From Chiloscyllium plagiosum (lineage: Eukaryota): 64,000 bases of DNA. The first letter of the stretch is position 1. Each line of letters starts with the position of its first letter. The position numbers were made by a program, and so were the translations under genes. The DNA is taken from NCBI RefSeq assembly GCF_004010195.1, contig NC_057718.1:61156233-61220232 (forward strand). The letters are read 5' to 3'. Under the pieces are notes generated by a model that made no database searches, was not told the origin of the DNA, and saw only the letters and a list, made by a program, of their open reading frames with translations. This document shows positions 1-64,000 of this stretch, in pieces.

Positions 1-3000
1 GGGAGGGGGATGATTTATCAGGCACAGAAATTTAGAATAGTGGGAATGGAGGTTAGGGCAAATGCATGTTCCTCCTGCAGAATGTGGGAGATAAGGGTCA
101 CCACTCGTGTCCCTGCTGACTGCATCTGCAGGAAGTGCACCCAAATCCAGCTCCTCGAAAGAGAGACTCATGGATGGTGTGTTGCCTCCCAGGTGCCAGG
201 GTCCGTGATGTCTCAGATCATGTTTTCGGGATCCTTGGGAGGGGGGGGAAGCAGCCCCCTGTTGTGGTTCACATAGACACCAACGACATAGATAGGAAAA
301 GAGAAGGGGATTTAAGGCAGAAATTCAGGGAGCTAAGGTGAAAACTTAGTGCTAGAATAAACAGAGTTGTTATCTCTGGTTTGTTACCCATGCCGTGTGC
401 TAGCAAGGTGAAGAGTAGGAGAGAGAACAGTTGAACACGTGGCTACAGGGATGGTGCAGGAGAGGGGGTTTCAGATACCTGGATAATTGGTTCTTATTCT
501 GGAGGAGTTGGGACCTCTACAAATAGAATGTTCAATACCTGAAGCGAAGGGGTACCAATATCCTAGGGGGATATTTGCCAATGCTGTTCGGAAGGGTTTA
601 AACTAATTTAGCAGGGAGATGGGAACCTAAATTGTAGTTCCAATGTCCAGGAGGTTGAGATTAGTGAGGTCAGAAATGAGGTTTCAAGGTCGCAAGAGTT
701 CACCAGCAAGCAGAAAGTTGGTTTGAAATGTGTCTGCTTTAACGCCAGAAGTATCTGGAATAAGGTGGGTGAACTTGCAGCATGGGTTGGTACCTGGGAT
801 TTTGATATTGTGGCCATTTCAGAAACATGGCTAGAGCAGGAGACCAGGGACAGGAATGGTTGGTGCAGGTTCCAGGATTTAGATGTTTCAGTAAGAACAG
901 GGCAGATGGTAAGGGAGGGGGGTGTGACATTGTTAGTCAAGGACAGTATTACGGTGGCTGAAAGGACGTTTGAGGACTCGTCTACTGAGGTAGTATAGAC
1001 TGAGGTTAGAAACAGGAAAGGAGAGGTCACCCTGTTGGGAGTTTACAATCAGCCTCCGAATAGATCCAGAGATGTAGAGGAAAGGATAGCAAAGATAATT
1101 CTGGATAGGAGCGAGAGTAACAGGGTAATGTTATGGGGGCATTTAACTTTCCAAATATTGACTGGAAATACTGTTGTTTGAATACTTTAGATGGGCCAGT
1201 TTTTGGCCAATTTGTGCAAGAGGGTTTCCTGACACAGTATGTAGACAAGCCAACAAGAGGTGAGGCCACATTGGATTTGGAACTGGGTAATAAACTGGGC
1301 CAGGTGTTAGATTTGGAGTTAGGTGGGCACTTTGGTGATAGTGATCAAAATTCGGTTACGCTTACTTTAGCGATGAAAAGGGATAGATATATACCGCAGG
1401 GCAAGAGTTATAGCTGGGGGAAAGGCAGTTATAATACGATTGGGCAAGATTTAGGATGCATAGGATGGGGAAGGAAATTGCAGGGGATGGGCATAATTGA
1501 AATGTGGACCTTATTCAAGGAACAGCTACTGCATGTCCTTAATAAGTATGCACCTGTCAGGCAGGGAGGAAGTGATCGAGTGAGGGAGCCATGGTTTACT
1601 AAAGAAGTTGAATCTCTTGTCAAGAGGAGGAATAAGGGTTACGTTAGGATAAGATATGAAGCTTCAGTTAAGGCACTTGAGATTTACAAGTTAGCCAGGA
1701 AAGACCTAAAGCGAGAGCTAGGAAGAGCCAAGAGGGGACATGAGAAGTCATTGGCAGAAAGGATCAAGGAAAAGCCTAAAGCTTTCTATAGGTATATCAG
1801 GAATAAAAGAATGACTGGAGAAAGATTAGGGCCAATCAAGTATAGTAGTGGGAAGTTGTGCATGGAGTAAGAGGAGATAGGGGAAGCGCTAAATGATTAT
1901 TTTTCATCAGTATTCACACTAGCAAAAGACAATTTTGTCAAGGAGAGTATTGAAATACAGGCTACTTGACTGGACAGGATTGAGGTTCACAAGGAGGAGG
2001 TGTTAGCAATTCTGGAAAGTGTGAAAATAAGTCCCCTGGGCCGGGTGGGATTTATCCTAGGATTCTCTGGGAAGTCAGGGAGGAGATTGCCAAGACTTTG
2101 GCTTTGATTTTTATGTTGCCATTGTCTACAGGAATAGTGCCAGAAGACTGGAGGATAGCAGATGTTGTTACCTTGTTCAAAAAAGGGAGTAGAGGCAACT
2201 CCGGTAATTATAGACCAGTGAGCCTTACTTTGGTTGTGGGTAAAGTGTTGGAAAAGGCTATAAGAGATAGGATTTATAATCACCTAATGAGGAATAAATT
2301 GATTAGGGATAGTCAACACTGTTTTGTGAAGGGTAGGTCATGCCTCACAAACCTTATTGACTTCTTTGAGAAGGTGACCAAACAGATGGATAAGGTTAAA
2401 GCGGTGTGGTGTTATATGGATTTCAGTAAAGCATTGATAAGGTTCCCCACGATAGGCTATTGCACAAAATATGGAAGCATGGGATTGAGGGTGGTTTAGT
2501 GGTTTGGATCAGAAATTGGCTAGCTGAAAGAAGACAGAGTGTGGTGGTTGATGGGAAATATTCATCCAAGAGTTCAGTTACTAGTGGTGAACCGCAAGTA
2601 TCTGTTTTGGGGCCACTGCTGCTTGTCATTTTTATAAATGACCTGTATGAGGGCATAGAAGGATGGGTTAGTAAATTTGCGGATGACATTAAGGTTGGTA
2701 GAGTTGTGGATAGTGACAAAGGATGTTGTAGGTTACAGGGGGGACTAGATAAACTGCAGAGCAGGGTTGAGAGGTGGCAAATAGAGTTTAATGTGGAAAA
2801 GTGTGACGTGTGATTCATTTTCGAAGGAGTAACAGGAGTACACAGTACTGGGCTAATGATAATATTTTTGGCAGTGTAGATGAGCAGAGCAATCTCAGTA
2901 TCCATGTACATAGATCCCTAAAAGTTGCCACCCATGTTGATAGGGTTGTTAAGAAGGCAAACGGTGTATTAGCTTTTATTGTTACAGGGATTGAGTTTTG

Positions 3001-3577
3001 GAGCCATAAGATCATGCTGCAGCTGTACAAAACTCTGGTGCGTCCGCACTTGGAGTATTGCGTAAGTTCTGGTCACTGCATTACAGGAAGAATGAGGAAG
3101 CTTTGGAAAAGGCACAGAGGAGATTTACTAGCATGTTGCCTGGTATGGAGGGAAACTCTTATGAAGAAAGGCTGACGGACCTGAGGCTGTTTTTGTTAGA
3201 GAGAAGAAGGTTGAGAAGTGACTTAATTGGGATATATAAGATAATCAGAGGGTTAGATAGGGTGGACAGTGAAACCCTTTTTCCTTGGATGGTGATGGCT
3301 AGCACGAGGGGACATAGCTTTAAATTGACGGGTGATAGAGATAGGATAGATATCAAAGATAGTTTCTTTACTCAGAGAGTCGTAGGGACATGGAACACAC
3401 TGCTTGCAATAGTAGTAGACGCGCCAATTTTAAGGACATTTAAATGGTCATTGGATAAACACGGATGAAAATGGAATAGTGTAGGATAGATGGGCTTCAG
3501 ATTGGTTCCACAGGTTGGCACAACATCGAGGGCCAAAGGGCCTGTATGCACTGTAATGTTCTATGTTCTATGTTCTA
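1..3577 (+). mobile_element. CR1-clade LINE, near full-length, decayed (ORF1 zinc finger and esterase; ORF2 APE endonuclease and RT)
   Basis: ORF1: CSSCRMW..CICRKC and VVVHIDTNDI. Endonuclease: CVCFNARSI, DIVAISETWL, GDSDQ. RT: GNYRPVSLT, PQVSVLGPLL, SKFADDIK. 3' tail (GTTCTAT)n ends near 3577. Multiple stops and frameshifts. Confidence 0.95.
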
Positions 3578-3999
3578 CTACAGCACACAAAACATTTGTC
3601 CTTGTCTTATTTCTGTTTTTATGAATGAAGTACACTGGGATTTACTTTAGTGAAAAGCCACGGTCCAGAGTGCTGAATACACTTAATGTTTAAGAAAATA
3701 TATGAAAATATGTATCAAGGAGTTGTGACTAGATGACAGCAAATTTGCATTATAATCAGGTGCGGATTGAAAGCAAGGGTTGAAGAGAAAAAGTATGGTG
3801 ATGAAGAGTATCATGGCTTTACCATCCTTGGAATTCATGCATTCCAAGTATCGTGTACTGGATATTGTTTACAATATATTGAGGGTGTAGAGCAGAGGGT
3901 TATTATTTGAGATTGAACATTTGTTTATTCAGACATCACTAGCCAAGTATGTTAAATTAAACAGGAAGTGAATGTAATAGACTTTGATCATCTTGATTT

Positions 4000-5216
4000 G
4001 GTCTAGTGGAGTCATGCCTGCCACGTGGGAAGACAGCTGTGGTTGTTGAAGGTCAGTCATCTTAGCTTCAGGACATCTCTGCATGAGTTCCTCAGTGTAG
4101 TGTCCTAGGTCCAATCATCTTCAGTTGCTTCATCAATGACCTTCCCTCTATCATGAGGTCAGAAGTGAGTATGTTCACTAATGATTGCACAATATTCAGC
4201 ACCTCACAATATTCCTCAGATACTGATGCAGTCTATGTTCAAATGCAACAAGATCTGGACATATCCAAGTTTGGGCTGACAAATGGCAAGTAACATTTAG
4301 GCCATACAAATGACAGATAATGACCATCACCAATAAGAGACAACCTAGCCACTGCCCCTTGACATTCAACACTGAATCCCCCGCTATCAATATCTTTGGG
4401 ATGACCATTGACAAGAAAGTCAACTGAACTCACCATATAAAAACAGCAGCTACATGAGCAGGTCAGCGACTAGAAATACTGTGGTGAGTAACTCACCTCC
4501 TGACTTCCCAAAACCTGTCCACCATCTACAAGTCACAAGTCAGATGTATAATGGTATACTTCTGACTTGCCTGGATAAATGCAGCTCCAATAACAATCAA
4601 GAAACCTGACACCATCTAGGACAAAGCAGTCCATTTGATTGGCACCTCATCCACAAGTATCCACTCCCGACACTCAGTATCAGCAGTGTGTACTATCTAT
4701 AAGATGCACTGGAAGACTTCACCAAAGATCCTCAGTCAGCACCTTTCAAATCGACAACTACTTCCATCTAGAAAGGCAAAGACAGCAGAAACATGGGAAC
4801 ATGACCGCCTACAAGCTTCCCTTCAAACCATGACTTGGAAATATATTACTGTTCCTTCACTGTTGCTGGGTCAGAATCCTGGAATTCCTTCCCTAATGGC
4901 ACTGTAGGCCTACCTACACCACAAGGATTGCAGTAGCTCAAGAAGGCAGCTCACCACCAACTTCTCAGCGATATGCAATAAATGCTGGCCCAGCCAGTGA
5001 TGCTGCATCCAAGGAGCAGGAGAATCGACGTTTCGGACATGAGCCCTTCTTCAGGAAGGGCTTATACCCGAAACATCGATTCTCCTGCTCCATGGATGCT
5101 GCCTGACCTGCTGCGCTTTTCCAGCAACACATTTTCAGCTCTGATCTCCAGCATCTGCAGACCTCACTTTCTCCTTCCAGCCAGTGATGCCCCATTCAAT
5201 GAGAGAACAAAGAAAA
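4000..5216 (+). mobile_element. 3' part of a second LINE family (CR1/L2 group), decayed
   Basis: From 4081 translates A*VPQCSVLGPIIFSCFINDLPSIMRSEVSMFTNDC (RT motifs). 3' end GCAATAAATGCTGGCCCAGCCAGTGATGCCC followed by an A-rich tail, interrupted by the insertion at 5004-5176. Confidence 0.85.
5004..5176. mobile_element. Fold-back mini PLE derivative (family A) with hammerhead-like motif
   Basis: Inverted arms, terminus CCTCACTTTCTCC. 14-bp TSD CCAGCCAGTGATGC at 4990-5003 and 5177-5190. Minus strand reads CTGAAGAAGGGCTCATGTCCGAAACGTC. Confidence 0.85.
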
Positions 5217-6014
5217 GATAGAAAGTGGTTGACTTGTCTTCAACAATAGCCCAAAAGGGCCAATAATGAATCGGTAGCACATGTTATAACCAGACTGATT
5301 TTCTCACATTTATTGAGTTGTAAAGTTTTGGAAGAAGTTATTAAAATAAAGTAATGATTTGTGAAGTGTGTCTCTGGCTGACAAACCATTGACATGTGTC
5401 TGTCTTTATTAAAGAACCTCTTTTGATGAATCCATTAATCTGTGCCCTGAATGATCTCTCATACTTCACGCTTTAAATTGGGGAGCTCACAATGTGACCT
5501 GTGAGAGTGTTGGAATTCTTTTCAAAATTACACCATACAAATATGTTTTCTACCATTTAAATGACCTTGTCAGTAATTCTAAAGTTAAATGAAAGATGGA
5601 GAAAAAAATAAATGTTGCATTAAAAGCCTTTGAATTTTTGCTTGCTGACAAAGGTCAATATTTAACTTCTTTGATATGGAATGTTATGTGCGTCTTTAAT
5701 GTTTTGAATGTCTTCACTATGATGGTGAGGAAACACTTGTTAACAATTGACCATTTACTATATAAAAAACCTTTGAGAATCTGAAACACCTCAAACCCTG
5801 GAATTTTCTTCAGGCAGGAGGTAATTATCAGACAACCATCTTACAACAAAAATAATTATCAGCAACACAATTGCTTGGCTAATCTTACTGAAGTAACACT
5901 ATTCTCAATTATTTTCCAGTAAATTACGTTCTCGAACATCTTGGTGGGTTGCATTTGTAAATGGAAGCACATCTCAGGGAATCATTTGCATATTCCTTGC
6001 AATGTTGCATTCAT

Positions 6015-7765
6015 ACAGTAATAAAGTTGTACAGCATGGAAACAGACCCTTTGGTCCAATTCATCCATGCTGACCAGACATCCTAAATTAATCAAATCCC
6101 ATTGGCCCATATCCTTTAATCCCTTCCTATGCATATACCCATCCAGATATGTTTTAAATATTGTATTGTACCATCCCCACAACTTCCTCTGGCAGGTCAT
6201 TCCATAAAGAAATTGTCCCTTAGGTCCCTTTTATATCTTTGCCCTCTCACCATGAACATATGCTCTCTCATTATGGACTCCCCCACTCCAGGGAAAAGAC
6301 CTTGTCTATATTCCCAATCCATGCCTGTCATGATTTTATAAACCTCTATAAGGTCACACCTCAGCCTTTGATGCTGCAGGGAAAACAGACCCAGCCTATT
6401 CAGCCTCTGTCTAAAGCTCACACCCTCTAACCCTAGCAACATCCTTGTAAATCTTTTCTGAACCCTTTCAAGTTTCACAGCATTATTCCGATAGGAGGGA
6501 GACCAGAATTGCACACAATATTCCTAAAGTGGCCTAACCAATGTCCTGTACAGCCACAACATGACTTCCCAACACGTGTACTCAATACTCTGACCAATAA
6601 AGGAAAGCATACCAAATGTGACCTTCACTATCCTATCTACCTGTGACTCCACCTTCAAGGAAATATGAACCTGCACTCCAAGGTCTCTTTGTTCGGCAAC
6701 ACTCCCCAAGACCTTACCATTAAGTGTATAAGTCCTGCCCTGATTTGCTATTCCAAACTGCAGCACCTCATACTTATCTAAGTTAAACTCCATCTGCCAC
6801 TCCTCAGCCCACTGGCCCATCTGATCAAGAAACTGTTGTACTCTGAAGTAACCTTTTTCGTTGTCCTCCATTTTGGTGTCATCTGCAAACTTACTAACTA
6901 TACCTTCTATGTTCACATTCAAATCATTAATATAAATGATGAAAAGCAGTGGACCCAGCATCGATCCTTGTGGCGCACTGCTAGTCACAGGCCTCCAATC
7001 TGAAAAGCAACCCTCCACCACTACCATCAGCCTTCAACCTTCAAGCCAGTTCTATGTCTAAATGGCTAGTTCTACCTGTATTCCATGTGATCTAATCTTG
7101 CTAACCGGTCTCCCATGAGGAACCTTGTTGAATGCCTTACTGAAATTCATATAGATCACGACCACTGCTCTGCCCTCATCAGTCCTCTTGTTTACTTCTT
7201 CAAAAACTCAATCAAGCTTGTGGGGCATGATTTCCCATGCACAAAGCCACGCTGACTATCCCTAGTCAGTCCTTGCCTTTCCAAATACATGTAAATCCTA
7301 TCCCTCAGGATTAGCTCCAACAACTTGTCCACAATTCCTTGGATTTTCCTTCCCACCTTACTTAAATAATGGCACCACATTAGTTAAGCTCCAGTTTTCC
7401 AGCACCTCACCTATGCCTATCGATGACACAAATATCCCAGCAAGGGGCCCAGCAATCACTTCCCAGCTTCTCACAGAATTCTAGGGTACACCTGATCAGA
7501 TCCTGGGGATTTATACACCATTATGCCCTCCTCCTCTGTATTATGGACATTTTTCAAGATGTCACCATCTATTTCCCCACTTTCTATATCTTCCATTTCC
7601 TTCTCCATGGGAAACACTAATCCAAAATACTCATTTGGTAGCTCCCCCATCTCATGCAGTTCCACACATAGGCTGCCTTGCTGATCTTTGATGGGCCCTG
7701 TTCTCTCCCTAGTTACCTTTTGTCTTTAGTGTATTTGTAAAAACCCTTTTGTGTCCTCCTTAACC
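6015..7765 (-). mobile_element. CR1-clade LINE, 5'-truncated
   Basis: ORFs 6524-7027 (APQGSMLGPLLF, SKFADDTK), 6197-6514 (ERVQKRFTRML) and 7471-7665 (KSPGSDQVYPRIL); CR1 3' UTR near 6015-6130. Confidence 0.93.
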
Positions 7766-7767
7766 CA

Positions 7768-7886
7768 AGGAGAAAGTGAGGACTGCAGCTGCTGGAGATC
7801 AGAGTCGAAGAGTGCGTCACTAGAAAAGCACAACAAGTCAGGCAGCATCCAAGGAGCAGGAGAATCAATGCTTCGGGCAAGGGCCC
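7768..7886 (-). mobile_element. Single arm of the family A PLE terminal repeat
   Basis: GGAGAAAGTGAGGACTGCAGCTGCTGGAGATCAG...GGCAGCATCCAAGGAGCAGGAGAATC; stops inside the hammerhead helix II region (TTCGGGCAAGGGCCCT). Confidence 0.8.
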
Positions 7887-8977
7887 TGCTGTGCTTCTAT
7901 TATTGGGAAATGAGCTTGTGAGTACCCAGGTTCAGTGCTGAGAACTCCAAGCTCACTTTAGGTACAAACTAAAACATCCTCAGCTCATTCAAATTAAAAC
8001 CTGTTTTGTCCTTGGGTACTTCATCGCTGAAGCTTGTTCAAGGTACTCACAAGCATTTCACAATTAATTAGCAATCAAAGTAGGAAAAGAGATAGCTAAA
8101 ATGGTTATGGCTGATAATAGTCTAGAATATACAGATGTATTCCAACCACTCCAGTCCTCAACAGCGCAGAAAACAGGAATGGTCAGACAGCAGCAGCAGG
8201 ATCGGTGCTGGGATAACCCCATCCCTGTCGATTTCAAGTCCAAAAAATATCACAGATCCTAAACAGTTCATTCCACCAGTGAGGAAAAATCAAGGGGGAG
8301 CGCAAGGTTTTAATCTGGATCGCATAAATCATGCACATTTTCTAATGGAAGTACAAGAATAAAATTAATCAAAATGCAAAGGCTCAGCACCTTGAAGGGA
8401 AAAAATAATAAAGCTGAACTGTTTACGGAGAGTTACATTGATGGTAGATAATGTGTCAACAGATGACAGGATTGGAATCTTCAGGAGCTTATTTGCAGTT
8501 AAAAGCAATCTAGGTGAACATACATTTGGTCACCACACGTAGCATGGATTGTTTACAAAGTAGATGTGAGAAATTTAGATGCTCTTTCACTTCAAGAGAT
8601 GTGCGGCACAAGCAACCTGCAAATAATTCAGCAACAAGATTACTTGGCTATTCATGCCTCTGTGGGCTACTTTCTTGCCACAATTAATCCCCCTCCTCTG
8701 CTTAGTGCACCACAATTAGACCACATTGGAAGTCAGATCTATGCAGTGGGCAGCAGAGTATAATTGTCCTAGAGACTTTGACCATGTTACATTGTGGAAT
8801 GCTCCTTGATTCTTCAAGCTACCTGAAATGCTGCTTCAAGATGTTGTCAAAGATTCTTTTTGAGCTAAAGTTCAAGAGCCTGTCTTTGATCTCCTAGAAA
8901 CTAACATTCCGTTGTTGCTATGCATAAAAAAAATGGATGCAGGGTAAATTTGCCTTAAAGTAAAGCATTCTGACGAC

Positions 8978-9185
8978 TGTGATGTAACTCTTTAGCGGCT
9001 GGCATTCCATCACCATTCACCCTTTGTTTACAAATGCATCACTTTTGACAATAGCACTGCCTCTCACTGAATCAGGCATTCAGTATCAATATCCCTAACA
9101 TTCACCCTTTTAATTCAGCCAGGGCTCCCTGACTGGACCAGATTAACACCCTAATCAAGGAATTCACATCCTTACAATCACTACA
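8978..9185 (-). mobile_element. Possible solo LTR
   Basis: TG...CA termini, degenerate poly(A) signal on minus strand (GTAAACAAAGGGTG), resemblance from memory to shark LTRs. No TSD found. Confidence 0.4.
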
Positions 9186-10702
9186 TGCCGCCTTACAAAA
9201 GGACATTAGCCCGTAAGATCATGTGCTGATAGCCATAGATGATTTATATGTTTTGCAGTATGCAGCAGTCCTGATAATTCCAAAAGTGGAGCTATTGGGG
9301 TAAGTTTTACTGGCACGTGGATTCAGGATTGGACAAAGTGGACAGCAAAATTGGGGGAATTATCTCAGAATTGAACCTCATATGCTCCATGCTTAGCCAA
9401 TGTTTCTGTCGATGTAGTAAAGGGTGAAGGCTGAAGGTGGTTTCAAACATGTCCCAAATGTTGTGCCTGTAAGTATGCTTAACCCCTTCAGTCCTGAACC
9501 CTGAATTCTGGAGACACAGTTGTCGATAATTTTGAAAGTATGCCTTCATGACTCATAAATGTGCCACTGGTGCTGTAATAACTTGTAAAATATTGACTGT
9601 GACGGTCTTTGCAGTTATTCTAATGGTGCTGTTACCACTGAAGATAAGAGTAACAACCTTTGTTTATTTCAGTGGGAACACTGCAAGAGCAGAGACAAAC
9701 ACAATGAATGACAAAGGAATAAAAGTTGGCTAATAAGGCAAGAATTGAAATTAAAGCTTGAAGTATTTCATGCTACTAGTATATTGCCATTCTTTTTGGG
9801 AAAGGAAATGATCCACAGTTTTGAAAATTAAACATCCAGTAAATAATCATTCCCCTACCTTCTATAGCTTGAGCCTGTTAGTTGTGTTAATTCTGGTCCA
9901 ATTCGAAACACATTTTCCCCTCAAAATCATCTATAATAATTTAACTACAGTACTTTGGAAGCATCAAGAATGCAGTATATAGATAAACAAACATATTTTA
10001 TTAATGTTTTCTCATGTTTTGGCAGGTGGTAATATTTCAGAGACATATTTATATCTGGTTCTCATACATATGTTCAGGTGTCCTGATGTTACTCCATAAT
10101 TCAGAAAATTCCAAAATCCAGAAATCTCTTGTTCGCAAATCCTGGATTTGAGAGGTTCACGTGTTGTAATTACAGTCAGCTTTCCAATGAAATAACAGGC
10201 AATAAAAATTGTGTTGGATTTATGAGAATATTTGTACCATCATTGTAAAATATATTATGTGCATTTGCTTTAAAACAAAAATATTCTTGCCATTATCAGC
10301 AGTAGCATGAGCAGCAATCCCTGGTGTTGTGGAAGATTTCTCCTTGTGGGTGGCTGTATAGATGTGAGACATCAATGTTGGCTGTGGGCTCACAGATGGC
10401 ATATGAGGCTAATCTTGGCTTTGCATTAAAAACTTTTAAATGAGGACCAAAAGGGGACTTTAAACAACAGCTAATTTCTAAAAACAATTGCCCCAGTTAC
10501 ACAAAATGCTTAGCTCAACATCAGTCCAGGTGGGCAAAGGCACAGTGTGCTCTCACTCTGAGTGGATGATAATTTGCATTAAAATGAGTTGAAACTGAAA
10601 TTGGAATGTTGGGAAGATGACGAGACCTTTGCCACCAGTTGGAAAGATGGTGAGGACCTCATGTCGCTGGCTATTGGGAAGGTGCATTATATCTTGTTAG
10701 AC

Positions 10703-11242
10703 AGTTAGAGAGTCAAGAAGTCATACAGCATTGAAAAAGACCCTTCAGCCTAACCAATCCATGCCAACCATAATCGTAAACTAAACTACCCCCACCTGTC
10801 TGTACTTGGCCCATATCCCTCCAAACATTTCTTATTCATGTAATTATCCAAATGTCTTTTAAACCCACATCCACCATTTCCACCGGAGATTCATTCCACA
10901 CACATACTATTCTCTGTGTAAAAAAATTGCCCCCATGTCTTTTTTAAATCTTTCCCTTCTCACCTTAAAAAACACCCCCAGGTCTTGAAGTTCCCCATCT
11001 TAGGGAAAAAAGGCACCTGCCATTCACCTCATCTATACCCCTCATGATTTCTATAAAGTCACAACTCAACCTTCGCGTTAAAAAAGTCCAGCCAATCCAA
11101 ACTCTCCCCATAGCTTAAACCCTCCATTCCTGGCAAGATCCTGGTAAATATCTTCTGAATCCTCTCCAGCCTAATCACATCCTTCCTTTAACAGGGCGAC
11201 CAGAACCGGACACAGCACTCCAGAAGAGGCCTCACCAACATC
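10703..11242 (-). mobile_element. CR1 3' fragment
   Basis: LVRPLLECCVRFWSPC (ORF 11188-11385) and a CR1 3' UTR similar to the other copies. Confidence 0.88.
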
Positions 11243-12029
11243 AAATGCTTTACAGGCCAGCAGTGGACCATCCCTGGATCAAATACCATGGGTGCAGAGA
11301 TCCTGGCTGACACGAGCTGCCAGCCTATCAGAATTTGGCAGGTCTTTTGAACTGCAGAACAATGTGGAGACCCTAACTGCTGCAAGTAGAATGTTCATCT
11401 GAGGTCAAGGATCCTACCTGGATCCCAGACCAGAGATGAGTGATGACAGGGAAAGGTCATGAATGGGGTTCACAAGGGGAATGACAGGGATGAACTTGGT
11501 CTCAGTACACTCTCTTCGAAATGTTGGATCCTCATTCAGTTCAGTGCTTTCATATGAGTGACATGAATGCACAAATAAACCCACACTAGTTTAATTGTTG
11601 TGCTCCCCAGAAGGAGAGTCCCTTGCCTACTGATGAGTTAACAATGAGTCACTAAACCTGACCCAAGGTAGGGCATAAGAATCCTCCTGCTAGTTAAATG
11701 AAATTAATGAGAACAAATGATGAGTCTTGTCTAATAGGCTGGCGAGAAGGCCAAGGTGGGGCATAACTTATAATTTCCATCTTTAATGTCAATGGATGAA
11801 GAATTTCTGCTGACTTACCTACAAATTTTCACTAAGCCACAGCTACAAGTGAGACCTCTGAAAGTTCTGATGTGCAGGTTATGTGGTCATCAGCATTTTG
11901 GGGGTGCCTTCTTTATAATGTATGAAGGAAATTATGCTGCAGTTGCATATAGATCAGCTGAGATCACATCTGGTGTTCTGTTCAGTTCTTTTCGGGAGAG
12001 AGTTCAATATGGATTCAATATAGAATTCA

Positions 12030-12268
12030 ATGAGGGTTAACACAATTAAATTATAAGGACAGGTTATAAGGACAGAAGCTTATATTTCCTTGTGTATTGA
12101 AGATTGATTAGTTTTTGGCAGATTTCTAATATAAACTTTGCCGCATTGATAGATTTTTGTTAGGTACGGGACATAGAATCAAAGCATGGAACTAAGTGGC
12201 AGATCAGCAGGAAACCAGAATGGAGTCGAGGGGTGGAAAGGCCTTCTCTTGTTCCCATGTCCTTATGT
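12030..12268 (+). mobile_element. Old CR1 3' end remnant
   Basis: Degenerate 3' terminus GGGGTGGAAAGGCCTTCTCTTGTTCCCATGTCCTTATG resembling the CR1 3' stem-loop and tail. Confidence 0.5.
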
Positions 12269-12901
12269 AACAGCTTTTATAATGCATGTTGGTGACGTCA
12301 TCTCCCAAAGCATAGATTTTATCCTGCCAGCTGCAATCCAAACGTAAAATTGTCAATAGTTCCTGAGGCTCAGAGCTGGAGAAAGACCCAGTTGTAGGGA
12401 TCTTGCTTTGGTGACTGTGCTGTGGAAACATATCGCAAGGTTGTATTTTGCAAAAGATAAAAACCAATTGTTTGAAGCTTCATCATGGTGAAGAACAATC
12501 AAATATGCAGAACATGTGCAGGAGCATATACTACATTGTTCAAGGACAGCTCATTCTTCTGCCTGAAATCAAAGTGGTTCACCCGTCTCAGGGATGCTCA
12601 CAGAGCCGAGTCCAATCCAAAAATAGCCCTCCCATTTCCATTGGATCTTAGTAAAGCCTGGCAAGTTTTCTTTCCTGTTGCAGTCAGCTGTTTGAGATCT
12701 AAGCACTGGAAACAGTTGTCATAGTGAATAGTCATTCTGCAGGCTCCAGATCTTGCTTATCACTTCAAGTCCAAAAATAAACTTTCTGGGTGATAAATCG
12801 TTTCGCTCTCTAAACGCACGCATGTTGAGTGGAATGTTAATTCTAATTATTTTTTGTAAGCAATCTGGGTTCCCCATTAGCAGGGGATTCAATCAGCAGA
12901 G

Positions 12902-13080
12902 CTTAAAGCTAATCCGAATACCTAAAGTTACTTGACACACCTTAAAGATATTCGGCATGTCTTAAAGCTATCCTGTACATCTTAAAGATAGCTTGCACAT
13001 CTTAAAATAACCTCCACATCCTAAAATTAGCCTGCACACATGCAATTTACCCTAGACACCTGGATGCCTTAAAGCTAACA
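12902..13080 (+). repeat. Degenerate 19-20 bp tandem array, consensus about CTTAAAGCTAGCCTGCACAT
   Basis: About 7 adjacent units starting CTTAAAG or CCTAAA over 12902-13040, plus a further unit near 13068. Confidence 0.8.
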
Positions 13081-13240
13081 TCTCATAATTTAACGATAGT
13101 ATGTAACTTTAAAAGCCAGCATTTCTTCAAAACAGAGGTGATAAGTTTGAAGGTTGCTGCTGTGACTGTAGCAGGTGCTGGAAGTCATGCTCCAACTGAA
13201 TCTGACCCAGTGATTGAGAGTAATAGGTGACCAAGGGACA

Positions 13241-13460
13241 CAACAGGCTCCCAGGTTTTCAGATGTTGCATTGGAGGTCTTGGAGAAGGATATAGTAAGG
13301 AGAAATGTCCTGTACCCTCAGGGGAACAGCGGGACTTTCAGAATCATGATGAGAAGGCAATAGGAGTAGAGAATCATGGAAACATTGCCAGGCAGATAGC
13401 ACCATGGATCTAAATGCAGTGCCGGAAAGATGGAAATGATCTTTCATAAATTGTTAAAGT
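13241..13460 (+). mobile_element. Harbinger-type Myb/SANT-like gene remnant
   Basis: Translates QQAPRFSDVALEVLEKDIVRRNVLYPQG...MQCRKDGNDL with stops; matches the Myb/SANT-like pattern of the Harbinger accessory protein. Confidence 0.75.
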
Positions 13461-13861
13461 CAACAAGTGCATCCTCAAGCATTAGATCCTAAGACTATAC
13501 TACGAGCCTCAACTGCTGCCCAAATCACAACACCACATTATTCACAGACCAGCAATTTCAATATATTGAGATTTATGTTTTACAGTCACATGTTCCATCT
13601 CACACTCACAAATCTGTCACTGCTGGAAGCCAAAAACCCTAATCTCATACCCTGCAAACACAGGGAGCTTTCAACAATGACAGCCATGTCACTTGAGCAT
13701 ATTGTACAATACTAATGGTATTCCTTCCACTTTCTAGCAGGGAAAGTAGCATACAATGGTCATTAACTAAAGAGAAACAGTTAAAATTAGCCTGAGCCTC
13801 AATCATGCAATGAGTGCACCAGTTCGACTGTTTTAATTACTAGGCACAAACGAAGTCAGGG

Positions 13862-14116
13862 GGAAGCAATAGCCGAGTAGAATTATCACTGGACTGTTAA
13901 TTGGGAGGCCCAAGTAATGTTCTAGAGACCCAGGTTCGAATCCCACAACAGTAGATCCATTGTCAATGTTTAGAGAAGGAAACTGCTATCCTTACCTTGT
14001 CTAACCTACATGTGCCTCCACACCCACAGCAACGTAGTTAACTCTGGACAGTTGGGGATGGGCACTAAATGCCAGCCCAGCTAATGATGCCCTCATCCTA
14101 TGAGTGAATAAAAAAG
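13862..14116 (+). mobile_element. tRNA-derived SINE (non-HE1), internally deleted
   Basis: B box GGTTCGAATCCC; body homologous to 39144-39487; 3' end GGGCACTAAATGCCAGCCCAGCTAATGATGCCCTCATCCTATGAGTGAATAAAAAA. Confidence 0.8.
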
Positions 14117-14135
14117 AAATAACCAAGGGTCAACT

Positions 14136-14529
14136 GAAAACAAAAAATGCTGGAGATCACAATGGATCAGGCAGCATCCTACTGGATTGTCTTCATTCTC
14201 TGTCACCATGTCCTCTCTCCCCTTCCCCCAACCCAGTGGGACTGTTCTTCCTAGTCTGGCATTTAGACACACCATTTTTCTGCCATTCTCATATTCTGAT
14301 CAATTAATCTAAACTATCAACATCCTTTCTCGCTCAGCACTCCAACGCCTTCCCCCCACTATTGCAAAAATGTGGTTCCCTCCACGTTTGACTTTAGCTC
14401 TGATGAAGAGTAATGTAAACTTGAAACATTAGCTTGCTTTTTCTCTGTGGATGCTGCCAGGTCTGCTGTGATCTCCAGCATTTTTTGTTTTCTGTTCAGA
14501 CTTCAGCATCAGCAGTAATTTGCTCCTAC
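14136..14529 (+). mobile_element. PLE terminal repeat with inverted 5' arm (family C)
   Basis: GAAAACAAAAAATGCTGGAGATCAC at 14136 is the reverse complement of 14468-14492; pyrimidine-rich 3' UTR; hammerhead-like motif at 14397-14433. Confidence 0.75.
14397..14433 (+). ncRNA. Degenerate minimal hammerhead-ribozyme-like motif
   Basis: GCT-CTGATGA-A-GAG(TAATGTAAA)CTT-GAAA-CATT-AGC, with helix I GCT/AGC. Confidence 0.6.
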
Positions 14530-14719
14530 TAAGTAATTGAGTGTTCCTCAATTCAAGGGTGATGTCTACTTGATTGTCTTCACGTCAAGCCACATATCTT
14601 GGTGCACATTGGGCAGGATGCACCATAGGACAGTGAGACCCAATGCACTTAGTTCCTTTTCACTCTGCATCACTATTAAGACATTTGAACAAAAACATAC
14701 TGCAATTTGTTGGAAAAGT

Positions 14720-15660
14720 TGTCACTATTTTAACTAGCTTGTAACAAGCTTTTCCCAGTCTCTAATTTCAATGATACCAGGCTTCAAGAAAAGCTTCAGA
14801 GTGTCCTTGCAACATTTTCTTTTTTCTTCTCTGGATTGCTAGCTATTTGAGGCTTGAACAAGGAGGACTTAAATCAGGTCGGCAGATTTCCGCCATCCAG
14901 CTACAGTGTCCAGTCCATTTCACCAGTTTTGTAAGTGCTTTGCCTAAATGCAATGGATCTGGGTTCAAGAAGTAATTATCGTTTGTTTGACCATTCTCCA
15001 ATTGAATCTAGAGACCCTACTGGAGACACGGTTGCTGTAATCCCTGTAGCACTCTTTTGTGTCATTGATACACAGCCCAGATCTCAATGCAGTGCAGGGG
15101 TGAGGCAATAACAACTGCTCTGTACACGAGCTCCTTTATTAATCAAGTCTTTGTTGTCAAAGACTCATTGCTGTAGTTTGCAGGAGGATAGCTGGCCCAA
15201 CTGATTTAGTGATATCTTTATCTATGGTGGCCTTTTGTGTACCTAAGAATGGGAAGTATGCAACATATTCTAGAGTTTTTCCTTCAACAGTTGGCTGAGC
15301 AGCTCTAGATTCATACATTAGTTTATTTTGACAACATTCAAGGCCAGACTGAGTCTCTTATTCACAGAATTGAAGAGATCAAGATTATCATGTAAATCTG
15401 GAGCTGAGTGGATAATAACTCTACAGTCATCTGCATCTCACATATGTCTATGATGGTCAGTTTAGTTTTGGCATAGAAGCAACTAAGTCTTCTATTTTAT
15501 TCTATTCTATTTCTAGGAGTTTTCTATTTTGACAGTACTAAATAATGACATCAGAAGGCAATTGATATTTGATGAGGTGAACAACCTCTGCCAGGAGTAT
15601 TATAAACAATAAGGGAGCAATCACATAGCATTACTTGACACAGATGTGGATTTTGAAGAT
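14720..15660 (-). mobile_element. RTE-clade LINE remnant, 3' half of RT
   Basis: Minus strand reads IFKIHICVK*CYVIAPLLFII (GVKQGCVIAP motif), then KTLEYVAYFPFLG..KATIDKDI and LVYRAVVI. Confidence 0.75.
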
Positions 15661-16300
15661 AAAAACAGAAATTGCTGGAAAATCTCAGCCAGTCTGGCAG
15701 CATCCGTGGAAAGAAATCAGAGTTAACATTTTAAATCTAGTGAAGAAATATGACTGGACCCAAAACATTAACCCTGCTTTCTCTCCATAGATCGCTCCCT
15801 TATTATTTATAATACACCAAGTAGAGGTTGTTCACCTCATCAAATATCAATTGCTTCGGGCCTAGTGACCTTTCTTCACAGGGTTCGAAATTAGATTAGA
15901 TTAGATTAGATTAGATTAGATTAGATTAGATTAGATTACTTACAGTGTGGAAACAGGCCCTTCAGCCCAACAAGTCCACACCGCCCCGCCAAAGCACAAC
16001 TCACCCATACTCCTACATTTACCCCTCACCTAACACTACGGGCAATTTAGCATGGCCAATTCACCTGACCTGCACATCTTTGGACTGTGGGAGGAAACCG
16101 GAGGAAACCCACGCAGACACGGGGAGAATGTGCAAACTCCACACAGTCAGCCGCCTGAGGCGGGAATTGAACCCGGGTCTCTGGCGCTGTGTCATGGTGA
16201 AATGTTAACTCTGATTTCTTTCCACAGATGCTGCCAGACCTGCTGAGATTTTCTAGCCATTTCTATTTTTGTTTCAGATTTCCAGCATTCGCAGTTCTTT
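15661..16300. mobile_element. Fold-back PLE derivative (family B) containing captured flank DNA and an HE1 SINE
   Basis: Left arm AAAAACAGAAATTGCTGGAAAATCTCAGCCAGTCTGGCAGCATC..GAGTTAACATTT is the inverse of about 16200-16272; hammerhead-like debris at 15740-15775 and 15855-15890. Confidence 0.75.
15891..16191 (-). mobile_element. HE1-type SINE, 5'-truncated, with (TCTAA)9 tail
   Basis: Close reverse complement of 60177-60513; (TTAGA)9 at 15891-15935. Confidence 0.92.
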
Positions 16301-16319
16301 GAGGGGTTTTTTTTGCCTC

Positions 16320-17190
16320 AGATTTTGACAGTGTCAGTTTCAGCTTTCCTGCTCAAGACAGTCCAGTAATGTGACTGTGAATTCACAGCGATAACTGATA
16401 CCCTCTCTAGTAAACTGTGGTAGAAACCAGGATGGAGCTGTATCAAGTCCCCAAGTGCATGAAAATCAGCAAATCCTGAGCCCTGATGGTACTGCTTCAA
16501 AGGAGCTGAGCTTTTGCTCATATCAAGACTTGATGCACTCATCACATGGATTTGGAAGGAATGCAAAATTGTGACTACCTTCATGAAATGAGATGGAAAT
16601 GATCAAGGTATTACCCTGCTCTCTAAAACAGCGAAAATCCTGACAGTCTCCTGAATCACCTACTTCCTATTGCTGAGGAAACCCTTCCAGTGACACAAAG
16701 TAACTTTAGACCTTCAGAAGGAACATTTAACATTGGCTTTTGATGGCAGACAAATCCAGGAAAACTGTTGAAAACAACACCTGGAACCTTTCATTGCCTT
16801 CATCAAGCATCTGCCCAAAGCATTTAACTTGGGTGCATATTGAAGACCTGTGGATTGTTGTCAGGAAATTTTGATGTCCAATAAACAGCAACGCAATCCT
16901 GCAACTGCTGCACGATGTCAAAAGCGTGGTGCTGAAAAAGCACAGCTAGTCAGGCATCATCCAAGGAGCAGGAGAATGGATGTTTCAGGCATAAGCTCGT
17001 CATCATTCCTGATGAAGGGCTTACACGCGAAATGTCGATTCTCCTACTCCTCGGGTGCTGCCTGACTGGCTGTGCTTTTCCAGCACCACACTCTTTGACT
17101 CTGATCTCCAGTATCTGCAGTCCTCACTTTCTCCCACTGCTGCACGGTAATTTAATTACAAGTGTCTTGAGTGGAGGATCAAAAGAAGTA
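16320..17190 (+). mobile_element. RTE-clade LINE remnant, 5' half of RT (inverted relative to 14720-15660)
   Basis: Fragments read SRLDALITWIWKE, GITLLSKTAKIL, NHLLPIAEETLP, ARQIQENC, LPKAFN and ILQLLH|GNLITSVLSGGSKE. Confidence 0.75.
16915..17135. mobile_element. Fold-back mini PLE derivative (family A)
   Basis: 11-bp TSD ACTGCTGCACG at 16904-16914 and 17136-17146; CTGATGAAGGGCTTACACGCGAAATGTC at 17009-17036. Confidence 0.87.
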
Positions 17191-17859
17191 ATAAGACAAG
17201 AGAAACAGAAACACTTCGAATTCAGGGGTATGAATTCTGATACAAATGGGGACTGGGGAGTCTGTGGAGGAGGGGTGAAAATACAGGCATCTCAAAGATG
17301 CACATCCCTTGTTAAATTTCATGGCAAGACCTGATCACAGCTTTAGATAGATTAAGGTTTTGTGTGGGATTGCTGGGGTATTGGAGGAGGTCGGGGGGCG
17401 CTCTGAGATGCAAATGGGCATGATTGCGGTTTGGTGGTGGCTGGGCAGGACAGCAATGAAGGGAGACCTCAATCATCGGAAGGCTTCCTTCTGGGCTGGA
17501 AGGGAGCGATCCTGCTTTTCCTGGTTCACAAGGAACGCTGTAAAGACCACTTTTCTTCTTGAGCTGGGTGCTTGCACTTCCAGTTTACTGCCAGCAGTCC
17601 TGGGGACTGCACTGTGGGAACCTCACCATAACATTACAATCAAAAACCCCACATCTCTAAGTTAGGGCTCGAACATGCCTCACTGTCTATTGCCAAAACA
17701 AGTGACAGCTGTGTATCTGCAGGAAATTAGCATTATGTTTCACATGCAGGGATCTAACTCCTTGCGATGCTCCATGAAGTATTATGCCTTAGACATCTTT
17801 TACTGACCACCTCTACAGCACACTATGATTTCCTCACCATATTGTGGAGTGGGGCAGCC

Positions 17860-18650
17860 AACTGCGCATTGCCTTGTTCAAAGCTCCGATAGTGACCAGC
17901 CTAACCGAGGGAATTCATGCAGGTCCCTCCCTGTATTAGACTGGGCAAATTCCTCTATGCTCAAATTTTCTAATTGTCAGGAGTAATGCTTTCCTTGGTA
18001 ATAATGTACCCAAGATTCCGTACTATTTTACAGAAAAGTTGGCATTTCCCTGATTTGACTTTCAAGTTAAATGCGACAGCTGGGCTGAGTTAATGTATAG
18101 TCTTCAAAGGTTCCTTTTGAATATTGATCTTTAGATGAGTATATTGTCCAGAAACACCAGGAGGGAGTGGAAATTAAATGGAAATGGTTTATCCATCACA
18201 CAGTGAAGTGGCAGAGCATTACAGAGACCAAATGGTATTGTTGTGTATTTGTAAATTCCCTAGTGCCTATTTAGAATGTTGTATTTTTGATACCTTGTTC
18301 AGTGATGGATAGCTGATTATAACTGTGGACCAAATTGAGACTGCAGAAATACTGAGCAGCTTTGAAAACTTTCAGTACTTCCTCAATCCTAGGTAGAGGG
18401 CAAACATCATGATGAGTCTTTATGTTGACTGGTAATCCACAGATCCTCCACTTTCTGTCTTTCTTCTTCATGAGGACAATGGGAAAGGTGTGCAGACTTG
18501 ATGACTCTCAGATGACACCTAGCTCCAAAGACGTCTGCAAGTTGTCCCAGACTTTCTTCCAGTGATGCACAGGATCTGCCAGTAAGGAATCTATAGTCAC
18601 AATCTTATTGTTTACTAGGTCAAAATATCCAGTGTCATCATCACCTTGCT
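17860..18650 (-). mobile_element. Ty3/Gypsy RT remnant
   Basis: KKKDRKWRIC...PLPRIEEVLKVFKAAQYFCSLNLVHSYNQL (ORF 18271-18471), followed by degenerate downstream RT sequence. Confidence 0.75.
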
Positions 18651-19067
18651 GAAAGTCACTCTGAACTTAGGTGACTTCTCTGGGTTTCCCTAAACTCACC
18701 AAATTCAAAGAGGACACGAGGTTAGAAATACCTACTCAAGTGTGGCCACTGTCCATTAGAGTGTCAGATTAAGGAAAATTGTTTGTAGGTAAACACCTTT
18801 GGCAAGCTGCATTGTTACCCTACAATTTTCTCCCGCAGCGACAGTGACCCCTTGAGTTACACAAAATGGGAGCCCTGTTACGTGTGACATGTGACACTCT
18901 AGCAAGGCCAGATGGAGATGTTTGCCATGAATGTTCAAAATCAGTGAAGGAATGGGCAGGTTAAAGAACAGTCATGTTCTGCTACTAAATGGATAATTAT
19001 AATCAATTTTTGCCGTCTTCATGGTAATGCCACCATGAAATACATCTTTCACTGCCATCCACATTAA

Positions 19068-19272
19068 GCTTTCAGAAAGGACGGTTCAGTGCGTGACACT
19101 CTGGTCCACTGATCTGGCACTTCCTACACCTCATTCCCTCCCTGGTACCTTCTAATGCAAACACTGGAGTTGTAACATTCTCCCTTTTATCTGCTCTCTC
19201 CTCACTGTTGAAGACCCCAAACATTCTTTCAAGGTGGGGCAGTTAGCTACGTGCACTTCTTTCAATCTAGTC
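19068..19272 (+). mobile_element. PLE ORF fragment (linker upstream of GIY-YIG)
   Basis: FRKDGSVRDTLVH...PKHSFKVGQLATCTSFNLV, homologous to about 42650-42850. Confidence 0.7.
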
Positions 19273-19960
19273 ATAAAGTCATGGTGTCATAAGGTTGTAC
19301 AGCCCTGAAACAGACCCTACGGTCCAACTCATCCATGCTGACCAGATATTCTAAATTAATCTAGTCCCATTTGCCAGTTGTCTCCTGCTGTATAACTCTA
19401 TGACTACAAGTCATTCATTCCACAAACAAACCACCCTCTCTGTAAAAGATTTGCCCCACCCCTTTTTAAAATCCCTCTTCTCTCATCTTAAAACTCTGTC
19501 CCTTATTCTTGAAATCCCCCATCCTAGGGGAAAAAAACATGAACCCTATCACTGTGGAACACTGCTGGTGACAGGTCTCCCATCTGAAAAGCAACCCTCT
19601 CCCACCACTCTCTGTCTCCTGCTGTTACGCCAATTATGTACAGTCAGTTCTTCTATAACCCAATGGTTGCGTTCTTGTACAACCCTGCGTTATAGAAAAA
19701 TTACGCTTTAGAAGCAGCACTTAAAGTGTTGCTGCTGTAATCGCATTACAGCCAACATACATTTTAGAAACAGCGTCCCTAATTTGTCAATCATGTCACA
19801 GTGAATTCACATTGACAAAACAAGAACTACTTGTAACAGAACTACCTGTATCAAAAATGGCAAGCTCACTCTGAATCCCCTATCTTTACTAATTATTCCA
19901 TCATGTGGAACCTTGTCTGAGGCTTTACTAAAATCCGAAGGCGTTTGGTATGCTTTCCTA
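19273..19960 (-). mobile_element. Scrambled CR1 fragments
   Basis: CR1 3' UTR at 19273-19378, short opposite-strand pieces, and an RT segment at 19545-19935 split by the MITE. Confidence 0.75.
19641..19848. mobile_element. MITE, Tc1/mariner-pogo type
   Basis: TA at 19639-19640 and 19849-19850; imperfect TIRs CAGTCAGTTCTTCTATAA versus CAGGTAGTTCTGTTACAA (13 of 18 identical); removing it restores contiguous CR1 sequence. Confidence 0.75.
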
Positions 19961-19964
19961 GGAG

Positions 19965-20035
19965 GGTCGACATTTTGAGCATAAGCTCTTCATCAGGAAT
20001 CATCTTCCTGATGAAGAGCTTATATTTGAATCATC
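19965..20035. mobile_element. Minimal fold-back PLE core (two opposed hammerhead-like halves)
   Basis: ATAAGCTCTTCATCAGGAA-TCATC-TTCCTGATGAAGAGCTTAT forms a perfect 19-bp hairpin. Confidence 0.75.
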
Positions 20036-20039
20036 TCCT

Positions 20040-23000
20040 CTATATCTTTATCCTAATATCTTAAACCCATGATGCCTCATGCCAGTCAATCCTGCCCTGG
20101 AGAAAAGTCTCTGGCTACTGACTCTATCTATGCCTCTCATTACCTTGCATACCTCGATCAGGTCACTTATCTTCCTCCTTCTCTCCAGAGAGAAAAGGTC
20201 AAGCTTAGTCAACCTCTCCTCATAAGACATGCCCCTCCAGTCCAGGCAGCATCCTGGTAAACCTTCTTTGCACCCTCTCCAAAGACTCTGTAGTTTTCCT
20301 ATAGTAGGGCGACCAGAACTGGACACAATATTCCAAGTGTGGTCTCACCAGCGACTTGTAGAGCTGTAGCAAAACCTCGTGGCTCTTAAACTCGATTCCC
20401 CTGTTAATGAAACCCTATCCACTTGGGTGGCAACTTTGAGGGACCTATGCATTTGAACACCAGGATCACTTTGTTCCTCCACATTGCCAAGAATCTTGTC
20501 TTTAATCCTATATTCAGCATTCAAGTTCAACCTTCCAAAATGCATCACTTCATATTTATCCAGGTTGAACTCCATCTGCCATTTCTCAGCCCAGCTCTGC
20601 ATCTTGTCTATGTCGAGCTGCAGCCTGCAATAGCCCTCAATAGTATCAACGGCACTTCCAAACTTTGTGTCGTCTACAAATTTACTAATCCACCCCTCAA
20701 TCTCCAAGTCATTTATAAAAACTACAAAAAAAGCAGAGGCCCAAGATCAGAGCCTTGCAGGACACCACTCAACACTGACCTCCAGGCAGAATACTTGCCA
20801 TCTACAACTACTCTCTGCCTTCTTTCAGCCAACTAATTCTGAATCTCGGATAGCCAAATTTCCCTGTATCCCATACCTCCTGACTTTATGAATAAGCCTA
20901 CCATGGGGAACCTTATCAAATGCCTTGCAGAAGTCCATATATGCCACATCTACTGATCGAACTTCATTGACCTATCTTGTAACCTCCTCGAAGAATTCAA
21001 TAAGATTAATTAGGCATGATCTTCCCCTCATAAAGCCATGCTGACTGCCTTTAATCATGCTATGCTTTTCCAAATAGTCACAAATCCTATCTCTCAGAAT
21101 TCTTTCCAAACCTTGCTGACCACAGATGTAAGACTGACTGGTCTGTAATTGCCAGGGATTTCCTTATTACCTTTCTTGAAAAGAGGAGCAACATTTGCCT
21201 CCTTCCAATCCTCCAGTACTCCCCTGGAGAATAGGGAGCCGAAGATCTTTGCCAGCGGCTTAGCAACCTCCTTTCTCACTTCCCAGAGCAACCTAGTATA
21301 AATCTGGTCTGGCCCTGGGGACTTATCAATCTTAATGTTTGCCAAAATTTCCAGCACATCAACTTCATCAATCTTGATCTGTTCAAGACTGTAATGACCT
21401 TCCAAGCCTATATCCCAGCTTTTCAAAGTTCTCATTCGCAATAAGATCCCTTTCCTTAGTGAAAACTGAGGCAAAAAAACCTCATTTAGGGCTTCCTCTG
21501 TCTGCTCAGACTCCACGCACAAGCTCCCTATGCTATCCCTGATTGGCCCTACTTCTCCCTGATCATTCTCCTATTCTTCACACTTGAGTAAAATGTCTTT
21601 GGGTTCTCCCTAATTCTTCCTGCCTAGCCTTTCTCATGTCCCCTCCTGGCTCTCCTCAGTCCATTTCTGAGCTCCTTTCTAGCAAGCCTGTAATCCTTTA
21701 AAGCTGTGCTAGGACCTTACTTCTGCCACCTTACATAAGCTGTCTTCTTCTTTTTGACGAGAAGCTCCTCTGTTCTCGTCATCCAAGCCTCCTTAATCTT
21801 ACCCCTTCTTACCTGTCTCAGAGGAACAAATTCATGCATCACTCACAACAACTGCTCCTTAAACACAGTCTCCACATGTCTGCTGTGCCCTTTCTGTGGA
21901 ATAATTGCTCCCAGTCTGTACTTCCCAACTCCTATCTGATAGTGTCATAATTTCCTTTTCCCCAATTAACTATCTTCCCATGGTGACTGCTCCTTTTCCT
22001 CTCCAAGGCTATGGTAAATGTGAGGAGAAAGTGAGGTCTGCAGATGCTGGAGATCAGAGATGGAAATGTGTTGCTGGAAAAGCGCAGCAGGTCAGGCAGC
22101 ATCTAGGGAACAGGAGAATCGACGTTTCGGGCTTCTTCAGGAAGGGCTAATGCCCGAAACGTCGATTCTCCTGTTCCCTAGAAGCTGTCTGACCTGCTGC
22201 GCTTTTCCAGCAACACATTTCCATCTATGGTAAATGTGAGGCATTTGTGATCACTGTCACCAAAGTGTTCTCCCACCGTGACATCTGACACCTGTCCTGG
22301 CTCATTGCCGAACACAAAATGGCCTCTCCCTCATCGGCATGTCCACATACTGAGTAAGGAAACTCTCCTGAACACACCTGACAAAAACAGCTCCATCCGA
22401 ACCATCTGCACTAAGGAGGTTCTAGTCAATAATGGGAAAGTTGAAGTTACCCATAACAACAACTCTGCCACATTTGCATTTTTCCAAAATCTGCCAGCTT
22501 ATCAGTTCTTCAATCTCCCTACTACTATTTAGGGGTCTGTAGAAAACCCCCAATGAGTTGGCTGCTCCCTTGCTGTTCCTAACTTTCACCCATACTGACT
22601 CAGTAGGCAAACCTTCCTCAACAACCTTCATTTCTATAGCTGTGATGCATACTTTGATTATCAATGCTACACCCCCTCCTATTTTTCCACCCTCCCTGTC
22701 CTTTTTAAACATTCTAAACTCTGGAACATCTAGCAACCATTCCTGTGCCTGTAATACCCACGTCTCCGTTATGGCCACAACATCATAGCTCCAAGTACTG
22801 ATCCATGCTGTAGGTTCATCACTCTTATTTCTGACACTCCCTGCATTAAAGCAGACACACTTTAACTGATCCCTTTGTTTCATCACGTGAGAAACCTTCC
22901 CAATAGATTCACTACATTCCTGTCACTGCCCCATCCACAACTACCCCCATTCCCCCAGGTATGTAGCTCTGGTTCCCATCCCCTTGCCAAACTCGTTTAA

Positions 23001-24305
23001 ACCCTTCTGAACCCCACGGGCAAATCTCCCACCCAGGACATTTGTGCCCCTCCAGTTCTGGTGCAACCAGTCCTTCATGTACAGGTCCCACCTTCCCCAG
23101 AAGACATCCCAATAGTCTAAGTATATGAAGCCCTCCCTCCTGCACTAGCCTTGCAGCCACATGTTAAGCTGCATTCGCTGACTGTTCCTCACCTCACTAT
23201 CTCGTGACACCGGTAGCAAACTTGAGATCACTGCTCTACTTGTCCTGCTCTTCAGCTTCCAACCTAACTCTCAGTAGTCACTTTTCAGATCCTCAATCCC
23301 TTTCCTGGCTATATCGTTGGTGCCAATACGTACCACAATTCCTGGCTGCTCGCCCTCCCTCTTCAGAATCCAGTAAACCCAATCAGCAACATCCTGGATT
23401 CTGGCACCGGGGAGGCAACATATCTTCCGTGAGTCCTCTTACTGACCATAAAATCTCCTGTCAGTCTGTCTAACTATTGAGTCCCCCACCACTAACACTT
23501 TTCTATTCTTCCCCCTTCCCTTCTGAGCCACAGTTCCAGGCTCAGTGCCAGAGACCTGACAACTATGGCTTTCCCCTGATAGGCCGTCCCCACCAGCAGT
23601 ATCCAAAATGGTATACTTATTGCTGAGGGGAACGCCTACAGGGGATACCTGCTATATCTGTTGATTCCTTTCCTCCCCCTGACTGTAACCTAGCTGCCCT
23701 TATCCTGTGTCTGGGGCTGACCACCTCCCTGTACAGCCTCTCAATTTCTCACTCAGCCTCCCAGATGATCTGTAGTTCATCCAGCTCCAGCTCCAGTTCC
23801 CTAACTCAGTTTTCAAGGAGCTGAAGTAGGGTGCACTTCCCATAGATGTGGTCAGCAGATGTGTATAGTATCTTTCACCTGCCACATTCTGCAGGAGGAA
23901 CATGCAACTGCCCTAATAGCCATACCCCGCTAATCTGAAAGCCCACACAGGACTAAACAAGGAAGAGAAGAAAAGAGAAAAAATAATGAGAAAACCCGAA
24001 AACTTACCGTGTTCACAGACTCTTAGTAAGGTTAGAAGAGGTGGGTGGGAGGGATGCCCTATAGTGTAGGGTCTGGGGTTTAGATCTCACCCACTTAAAA
24101 ACTTCCCAGCAGCCCTCGCTTCTCTTCGCCCTCGCTCCTCGCCTCTCTGTTCAAAAAATTTTGTTTTATACTCACCTTCCCAGCAGTCCTCTGCTCCTCC
24201 CTTGCACCCCTAGACAAATGAAGGCCCTGACGCCTGAGGTAAGCTTTTTAAACTGTTGTACTCACCTTTCCACCAGTCCTCTGCTCCTCTCTCACACCTC
24301 TTGAC
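20040..24305 (-). mobile_element. CR1-clade LINE with 5' UTR, ORF1 and ORF2; 3' UTR missing
   Basis: ORF1 start near 23920 (ACSSCRMW); endonuclease CVCFNAGSV, DVVAITETWV; RT KSPGPDQIY, GNYRPVSLTS, SKFVDDTK. Confidence 0.95.
22026..22224. mobile_element. Fold-back mini PLE derivative (family A) inside CR1
   Basis: 17-bp duplication CTATGGTAAATGTGAGG at 22009-22025 and 22225-22241; near-perfect inverted arms; GGGCTAATGCCCGAAACGTC. Confidence 0.92.
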
Positions 24306-24310
24306 AAAAA
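24169..24310 (-). repeat. Duplicated ~50-bp unit in the CR1 5' UTR
   Basis: TACTCACCTTCCCAGCAGTCCTCTGCTCCTC at about 24169 and a near copy at about 24259; partial third copy near 24101. Confidence 0.75.
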
Positions 24311-24752
24311 AAAATCTGTTTTTATTTCAGGCTTCCAGCTTCTGCAGTAGTCTGTTTTCTGATGGATATTCTCAACAGCGTCCTTTTCTGTCAAAGACAC
24401 TATGACCCTGTAAAAGGGGACTTGCAAAAAAGTAAAAACTAAGCTTGCTATAATTCAGTGACGAACCCTGATTAACTCTACGATTCCATAAGCACTGAGC
24501 CTGGGTCATGTGTAGATGTGAGAAAAGGTCTCAGAGATGTTTGTACATAGATTGCAGATCAAGAAGCATTGCTAGCACTGCTCTCATCCCTAGTTCAGGT
24601 TTCCCTCTCCCCTCTAGACAGTAAGTGCCGACTCTCAAAATTGACTCCAAAAACACAGTAATATAAAACAAAGAACTGTGAATGCCAAAAATCTGAAACA
24701 AAATCAGAAATTGCTGGAGAAATTCAGCAGGTCTGGCAGAATCTGTGGAGAG

Positions 24753-24952
24753 GAGAAAGTGAGGTCTGCAGATGCTGGAGATCAGAGCTGAAAATGTGTT
24801 GCTGGAAAAGTGCAGCAGGTCAGACAGCATCGAGGGAACAGGAGAATCGACGTTTCGGGCATAACCCTGAAGAAGGGCTTATGCCCGAAACGTCGATTCT
24901 CCTGTTCCCTGGATGTTGCCTGACCTGCTGCGCTTTTCCAGCAACACATTTT
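24753..24952. mobile_element. Fold-back mini PLE derivative (family A)
   Basis: 16-bp duplication CAGAATCTGTGGAGAG at 24737-24752 and 24953-24968; near-perfect inverted arms. Confidence 0.92.
24867..24894 (+). ncRNA. Minimal hammerhead ribozyme core motif
   Basis: CTGAAGA-A-GGGC(TTAT)GCCC-GAAA-CGTC; palindromic ACGT in place of helix III; the 5' strand of helix I is lost at the inversion point. Confidence 0.72.
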
Positions 24953-27498
24953 CAGAATCTGTGGAGAGAAAGCAGGGTTAACATTTTGTGTCCAGGGACC
25001 CTTATTCAGATCTCATGTATCTTATTATTAAAATTTACTTGTATGATAATTGAAATTTTTTTTTAGAAAGCGAAGATTCTTGTTTTATTTTCTAAATTGC
25101 TAGATAATAGTAACAGAGGACATGGCACGTCTGATGTCAAGCGTCAATAGCTAAAGCTTTAGCGAAGTCTGTTCATGAAAACAATCCAATTTAGAAATTA
25201 TTTATAGTGCAACAAAAAGACACTTAAAATGGATTTCAGGAGTTTGTGCTGCTGGTATTTGTGAAGTTGGGAAGCAATTCTGTTCATGGGAGAAAAACCA
25301 AACCTGTAGAAACTATATTGTTCTGGCACTATAAATATGGAGCCTTCTTGTTAAATGTTTCAACGTAGCCATCAAAGGATGACCAAGCCAATTCTTGTAT
25401 TAACACGATTCAAGAATTGAACTGTATTTTTAATAATATGGCTGTGTTGTTCTTATACTTAAGCAACAATGTCTATCTGGGCTGTTAGCAGGATGTTTGT
25501 GGTGAGACATACCAACCAAGTGTTTTCATTAACCTGGGTGTTTGCTTTACAGTGCTTTGACCACCCACTTTTCACCTTTTCTGCCATTTGACCACAGTAA
25601 CTCCCATGATGCATTGTCCTATCATTCTCTATGTTTACAGCAAAAGCTATTTAGACAATGTCTGCAACGCTTCAGCCAACAATGGCTTGACAGCAAGAGA
25701 TTATATTTAAAAGAACAATGCGTAATCAGAATTGCACTGTAGATGGAAAGCAGTACTGAAAGCATGCAACATTCATCATTTGTGATTACATAAATGCCAG
25801 ATTTTGAATAAGCCAAGCAAAAGACAATGGCAAAAGCGAGACTGGTTACTTTGATCCTCTCTATTATTTTCAGTTAATGCTGTCAGAGAACCCGTTTTTC
25901 ACCCTTTAGTCTATTAGAATTATAGCACTAATGAACTAACTTCACATAGTTATTGACTAGCCTGTCACATTCCCTGCCTGATCCTTTAATAAAAACCATT
26001 GGTCTTAGGTTAAAAATGGGGCAATTTGGGAGCGGCTGTTGGCATGTGCTGAATTGAAAATGCACTGGAAAAGTTACCCACAGTGAGATGCATTATCTGA
26101 ATAAGCTAGATTTCAAAAGTCACTGATTATTTAAATGTGACCGATAGTAAAATGTCTGCTCTGTGAGTGGTTTTAACTTTATTCTGCTTTAATGGTCACA
26201 TTACAATTACACAGACTAGTGCAGAAATGAATGGCACAGACCTGAGTAACACTGCAAGCTGAAGCCTGTAATTGTAAATCAGCACATAATGAAGGAGTTT
26301 TATCAACTGGTTGGTCGTAATAATTGAGATTGATCAAAAAATCTAATCATCAGTGTATAACAGCTATATAAAGAACAATTTGAAGAAGTAATGATTTTAA
26401 AAATTCAACTACAAATTCTAAAAAATCTGGATTTGCTGCTTAATTTATATATTTTAATATCATTACGTTGTTTTTCTCTTGATCCAGAGGGGAAAGACCC
26501 TGAAATATCAAAGTGCATTCCACCTTCAAGATACAGAAATTAAACTGAGTGCAATCTAATGTACAAAAAAATTTAATTTTCAAAAACCCACTGAATTTCT
26601 GATCATTTTCTCCAGACGTTTACAAAAATGGAAGTAAACTTTTTGTTAAGTTGGAGATCATTTGATTAATTGATCATCACCGCGTAATAAGACCAATGCA
26701 AAAACATTATTTCCATAAATTGTTTTTCTTGCAGTCAGGTGCACTCACAATATCATCTTGCTCAGTCTACATTACAAATTCACCTACAGGCACATTGCAT
26801 TTAAATTCCTTTCCAAATCTGCTGTATGCATTGACCAAGTCCACCAGGTAATTAAATCTTATGCAAAGATGGACATGATGACACTTTTTATTTGCGCACA
26901 GATGCAAGCCTTAGCTGCAGGCTAACTACACACCTCAGTTCATCCATTTACTATCTATGCACAATATAATCTTTATGAAAAAAAGAATAAACTGACAATT
27001 GAGTCCTACCTGAGTGTGGGTATAAATTGTGGCTCTTAAAGTAAGAAATTGAGATATACAAATGCTTGCTCCAGCATAGGCTTCATTGATGCAATCCTCA
27101 TGTTTGCCATAAAGCTTACTGTAAAGTGTTTTCCAACTTTTGTGTGTTTATTGAAATACTAATTTTTAGCCTCAAGTAACTCACATGGAATTTGCATTAT
27201 TACACATGGATGCAAAAAGAAAACAAATGTAAGGACTGGACGATTGAATGCAATTCTAGCAGCACAACAACATCATGCTGGCCCCATATTTGAATCGGTT
27301 CTGCAACTAGGTGTCGCTGACTGCACTGTGAGTTGTCCAGATGCAGGAGCAAGAGTCCCAGGATGGTATCTTGCAAGTAGCGCACACTGCTTAAAACTGG
27401 CTCCTATTTCCTAATGAGCAATGCATTGGGGCTGCCATATGTGCAGAAAATCAATCTGACTGAGAAAAGAGTGACGGTTGGCACAACGTGGGACAGGA

Positions 27499-27712
27499 AA
27501 GGCTCCTCAATTTTCCCTTGCTGCACCAGAGGATGTGATGGAGGTAGAAATAAGGAGCGATGTGCTGTATCTACATAGGTCTTAAAGATCAATGCAGACA
27601 TATGGCTAAAAGGTAATGGAAACAGCTAGCCATGATGTCAGTGCCAGGACCCCAAGACCCAGGACTTAAATGTGGTGCTTCAAGAAATTAACGAAATTCA
27701 TGAGTGGTCAAG
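27499..27712 (+). mobile_element. Harbinger-type Myb/SANT-like gene remnant
   Basis: KAPQFSLAAPEDVMEVEIRSDVLYL...VSARTPRPRT, similar to 13241-13460. Confidence 0.6.
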
Positions 27713-28286
27713 AGCAATGGTTGCATCTTCCAATGTCATATCTTACCTCACGCACCATTGGTTTCATACGCTACTGAGATAACCACGGCCTCATCACTCA
27801 TGTACCAACTATTTCTAATAAGCAGCACTCATAGCTGACACTCACATCTTCACCTGACCCTCACGCCCGTGGCTCGGCTGCAAATGCCACACCTGGAGGC
27901 CAAAACTTACTCAAATTATTCAACCACAACAAATGCAACACCTAAACATTTTGCAGAATACTGACAAGCACATTGCCCTCTCTCTTGCAAGAGAAGGTGT
28001 CACAAAACTGATGGCAATAGGGTTTATCTTCAGGGAGATAAACAGGTTTACAGGCCCTGGTAGAGATAGTTCTAGTCATTATTGGATGTCTATTGCCTCA
28101 GCAATGGCTAGCAGTGTGGCTGAAACATTAAAAATATTGGAATCCCACAGTTCAGTTCTTCCCTGTCCCAAATGTCTTGTTTTTACAAGCTAAGAATAAG
28201 GTGACCAGTCAATTCTTCTACTCATCGCCGATTTACTTTTGTGCCTTTTTCTACCCAGATACCCAAGAAGAGCAAACTGGATGGAT

Positions 28287-29562
28287 TCAGCATGAATTTA
28301 GTAAGGGGAGGTCGTGCCTGACAAATCTGTTAGAACTCTGAAGAGGTAACAAGTAGGTTAGACCATGGAAACCCAGTGGATGTCATCTATTAAGACTTCC
28401 AAAAGGCCTTTGATGAGGTGCCTCACGGGATGCTGCTGAGCAAGGTGAGGGTCCATGGTGTTCTAGGTGAGCTACTAGAATGGATTAGGGATTGGCTGTT
28501 TGACAGAAAGCAGAGAGTTGGGATAAATGGTTCTTTTTCGGAATGGAAGCTGGTGACAAGTGGGGTCCTGCATGGCTCAGTGTTGGGGTGCAGCTGTTCA
28601 CTTTATATATTAATGATCTGGATGAAGGGACCGGGCGCATTCGGGCGAAGTTCACCAATGATACGAAGTTAGGGGGATAGGGAGGTAGTACTGAGGAGGC
28701 GAGGAGGCTGCAGGAAGATTTAGACAGTTTAGGAGAGTCGTCCAGAAAATGGCTGATGAAATTCAACATGAGCAAGTGTGAGGTCTTGCGTTTTGAAAAA
28801 AAAAGTGTACAGGCATGGACTATTTTAAACAGTGAGAAAATTCCTAAAGCCAAAATACAAAGGGATCTGGGAGTGCTAGTCCAGGATTCTCGTAAGGTTG
28901 ATTTTCAGGTTGAGTTCGTGATTAAGAAAGCAAATATAATGTTGTCACTTATCTCAAGGGAGTTAGGATATAAAAGCAGAAATGTGCTTCTGAGACTTTA
29001 TAAAGCTCAAGACTGTATCCAATTTTGGGCCCCAAACCTCAAGAAAGACATTCTGGCACTGGAGCGTGTCCAGTGGAGATTCACAGGGACGATCTCTGGA
29101 ACGGTAAGCCTACCATATGATGATCGACTGAGGATCCTGGGATTGTATTCTTTAGAGTTGAGAAGGCTGAGGGGAGATCTAATAGAAACTTACAAGATAA
29201 TGCATGGCTTAGGAAGGATGGACGCTGGGCAGTTGTTTCCGTTAGGTGGGGAGTCTAGGACCCATGGGCATAGTCTTAAAATTAGAGGGGGTTAATTTAG
29301 AATGGAAATGAGGAGACATTTCTTCAGCCTGAGAGCGATGGGCCTGTGGAATTCATTGCCACAGAGCACAGTGGAGGCTGGGACGTTAGGTGTCTTCAAG
29401 GCAGAGATTGATAAATTATTGATCTCTCAACGAATTAAGGGCTACAGGGAGAGTGCAGGTAAGTGGAATTGAAACACCCATCAGCCATGATTAAATGGCG
29501 AAGAACTCTCGATGGGCCGAATGGCCTTGCTTCCACTCCTTTGTTTTATGGTCTTCTGGTCT
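28287..29562 (+). mobile_element. CR1-clade LINE, 5'-truncated, distinct subfamily
   Basis: VTSGVLHGSVLG; ORF 28756-29295 (ERVQWRFT, RRLRGDLIETYKI); 3' end GGCCGAATGGCCT and GGTCTT-type tail. Confidence 0.93.
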
Positions 29563-30690
29563 AATGGACTGGCAGTAGAGGGATGACAAAAGAACAATGG
29601 TGATAAAAATATGCTGGGTGTTCCTACAGGGGCCTGAGTGACATGGCCTATGGCAAGATTCATGAAAAGATTGGGCTAGAAGCCTATCAAAATACCAGGA
29701 GCAATTCGCTGCATCTCTCCTGCATTTGCTGAGTGGTGATCTGAGCTTTCATAGGCAGCAGTGAGTTTCCAACGGAGGGGGATAATAATTTGTTAAACAT
29801 CATATTAAGACTGCAACTCACCTCTTTAATATTTAGCTCCTTACCAAATGTGCAGTACAAGCTGGTCGTTGAGAATTATTGAGATGGAAGTCCGAGTGGT
29901 TACCTGACAACTTCAGCTCACCTCTAGCTGCAATGTATCCATGGGCACCAGTCTCATGCACCACAAATTTTGGCATCTGACATTTGCCAACCTTTCACAA
30001 CCATCATGGCACTTCCCCGATCCAATTAGGAAGCACAGACATGCTTTGCGGGGCACATTGGCAATTAGCATTGAAAGGCTGCTGCAAGGGCATTTTGCAT
30101 GCAGGGACAAACCCCAGTTCATGCATTGAACCAAGTTACACCTCAGGGATGCTGGCTTGTTCACATCGCAACAACCTGCATGGTCAGAGCACTACTGCCA
30201 TGTCTTTCCTTGCACTGTCAAACTATTGGGCAGCTTGCCTTGCTGTACAGCAGTGTGCTATGTCTATCTTACACCTGTACCTTATGCAGCAAACACACTG
30301 CACGTGCAGCAAGCAGGCAGCCATTTCTCAAAGTCTGAGAAGAGTATTCCTCACTGAAATCCATGACGGAACCTGTTGGTCTGGGGCTCCCAGCGTAGCA
30401 ACTCATGGGCAGCCTTCAAGGAATACCATTGCAGGGGATGGGCCATGATCAGTACATGTGCAGGTGGGGAAAGGTGATGAGGTGTCTGGAATGATTGAAT
30501 GGGCAGCATAGAGACCATGTAGGGTTTGGGAAATGGGAGTTTGGTTGGTTGAGAACAAGTGAGAGTTGCATTTGCAGACAATAGTGAGAGTGGAAGAGAA
30601 TGAGCCTTGGTGAGAGGTGGGTGCAGCAGCAGAGGTAGAGTGGGTGTGAAGTAGCAGACAGAAAAGTGTGGCATTTTGGCAGAATGGGGA

Positions 30691-30871
30691 AAGTCATTGA
30701 CCTTCTTACATCATTGCTGGCCTTTCCTCCACACTGTTAAGACTGGGGGGATGGCCCCCTACAAAGCTGTCAAGGTGGTATGGCATGGTCTCCTTTGCTG
30801 ATTCTCTGGAAAAAAGACTCCTCTCCTTTGCACCTGGACCTCCTGGTGAATCATGGTGCCTATCTTCCCAT
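30691..30871 (-). mobile_element. Harbinger-type Myb/SANT-like gene remnant
   Basis: Minus strand reads MGR*AP*F...VQRRGVFFPENQQRRP...QQ*CKKVND. Confidence 0.55.
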
Positions 30872-31329
30872 TTTATCTTCAATGATAGGCTGATATATTT
30901 TGTCAGTCCAAGAGGCAGCAGGACCAGAGGTGGAGGGAAAATAGATTAAACAATGGGGCATCAGAATTCAACCATCCTCAAACGTAATCCTCTGAATTCT
31001 GTTCTATACAGGAAAGTCTAAGCTTCACCTTCCCATTCCACTGCCAATTGAGGCCCAGAATGGTCAATAAATGAGCACTTAAGGGCTTATTCCTGCCTTG
31101 GCTGAATTAAGTTCCAGAGTGGACAAGGAAAAGTCAACCTATTTGACTGAATAACCAGCGCAGGCAAGTTGGCAGGCAATGTCAGGTTGCAACCCTGAAA
31201 TCTGCATTAACCTGTGCATAATTGAGGAATTGGGCTTAGAGAAGGGGAGTGGATTCGAAGAGTCAACCCCATACCATGGCTATAACCACCGCACCATGTG
31301 ACTACTTTCCCTCATCAGTAAGAGAAGGT

Positions 31330-31975
31330 AGACAAAGGCATAGAGCTATTCTTAAGTGGGCAATTGGAGTTGTGATAACTGAAATAACTGGGTTGAGTTC
31401 TTCACGGACAGACATGACAGAAAGTGACCATCCCTTGACTGCCCTCCTCCTTTATTACGTTGTGAAAACCCCCTGCTTTATCATAACAAATACAGCTGAC
31501 TGCCCCAAAGTGAAGGGAAGGTGACTGCTGCCAATATATTCACCACTGATCAGTAAACTTCGCTGCCTCTGGTCAGACAAGCTGAAGGAGTGTAATTCCA
31601 TTCAGTTCTGGTAAAGAGCAATGTTAACATGGTGTACCTGTTGGGTGACATACCTGCTGTACCCTGCACAATGGGAAGATTGGCATTCTCGCAAAATTAT
31701 GCCCTCACTCCATCTTCTTCTCTCAGACAAGAAACAAATGAGAACTAAACAGCTCTTACTGAGTAGAGAGACTTGGGACCTCCCATTGCAACATTGGGTG
31801 TCAAAATCTGTGATTTTGTCAATATCTCCAGCTTCAGCCTGGAGGAAACTGAATGTGTTCAAGTTCATTGTTGTGACCACAACCATCGACAATGTGGTCC
31901 TTCCTGGAAACAAAAGTCGCAGTTGTGGCTGCAGCTGGTGCAAAATTTCAGTGAGGCAGTCCTGACTCAACTGGA
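31330..31975 (-). mobile_element. Harbinger (HARBI1-like) transposase remnant
   Basis: CLTEILHQLQPQL..TTLSMVVVTTMNLNTFSFLQAEAGDIDKIT; downstream ANLPIVQG and GSSHLPFTLGQSAV (cf. PGSSHDAFIL motif). Confidence 0.7.
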
Positions 31976-32692
31976 AAAAATATCAGAGGTTCTGGTAGAA
32001 GAACTGCTCCCTCCACACCTCCCAGCTGCAAGCTGTTCCTACCCCTTCCTCCTCCTCCCTCTTCAGAAGCTCGGCCAACTCTTCAATTCTGTTTTAAGTC
32101 ATATTGTATTCTGAAAGGAATGCCGCAACTGAACCCACCATGTCTGGAAGCAAAGATAGCAAAATATACTTCAACGCTTGCCACACCACTTTGTGGAGAC
32201 CTTTGCAACTTGAAACACCTGAAGAAAGCACTGAGTTTTGCAGAATCAGACAAAAGAATTCAAACAGCAATGAACCAATAGGTAATTAATGGACTCTTTA
32301 AATAGTGCTGTGTTAAGTTCTTCCTGCCACTGACAATATTGACTGTGAGATTGATAGAAGGCATTAGCTGGTGTGTTGAGGTCCACAATGGCAACACTAC
32401 ATCAACTCAATGTTACAAATTGAATGATGTCATGATATACCTGTTCAGCATACTTGTGGCAGATGTTGAAGGGCTCTGGGTTAATTTCTGCAACAGTATC
32501 ACTACCAACACAATTCACCAATTGTGTGAAAACATATCACTGCCACCAGTTTGGAACTCTAAGCTCAGAATGGCCAATTTCTCACCCTAGCAGTCTCTAA
32601 CTCTGCAAAATCGAATCAAGCTGTGCACAAGGGAAGATTTGAATACATAAGTAAAACTGAGAGAGCAGGAAATTAGACAACAGACACCTCAG

Positions 32693-32979
32693 TGGAATCA
32701 TGGAATCATAGAATCCCTACAGTATGGAAAAAGGCCATTTGGCCCAACAACTCCACACCGAACCTCTGAAGAGTAGCCCACCCAGACCCAATGCCCTATC
32801 CTATTACCTACATTTACCCCTGATTAATGCATATAATCTACATATCCCTGAACACCATGGGCAATTTAACATGGCCAATTCACCACACCTGCATATCTTT
32901 GGACTGTGGGAGGAAACCAGAGAACCCAGAGGAAACCCACACAGAGATAGGGAGAATATGCAAACTCCACACACACAGT
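32693..32979 (-). mobile_element. HE1-type SINE, 5'-truncated
   Basis: GGGCAATTTAACATGGCCAATTCACC...TTTGGACTGTGGGAGGAAACC; tail units GATTCTAT/GATTCCAT. Confidence 0.88.
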
Positions 32980-35900
32980 TACAGAAAATATTGAATAGTT
33001 TTCACACTAATATTTGCTTCCTTTGCCTTCAAGAAGAAGATGGATTAGTAATGCACAGTACTTTAAAATATACAGGTAATTCTTCCAATTTATCTGGAAT
33101 TTTTCCATTGGATTCCAGTGATTAGAACTCTATCAATATCAATCCTAGTAGATCTTTGTTATTTGCCACAACATTGTTTTATGGTCTATGACAGTCCAAA
33201 ATTTTTGGAGTCAGATTAAGTGCGAGGATTGCTGCAAAAGCCTTCAACAAGGTGTGTTTACCATCCAGGAGGACTTTTTTTTTAATACATGGATTTTCTC
33301 TAGAGGTTGGAATGTACAAAGAGAAATGCCATATTTTGAATCATATTTCTGATTGAATTCCAATAGCTTCCAAACAGGTTTGACAAAAAAAAATTGTCCC
33401 TTTAACCTCTTGGCCCCAGAAAGACACTTGGAATATTGCATAACCTTTTTTCTACAGTCTATAGGGGAGATAGCCCATCTTTTAAACTATACAGCTTTGT
33501 AGCAAGAGAAAAAGAAAGACAGATAAAGCTGTATCCTTTGTGCCATTACAATGAAAGCTGCCTATAAGGGCCACTCAGATTGACTTCAAGTGGTCTTTAT
33601 AGATAACTGGTTTTGCCACATAGGTTCAAGTCTGGGTCATTTAATTTTGTACCATAGCTGATACTGGTGATCGGAGGTTGCTTAATAGAAGTCATATATG
33701 AAATGAGTTTCTTTCCCTGTGTTGGATCAGTATTATGTCGTACCTGAATGACATTGTGTACACATAGAGACAGATTTATGTTAAAAAATGTAGCTCTCCA
33801 ACAGTTAAAACCACGTTAAGAGCAATCAAAAGCTAATTCTGCTCCCTCTTTATTTTAATTTCAAATAAGCAGAGCCAGGAAGTTCACATTTTCTCAAGCT
33901 GCAGACATTTCTTTCTTTTTGTCGATTTGGTTAAATGGCACCATGAACCAGCTAACACTACTTTAATCCTGCCACATTATCATCTTAATAATACCACACA
34001 ATATTCACAATTGTCTGGCAGGAGTTTCAGCTATCTCTGTGAAGAAGATACATCTCGGTAAAATGAGAATATTACCGCATCAGCATATAAATCACTGACA
34101 GGCATCTTACTACTACAATTGATTTTTGTTGACAGGTCGCTGTCGGCAGTTGTGTTTAAAATGCCTTTGCTGCTGAAATTAAAAAGTTTCCATGCAGAAA
34201 TGCAAACTCTCTCCTTTCCTCCAAATCTGACAACTCGGAATAAAAAATTACCATTTCATACTTTAAAAGGACTAAAGGACAATTCTTCACTGAAAGGTTC
34301 CTGCAGTTGTCACTAATAAGTGCTTCACATATGACATTAATGCTACTGATTCCTTTCAAAAAGACTTCACTGATTGTCTGAGAATTCCTCTGAAAACACA
34401 TATTGACTAGTTTAACGCGAAGACAGTCAATTGCTGCCTATAAAATGCAAATCTGAAGTGGAGAAGATTTTAATCAAGGACAGTCGCAGCTATTGGAAAA
34501 ATGCAGCAGTATATAATAACAAAATGTATCAAATGCGGTTTGGATTGATCAGTTGGACTGTGTTGGTTTATTATTTGTATGCGTATTCAGGATGATTAAA
34601 GCATTCAGTGCACCATTTTAGAATTTCTAATATAGTTACATTTTTTCTATATAGAGTATATATTTGGAGTAATTATATTTTCAATATTGTTTATTGCTTT
34701 ACCAGTTTCACTGCAGGAGCAATCTCTTTGTTACGAAAGGGACCAAATAGAATGAATTCTCCAGGGAGAAGAAAAATGCTCAGCTTTGGCAATCTACTGC
34801 AACCAAGACTATGTAGGCTCTCAGATCAACGTAACAAAGCCAGCATTTGGATTGGTTTAATATGATAATTATTTAGATGACTACAACTAAATGTAAACAT
34901 TCTTTTTATGTTAAAATATCAAAATGCCTCATGGGCCACATTTAAAAGGCATCTAGGGAATTGACATCACCTTAATTCATTACTGTTTCATTATCAAGTC
35001 ATCAATGAACACCCATTTTGAAGTAAATAGGTAATGTACCTTCTGTTTTAAAAGGTGTGATGCACACATGTAGATCTCCACCAGCAAGTGGAGGAAGATC
35101 TGTTGTTGATGGTATATGTAATTGATAGGCCAAATTCACCCTTTTGAGTTTTCTTTCATCTCAGCATAGGAATGTGCGACCCAGCTCCTCACCAGACTGA
35201 CACTCACTCAAAGCCTTTTCCACATGAAGTCGTGAAAGAAGATTCAGTGCTGAAAGGGTTAAAGAAAGCCAAATGACTGTAACAATGGGCACACCGGAAA
35301 CTTCTTATGATGCCAATCTGATAGCTTATCCTTCCTGTTTATTCCCTAAAGAGCAGTAAAATACAGCTCACCTCACAGATCAATAGGAACTTGTGTCTCC
35401 AGACATAAGGCACTTAACCTTTGCTTGTTTGGTGACTGTTTCTCTTAATTACAACTTCTAAAAGCATTCATTGCAGTTCAGCTGCAGGAAACGGTCTGTC
35501 TCAGACCTACATCCTTTTCCAAAGTATTTGGTTTCAGGCAGGAGAAACATTCCAAACAGCACATAAGCAGCAAATTCGCTGAATTAGAGTTTCTTTGGAT
35601 CGGTCTTTGTCAAGAACAGTAGAGATTTCACGTTCAATTCTTCCACTTACTGAATTTGAGCTAACAACCTTTTCCATTTTCCCAAACAATCAGTCAGCAA
35701 TATTCAGTTAAGAAGCTCCCAACATGCTGAGATTCTGAATATAGCGAAATCGTGTTGCAATATATTTAGCACAACTGGATAACAGAAAGCTGTTATCTTC
35801 TATAATGTGCACACTCTTAGATACCTAATAATAGACGATATTAGAATGACAATTTTAATAAAGGAGTGTTGGAAACCAATAGTGACAGAAATAGACTAGC

Positions 35901-36227
35901 AGTCCAGTGATTAAGGCATTGCTCACAAGCCTCTGCTCATAACTAGGTTGCATCCGAACATTGCCTGACAGCCAAATCCATCAGGTCCCACTTGTGATGA
36001 GTTTTGAGATCCATTTTCAGATATGCCATCCATATGAGATACCTCACGGCAGTCGATGATTGAACTTCAGAGAAAACAACCAATATCAGGCAACTTATTT
36101 CACAGAGAACACAACCTTGGTGATTAAACACAATACATAATGAAGGACAAACATGACACTGTTGGTTATCCCCCTGGCTGAAGGAGACTACTTGAAATTA
36201 AAACATTATAAATGATGAAAGTGAAGG

Positions 36228-37175
36228 TTTTTTTTAAAATTCAATCATGGGATGTGGGCTTGCTGCAAGGCCAGCATTAGCTTCCCATGTCTAATCAATT
36301 TTGATAAAGTGGTGGTGAGCTGCCTTCTTGAACTGTAGAAGTCCATCTCACATGTGTACATCCACAGTGCTATAAGGCAGGGAGTTCCAGGATTTTAGTA
36401 CAGCGACAATGGATGAACAGTGATATAATTCCACGTTAGAATGTGGCATGGTAGGGAGGTTGCACGAGGTGTGGCTCCCAAACGTCTGGAGCTCTTGACC
36501 TTCTAGGCCGTACATCTAGCTCATTTAGAGAGTGTCGTCTAAGAAGCGTTTGTGAGTTATTGAAGTGTATTTTGTAGATGGTACACACTGCTGCCACTGA
36601 ATGAACAATGATCGGAGCAAATGTTTAAGTTGATGAATGGGTGCCAATTAAGTAGGCTGTTTTCAGCCTTGGATGGTGTGGAGTTTTTTGAGTGTTGTTA
36701 TTACAGCCTCACTCGTTCAGGTAATTGAAGAGTATTCCATCAAACTCTTGATGTGTGCCTTACCATGGTTAATAGACTTTGGGGAACCAGGAGGTAAGTT
36801 GCTTGCTTCAGAGTTTTCAGGCTCTGATCTATTCCTGGAGACACAGTATTTACATGGGTGTCTCAGCTGAGCTTTTGCCATTCAGTTGATCAATGAATTG
36901 GCTGATTAGTATCTATGATGTTTGGGTCCTTAGGAGGAGTCTGAGATGGATCATTCAATTAATAATTCTGAATGTTGATCATTACAATTGCTTTAGTCTT
37001 CTCTTTTTCAGAGATTTCCTGGTTTTCTCCATTAATATCACCAATAGGGGCATTTGTGTAGCATCTGCCTCCAGTTAGTTATTTAATTTTGCACCACCAT
37101 TCCTGACCAGCAAGACTGAAGAGTTACGATCTAATTTGCTTATTGTTGGATCATTTAGCTCTGTCTATTACACAC
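36228..37175 (-). mobile_element. 3' part of the LINE family seen at 4000-5216
   Basis: T-run then CATGGGATGTGGGC..GGCCAGCATT and GTGGTGGTGAGCTGCCTTCTTGAACTG, the reverse complement of the 4930-5000 region. Confidence 0.8.
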
Positions 37176-37339
37176 TGTTTTTGTAAACTACAAATTGTCT
37201 TTGCCCAAATGTTCTAAGATTACAATGCACAAGAAGCTCTTGAATAGATCTTCCACATTTTTATTGAAAAATTCCTTATATTACTCAGCCATTAATAGAA
37301 GTCAAATAATTTACAAAGAAGCTGAGGTATCATATGCTT

Positions 37340-37480
37340 CAATACACAGAATCAAGAGCTATTGGGAACAGGCAGAAAAGTGGATGGATGATTATCAGAT
37401 CAGGTATGATCTTATTGGAGAGCATAGTTGATTCAATGGGCTGAATGGTCTACTTCTGCTCCTACAGCTTGTGGTCTTAT
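37340..37480 (+). mobile_element. CR1 3' UTR remnant
   Basis: GGGCTGAATGGTCTACTTCTGCTCCTA..GGTCTTAT, like the end of 28287-29562. Confidence 0.65.
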
Positions 37481-38333
37481 AGACAGATTTTCATTGCAAT
37501 TATTCTGATCAAAGGACTGTCAACTATATATCTAACATCAGATTTTGGAAAGTTCACTGACTTTCATTTTTTAACCAAGCACCAACAATAGCCAGTGAAT
37601 TTACACCATATTTTCCCTGTGTGCAAATCATCAGTAAAAACACACAGCACCAGCAGGCAGACACACCATGAAAGTCCCCAAGTGTCCTGGGAAAATTCAC
37701 TCCAGCAAAAGACCAATTGGAGAAAGGTTGGACTGATAGAGTAGAAGGAACTAACAGGAAGAAGGGCACATCTCTCCATTGCGTGCTGTTGATAAGTTCA
37801 TAGTGAGCACACCAGCAGCATCCTGTGATTGGAGGAGCATGGGGCAGCTTGGAAGGTCAATGCTTGCATTGAGGGAGTCACTGGGGAAGACCTTTACTGG
37901 GAGATAAGGTCTGGAGGGGTGAGAACTGGAGATCGGGGAGGAATGACAGCTCTCACCATGGCACCCTGAAGTGAGGCCTGGTAGTGGGGACAGCTGTCAT
38001 TGGCCAGGATACAAGTCTTTTGTCAGGCTGGAAGGGTCTTGAGCTGGATCTGGGCATTGTGCCTGCCAAGAAGGATATATATATACATCTTGTTTTCCTA
38101 TGCTGCAGCAGGCTCTCACACAGATAGCGATCCATGGTACAACCTATATGAACATTGAGGCAGGCATTGTGTTAGCATGGTGACATTTGGGACTACACAA
38201 AGATTCAAGTAAACAGATGTAGTGCAAAAACAATCAAATTTGTACAAATGTGAAACTTCATACACTGTCACCGATGACACCAAAGTGCTCTCAAAGGATT
38301 TTTTTCTTTCTTTGCCTCCTATTAGATTTTAGT

Positions 38334-38840
38334 CGCGACTGTGGTGTTGGAAAAGCATAGCAGGTCAGACAGCATCCAAGGGGCAGGAGAATCGACATTT
38401 CAGGCAAAAATCCTTCATCAGGAATGAGGTTGAAGACAGGAATCAGCCTCATTCCTGATGAAAAGCTTATGCTCAAAATGTTGATTCTCCTGCTCCTCGG
38501 ATGTTGCCTGACCTGCTGTGTTTTTCCAGCACCACACTCTTGTCTCTGATCTCCAGCATCTATAGTCCTCACTTTCTCCTAGTTGATTTTAACCTGACTG
38601 TGAAGCCTTTTCCAAGGATGCCTACCGTGAAGACATTCTCCTCCTCTCTCTACAAAGACCTCAATGACTGTCTCTCTCACTGCACCCCCAGGGCATGTTC
38701 TCTGCCCCCAGGCAGATTTCTGATGAAGGGCTTATGCCCAAAATGCCAATTCTCCTGCTGTTTAGATGCTGCCTGACCTGCTGTGCTTTTCCAGCACCAC
38801 ATTCTAAACTCTAATCTCCAGCATCCGCATGCCTCACTTT
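38334..38840 (+). mobile_element. Family A PLE derivative: inverted arm, terminal repeat, ~130-bp spacer, second terminal repeat
   Basis: 18-bp duplication CTCCTATTAGATTTTAGT at 38316-38333 and 38841-38858; three degenerate hammerhead motifs (near 38395-38420 minus, 38455 plus, 38720 plus). Confidence 0.87.
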
Positions 38841-39143
38841 CTCCTATTAGATTTTAGTATTGTCCCAGATTCTGCAACTGGGATGGAGGGAGCCTGCTGG
38901 TTCTAGAAGTTTCATTGGACAACCCTGAGGATGCTTGCATCTGGAAAAGCAAGTAGATGCTCCTTGGCTTCAACTTCCAATGGAGCGAAGAGGCAGAGTA
39001 CAGGTGAAGGGCCCAGCCACCTCTCAAGTGTCCTGAGGGGACATTTCTAAGGGCGTTATGTGTGGTTCCTCCTCTACCTGGCAGCCTCCTGGCAATGCCC
39101 TCTCTCCTTGAGAAGAAGGGGCAGGTTTCCTTTGGTCTGAAGC

Positions 39144-39487
39144 AGAGTAATGACCTAGTGGTGTTATCACTAGGCTATTAACTCAGAGGTCCACATAATG
39201 CTCTGGAGACCTGCGTTCAAATCCCCTTCAGGGCAAATGATGGAATACAAATCTGAAGTTAAGAGTCTAATGCTGACCATGAATCCATTGCCGATTGTCA
39301 AGAAAACTGTATCTGGCTCACTAATGTCCTCTAGGGTAGGAAACTGCCATCCTTACCTGGTTTGGCCTACATGACTCCAGATCCACAGCAATGCGGTTGA
39401 CTTTTAACTGTCCACTGCCCAATTAGGGGTGGACAATAAATGCTGGTCAAGCTAGCGATGCTCACATCCCACGAATTAATTAAAAAA
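39144..39487 (+). mobile_element. tRNA-derived SINE (non-HE1), apparently full length
   Basis: A-box-like TGACCTAGTGG, B-box-like CGTTCAAATCCC; 3' end GGACAATAAATGCTGGTCAAGCTAGCGATGCTCACATCCCACGAATTAATTAAAAAA. Confidence 0.85.
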
Positions 39488-39589
39488 TGTAAAAGCCAAT
39501 TGACACATAGTAAGCTCGTACAGACAGTGAAGAAATAAATCATTAGAACTGTGTTAGGTATTAACTAAGATGTTGGCTCAGACAGAGCA

Positions 39590-39785
39590 GGGACTGCTCT
39601 GCTCTCTTTTCAATCATGCTTTTACATCCTGTTGAGACAGAAAAGCAAATTAACATCTCTTCAAAACAAAGCAGAAACAGCACTATAGCACTACTTCAGT
39701 ACTGCACTAAATTATCATCCCGGATAATATCCACAAATTGCTAGCCTTAGCATTGTACTCAGCAGAGGTGCTGTCAATGAACCAA
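39590..39785 (-). mobile_element. Ancient SINE remnant, possibly DeuSINE-type
   Basis: CTTTTACATCC...TTAACATCTC...AGCACTACTTCAGTACTGCACT resembles the Deu domain as recalled; very degenerate. Confidence 0.4.
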
Positions 39786-40563
39786 TTGCTATGATGTTCC
39801 TTTCACCTATTAGAATGTTTGTGGAAAGCTAAAGTGTAAAGAAATATATTGGCTTGGATTTTGTAATTACAATCTCTCTGCAGCCTTGCCATCATTGCTC
39901 TTTAAAAGTAGCATCTTTCATTATGCACATGATAGTGCTGTCATAGATTTTCTGCTCTGCCAGCGGATGTGGTTCATAAATGGAAATCAGTTAGCATCAC
40001 TGAATTGAACATTAGGTTTCAACTTTTTACAGTGTTGTTCTAGATGTGAAAACTTGAAAAAAAAAATGCTAAGCCTTGCTGAATGAAGTGTCACTTTTTT
40101 TTTAACAGCATACCAGGAGTAGCTTTAGAATTATTGCTGCAAAACCTCTCTGTCCCTGAAAAAGTTGATTTGCCATTTTTTGGGATATTAAACTTTTCTT
40201 TTCCATTATAGCATTACAGAAAATTTTAGGTGAATTGTAAAAAAGACTATTACTCATGATTGGATGTAATATTTTAGCTTCAACTTTAATCTCATACAAA
40301 TATCTCAATATGTAAACATTTCTATACAGAACAAATGAAGAATAAAACTTACTGCTTATTTAGTGGTTTGGTTTCTACGAGTATTCTTCAATCTAATTGG
40401 CTGATATTAGTGTTTCTGAATGGTTGAGGTCTGCTATAGCTCCCACCAAAGTGAAATTAATATTAAAAGTGATGTGAAATCCATGCTGCAGAGCTCAATC
40501 GATCACTGCCTCCTTTTAAGTCAGTGAAGAATACCTTTATATGACTGATGACTGCAAAATTTG

Positions 40564-40897
40564 TAGAATCCCTACAGTGTGGAAGCAGGCCATTCGGCTC
40601 CTCGAGTCTACACCAACCCTCTGAACAGCATCCCCCCGACCCCAGACCTAACCTATCCCTGAATTTCCCACAGCTAACCCACCTAGCCTATACATCCTTG
40701 GCCACTGTGGACAATTTACCATGGGCAACCCACCTAACCTGCATATCTTTGGACTATGGGAGGAAACCAAAGCACCTTGAGGAAGCCCACACAGACACTA
40801 GGAGAATGTGCAAACTCTACACAGACAGTCACCTGATGGTGGAATTGAGCCCAGATCCCTAGCACTATGTGGCAGCAGTGCTAACCATTGAGCCACT
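40564..40897 (-). mobile_element. HE1-type SINE, older copy
   Basis: GGCAGCAGTGCTAACCATTGAGCCAC head and central domain TTTGGACTATGGGAGGAAACC. Confidence 0.88.
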
Positions 40898-42232
40898 ATA
40901 TATCATTCAGACCAGCTGTTCCTTGGACAAGCCACTTTTGTACCCCCAATGTGTGATCTTTGGTGTAAGATCAATTGTTAAATTTGAAAAACTTATTTGA
41001 ATAATAAGTGTTCATGAGCAGCAGCTGTCCAAGCGAGGTGGCCATCTAAGAATTATGGAGGACATTTAAGTGAAAAGAAAAGGTTTCTCAGAAAGTGAAT
41101 GCTAATGCCATTTTGGAATATACAGACCGAGTAAAATTATCTTAATTTAATATATTAAATATTTTGCTATATAATTGTATTTTACTCTGCAAACGCTGAG
41201 TAGTACAGTGATTTTTGGAAACAGTAAAAAAATTACAGTGCATTCAGAGCAGATTGAAATATGGTAAGATAAAAATGGGATTTAACAGTTCTTTGTACAA
41301 TCAGAACAAACTGGTAGACAAGTAAACATGTTGAGTGAGAGGTTTTCATAGGCTCTATTGCATAGCTGCAAATGGATTAAACATTTTATGCAATAAATTC
41401 CTGATAAATTATGCAACATTATTATGGTAATAATTTCTCAAAATGTTGCACAGCTAGTTGTTTGATCTTTTAATCTTTAATACAGTCAATTCTACTTAAG
41501 TGAATATCTGATATATGAATATTTATCTGAAATGATTAGAAATCGGAAATGGGTAACAATTGTATTTACATTGTATTTATTCCAGCAAAGTGATTTTTTT
41601 TTGCCAAAATTGCATATTTTAGCATGCTTGTAGCAAAAACAAAAGTCAAATCCATATTGCAATATTTCCTTTGTTTGGTGCTATGTTTAATAATTGATTA
41701 TCTTTCAGCAGAATATAACAGGTTCAAGTTAGGGCAGCACCATATATTTTACAAATTATTTCTGCACAATTAAGGAAATATCACAAAATTTATTTCAAAA
41801 AATAAAAATTAGGAAATGTTGCTGCAATGTGGGTTTCAGCTCCTTAGTTAACAAGAATCATATGGTGTACAGATCATCTAGCCTGTTGTCTCCAATTTAT
41901 CTTAGAAGCTTTTCGAAAACAATGATCGCACTGGCTGATTTTATCCCAATTAAATGCACTAACCCAAACAGTGCATTCAAATGGTTCAATACTCAATGAG
42001 GACATTAATACTATCGAATAAATGCAATAGGGTTCTGACTTGTTCTCTAAAGTAATTAGACATCAAACTTTGTGCCTGATAGTTCTGTCAAAGCGATAGT
42101 TATGTTAAAACAAATTTGACTAAAAATTTGTTTAGGCCCAATTTGAAGCCAGAAATGTGCACCAGCCGCTAGAGCTCCAAATGTGTGACTCAGGCCGAAT
42201 GATTCTACTTCCAGTGAACTGCAAGAAGCCTC

Positions 42233-43449
42233 TCCGGTGATAATTTACAGGCTGATATTTACTACAAACCCATCGACCTCAATAAGTACCTGCACTATAC
42301 CTCCTCCCACCCCGTACTCTGCAAAACCTTCATCCCGTTTTCCCAATTCCTCCACCTCCGATTGCATCTGTTCTAACCAGAAGTCCACTCACAAGCATCT
42401 CAGATGTCCACTCATTTTAAATAACGTGCTTTTCCCCCTCTGTCATCCAGACAGCCCTTCTCCGCACTTCCACCATTCCCCGCTCCACTGGTCTAAGACC
42501 CAGCCCTAAAACATAATAAAGACAGAGTCGCCCTTGTCCTCACTTTCCACCCCACCAGTCTACGCATTCAACATATCAACCTTAAACATTTCTGCCAACT
42601 CTAACTAGACCCCATCACCAAGAATATCTTCCCCTCCCCATCCCTCTCTGCCTTCCACAACGACCGTTCCATTCGCCATTCCTTGGTTCGCACCAATTTC
42701 CCTACTAATCCTCCCCGGACCCCAATACCTTCCCTGCAACCGAAAAAGTTGCAAACCTTCCGGCACACAACACATCTCACCTCCATCCAGGCCCCCAAAC
42801 AGTCCTTCCAGGTGAGACAGAGGTTCACCTGGCTCTTCTCCAACCTAGTTTACTGTATCCAGTGCTCCCGATGTGGTCTTCTCTACATCGGGGAGACGAA
42901 ATATAAACTTAAGGAATGGTTCACTGAGCATTTTAGCTGGGCACGTAAAGATCAATCCTCCCGGTCACTGCGCATTTCAGTTCCCCTTCCCACTCTCTCT
43001 CTGACATGTCCATCCTTGGTCTCTTTCTTTGCCACAGTGAATCAGATCACAAATTGGAGGAACATCACTCATCTTGAGCCTGGGCAGCCTATAACCAAGA
43101 GGATGCAACATTGAGTTTTCCAATTTCAAATAACCTTCCCAACCATACCCCGTCTCCCTTCCCAGCCACTCCCTGCCATCCCTCTTATGACTCCTCCTTC
43201 CAGCTACCAACCAGATTAATTTTTCCTATCGACCAAACAGATCATACCCACCACCTGTATTCATGCATCACTAACTCAGCACTCTGTCCCTCTCCCCATC
43301 CATAATGCTTCCTCCCCCTCTTTTTATCTGCAGCTTCCTTTACCCCCACCTCCAATCCTGAAGAAGGGTTATACCCGAAACATTGACTTCTCCACGTCCG
43401 GATGTTGTCTGTCTAGCTGTGATTTTTTAGCCTCATGTTTGTCTATTTT
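42233..43449 (+). mobile_element. Penelope-like element, 5'-truncated (RT C-terminus, GIY-YIG, terminal repeat with hammerhead motif)
   Basis: DIYYKP..YLHYTSSHP; NLVYCIQCSRCGLLYIGETK; CTGAAGAAGGGTTATACCCGAAACATT at 43358-43384; 9-bp TSD AGAAGCCTC at 42224-42232 and 43450-43458. Confidence 0.92.
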
Positions 43450-46400
43450 AGAAGCCTCCATATCAGCAGGTTGCTGGTAACTGAGGCCGCATTGGGCTGA
43501 CCTCTTCACCCCATCCAGATTTGTGATCAGAGAAGGGAAGATTTAAGAGGGATGTAAGATTGGGCCTGCTGCCGCTCTCTGGAATTCAAGAATCTGTTCC
43601 TCCAAACTTCATCTGAAGATAATTTAGTTTAAAAATAATATTGCTGTATTAGCACTTTGTAGATAGATATGCTTCAGCAAAACTTGCAAGGCACATGTTC
43701 TGCCTAGTCCTAACCAACTTAGGACAGCTTTCCTAACTGAGGCATTGGGCCTCATATTAACATAGGAAAGAGCATAACGTTTGCTTTAGATACCTGCAAA
43801 ACATATCCTAAGTAGAGTGAAATTGTGATGAGTTGATTCACAGGGGATGTGCCTACAAATTTGTGTGAAGTACATCTTCAAAGCTATCCAAGCAGGTCCT
43901 TATGTATTCCAATTTGCCTTCAATTGCATTGTGGGTCAACAAAAACAAATGACAATCCAATCAAGGATTAAATATTGAAAAATGTGTTTATTTCCAATTT
44001 TTTCACACCTTAAAATCAAAATCCACTCTATTTTTCTTTCTGGCTGCATGGACATTCAAGATCCATGCTCAATGGTGACTTCCAGAATGGGAAGTCCATA
44101 TCATGATCAGTGTGCCAACGCCAGTAGCCATGCGGGGAATCTTGGAGAGGCTCCATACATATATAGCCTTACAGTACAGAGGAACTATCGCTTAAGATGG
44201 TCTGCAGTAAAATACATTGAAAAATGTTGTAAGTTGCATCCAGAAAAGCTCAATAATCTCTTTTGTCTGTGAACACATTGTATTTAGATGACTGTGATAC
44301 AGTCTGCTACATCGTCAATGCAGTCAAACATGTTTTCTGTGTTTTTGAGATGCCATGCAAAATCACAGAACATCACTGCAGACTTTGTGGCTTCAGGAGG
44401 GGAGCAAGTGGGCTTTCATAGGGCTGTCCAGGGTCATTGGCTTCCATAGGCCGCTCAGTTGACCAAACTTTGCCTTCAATTGCCTTATCCATCAGTTCCA
44501 TTTTCTGAGCAGTGTCTGGTGTTGTCCACACTGACATAAGTCTCCATGGTTACCTTTTCTGGAAATTCTATGCTGCTCTCCTACAGGTGAGCTTTATCAT
44601 CAAAATGGTTAATCTTATCCTGCCCCTCCTTGCTCGAACTATATGGTCTTAGTCCACTTTGAATATTCATTCATGGTGAGATCTTGATGTCAAATTTGTC
44701 ACATCAGTGATGATAGACCAAATTTCAATGTTCATCAGTAAATTCTGGGTCTTTTATAGACTTAAATGGCTGATAAAAAGGAAAGACATTAGTTTAAAAA
44801 TGGTCTCAGTGATCACCTGACCACAAGTTCAGCTAAGCTCAAGGGAATCAATACAGAATAGTCATCTGACCTGAAATTAACACAACTATTAAAAGATACT
44901 GGAAAAACTTGCATTTCTTACTTTTACTCTGCACCTAGATGTTTCACATTTTGGAGACTAAAGACCTGCCAGCCTCCTGCTTGTCTACCTGCAATTATTC
45001 AGCTTGGAAATAGTGACACCAGAGATGGAAGTGCATGAATGAGCTGTATTTCAAATGGTTTTAGTAGAGGAGAGGAGATGGAACTACAGAAATTCTCTTT
45101 TTGCTTTCACTCAGAAAGGCCAAATCAAAAAATGAAACCACAAATTGGCCCCATGCCACCAGAGAATGCCCACTAAAGTCATCTGTGGTAAGGCTTCACA
45201 ACAGTCAGCAGATTTCCCCAAGCTCAGCTGTTGCTGCCCAGCTGGTACCCAGGTGGAGCGTAAGGAACTAAAGTTACTTTGGATTTCAAACCATTTGTAA
45301 GGCATGGAAATGTAAATAACTGCAACATAACTTTCTTCATTCTAGTAGTCTTATGCAATTTGTTTATACTTCTAATAATTTTGCATTCCCTACAAGAATG
45401 TCTGCAGGCAATAACCATTCTAGATACTCCTGTTAGTTTCAGGAACAGTGTTGCAGAGGACATTAATATTCTTACACACACGTTACATCTAGAAGCAGGA
45501 AACCTTCTAGGAAGTGGGGACATAAGCTAGATGGTATCATCCCTCTATATCTCTGTGCTGGGTGAATGTCTATTACAAAACAAAGGTTTATCTGATACAA
45601 ACATGGACCCCTCATCAACCCGCAGAACTCCATCCTAGTGGTCTTGCCGTCAAATTGAACAAATGGTTATTGGTGCAAAGGGAACAAAGAAATGTGCAAT
45701 ATATGACCTGTGGAGCAACCTAACATTTCACTGTTTTAAACAATCAGTCCCTTAAAGGTATTAAGTATTATGCATTTCAACTGGCTATTACTTCTAAGCG
45801 TTCATGCAAGGTCATTACTTCTCAAACCTGACTACCAGTAATCTCTTATGGCCCTGTCTTCCAACTGTCCTGAATTCCCCAGCATCAACATTGATTTTCT
45901 CAACATCTTCAAGAGACATCACTTCCTCCTAATGCTAATGGTTGCAAACCTGCCTGCAGGAGGTGGCAGATGTAGGTTATAGTTTCTCTAGTCATGTGAA
46001 TACATCATCTGGGCTGATGTTCACTCATCTGGAGGTAACTGGAACCCCTACTGCATGTCGGTCCCCTGTAGACTGCTTTACACTGCTAAAGATCTGGTTT
46101 TGATCTTCACGCATTGCCTGTTTATCCACAAATGAGTCCCCTGAGCCTGACATCTCTGATCCTGTTGTTGTTGCTCTTCCCTTTGTCTCCTCCTTCTTCT
46201 TTTTCATCGTCATCTCATCAACTCCAAACACAGCTGCTGGGCTTGGTGGCGCCAACAATTGGCATGGAAGTACTGATCTATGGTGAAAGAGCCTGAATGC
46301 AATGCATGCTCTGCAATATTTGGCATCTCCACAGTCAATGGCAACTTTGGGACCATATCAAACTGTTCATGTCATGTGTAAAAGCTTCCCCTATGGTCAC

Positions 46401-49400
46401 CAATCCATGGAGAGGATGTGTGTTTTGTTTGTATTACCACATTGAAACAAATCTAGGGCTCCTCGTTTCACACTGTGTAGTCTCAGAATCCCTCAGAACT
46501 GGCATTCAAGTTTTGGAAAGATGGTGGTTGTACACTTCTGTTCTGATTATTTCCCCTATTCCATCTTGCTTGCGGTGCAATTTCCTCAACATTTCTTTGG
46601 ACGGCCTTGTTGTTTCCCTTTTCTCCCTCTTTGACCTTCTTTAATGGTGCCCTCTTAACTTTAGCTCTTTCATTACTTCTCTCAGTGTTCTATTTCTTCA
46701 CCCTGATCCCAATCCCAGTAACATTCCAGTGCCCATCTGTCCACACCTCCACAATGAATTCCATAGTCAACCAGCTAACTCCATTCTGTGTTCCCTTAAA
46801 TCCCCAGCACCCACCCTTTATTGTTCAAATTTCCCATATCACGTTGATCTTTCCTTGTATATCCCAGTTTGCCATCTCCATTCCTTATGATCCTTCTACT
46901 CATCCTGACAGTCATTCTATTTATGTTGCTTCCTCTTTTTTTCCTTTGTACCCAGCCCAACCTTTTCTTGACACTGCTCCTTTTACATTGATGTTATTTT
47001 AAATTAATCCCCTTTTTAAGTTACAGCATACCTTCTCTTCCCAGTCATGCTTTCTTCAGAGAGCTTGGTATCCTGCCTCTGGCCCTCATCAGCCTTCATC
47101 CCTAATACTGTAGTAATCGTATTGCATGATGCCTGAAGCCTGATGAATATATCTTCTCATGAGTTGCTGAACACAGAGAGTCTTCATCACTGTTTTAGGT
47201 GCAAGAAGTGTATGAATGTGCTTTCTCATAACCAGCTAACACTGGAAACATTTGTTTAATGCAATGACGTTTTTCTGAGAATCTAAGTAACTGGTGAATG
47301 ATTTTCTCACCGGAACTAGGAAGAATCAGTTTACTGCAGCAAGTAGTAACCTTGTGTATAATATTTGTATATATATGGATTTGTGGACACTCATGTTGTG
47401 CATATAAAAATGATTCCAGTAAGCTGGGGTGTTAATGAGTATTCATGATATTTGAATTAAATACAAAGTACTTGCCCAATCATGGAAAATCAGAAATCCT
47501 AACCTACCTAAATATCAAAGTATTGTTCCACCATCAGGAAATAAAAATTTTACCCCCCCCAACCCCGGTCCCAATTAAGATCCCCTGTCTGCCTTCTTGA
47601 AAGCTCCAGTAGGCCAGGAAGATTGAGTCCATTGGATGATGTCTTCTCTGGATAATAGCATGTTTTGGAGTTAAGCAGAAGTAGTGGAAAGTAACCCCAC
47701 TGTGCTAGCCATTTCCAGCAGTACACACATCCCTATTCATACAGCAACAAGCCCTCATTACCTTTAGCTCCATCAAAAAATTCATACACTTTACTGCATT
47801 TAAGTACAAAAGTGAGTGCAATTATATACATTCTGAATTAATTTCTGAATGAATATTTGATTGATGTAGCTCTGTTGATAAAAGAAGAATTTACAGTAAT
47901 TATACCATTTTGCCAGTGCTGCAAGAGGAAATCTAATCATTTGGTATGTTTAGACTACCAAATGCAAATCGCAGACACATAAAATTAAATTCCCTCTTTT
48001 GAGATGCAATCGTGAGCACAAGAGTAGTCCAGTAAGTATCCGGATTAATGGTGCTTTGTGAATTTGTGTAAGACAATTATTTTTTGAAATTGATTTACAT
48101 AACATGATAGCCATAAGAAAATTAAGGAAAGTCACCAAAATCAAAATAAAAACATGTTTAGAAAGAAAATCAGAGCCTTGTTAATTCCGAGATAAGTGGG
48201 GATTTGAAATTTCTTTCTGCTGAACATTTCCCTAATTCCACTTTCGTCAGGAAATGGAATACATAATAAATAAAGGCTTTTCAGATGTTCTGTGACAAAG
48301 AGTATGTGAATTGAGAGTCTCGTAATATTGCCTGTAGGGGGCTTACTCTATACTCTCCCGGAAAAGTCCAAAATCAGATATTACAACGTGCATTTACCTG
48401 CAATTCATTGCGCATTCCAGAATTACTTTTGAGAGGGAGAGGTACGTAAAGTAATTATCCAAGCCTTCATAATACCTTAACAATATAAATATTAATTTAA
48501 CATGGAGAGGATTTGTAAGGAAGTCATTGCAATATTTTCACCACAGCTTGGCATTATGTCATGACTGTAAAAGTATATTGTTTGACACAAGGAAATTATT
48601 GGATTGCTGATTGCAAATGTGGATGCATATTTTGTATGTTAAAATTTAGTTCAAAAAAATACAGTTTGAAGCTAGTAAATAATCTCCTGCAGCACTGTTC
48701 ATGATAAATCAGATTGAACAAGGACAAGAAAAGCATTGTACCATATGATGCACAGTGTATTATCATTTTTCAGCTTGTAAGGTGGGCTGTTTTGAAAATA
48801 CTTTGTCCCTTTAAGGCCATAGTGTCTCATACACCAACGCTTGAGGTCAATTATTGCCTGACTATTATCGCTGCGAAAGTTTGCAAAATGCTAGATTCCT
48901 GTAGATTGCCTGGCAATTCTGCAAACTCCCCTTAGCAAAACCTGAGTTCCTTTTCCATTTTTGCTGGTTTTTAAAGATTTGTTCGGTTGTAATTTGTTTA
49001 TGTTTTAAAATGTGACACCTGAACTAAGACAATGCTGTCAGAATAGTATCAGAAATAAGATCCTGCAAAAATGATGCTGGGATGTTCACAAGTGCTGTTG
49101 CAAATATCTGTCATAGTGGGATTGCCACAGAGAAGTACAGTTGCAAGGCTAACAGGGCAGGAAGCCTCTGGATTAAAAACAGCAAATACCCATTTTTAAC
49201 ATTGATCAGTTTGTAGCCAAAGAATTTCAGTTAGTATGTGAAAGAGTCATCAAAAACCCAGGCCAGGGAGCTTGTACTCTAAATTGTCTCTCAAGCCTAC
49301 TGTGCCATGAGAAAAAGAGGCACTCACTATGCTGAGTTATTCAAGTGAGTCTGCCAGTTGTGGAGAGCTATCAACAGGGACTGAGTGTTATCTCACAGTG

Positions 49401-49895
49401 CTGTTGAAAAAGAAATACAACATTTCTAGGTTGCTCTGTGATCTTCATAGTTGTTGATTCAGATCGATCCATGGTGCCCATTGTGATATATGGTTCAGGG
49501 TATTGGGGAAGGGAAACAGTCAACCAAAGTGCATTTCTTTTAGAAAATGACAAAAAATTGAGATTAATAACGTTTAGTAGTTGAAAGATATGGAACAATA
49601 TAGCTGAGAACTCCAACCATGTGTGATTCATAGCTTATGATTAGGACCATCAACAAATAATTAATTGTTGCCTGTAGTGAATTATTCCATTAACAGGTTA
49701 GCACTGAAAAACTACATTGAGAACAGTCACTGAAATGAGTGTAATTTGGGGACAATTTCCTTGGCAGGCCATTGAGTAACCAAGTCATGAACTCATTCTT
49801 TGTAAATAGTTTATGATTTTGTTGCATATTATCACACCAAGGAAATCAACTTTGTTAAAATCATTGGAATAAGTAATATCACAATTCCATTTTAT

Positions 49896-50720
49896 TAGAT
49901 ATAGAGTCATACAGCTGTACAGCACGGAAGCAGACCCTTCGGTCCATGCCAACAGATATCTTAAATTAATCTAGTCCCTTTGCCAGTATTTGGCCCATAT
50001 CCCTCGAAACCCAACCTATTCATATACCCATCCAAATGCCTTTTAATTGTTGTAATTGTACCATGCTCCACTACTTCATCTGGCAGCGTATTCCATAATG
50101 TTACCCCTTAGGTCCTTTTTAAATCTTTCCCCTCTTACCTTAAACCTTTGCAATCTAGTTTTGGACTTGCCCACCCTGGGGAAAAGACCTTGGCTATTCA
50201 CTATATTCATGCCCCTCATGATCTTATAAGCCTCTATTAGGTCATCTCTCAGCATCCAATGCTCCAGGAAAAATAGCCACAGCCTATTCAGCCTCGCCCT
50301 ATAGCTCAAACCCTTCAACCCTGGCAACATCCATGTAAATCTTTTCTGAACCCTTTCAAGTTTCACAACAACCTTCCTATAACAGGGAGACCAGAATTGC
50401 ATGGAATATTCCAAAAGTGACCTATTCAATGTCCTGTACAGCTGCAATGTAACCTCCCAATTCCTATACTAAATGCACTGACCAATGAAGGATAATGTAC
50501 CAAATGCCTTCTTCATTACCCTTTCTACCTTTGAATCCACCTTCAAGGAATTATGCACCTGCACCCAACCTAAGGACTCTGTTCAGCAACACTCCCCAAG
50601 ACCTTACCATTAAGTATATAAGTCCTGCCCTGATTTGTCTTTCCAAAATGCAACACCTCACATTTATCTAAATTAAACCCCATCTCTTACTCCTCAGCTT
50701 ATCAGCCCGTCTGATTAAGA
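49896..50720 (-). mobile_element. CR1 3' fragment
   Basis: ORF 50076-50447 (QFWSPCYRK, ERVQKRFTWMLPG); GACTCTAT tail. Confidence 0.92.
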
Positions 50721-50779
50721 GTACATGAGTCATATTTCAAGTTTCAGTATGTGCAGCAAGCCTATAAGGGCTGCTCAGA

Positions 50780-51842
50780 AAAGATTTTTGAGTGTCAGTA
50801 TTTGAAGTCATGTGAGAAGAGTTTCAAGGAAAGCTGCATGCAAGGAGACATCTTGTAGTCAGTGTCTATGAGTGGATGCTCGTATGAAAGGACTGGAAAC
50901 GTCCATTAGATACACAAAAGAAAACTGGGAGCATTCACATCCAAAACGCTAACATCAGCTGAGACTTAATATACAAACATAGAGATGCAACTTTTTTACA
51001 GTGGTACACTGATGTAAGAAATTATATTCATATCGCTATGGGAGAAAGGGGAGAGTGATCATCCCGAGTCTACTGAATAATCTGTGTAGAACTACAAGAA
51101 GACTGAAGTAGTTATTCTTGAGGCTTCAGAGTTACAATTTCATTCTGAAATACAAGCCAGGAATGTAAATGGTTCAAGTACACCTGTGCAAAACTTGTCT
51201 CCACAAAATGTTTTAAAATCTTGTTTTAAAAATTCATCACCTAGTCTATGCAGGCCCGTCAACACTGAGTCAAATTAAAGATGAGACCAGCAAAGATGAA
51301 GAGTTAGAGATGCTGTCTCAGCAAATGATCCAAAGATGGCATGATAAGATATTGTCAACAATGTAGCAGAAGTGATTTATCAGAAATGCCACCTCACTGG
51401 AAGGTAATGCTCTGCTGGTTGGATACAAAATGATGATCCCCAGTATGATACAAAAAGAACTTCTCCAGAAGAAGCAGGGAAGCCGCAAGGGAATGAGGAA
51501 GTGTAAACTCTGAACTAGATCAACTGTGCACAGGATAGGCATTTACAAGTACATTTTGTCTGCATTCAAAGTATGCTAGAAATACAGAAATTCACAGCAG
51601 AAAAAGATGATAGCAACTAAAGCACACCAAAGTGTGGATTATTCATATAATCAGATTAGTTTCTTCCAGTTACTAACCAGAGTTCCCTTTTATCTGAAAT
51701 GTGAAAGTATGAGAGCTACAACAATGGTCTCTCCAATGTTTTCTGTTTGCTGAGTATGGAGTATCTAAAAGAATAACATATGGCAGTGGAACCCAATTGA
51801 CTTTCAGAGAATTTAAGGAATTTGCTGAAAAGAATGGAATTA
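50780..51842 (+). mobile_element. Ty3/Gypsy pol remnant (RNase H and integrase)
   Basis: AFTSKTLTSAET; LRLQSYNFILKYKPG; MMIPSMIQKELLQKKQGSRKGMRKCKL; EYGVSKRITYGSGTQLTFREFKEFAEKNGI. RNase H precedes integrase. Confidence 0.8.
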
Positions 51843-52741
51843 ATGTTTTGCATTTGTAATTAATGTTTTGTCAAGAAAGATTCATTCCCCTAGTCTGGTC
51901 TGTCTCAGAACAGCCTCTGTCACCTAATTTTTGGCTCTTCATCGCACTAACAATAGAATTAGGTCTTTCTGCACCTTTCTCAAGGAATGGTACAACTAGA
52001 GAGGTAAGAGTGAGAATTCCAAGCCGTGTAGAAATCAGGTCAATGCACTCTGCAAAGGTAAGTGCCACCATCTTCCCTCTGCAGCCTCACATGCACAGTG
52101 CCACCACTCACTCCAACTCTGTCACTGCACGCACATCTCACTAAGGCTTATGCAGTTCAACTCTCACTATTGCAGGCATCACATCCACTCAATGGCTATC
52201 ACCACTTCATTCTCTCAAACGACTAATCCCTCCCACTTCCTACTCACTCACTGAGGATTCCTCATCTCAGCACAACTCCTGCTCATGCATCATCATTAAT
52301 TGCCCTTCCATCTACTTCCATCATACTCAATTCCTCTTTTCCCAGAAGGAAACAACAGGAACACTGTTGGTTTCTTTCCTCTTGTATGCCTCAAAATGGA
52401 GCTGCAACACACAGTGTATTCATTTCTATTTTTTACTTTTTTTTATTGATTTTTCCTTCAGTGTTTGTCTCAGTGCATGGTAAAGTAGCCCATAATAGGG
52501 CAGGAAGGTCCAGGACACTGTTATAAGGGGGTAAATATTCTGGATTGAGCCAGAGAATAACAAACCTTCTCATTTGAGCTTTGGAGAGTCCTCAATGGAC
52601 AATAACCCAGTCAGCTGCATTATACTGTTGCTGCTCTCCCGTTATTACCAGTCCTAGCTCATTCTTAGCTCTGATTGCTGATCAAAGAGATCTTGGTCAA
52701 TGGGCTGAGGAGTGGCAGATGGAGTTTAATTTGGATAACTG

Positions 52742-53785
52742 AAGATAGAGGGTGATGGTGGAGGGTTGCTTTTCAAACTGAAGGACTGTGATCAGTGGTG
52801 TGCCAAAAGGATTGGTGCTGAGTCCACTGCTTTTTGTCATTAGTATACATAATTTGGATGTAAACATAGGAAGTATGGTTAATAGGTTTACAGATGACAC
52901 CAAAATTGGAGGTTTGGTGGACAGCGAAGAAGGTTACCTTAGATTACAATGCGATCTTGATCAGATGGGCTAATGGACCATGGAGTGGCAAGTGGTGTTT
53001 AATTTAGATAAGTGTGAGTTGCTGCATTTTGAAAAGGCAAATGAGAACAGGACTTGTACACTTAATGGTCAGGTCCTGGGGAGTATTGTAGAATAATGAG
53101 ACCTTGGAATACAGGTTCATAGCTCCTTGTAAGTGAATTCACAAGTAGATTGGATAACAAAGAAGGCGCTTGGTATGCTTTCCTTTATTGGTTAGAGCAT
53201 TGAGCATAGGAATTCAGAGGTCATGTTGCGGCTGCATCGGATATTGGTTAGGAAACTTTTGGAATATTGTGTGCAATCCTGATCTCCCTCCTATTGGAAA
53301 GATGTTGTGAAACTTGGAAGTGTTCAGAAATGATTTCCAGGATAGTGTCAAGATTGGAGGGTTTGAGCCAAAGGGAGAGACTGAATAGGTTGGGGCTATT
53401 CAGAGTGAGAGTGAGAGATTTATAAAATCATGAGGGACATAGACAGGGTAAGTGCACAAGGTCTTTTCTGTGGGATGGGGGCATCCAGAACTAGAGGACA
53501 TAGGTTTAAGATGTGAGGGGAAAATTTTAAAAAGGACCGAAGGAGCAACTTTTTGATACAGACAGTGGTGCATGTATGGGGAAGTGCCAGGGGAAGTGGT
53601 GGAGGCAGGTATAATTGCAACATTTAGAAGGCATCTGAATGGGTATATAAATAGGAATGGTTTGGAGGGATATGAGTCTAGTGTTAGCAAGTGGGACAAG
53701 ATTAATTTAGGGTATCTAGTCGGCATGAACGAGTTGGGCCAAAGAGTCTGTTTCCATGCTGTATCTCTATGACTCTATGACTCTG
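52742..53785 (+). mobile_element. CR1 inserted in CR1
   Basis: SGVPKGLVLSPLLF, RFTDDTK; (GACTCTAT)n tail; TAACTG duplicated at 52736-52741 and 53786-53791. Confidence 0.9.
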
Positions 53786-53950
53786 TAACTGTGAGGTATT
53801 GCATTTTTGTAAAACAAACAAGGGCAGGACTTAGACAATTAATTGTAAGATCCTGGGTAGTGTTGTAGAACAGATAGACCTAAGGGTTTGAAATTTGCAT
53901 TGCAGGCAGACAGGGTAATTAAGAAGGTATTTAGCACACTTGCCTTCATT

Positions 53951-54598
53951 AAAGAGATGTACAGCATGGAAACAGACCCTTCGGTCCAACCCATCCAGGC
54001 CAACCAGATATCCCAACCCAATCTAATCCCACCTGCCTGCACCCGGCCCATAACCCTCCTAACCCTTCCTATTCATATACCCATCCAAATGCCTCTTAAA
54101 TGTTGCAGTTGTACCAGCTTCCACCACTTCCTCTGGCAGCTCATTCCATACATATACTACTCTCTGTGTGAAAAAGTTGCCCTGCAGGTCTCTTTTATAT
54201 CTTTGCCATCTCACCCTAAACCTATGCCTTCTAGTTCTGGACTCCCCAACCGCAGGGTAAAGACTTTGTCTATTTACCCTATCCATGCCCCTCATAATTT
54301 TGTAAACCTCTACAAGGTCACCCCTCAGCCTCTGATGCTCCAGGGAAAACATCCCCAGCCTGTTCAGCCTCTCCCTATAGCTCAAATCCTCAAACCCTGG
54401 CAACATCCTTGTAAATCTTTTCTGAATCCTTTCAAGTTTCACAACATCTTTCCGATAGGAAGGAGACCAGAATTGCACACAATATTCCAACAGTGGCCTA
54501 ACTAATGTCCTGTACAGCTGCAACATGACCTCCCAACTCCTGTACTCAATACTCTGACCAATAAAGGAAAGCATACCAAACGCCTTCTTCACTATCCT
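53951..54598 (-). mobile_element. Relatively young CR1 3' fragment inserted in CR1
   Basis: Uninterrupted 177-aa ORF 54059-54592 (LVRPLLEYCVQFWSP...RLRGDLVEVYKIM). Confidence 0.93.
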
Positions 54599-55144
54599 AT
54601 TATTGAGATCTTTTGAGTATAGGAGTTAGGACTTCATGTTGAGGTTGTACAGGATGTTGGTGAGGCCTTTTCGAGAGTACTGTGTGCAGGTCTGGTCGCC
54701 CTGCTATAGGAATGATATTAAACTGGAGAGGGTTCAGAAATGATTTACCAGGAATGGATGGTTTGAGTTTAAAAAATAGGCTCGAAAGACCGGAATGCTG
54801 CCTGACCTGCTGTGCATCTCCAGCACCACTGACGAACACCTACTGCCTCCACCAGCTCTGAGACCCACCTCGGTAAGCTCTTTTGCTAAGTAGACTTGGG
54901 AGCACAATCTAGAGAGCACAGCACTGACACACCACTGCAATTGGTCAAGGAAGAAGCGCCCCAGGTCACTGACATGCAAATGACTACCAGAGTCCAGGCA
55001 ACTGCTCTGCTCAGACAGAGATCCTGCCTTTGTTGTCAGCCTTTAACACCCTTGTCAAATAGCACGGAGAGTCTCAGACACAGCAGCAGGTCAATCAGAG
55101 GTATTTGATAAACTGGATTAAAGGGTGGAGGTGACCATAAATGT

Positions 55145-56333
55145 GGCGAAAGTGAGGGCTGCAGATTCTGGAGATTAGAATCAAGATTAGAGTGGTGCTG
55201 GAGATGCACAGCAGGTCAGGCAGCATCTGAGGAGCAGGAAAATCGACGTTGCAGCCCTCATCAGGAATGAGGCTGGAAACNNNNNNNNNNNNNNNNNNNN
55301 NNNNNNNNNNNNNNNNNNNNNNNNNNNNTAAAGTCCACATTGATGCCCTGGGGTTGAAGGATTCTGATGCGGATGATGAGGTGTTCTTCCTCCAGGCATT
55401 GATTGGTGAGGGAGTGGCGATGGAGGAGGCCCAGGACCTGCAGGTCCTGGGCAGAGTGGGAGGGGGAATTGAAATGTTTGGCCATGAGGCGGTGGGGTTG
55501 ATTGGTGCAAGGTGTCACAGAGATGTTCCCTAAAGCGCTCTGCAAGAAGGCGGCCAATCTCCCCAATATAAAGGAGACCGCATTGGGAGCAACGGATGCA
55601 ATAAATGACATTTGTGAAAGAGCAGGTGAAACTTTGATGGATGTGGAAGGCTCCTTTGGGGCCTTGGACAGAGGTGAGGGGAGAGGTGTGAACACAGGTT
55701 TTGCAATTCCTGCAGTAGCAGGGGAAGGTGCCAGGAGGGTAAGGTTGGTTGTTGGGAGAGGCGGACCTGACCAGGTAATCATGGAGGGAACAGTCTTTGT
55801 GGCAAGTGGATAGGGGTGGGGAGGGAAATATATCCCTGGTGGTGAGGTCCGTTTGTAGGTGGTGGAAATGTCAGCAGTTGATGCAGTTCGTGCGGAAGTT
55901 GGTGGGATGGAAGGTGAGGACCAGTGGGGTTCTGTCCTCGAGAAAGAAGAAGAACACCTCATCTTCTGCCTCAGAACCCTTCAACCCCAGGGTATTAATG
56001 TGGACTTCACCAGTTTCCTCATTTCCCCTCCCCCTACCTTACACCAGTTCCAAACTTACAGCTCAGCACCGTCCTCATGACCTGTCCCATCTGACAATCT
56101 TCCTTCCCAACTATCCGTTCCACCTTCTTCTCCAACCTATCACCTTCACCCCTTCTTTCATCCACCTATTACACTCCCAGATACCTTCTCCCGAGCCCCA
56201 CACCCTCCCATTTATCTCTCCACCCCGAGGCTTCCAGCCCCATTCCTGATGAAGGGCTCCTGCGTAAAATGTCGATTTTCCTGCTCCTCAGATGTTGCCT
56301 GACCTACTGTGCATCTCCAGCACTAGTCTAATT
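55145..56333 (-). mobile_element. Penelope-like element, 5'-truncated, with inverted terminal repeat (family A-like)
   Basis: Minus strand FTCSFTNVIYCIRCSQCGLLYIGEIGRLLA (GIY-YIG); 55945-56333 is an inverted copy of the 3' end; TSD GT(G/C)ACCATAAATGT at 55131-55144 and 56334-56347. Confidence 0.92.
55281..55328. other. Assembly gap (48 N)
   Basis: Run of n characters inside one arm of the PLE inverted repeat. Confidence 0.99.
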
Positions 56334-56987
56334 GTCACCATAAATGTTATCAGTACAGTGCTGGCTCTGGCTGCATATGTCCAGCTGTCTCCATGAACAG
56401 GTTAGTTAGCCAGACATGGTCAGTCTCAATATCAAGGCGATAGAGACTAAGGGACTTTGACTTCAATCCCAATATTCCTTCCTCTCATGGAGGCAGGGTG
56501 GTGTCAGCAGAAACCCATTGGAAGGAGGACTGACATACAGGGCTCCCAGAAGCTTTGCCCCAGGACATTCCAGAGGTGCATGGCACCTCCACCATCTGCC
56601 TGCCTGTGCTGAGAAATGCAGTAGCAGTTAAAGTTGAGGTGGGTGATCCTATATCCAGGCAGGAGACTCTGAGCCAACCCTATTATCTACAATTACCCCC
56701 ATCACAGAGAAAACATGGACCTTCCAATGCCCAAGGCACCTAAGCTTGATCACTCAAGTCTTTGCAGCGACTGGGGTCCCTCTACACCAGCTGAAGATTT
56801 CCGAACTGTGCAGTGGGAGGCAAAGGATGAAGAAAAAGTACTGAGGGCACTTAGGTGGCATGGGGAAAATGGCATTGTAAATGAGGTATATGTTTAACTT
56901 ACACTGTTAAAAATGTTTTAATTTTGTTGTCAGACCGGGTTAAGTAACACACATGTGAGAGATGAACAACTCCTTCAGACATCCCAA

Positions 56988-57252
56988 GGTAAAGATTTAA
57001 AAGGAATCTAAGGGGTAACTTGTTCATGCAGATGCTGATGTGTGTATGCAACGAATTGACAGAGGAAGTGGTGGAGGTAGGAACATTACAACATTTAAAA
57101 GGCATTGAGGTGGCTACGTGAAGAGGAAGGAATTAGATGGATAAGAGCCAAAGGCTGGCAATTGGGACTAGATCAATTTAGGATATCTGTTTGGCATGGC
57201 GAGTTGGATCAAAGGGTCTGTTTCTTAGCTGTACAACTCTCTGACTCTATGA
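56988..57252 (+). mobile_element. CR1 3' end
   Basis: GAGGAAGTGGTGGAGG...GGGTCTGTTTC...GACTCTATGA. Confidence 0.85.
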
Positions 57253-58069
57253 AGGACATTTTGCTGATCAAGCATTGCACATTCCCTCCCAAGCAACTGA
57301 CTCCTTGACTGCATATAGTCTCAGGCATTAAGGAACCTTGAACTGTAATGTTTATGACTGTGACCGAGGTGGTGCACTTTAATGTGAACAACACTGAGGT
57401 GAGAAACAATGTGCCTGATCTGCACGCAACATTCCACATTCACACCCACCTTGAGATTCAGAGTGCAGAATCAGTGATAATTCCACATAATTCTGCAAGG
57501 AAAAGGTCATTCTACCTATCACCTCTTCAAGGGAACACAGCACAGTACAGGGCTGGGCAAAGCATAATGGGCCTTTCAAATACCCATTCTTCCTCAAAGC
57601 TCACTAGTTTCCAAGTAAAACTGCACAAAGTGCTGTCTCTCTCTCAATTACCATCATGCAAGATGTTCAAGCATTTCAGGGACAATTTAGTCTAAAGCCG
57701 TGCTGAAACACCGAAGGGTTATTTATGATGGAATAAGGAGGTTATACAGGATGCCAGTCACTGTTGTGGCTATCATGAGAGATTTTGCTGCAACCCACTC
57801 AGATGTCATCACAATGCAGACAGGTCTTAAGAACTATGTAGCATTAGCGACTGTAATGTTAATGTACTGTCTCACTGACTACTGCTTTTTCCCAAATGAT
57901 CAGTGGACACGTGCATCAAAGAGAACTAATTCGAAGATATTGAGCACATACTCACATGGATAGTGAGATATGTATTCAGTAATACATAAGCTTTGGGACT
58001 GCAGAAAATAACAATGTTCCCATGTCCTTTGCAATAAGCAGAAGCTGTTTTCCATATTGCCAACAGAAT

Positions 58070-58755
58070 GTTAGAATTAGGGGTGCAGGTGTATAGTTCC
58101 TTGAAAATGGCATCACAAGATGAAGAAGTCATTCAACACGCTTGCCTTCATTGGTCAGAAGAGTGACTGTAGGAGGAGATGTTATGTTGCAGCTGAACAG
58201 GACATTGATGAGGCCATTTTTGGCATACTGTGTACAATTTTGGTTACCCTTCTCTAGGTTGTTTAACCTGAAAGGGTGCAGAAAAGATTTACAGGGATGT
58301 TGCAGGGACTGGAAGATTTGAGTTATAGGGAGAGGTTGAATAGGCTGGGGCTTTTTTTCCTGGAGTGTCCGAGGCTGAGGGGTGACTATTCAGAGGTTTA
58401 TATAATCATGAGGGGCATGGATAGGGTAAATAGTCAAGGCCTTTTTCCTTGTGTGGAGGAATCCAAAACAAGAGGGCATAGGCTTAAGGTGAGAAGAGAA
58501 AGATTTATAAGGGACCTGAGGGTCAACATTTTCATGCAGAGGGTGATCTTGACGGGAATGAACTGGCAGAGTGTAGATGGGTCCAATGACAACATTTAAA
58601 AGGCATCTGAATAGGAAGGGTTGAGAGGGATATGGGCCAAATAATGACAAATGGGATGTCTAGTCGGATTCAGATTGGGATGTCTAGTCGGTGCAGACAA
58701 GTTGAACGAAAGGGTCTGTTTCCGTGCTGAATGACTCTATAACTATATGACTCTA
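58070..58755 (+). mobile_element. CR1 3' fragment
   Basis: ORF 58276-58599 (QKRFTGML..RLRGD); GACTCTAT-type tail. Confidence 0.9.
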
Positions 58756-58769
58756 AAGTCCAAACATAG

Positions 58770-59090
58770 CTCATTAATTTTGAAAGCAGGTTTCAATTAG
58801 ATTCTTTCTGGCCTCCTGGGCTCAACAATACATTATTCTCTCATGACCTGTTAGATGGTTGCCTTCATCAATATCTTGAACCATTGCCTCATTTTCATCC
58901 TCAGAAATTTGTTGTCATTACCCCCATCTTCTTTGGATCCAGGACATTCTCCTCTTTCTTGGCTCCAGTTGGGAAGGGCACAGTGTTCCTTCGTAATGTA
59001 CTACAGGCATTGAAACCTCATGTGAAGGAAGCCAATGATCTGCTCCACCTGTACCTGAGCTTGAAAAGCAGAAAAGATTGTCAAAAATGC
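58770..59090 (-). mobile_element. Harbinger transposase C-terminal remnant
   Basis: VEQIIGFLHMRFQCL (cf. IExxxGxLKxRFRCL), an acidic stretch, then EARKNLIETCF. Confidence 0.65.
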
Positions 59091-59507
59091 CAGCAATGTC
59101 ATTAATCAGTGAGCCAGCACCAACAGCATTACTAACAAGAGATGTAACATCACAGGACCAACACCAGTGACACATTATTAGTGACATCTAGCATGACACC
59201 TACAACATGAGGAGCAAGAGGCACAACACTGCCCACTCAACTTACCAATTCACCTCTCAGAGCAATGAATGCCAAATCCACAATGCATAAGATGGAGATA
59301 CAACATCCAACTAACAATGCAAAATGTGAATAATGTTTCTCTGAGATGAGAAAACAAAATAGAATCCAATCGACTTGTAAAGGCCAACCGTTAATTTTGA
59401 GGAAGGTCGTATGGCGCAGTGTGTAGTAATGCTGCCTTTAAACTGGGAAGCTCAGTTTTCTGACCCATGCCACTCCTGATGGCCACACAAGGTGCATTCA
59501 AAATGAG

Positions 59508-59666
59508 GAGAAAGTGAGGTCTGCAGATGCTGGAGATCAAAGTTGAAACTTTATTGCTGGAACAGCACAGCAGGTCAGATGAAGAAGGGCCTGTGCCCGA
59601 AACGTCGAATCTCCTGTTCCCTGGATGCTGCCTGACCTGCTGTGCTGTTCCAGCAATAAAGTTTCA
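59508..59666. mobile_element. Fold-back mini PLE derivative (family A)
   Basis: 14-bp duplication GCATTCAAAATGAG at 59494-59507 and 59667-59680; TGAAGAAGGGCCTGTGCCCGAAACGTC begins the right arm. Confidence 0.9.
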
Positions 59667-60176
59667 GCATTCAAAATGAGACCAAACAGATTGCTAATCA
59701 ACATGTAAAAATTTCCACTATACCTATAGCAAGTATAAGATTCTCCTGGGTGGCCATACTGGATGCAGAGTGGTGCTTCACAAGCTACAGCCTCTGGTGA
59801 CAGGCTAGTGACCAATTCCAGGAAAATCTAGCTGTTGAAATGGAAATAAATATGCGTGCAGTTTGCCTCATGGATCATTACACGTGAGAAGCTTCTAATC
59901 TCAGGTTGTTAATCTTCTTTAATTCAGAAAAAAAAGTTGATTAATTGGAATAATTATATTGATAAAGAAGATAACATTTTCTTAAAGAAAGAACTCTTCC
60001 TTAAGAGCTCAGAAGTAATTGTTGTGTGTGTATATTCTGCAGTGCCACACTTTATGACTGCACTATTGATATACCAGCCACATGGAGACATACAAAGCAT
60101 ACCTCTTATAAATATGCAGAATTTTTACTCTAAAGTGTGATTATTTCTAAATTATGAGAACCAGGAGACTTAATAG

Positions 60177-60513
60177 TGGGCGGCATGGTGGTAGTGGGCG
60201 GCATGGTGGCACAGTGGTTAGCACTGCTGCCTCACAGCGCCAGAGACCCGGGTTCAATTCCCGCCTCAGGCGACTGACTGTGTGGAGTTTGCACGTTCTC
60301 CCCGTGTCTGCGTGGGTTTCCTCCGGGTGCTCCGGTTTCCTCCCACAGTCCAAAGATGTGCAGGTCAGGTGAATTGGCCATGCTAAATTGCCCGTAGAGT
60401 TAGGTAAGGGGTAAATGTAGGGGTATGGGTGGGTTGCACTTCGGCGGGTCGGTGTGGACTTGTTGGGCCGAAGGGCCTGTTTCCACACTGTAATGTAATC
60501 TAATCTAATCTAA
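60177..60513 (+). mobile_element. HE1-type SINE (V-SINE superfamily), full length, young
   Basis: A box TGGCACAGTGG, B box GGTTCAATTCC, central domain GTGTGGAGTTTGCACGTTCTCCCCGTG, CR1-like 3' end, (TCTAA)n tail, CpGs retained. Confidence 0.93.
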
Positions 60514-60559
60514 TAGATATTAATAATATTCACAATGCATAATTCTTTGAAGTTTGCAT

Positions 60560-61532
60560 CACATATAGGTCAGGTGGTTAAGAAGAAATTTAGCACACTT
60601 GCCTTCATTGCTCAGACCTTTGAGTATAGAAGTTGGAACATTACGTTGAGGTTGTAGAGGGCATTGGTGAGACCTCGTCTGGAATACTGTGTCCAGTTTC
60701 TGGTCTCCCTGTTACAGGAAGGATATTATTAAGCCGGAGAGGGTTCAGAAGAGATTTACCAAGATTTTGCTGGGAAGGGTTTGAATTATAAGGAGAGGCT
60801 GGATAGGTTGGGACTTTTCTCACTGGATCTTAGGAGGTTGAGAGGTCACCTTATCGTCATTTATAAAACCAGGAGGAGTATGCATACAATGAATGGCAGG
60901 TGTCTTTTCCCTAGCGTGGAGGATTTCAAGATTAGAAGGCATACTCTTTAAGGTGAGAGAAGAAAGATTTTTTAAAGAGGCATGCGGAGCAATTTTTTTA
61001 GTGATTAGATTCCCTACAGTGTGGAAACAGGCCCTTCAGCCCAACAAGTCCACACCGACACTTCAAAGAGTAACCCACTCAGACCCATTTCCCTCTGACT
61101 AACACACCTAACATTATGGGCAATTTAGAATGGCCAATTCACCTGACCAGCACATCTTTGTGACTATGGGAGGAAACCAGAGCACCCAGAGGAAACCCAT
61201 GCAGACACAGGGAGAATGTGCAAATTCCACACAGACAGTCACCCAAGGCTGGAATCAAACCTGGAGCCCTGGCGCTGTGAGGCAGCAGTGCTAACCACTG
61301 AGCCACGGTAGACAGAGAGTGGCTTGTGTTAGGGATGGCTTTCCAGAGGATGTGATGGATGCGGGTACAGTTACAACATTTAAAAAAACATGTAGATAAG
61401 TACATGAAAATAAATGTTTGGAGGGATATGGGCCAAGTGCAGGTAGGTGGGACGAGTTCAGTTTGGGAACATGGATGTCATAATCTGTTTGGACGGAAGG
61501 GTCTGTTCCATACTGTTATGACTCTATGACTC
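60560..61532 (+). mobile_element. CR1 3' fragment interrupted by a SINE
   Basis: LVRPRLEYCVQF, ERVQKRFTK; tail ATGACTCTATGACTC. Confidence 0.88.
61002..61308 (-). mobile_element. HE1-type SINE nested in CR1
   Basis: Full SINE body; TAG at 60999-61001 and 61309-61311; flanks rejoin to CR1 sequence TTTTTTAGACAGAGAGTGG. Confidence 0.9.
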
Positions 61533-63434
61533 ACTGACAAATATGGAATATGCAGGCTTCAGTGTGCCAACTACCAAGTGAAATCTAACACTGGTGCTAT
61601 AATCACTTCATCTTGCATCCATATTAGTCTTTTTTTATTCATTGAAAAAATTTATATTAGGTTTTAATAACATTACAACCAAGTCCAGAAAGGAACATAA
61701 ATTGCTGTCTTCTCATTCCTGGCCTAACAGATTTTTTAATTTTTTAAAAGATTTAGTTTTCCCATTTCCATTCAAGAAAATGCATTAAAGCTACGATGAT
61801 ATGTTAGGTCAACTCCTTGCATTAATCAGAATAAAAGAGTTGGTATATTGAAACCGATTTAAGCAAAGTGTAAAGCTTAATTAAAAGGCAAAACTCATTC
61901 CTAATTCCATGATATAGACTCACTCTGACATGCAAGAAAACAGAATGATGCACTGGGTGAGGGGATGTGGAATTGGAATAAAAACATTTACAGTATTTCA
62001 ATAAAGGAATTCTATATTCAACTGATGGTTCTTCTGGAAACAGTTGTACAGCAGATTTCCATGTTTTTAGTCAGTGATCAGGACTGGTCACTTTTTGCAC
62101 AACTGGTCATCATTTCCAATGGGACAAAGTGTCCTTCTTGATGTCGCTGAGAATCTCTGGATGTTATTCCATGTTTTTGGGTACCTTATTCGGTGGCCAA
62201 AAAAAGAAACTTACATTATGGCTTTTTTAGCAGGAGGAGGTTTTAACATGTGAAAACTTAGCTGGGAGCAAACCTGAGACAATCCTTTCTCGCATGAGCT
62301 TTTGATGGCCCTCTGTCAGTGTCCTCTGATTTTTTTTTGTGTGGATCGGGGATTTTCAATACTCCCCTTTACATGGCAAGTTTCAAATTTAAGTCTTCAT
62401 TCCTGCAATGCCTATAGTCAAGAAGTCTTGCCCCTAGAGACATTTAAAGGTCTCATTGCAAACTATACATTCCAGATGATGCATTGTAACATCTAAGTAA
62501 TTACCCCTTGGATAGCCTTTTTCCTGGTGTCATCGCCATTGGATTTTGCTTTGTATTTTCTTATGAGTTTGGCTACTTTCAGGTCAAGCAACTTTGATTT
62601 TAAAGTATCCTAACTCGTTTTTAACTATTTTTTCTGCCAACCCCATGAGATTTTAAAGATTAATAGGCTGTAATTTATCATCCTGACAATAATATCAAAA
62701 GTTCCTGCTTTCCCACAACAAAATGGACAATATAAGTAGAAGGAGCAAATGGAACACTGCAGTTTCTACATAGCTGACATTTAATGTCAAGGTGCGTGGT
62801 AGTTCATGTAAATGAAGGATACAAAAATGCTTATTAATGCATCATTTGAAACATACTTTTCATGCATTTAAGGAATTTTTGTTGAATGCATCATACATGA
62901 CTCACTGACATCAGGTACTTAACTGTCATTTCAATGGATTTTAATGCATTTGTGAAGAAAGATGATATTTTCAAGCAACAGAGTTAACTGAAATATCAGT
63001 ATCCAATATATTGGATCATTTCTATTAGCATCCACTTAATTCTACTTAGAGAAATACCTGAAAAGTGTAGAATGCCCTTCGGTGAGATTCAAGTAGACAA
63101 TAAAAGATTAAACAATCTCCCAGTCCCTGTTTCCTCTATGCAGTGCTTGAGATTGCCAAGTGATGATTTGTTGTTAATAGTTCCCAGAGCTAAATGCCAT
63201 ACCAGAAACCCAGGTGTCAGTTCCACTTTGTCATGGTGCACCAAGCTATAGGGGCATCTGGGAGAGTCTGCCTGAGCTCCACAGTCATTCAACATTGCGC
63301 CATTGTTGCCAGAACATTGATGAATAAACTTCTTATGTGGACTTCAAACCAGTAAAAGAAATGCATTTTTAAGCAACAATTATTGATGTTCCCAGCCATC
63401 AGAGCTGCATGAAGAGAATACCCTCACCGGCAAC

Positions 63435-63490
63435 CATGGACGGGCAATAAATGCTGGCCAGCCAGCAATACCCATGTCCCATGAATCAAA
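63435..63490 (+). mobile_element. Isolated 3' terminus of the second LINE/SINE family
   Basis: GGGCAATAAATGCTGGCCAGCCAGCAATACCCATGTCCCATGAAT. Confidence 0.7.
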
Positions 63491-64000
63491 TTTTTTTTTT
63501 AAATGTGCAAGATACCAAAACAAGTCAAAAGTTTAATTCACAGCATACAGTTCAAAAACTACCAAATTTTTGAAGTTGCCAGACATGTGTAAAAGTTAAA
63601 TTTTTTTGACTATTTTTAAAGATTCAATTTATAGGGTCAACTATTACACGGGCACTCGTTTTGAGGGGCTGAAATTCATGCTGCAATTCAAAATACCATA
63701 TTATTAGCAGAAGTCAATTTGATCGTGAACCTAATCCCAGCTAAAAAAGAAAAACACAATGAATTACGGTAAAGGTAATTACCGAATAAGAGCAAGAGAA
63801 ACAAGAATGAATTACTGGTAGTAAATTTTATTTATACGTATCAGTATGAAAATTTAACATGTCAAAGATTCATTAAATTCCTACAAAATCACACTGTTCA
63901 ACATCGTCATGGCCTGGTATAATGGTACACTTAAAATGAAACATTTATTCAAATCTGCATGTATCGGCATCTTGAACTTTCCTGCCAAATTCTTCCATTT

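Follow-up and report, generated by a model that had tools for sequence, protein, structure and literature searches.

Fold-back stumps of a Penelope-like element in the shark Chiloscyllium plagiosum

A family of short fold-back insertions in Chiloscyllium plagiosum derives from the terminal repeat (pLTR) of a Penelope-like element (PLE), and most of the insertions are flanked by their own target-site duplication (TSD). The explanation that probably fits best is that each element is a separate, dead-on-arrival PLE insertion, in which two cDNAs, one started at each target nick, became joined head-to-head.

Fold-backs, target-site duplications and PLE origin

Nine fold-backs are readable in full, all within the window, that is, the whole 64-kb stretch of DNA analysed (Table 1). 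Six of them (5004, 16915, 22026, 24753, 59508 and 38334) sit exactly where the initial annotation had placed them, and each does consist of two opposed, unequal arms of one sequence. The members it named do belong, and its list lacked three others: the decayed fold-back at 7768-7893, the apex remnant at 19960-20023 and a 36-nt arm-family piece at 54795. Exact TSDs of 11-18 bp, as claimed, bound all six. Counting all nine fold-backs, a TSD surrounds the whole unit in seven, exactly in these six and with a mismatch in 55145; no TSD was found in the flanks of 7768 or 19960, both of which are decayed. As a chance control, an exact repeat of at least 11 nt at both ends occurred at 1 in 3000 random element-sized positions. 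The arm family totals 2874 bp, or 4.5% of the window, and stumps dominate it: ORF sequence is absent from eight of the nine fold-backs, while arm lengths form a continuum up to the 1.2-kb copy. The five short elements have predicted folding energies of -83 to -156 kcal/mol.

Table 1. Fold-back elements and related features of the window. Coordinates with TSD include both repeat copies.
Feature	Coordinates with TSD	Strand	TSD	Parts and remarks
Fold-back 5004-5176	4990-5003 and 5177-5190 (TSD copies)	+	14 nt	Inverted short arm 5004-5057; long tailed arm 5055-5175; apex microhomology 3 nt (5055-5057)
Fold-back 16915-17135	16904..17146	+	11 nt	Older subfamily; inverted short arm 16915-17005; long arm 17003-17134; apex microhomology 3 nt
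Fold-back 22026-22224	22009..22241	-	17 nt	Long arm ~22024-22143 (- strand; 8-nt deletion in stem II); short arm 22141-22224
Fold-back 24753-24952	24737..24968	-	16 nt	Host site is an arm of a sister PLE-like family; long arm ~24751-24868; short arm 24866-24952
Fold-back 59508-59666	59494..59680	-	14 nt	Long arm just 72 nt (59506-59578); 1-nt filler; short arm 59580-59666
Fold-back 38334-38840	38316..38858	+	18 nt	No ORF; inverted arm 38334-38432; 11-nt filler; direct arm 38444-38580; ~135-nt spacer; direct arm 38716-38840
Longer fold-back 55145-56333	55131..56347	-	14 nt, one mismatch	48-N gap; PLE end, 5′-truncated and frameshifted, 55145-55939 (- strand), in the order linker Cys motif, GIY-YIG, 3′ UTR, tailed arm; inverted copy ~55946-56333
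Decayed fold-back 7768..7893		-		Long arm and 12-nt inverted stub; apex microhomology 3 nt
Apex remnant 19960..20023				Both arms end at hammerhead upstream edge; 4-nt filler
Older related PLE copy 42224..43458		+	9 nt	Direct only; 5′-truncated; ends at tail-less site
Tail between the two 3′ start sites, 17101..17134		+		33-34 nt, on the 16915 copy
Minimal type I hammerhead motif, 17005..17040		+		Putative, by motif match; decayed in the 16915 copy

The arm sequence is, as had been proposed, the terminal repeat of the GIY-YIG-bearing element at 55145-56333, and the family is PLE-derived. Membership among class II MITEs was rejected, because the arms are unequal and the TSD varies from 11 to 18 nt. 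The 55145 element is itself no coding copy but a longer fold-back with only a frameshifted C-terminal ORF fragment. The arm runs without a break into its GIY-YIG fragment (Pfam E 0.0066, under the curated threshold). That fragment shares 77% identity with a shark protein whose own RT and GIY-YIG matches are weak; no RT was found within the 55145 copy itself. The arm sequence represents the end, with its hammerhead motif, of an RT/GIY-YIG PLE that has shark homologues. The source was probably a full-length Neptune-like PLE, judging from a Cys (Zn-finger-like) motif between RT and EN that is seen in the 55145 fragment and in P0001. This extra motif is present in 89 of the 95 homologues carrying an EN motif, and is not confined to Neptune, as Nematis has the same feature in the accessible literature. 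The spacer at 38581-38715 yielded no convincing match among 120 PLE-like proteins (best E 0.09), leaving its candidacy as an ORF start unsupported.

Tails, the hammerhead edge and apex junctions

One end of the elements is fixed, as first described. The opposite end, described as variable, is also largely constant: in six of the seven short arms, 33-40 nt separate the end of the arm from the fixed end, the exception being 5004, with 74 nt. The missing segment corresponds to the known PLE "tail," which is carried by one arm only. The less ordinary feature is the clustering of arm 5′ ends, 15 of 20 of which lie in a 25-nt interval at the upstream boundary of the hammerhead motif. The minis are truncation products in kind, as the initial annotation suggested, but their 5′ ends are not random and instead pile up at this edge. 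One direct junction in 38334 begins exactly at the helix I strand. In three of the seven TSD-bounded elements (5004, 24753 and 59508), the short arm extends further 5′ than the long arm. A 3′ splice site, consisting of a pyrimidine run and CAG just upstream of helix I, was considered as the cause of the 5′ cluster and is unfavoured, since no apex has a common upstream exon and one 38334 arm runs across the site.

The putative hammerhead lies, at the level of a motif match, in the pLTR on the strand of the ORF. Its elements follow the order helix I 5′ strand, CTGANGA, stem II, GAAA, short palindrome and helix I 3′ strand, and an initiator-like motif lies at helix I. The best preserved core is at 24867; the short arm of 24753 keeps the core and stem II intact and is missing the helix I 5′ strand. 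A complete hammerhead including helix I is absent from all five minis. Stem II is 84.6% paired, with covariation over 19 arms not above shuffles, and bears deletions in two arms. An Rfam search returned no match at the gathering score, and isolated arms fold no better than shuffles.

Microhomology of 3 nt marks five of the nine apexes, while random pairs give 0.036-0.057 (P ~6e-5 to 6e-6); these microhomologies were called by eye and 24753 counts with a 1-nt deletion allowed, so that four of nine corresponds to P ~1e-3 to 2e-4. Fillers of 1, 4, ~6 and 11 nt occupy four of the nine apexes. When the window was checked for identical junctions at different loci, one proved to be shared among the nine: the 16-nt apex junction at 5046 in the 5004 element recurs exactly at 22132 in the 22026 element, mirror-swapped relative to the tail and on different arm variants. 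The other seven apexes all differ. Independent formation, which had been proposed on the ground that each apex differs, is supported, but not for that reason. Partner arms share element-private variants in 22026, 59508 and 55145, which indicates that different source lineages each made fold-backs. The nearest neighbour is the arm's own partner for nine of the 15 arms that have one, and belongs to another element for the remaining six (5004, one 16915 arm and all of 38334). In young elements, the arms are nearly identical (74/76, 73/77 and 35/35; 95-100%), and these elements are already short.

DNA contigs extend the picture to three species. In each DNA run, 43,845-57,285 contigs overlap the 133-nt arm, a figure that is not a copy number, and loose ends occur at both 3′ sites in all three species. 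The joint counts that follow refer to the joints listed (15 of 63), and fold-back apexes break contigs. Among these joints, 17094 to 17134 on opposite strands is found in 40, 22 and 14 contigs of the three species, and 17004/17005 to ~17069 in 13, 15 and 9; the positions 17069 and 17094 are approximate owing to private mismatches of the reference copy (17024-27, 17067-68 and 17095-96) and edge effects. Tail duplications with a back-jump of 33-34 nt (17131-17134 to 17099-17101) appear in contigs of three species (3 + 11 + 4 contigs in X1), again among the joints listed. All of these recurrent joints are small in number beside the 1866 records (X1) in which the fixed end leads into mixed flanks. 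Depth gradients along the arm follow the same reference-private mismatches and edge effects and were left unused. Host transcripts also carry stumps, in 2,160 of 12,955,460 RNA reads, 95% of which continue into other sequence. No position was found where many molecules begin or end in this single-cell poly(A) library, a type unsuited to 5′-end mapping. In a check for A-to-I editing against the DNA runs, which come from other individuals, RNA shows more A>G places (17 vs. 6-9) and T>C places (26 vs. 11-12), and C>G (13 vs. 1-4) and T>A places (14 vs. 2-6) are also raised. Pattern scans for further loci gave no matches in metagenome contigs, viral contigs or prokaryote genomes.

Proposed joining of two cDNAs and its rivals

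In the favoured explanation, the RT/GIY-YIG protein of a full-length Neptune-like PLE would act on the PLE's own RNA, and its endonuclease would cut the two target strands at nicks 11-18 nt apart. Each resulting 3′ end would then prime reverse transcription at an internal pLTR start site, one at the fixed end and the other ~33-40 nt upstream, thereby leaving the tail on a single arm. Each cDNA would stop early, usually at the hammerhead upstream edge, which may be the 5′ end of the RNA or a structural stop. Microhomology or filler-type end joining would connect them head-to-head, and fill-in would produce the TSD. The tail-less end of the short arms matches the end of the direct-only older copy at 42224, which has a TSD, and this supports a second start site. 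The mirror-swapped junction would follow if the role of invader could fall to either cDNA. Conceivably, asymmetric apexes could also arise where an originally perfect palindrome later lost sequence from its middle. LINE-1 twin priming offers a parallel: both target strands prime, the inverted junction bears microhomology, and the TSD is kept. There, however, the inverted segment comes from a separate stretch further upstream in the RNA, whereas both shark arms copy one region, from start sites 33-40 nt apart. A search of the openly accessible literature found no paper on twin priming in PLEs.

The shark family may behave like Poseidon of Anolis carolinensis, for which in vitro work reports, in its accessible text, two internal RT start sites that bound the tail, nicking and extension of both strands, and a hammerhead upstream of the start sites that is dispensable for insertion (Frangieh et al. 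2024, PMC11167929). Poseidon belongs to another clade than the shark family, and the accessible part of that report does not describe fold-back products. The Poseidon element PAc primes without homology and prefers AT-rich targets there, whereas the shark elements have a 2-6 nt target-template match at four of seven fixed ends and TSDs of mixed composition.

A different route, rather unlikely on present evidence, is self-priming or snap-back, in which one cDNA (or antisense RNA) folds at the apex and is copied as the second arm, with central deletions following later. Arkhipova et al. 2013 favour self-priming on an antisense template, and palindromic junctions of rotifer PLEs have been interpreted in this way. 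The near identity of young arms within an element agrees with it, as does the 5004/22026 junction, the expected product of a 3-nt fold-back with a 5-nt loop. However, self-copying of one cDNA cannot yield a tail-less short arm that reaches further 5′, as found in three of seven elements, since a copy cannot exceed its template unless a deletion is added each time. Self-priming also leaves unexplained why the second arm stops at a site where direct-only copies end, and why fillers occupy four apexes.

It is improbable that the fold-backs form a non-autonomous, SINE- or retrozyme-like family whose members are transcribed and moved in trans as whole units, with inherited apexes, as the initial annotation had offered for a ribozyme-bearing family. 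The recurrent 16-nt apex in two of nine elements would suit such a family, as would the recurrent joint classes and tail-to-tail joints among those listed in the three species; moreover, rotifer pLTRs suffice for mobilisation in trans and non-autonomous PLE derivatives are known, according to the accessible literature. Yet that apex is mirror-swapped on different arm variants while the other seven differ, the recurrent joints listed are few against the mixed-flank records, and the window holds no tandem head-to-tail fold-back units. Within the window, too, the minis lack complete hammerheads, and a hairpin of the predicted energy would bury the motif and the start sites. Least probable of all, and very much so, is that the minis began as longer inverted PLE insertions and later lost their centres, long palindromes being unstable. 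Deletions also create microhomology junctions, longer fold-backs such as 55145 exist, and two arms have lost part of stem II; but central deletion does not lead one to expect arrest within the same 25 nt in most arms, including the 38334 junction at helix I, nor that young elements should already be short.

Known relatives and significance

Inverted pLTR, tail and TSD have already been published together, and the shark family is an ordinary case in being the shortest form of that pattern. EN+ PLE insertion units comprise a pLTR, an adjacent inverted 5′-truncated copy and a one-sided 30-40-bp tail (PMC8557442, PMC3846280, PMC2377424). As far as these sources are accessible, the units share with the shark elements the head-to-head inverted copy of variable size and the TSD around the unit, as well as the canonical "one inverted + two direct pLTRs" layout that 38334 reproduces minus the ORF. 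The one-sided tail of 33-40 nt in the shark compares with 31 bp in rotifer Pen2a and a 34-bp repeat in Penelope. Unlike the units in those accounts, the shark unit retains nothing beyond the pLTR (160-220 bp), with stumps dominating, its 5′ ends cluster at the hammerhead edge, and its TSDs measure 11-18 rather than the 8-10 bp of rotifer PLEs. The motif resembles the minimal type I hammerheads of metazoan PLEs in its CTGANGA, one extra base, G-C opening stem II, GAAA, palindromic helix III stub and short helix I (Cervera and De la Pena 2014, PMC4209133), and differs in a 4-bp stem II and in most copies being decayed or cut. The same paper ascribes to truncated PLEs the ORF-less dual hammerhead motifs of Schistosoma, ~100-700 bp apart on opposite strands; its accessible portion contains no analysis of TSD, tail or apex. 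Non-LTR retrozymes, reported in one cartilaginous fish (bioRxiv 10.64898/2026.07.22.740005), are likewise ORF-less, derived from PLE pLTRs and equipped with a type I hammerhead motif (see also PMC7229834). In the available text they form head-to-tail tandems with a complete ribozyme per unit, in contrast to the head-to-head shark elements with incomplete motifs, and membership was rejected on these grounds.

No report on shark PLE fold-backs was found in the openly accessible literature, although supplements may show such stumps. Automated annotation may take them for MITEs or microRNA-like hairpins. The accessible text of PMC8557442 calls the way in which PLEs form their tandem and inverted structures unresolved, and the abundance of the shark family makes start sites, stop sites and junctions countable at scale. 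One more specific reading, tentatively held, is that the RNA begins at helix I, that a dimeric RT-endonuclease primes both nicks ~95 and 130 nt downstream, and that the cDNAs run off the RNA end in a strong-stop-like manner. If so, two run-off cDNAs joined together would give a mini fold-back, and a template jump at the same point would give pLTRs and partial tandems such as 38334; with tens of thousands of copies in sharks, the mechanism of PLE integration would then be testable from sequence alone.

Fold-backs and their Penelope-like source

The short, ORF-less fold-backs (minis, each named by its start) are real, rightly assigned to Penelope-like elements (PLEs) by the initial annotation, and mostly ordinary. 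The coordinates and exact target-site duplications (TSDs) of 11-18 bp that it claimed for six elements were borne out, as were the two opposed arms of one ~130-nt sequence in each; a comparable exact repeat was found at 1 of 3000 random element-sized positions. When local fold-backs and matches to the arm were sought across the window, two decayed members and a further 36-nt arm piece emerged, and the family totals 2874 bp, or 4.5% of the window.

Members of the fold-back family; arm 5′ ends are counted from +1, the first base of helix I (long/short arm in minis)
Element	Type	Flanking direct repeat	Arm 5′ ends
5004-5176	mini	14 nt, exact	+10/+2
7768-7893	decayed	none detectable	+12/+62
16915-17135	mini	11 nt, exact	-2/+6
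19960-20023	decayed	none detectable	+1/+2
22026-22224	mini	17 nt, exact	+2/+10
24753-24952	mini	16 nt, exact	about +12/+4
38334-38840	one inverted, two direct arms	18 nt, exact	-7/-7 and +1
54795-54830	arm piece		about +49
55145-56333	longer fold-back	14 nt, one mismatch	both several hundred nt upstream
59508-59666	mini	14 nt, exact	+58/+6

This layout is already published for flies, rotifers and other clades (PMC8557442, PMC3846280, PMC2377424), and dual minimal hammerheads on opposite strands, 100-700 bp apart, have been ascribed to truncated PLEs in Schistosoma (PMC4209133). A literature search of articles without their supplements returned no paper on shark PLE stumps or 5′-end clustering. 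Two other classes were rejected: retrozymes are head-to-tail units with complete ribozymes, and the fold-backs fail MITE tests.

The arm is indeed the 3′ end of the GIY-YIG element 55145, as had been proposed, but that element is no coding copy: it too is a fold-back, of the same design but longer. On its minus strand lies a C-terminal fragment, broken by a frameshift, that matches GIY-YIG weakly (E 0.0066). The fragment shares 77% identity with a 486-aa protein attributed by its source to Chiloscyllium punctatum, in which the RT and GIY-YIG matches are both weak. Relatives of this protein at E ≤ 1e-20 number 778 and come from sharks, rays and invertebrates; such homologues suggest a shark host. 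A Cys motif, a mark of Neptune and Nematis (PMC8557442), precedes the nuclease in 89 of the 95 homologues with an EN motif, and the source PLE may provisionally be termed Neptune-like. Two ray proteins named as divergent kinase-domain and chitinase-domain isoforms (P0006, P0013) are largely RT-EN sequence of this PLE, likely through annotation read-through or exonisation. The arm piece 54795-54830 shows 100% identity with 55191-55226 of the opposite strand, whereas the two arms of 55145 are only 88% alike; either a templated patch or, with the N gap close by, an assembly artefact might account for this.

Read on the ORF strand, the arm has in turn a helix I strand, CTGANGA, a single extra base, stem II (4 bp), GAAA, a short palindrome and a second helix I strand, after which ~90 nt lead to the fixed end (the 3′ end of the long arm); this order fits, at the level of motifs, the minimal type I hammerhead described for PLEs of metazoans (PMC4209133). 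Of 9 matches to a loose descriptor in the window, 6 fell in the family or its older relative, and 20 shuffles gave 0-2; Rfam returned nothing, and hammerhead covariation did not exceed that of shuffles. The whole motif with helix I survives in none of the five minis.

Other families and inverted pairs occur in the window. A second PLE-like family of the same design (14126-14520) has a short inverted arm (14132-14179) and a long direct arm with a pyrimidine-rich UTR, and carries what looks like a tail as well as a hammerhead motif (14400); a TSD was looked for and none found. A third forms a complex fold-back (15558-16328; arms 15661-15731 and 16200-16270). Inside it lie a SINE-like repeat containing an ATTAG run and, inverted at 15790-15854, 65 nt of its own left flank (15558-15622); it has an 8-nt flanking repeat of uncertain meaning. 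Mini 24753 lies inside a single arm of a sister family (24660-25010) whose own 5′ end is, by eye, near its hammerhead-like core. There are also close inverted pairs of LINE-like fragments (53149-54600; 77% over 649 nt) and SINE-like copies (60206-61306; 83% over 309 nt).

Preferred 3′ and 5′ ends

The other end had been described as variable; instead, six of seven short arms share a second preferred end, falling short of the fixed end by 33, 36, 37, 37, 39 and 40 nt, while that of 5004 falls short by 74 nt. An older direct-only copy (42224-43458, 9-nt TSD) ends at what by eye is the equivalent tail-less site. When public DNA runs of three species were compared with one arm (17003-17135) at 80% identity, 53,406, 57,285 and 43,845 contigs matched. 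Loose ends into mixed sequence numbered at least 1866, 1378 and 1147 records behind 17134, and at least 444, 421+391 and 427+355 behind 17094-95, the element continuing ~10 nt in the latter; some of the joints listed lead from the fixed end back to 17099-17101, a step of 33-34 nt. The 33-40 nt between the two 3′ ends are the PLE tail, a frequently one-ended extension of 30-40 bp (PMC8557442) that in a rotifer PLE measures 31 bp, beside an adjacent inverted terminal repeat (pLTR) and a 9-bp TSD (PMC3846280). In vitro, two internal RT start sites lie one tail length apart, and the protein nicks each target strand and extends both (PMC11167929). An ORF-internal stretch coding PLVLTFH (42530 and ~55925) is resembled by the motif that immediately precedes the fixed end; ~15-20 nt upstream of the stretch the long arm of 55145 starts, both possibly by chance.

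Arm 5′ ends were taken from alignment, save those of the 5004 long and 22026 short arms, re-read by eye because the aligner had crossed the apex (the head-to-head arm junction). Fifteen of 20 lie within -10 to +14, three at +15 to +100 and two far upstream, the arms of one element not being independent; at least one arm ends within -10 to +14 in 8 of 9 fold-backs. The predicted cleavage site lies ~20-40 nt downstream of this cluster, so ribozyme cutting was rejected as its cause. The cDNA may stop near helix I at an RNA 5′ end, or may stall at a folded or protein-bound motif. An initiator-like motif lies at +1, exactly where the second direct arm of 38334 begins. In Drosophila Penelope, transcription starts 46 nt before a 75-nt intron (PMC2377424) whose end maps to helix I (PMC4209133); a start at helix I is thus not the rule in PLEs.

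Apexes and the mode of formation

The best reading, and a probable one, is that both target nicks would prime cDNA, at the two start sites, that both cDNAs would stop near the hammerhead's upstream edge, and that end joining would unite them head-to-head. Microhomology of 3 nt was called by eye at five of nine apexes (one with a 1-nt deletion allowed), and occurs at ≥3 nt in 3.6-5.7% of random arm pairs; in the other four, filler (1, 4, about 6 and 11 nt) separates the arms, and in two cases it resembles nearby sequence. In 22026, 59508 and 55145, both arms carry the same variants private to that element, and the partner is the nearest neighbour for 9 of 15 partnered arms, the exceptions being 5004, one 16915 arm and three 38334 arms. 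Self-priming or snap-back followed by apex deletion, the reading of palindromic structures in the Discussion of PMC3846280, is unlikely: the tail-less arm extends further 5′ in three of seven TSD-bounded elements, for which one self-copying cDNA is insufficient unless a deletion followed.

Contrary to what had been thought, not every apex differs; the 16-mer junction at 5046 recurs at 22132. Such recurrence would suit a propagated non-autonomous fold-back, as would joints found in all three species: among those listed, an apex-type joint (17004/17005 to about 17069) in 13, 15 and 9 contigs, and a tail-to-tail joint on opposite strands (17094 to 17134, the tail-less end against the fixed end) in 40, 22 and 14, the latter reflecting either insertion into older arms or multimers of the fold-back in tandem. 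However, 5004 and 22026 face opposite ways and have arms of different variants, and the arm reaching +2 is tail-less in the former and tailed in the latter. A copied unit would keep one orientation, whereas two cDNAs meeting at a microhomology hot spot could yield either form, and propagation is accordingly improbable as the general origin. Recurrent joints are few beside the fixed-end loose-end counts, and the 15 joints listed include no near-symmetric apex; a unit-like minority is possible. That long palindromes collapsed after insertion is very hard to credit. The clustering of where cDNAs stop, together with the mirror-swapped junction, gives useful leads on the mechanism of PLEs.
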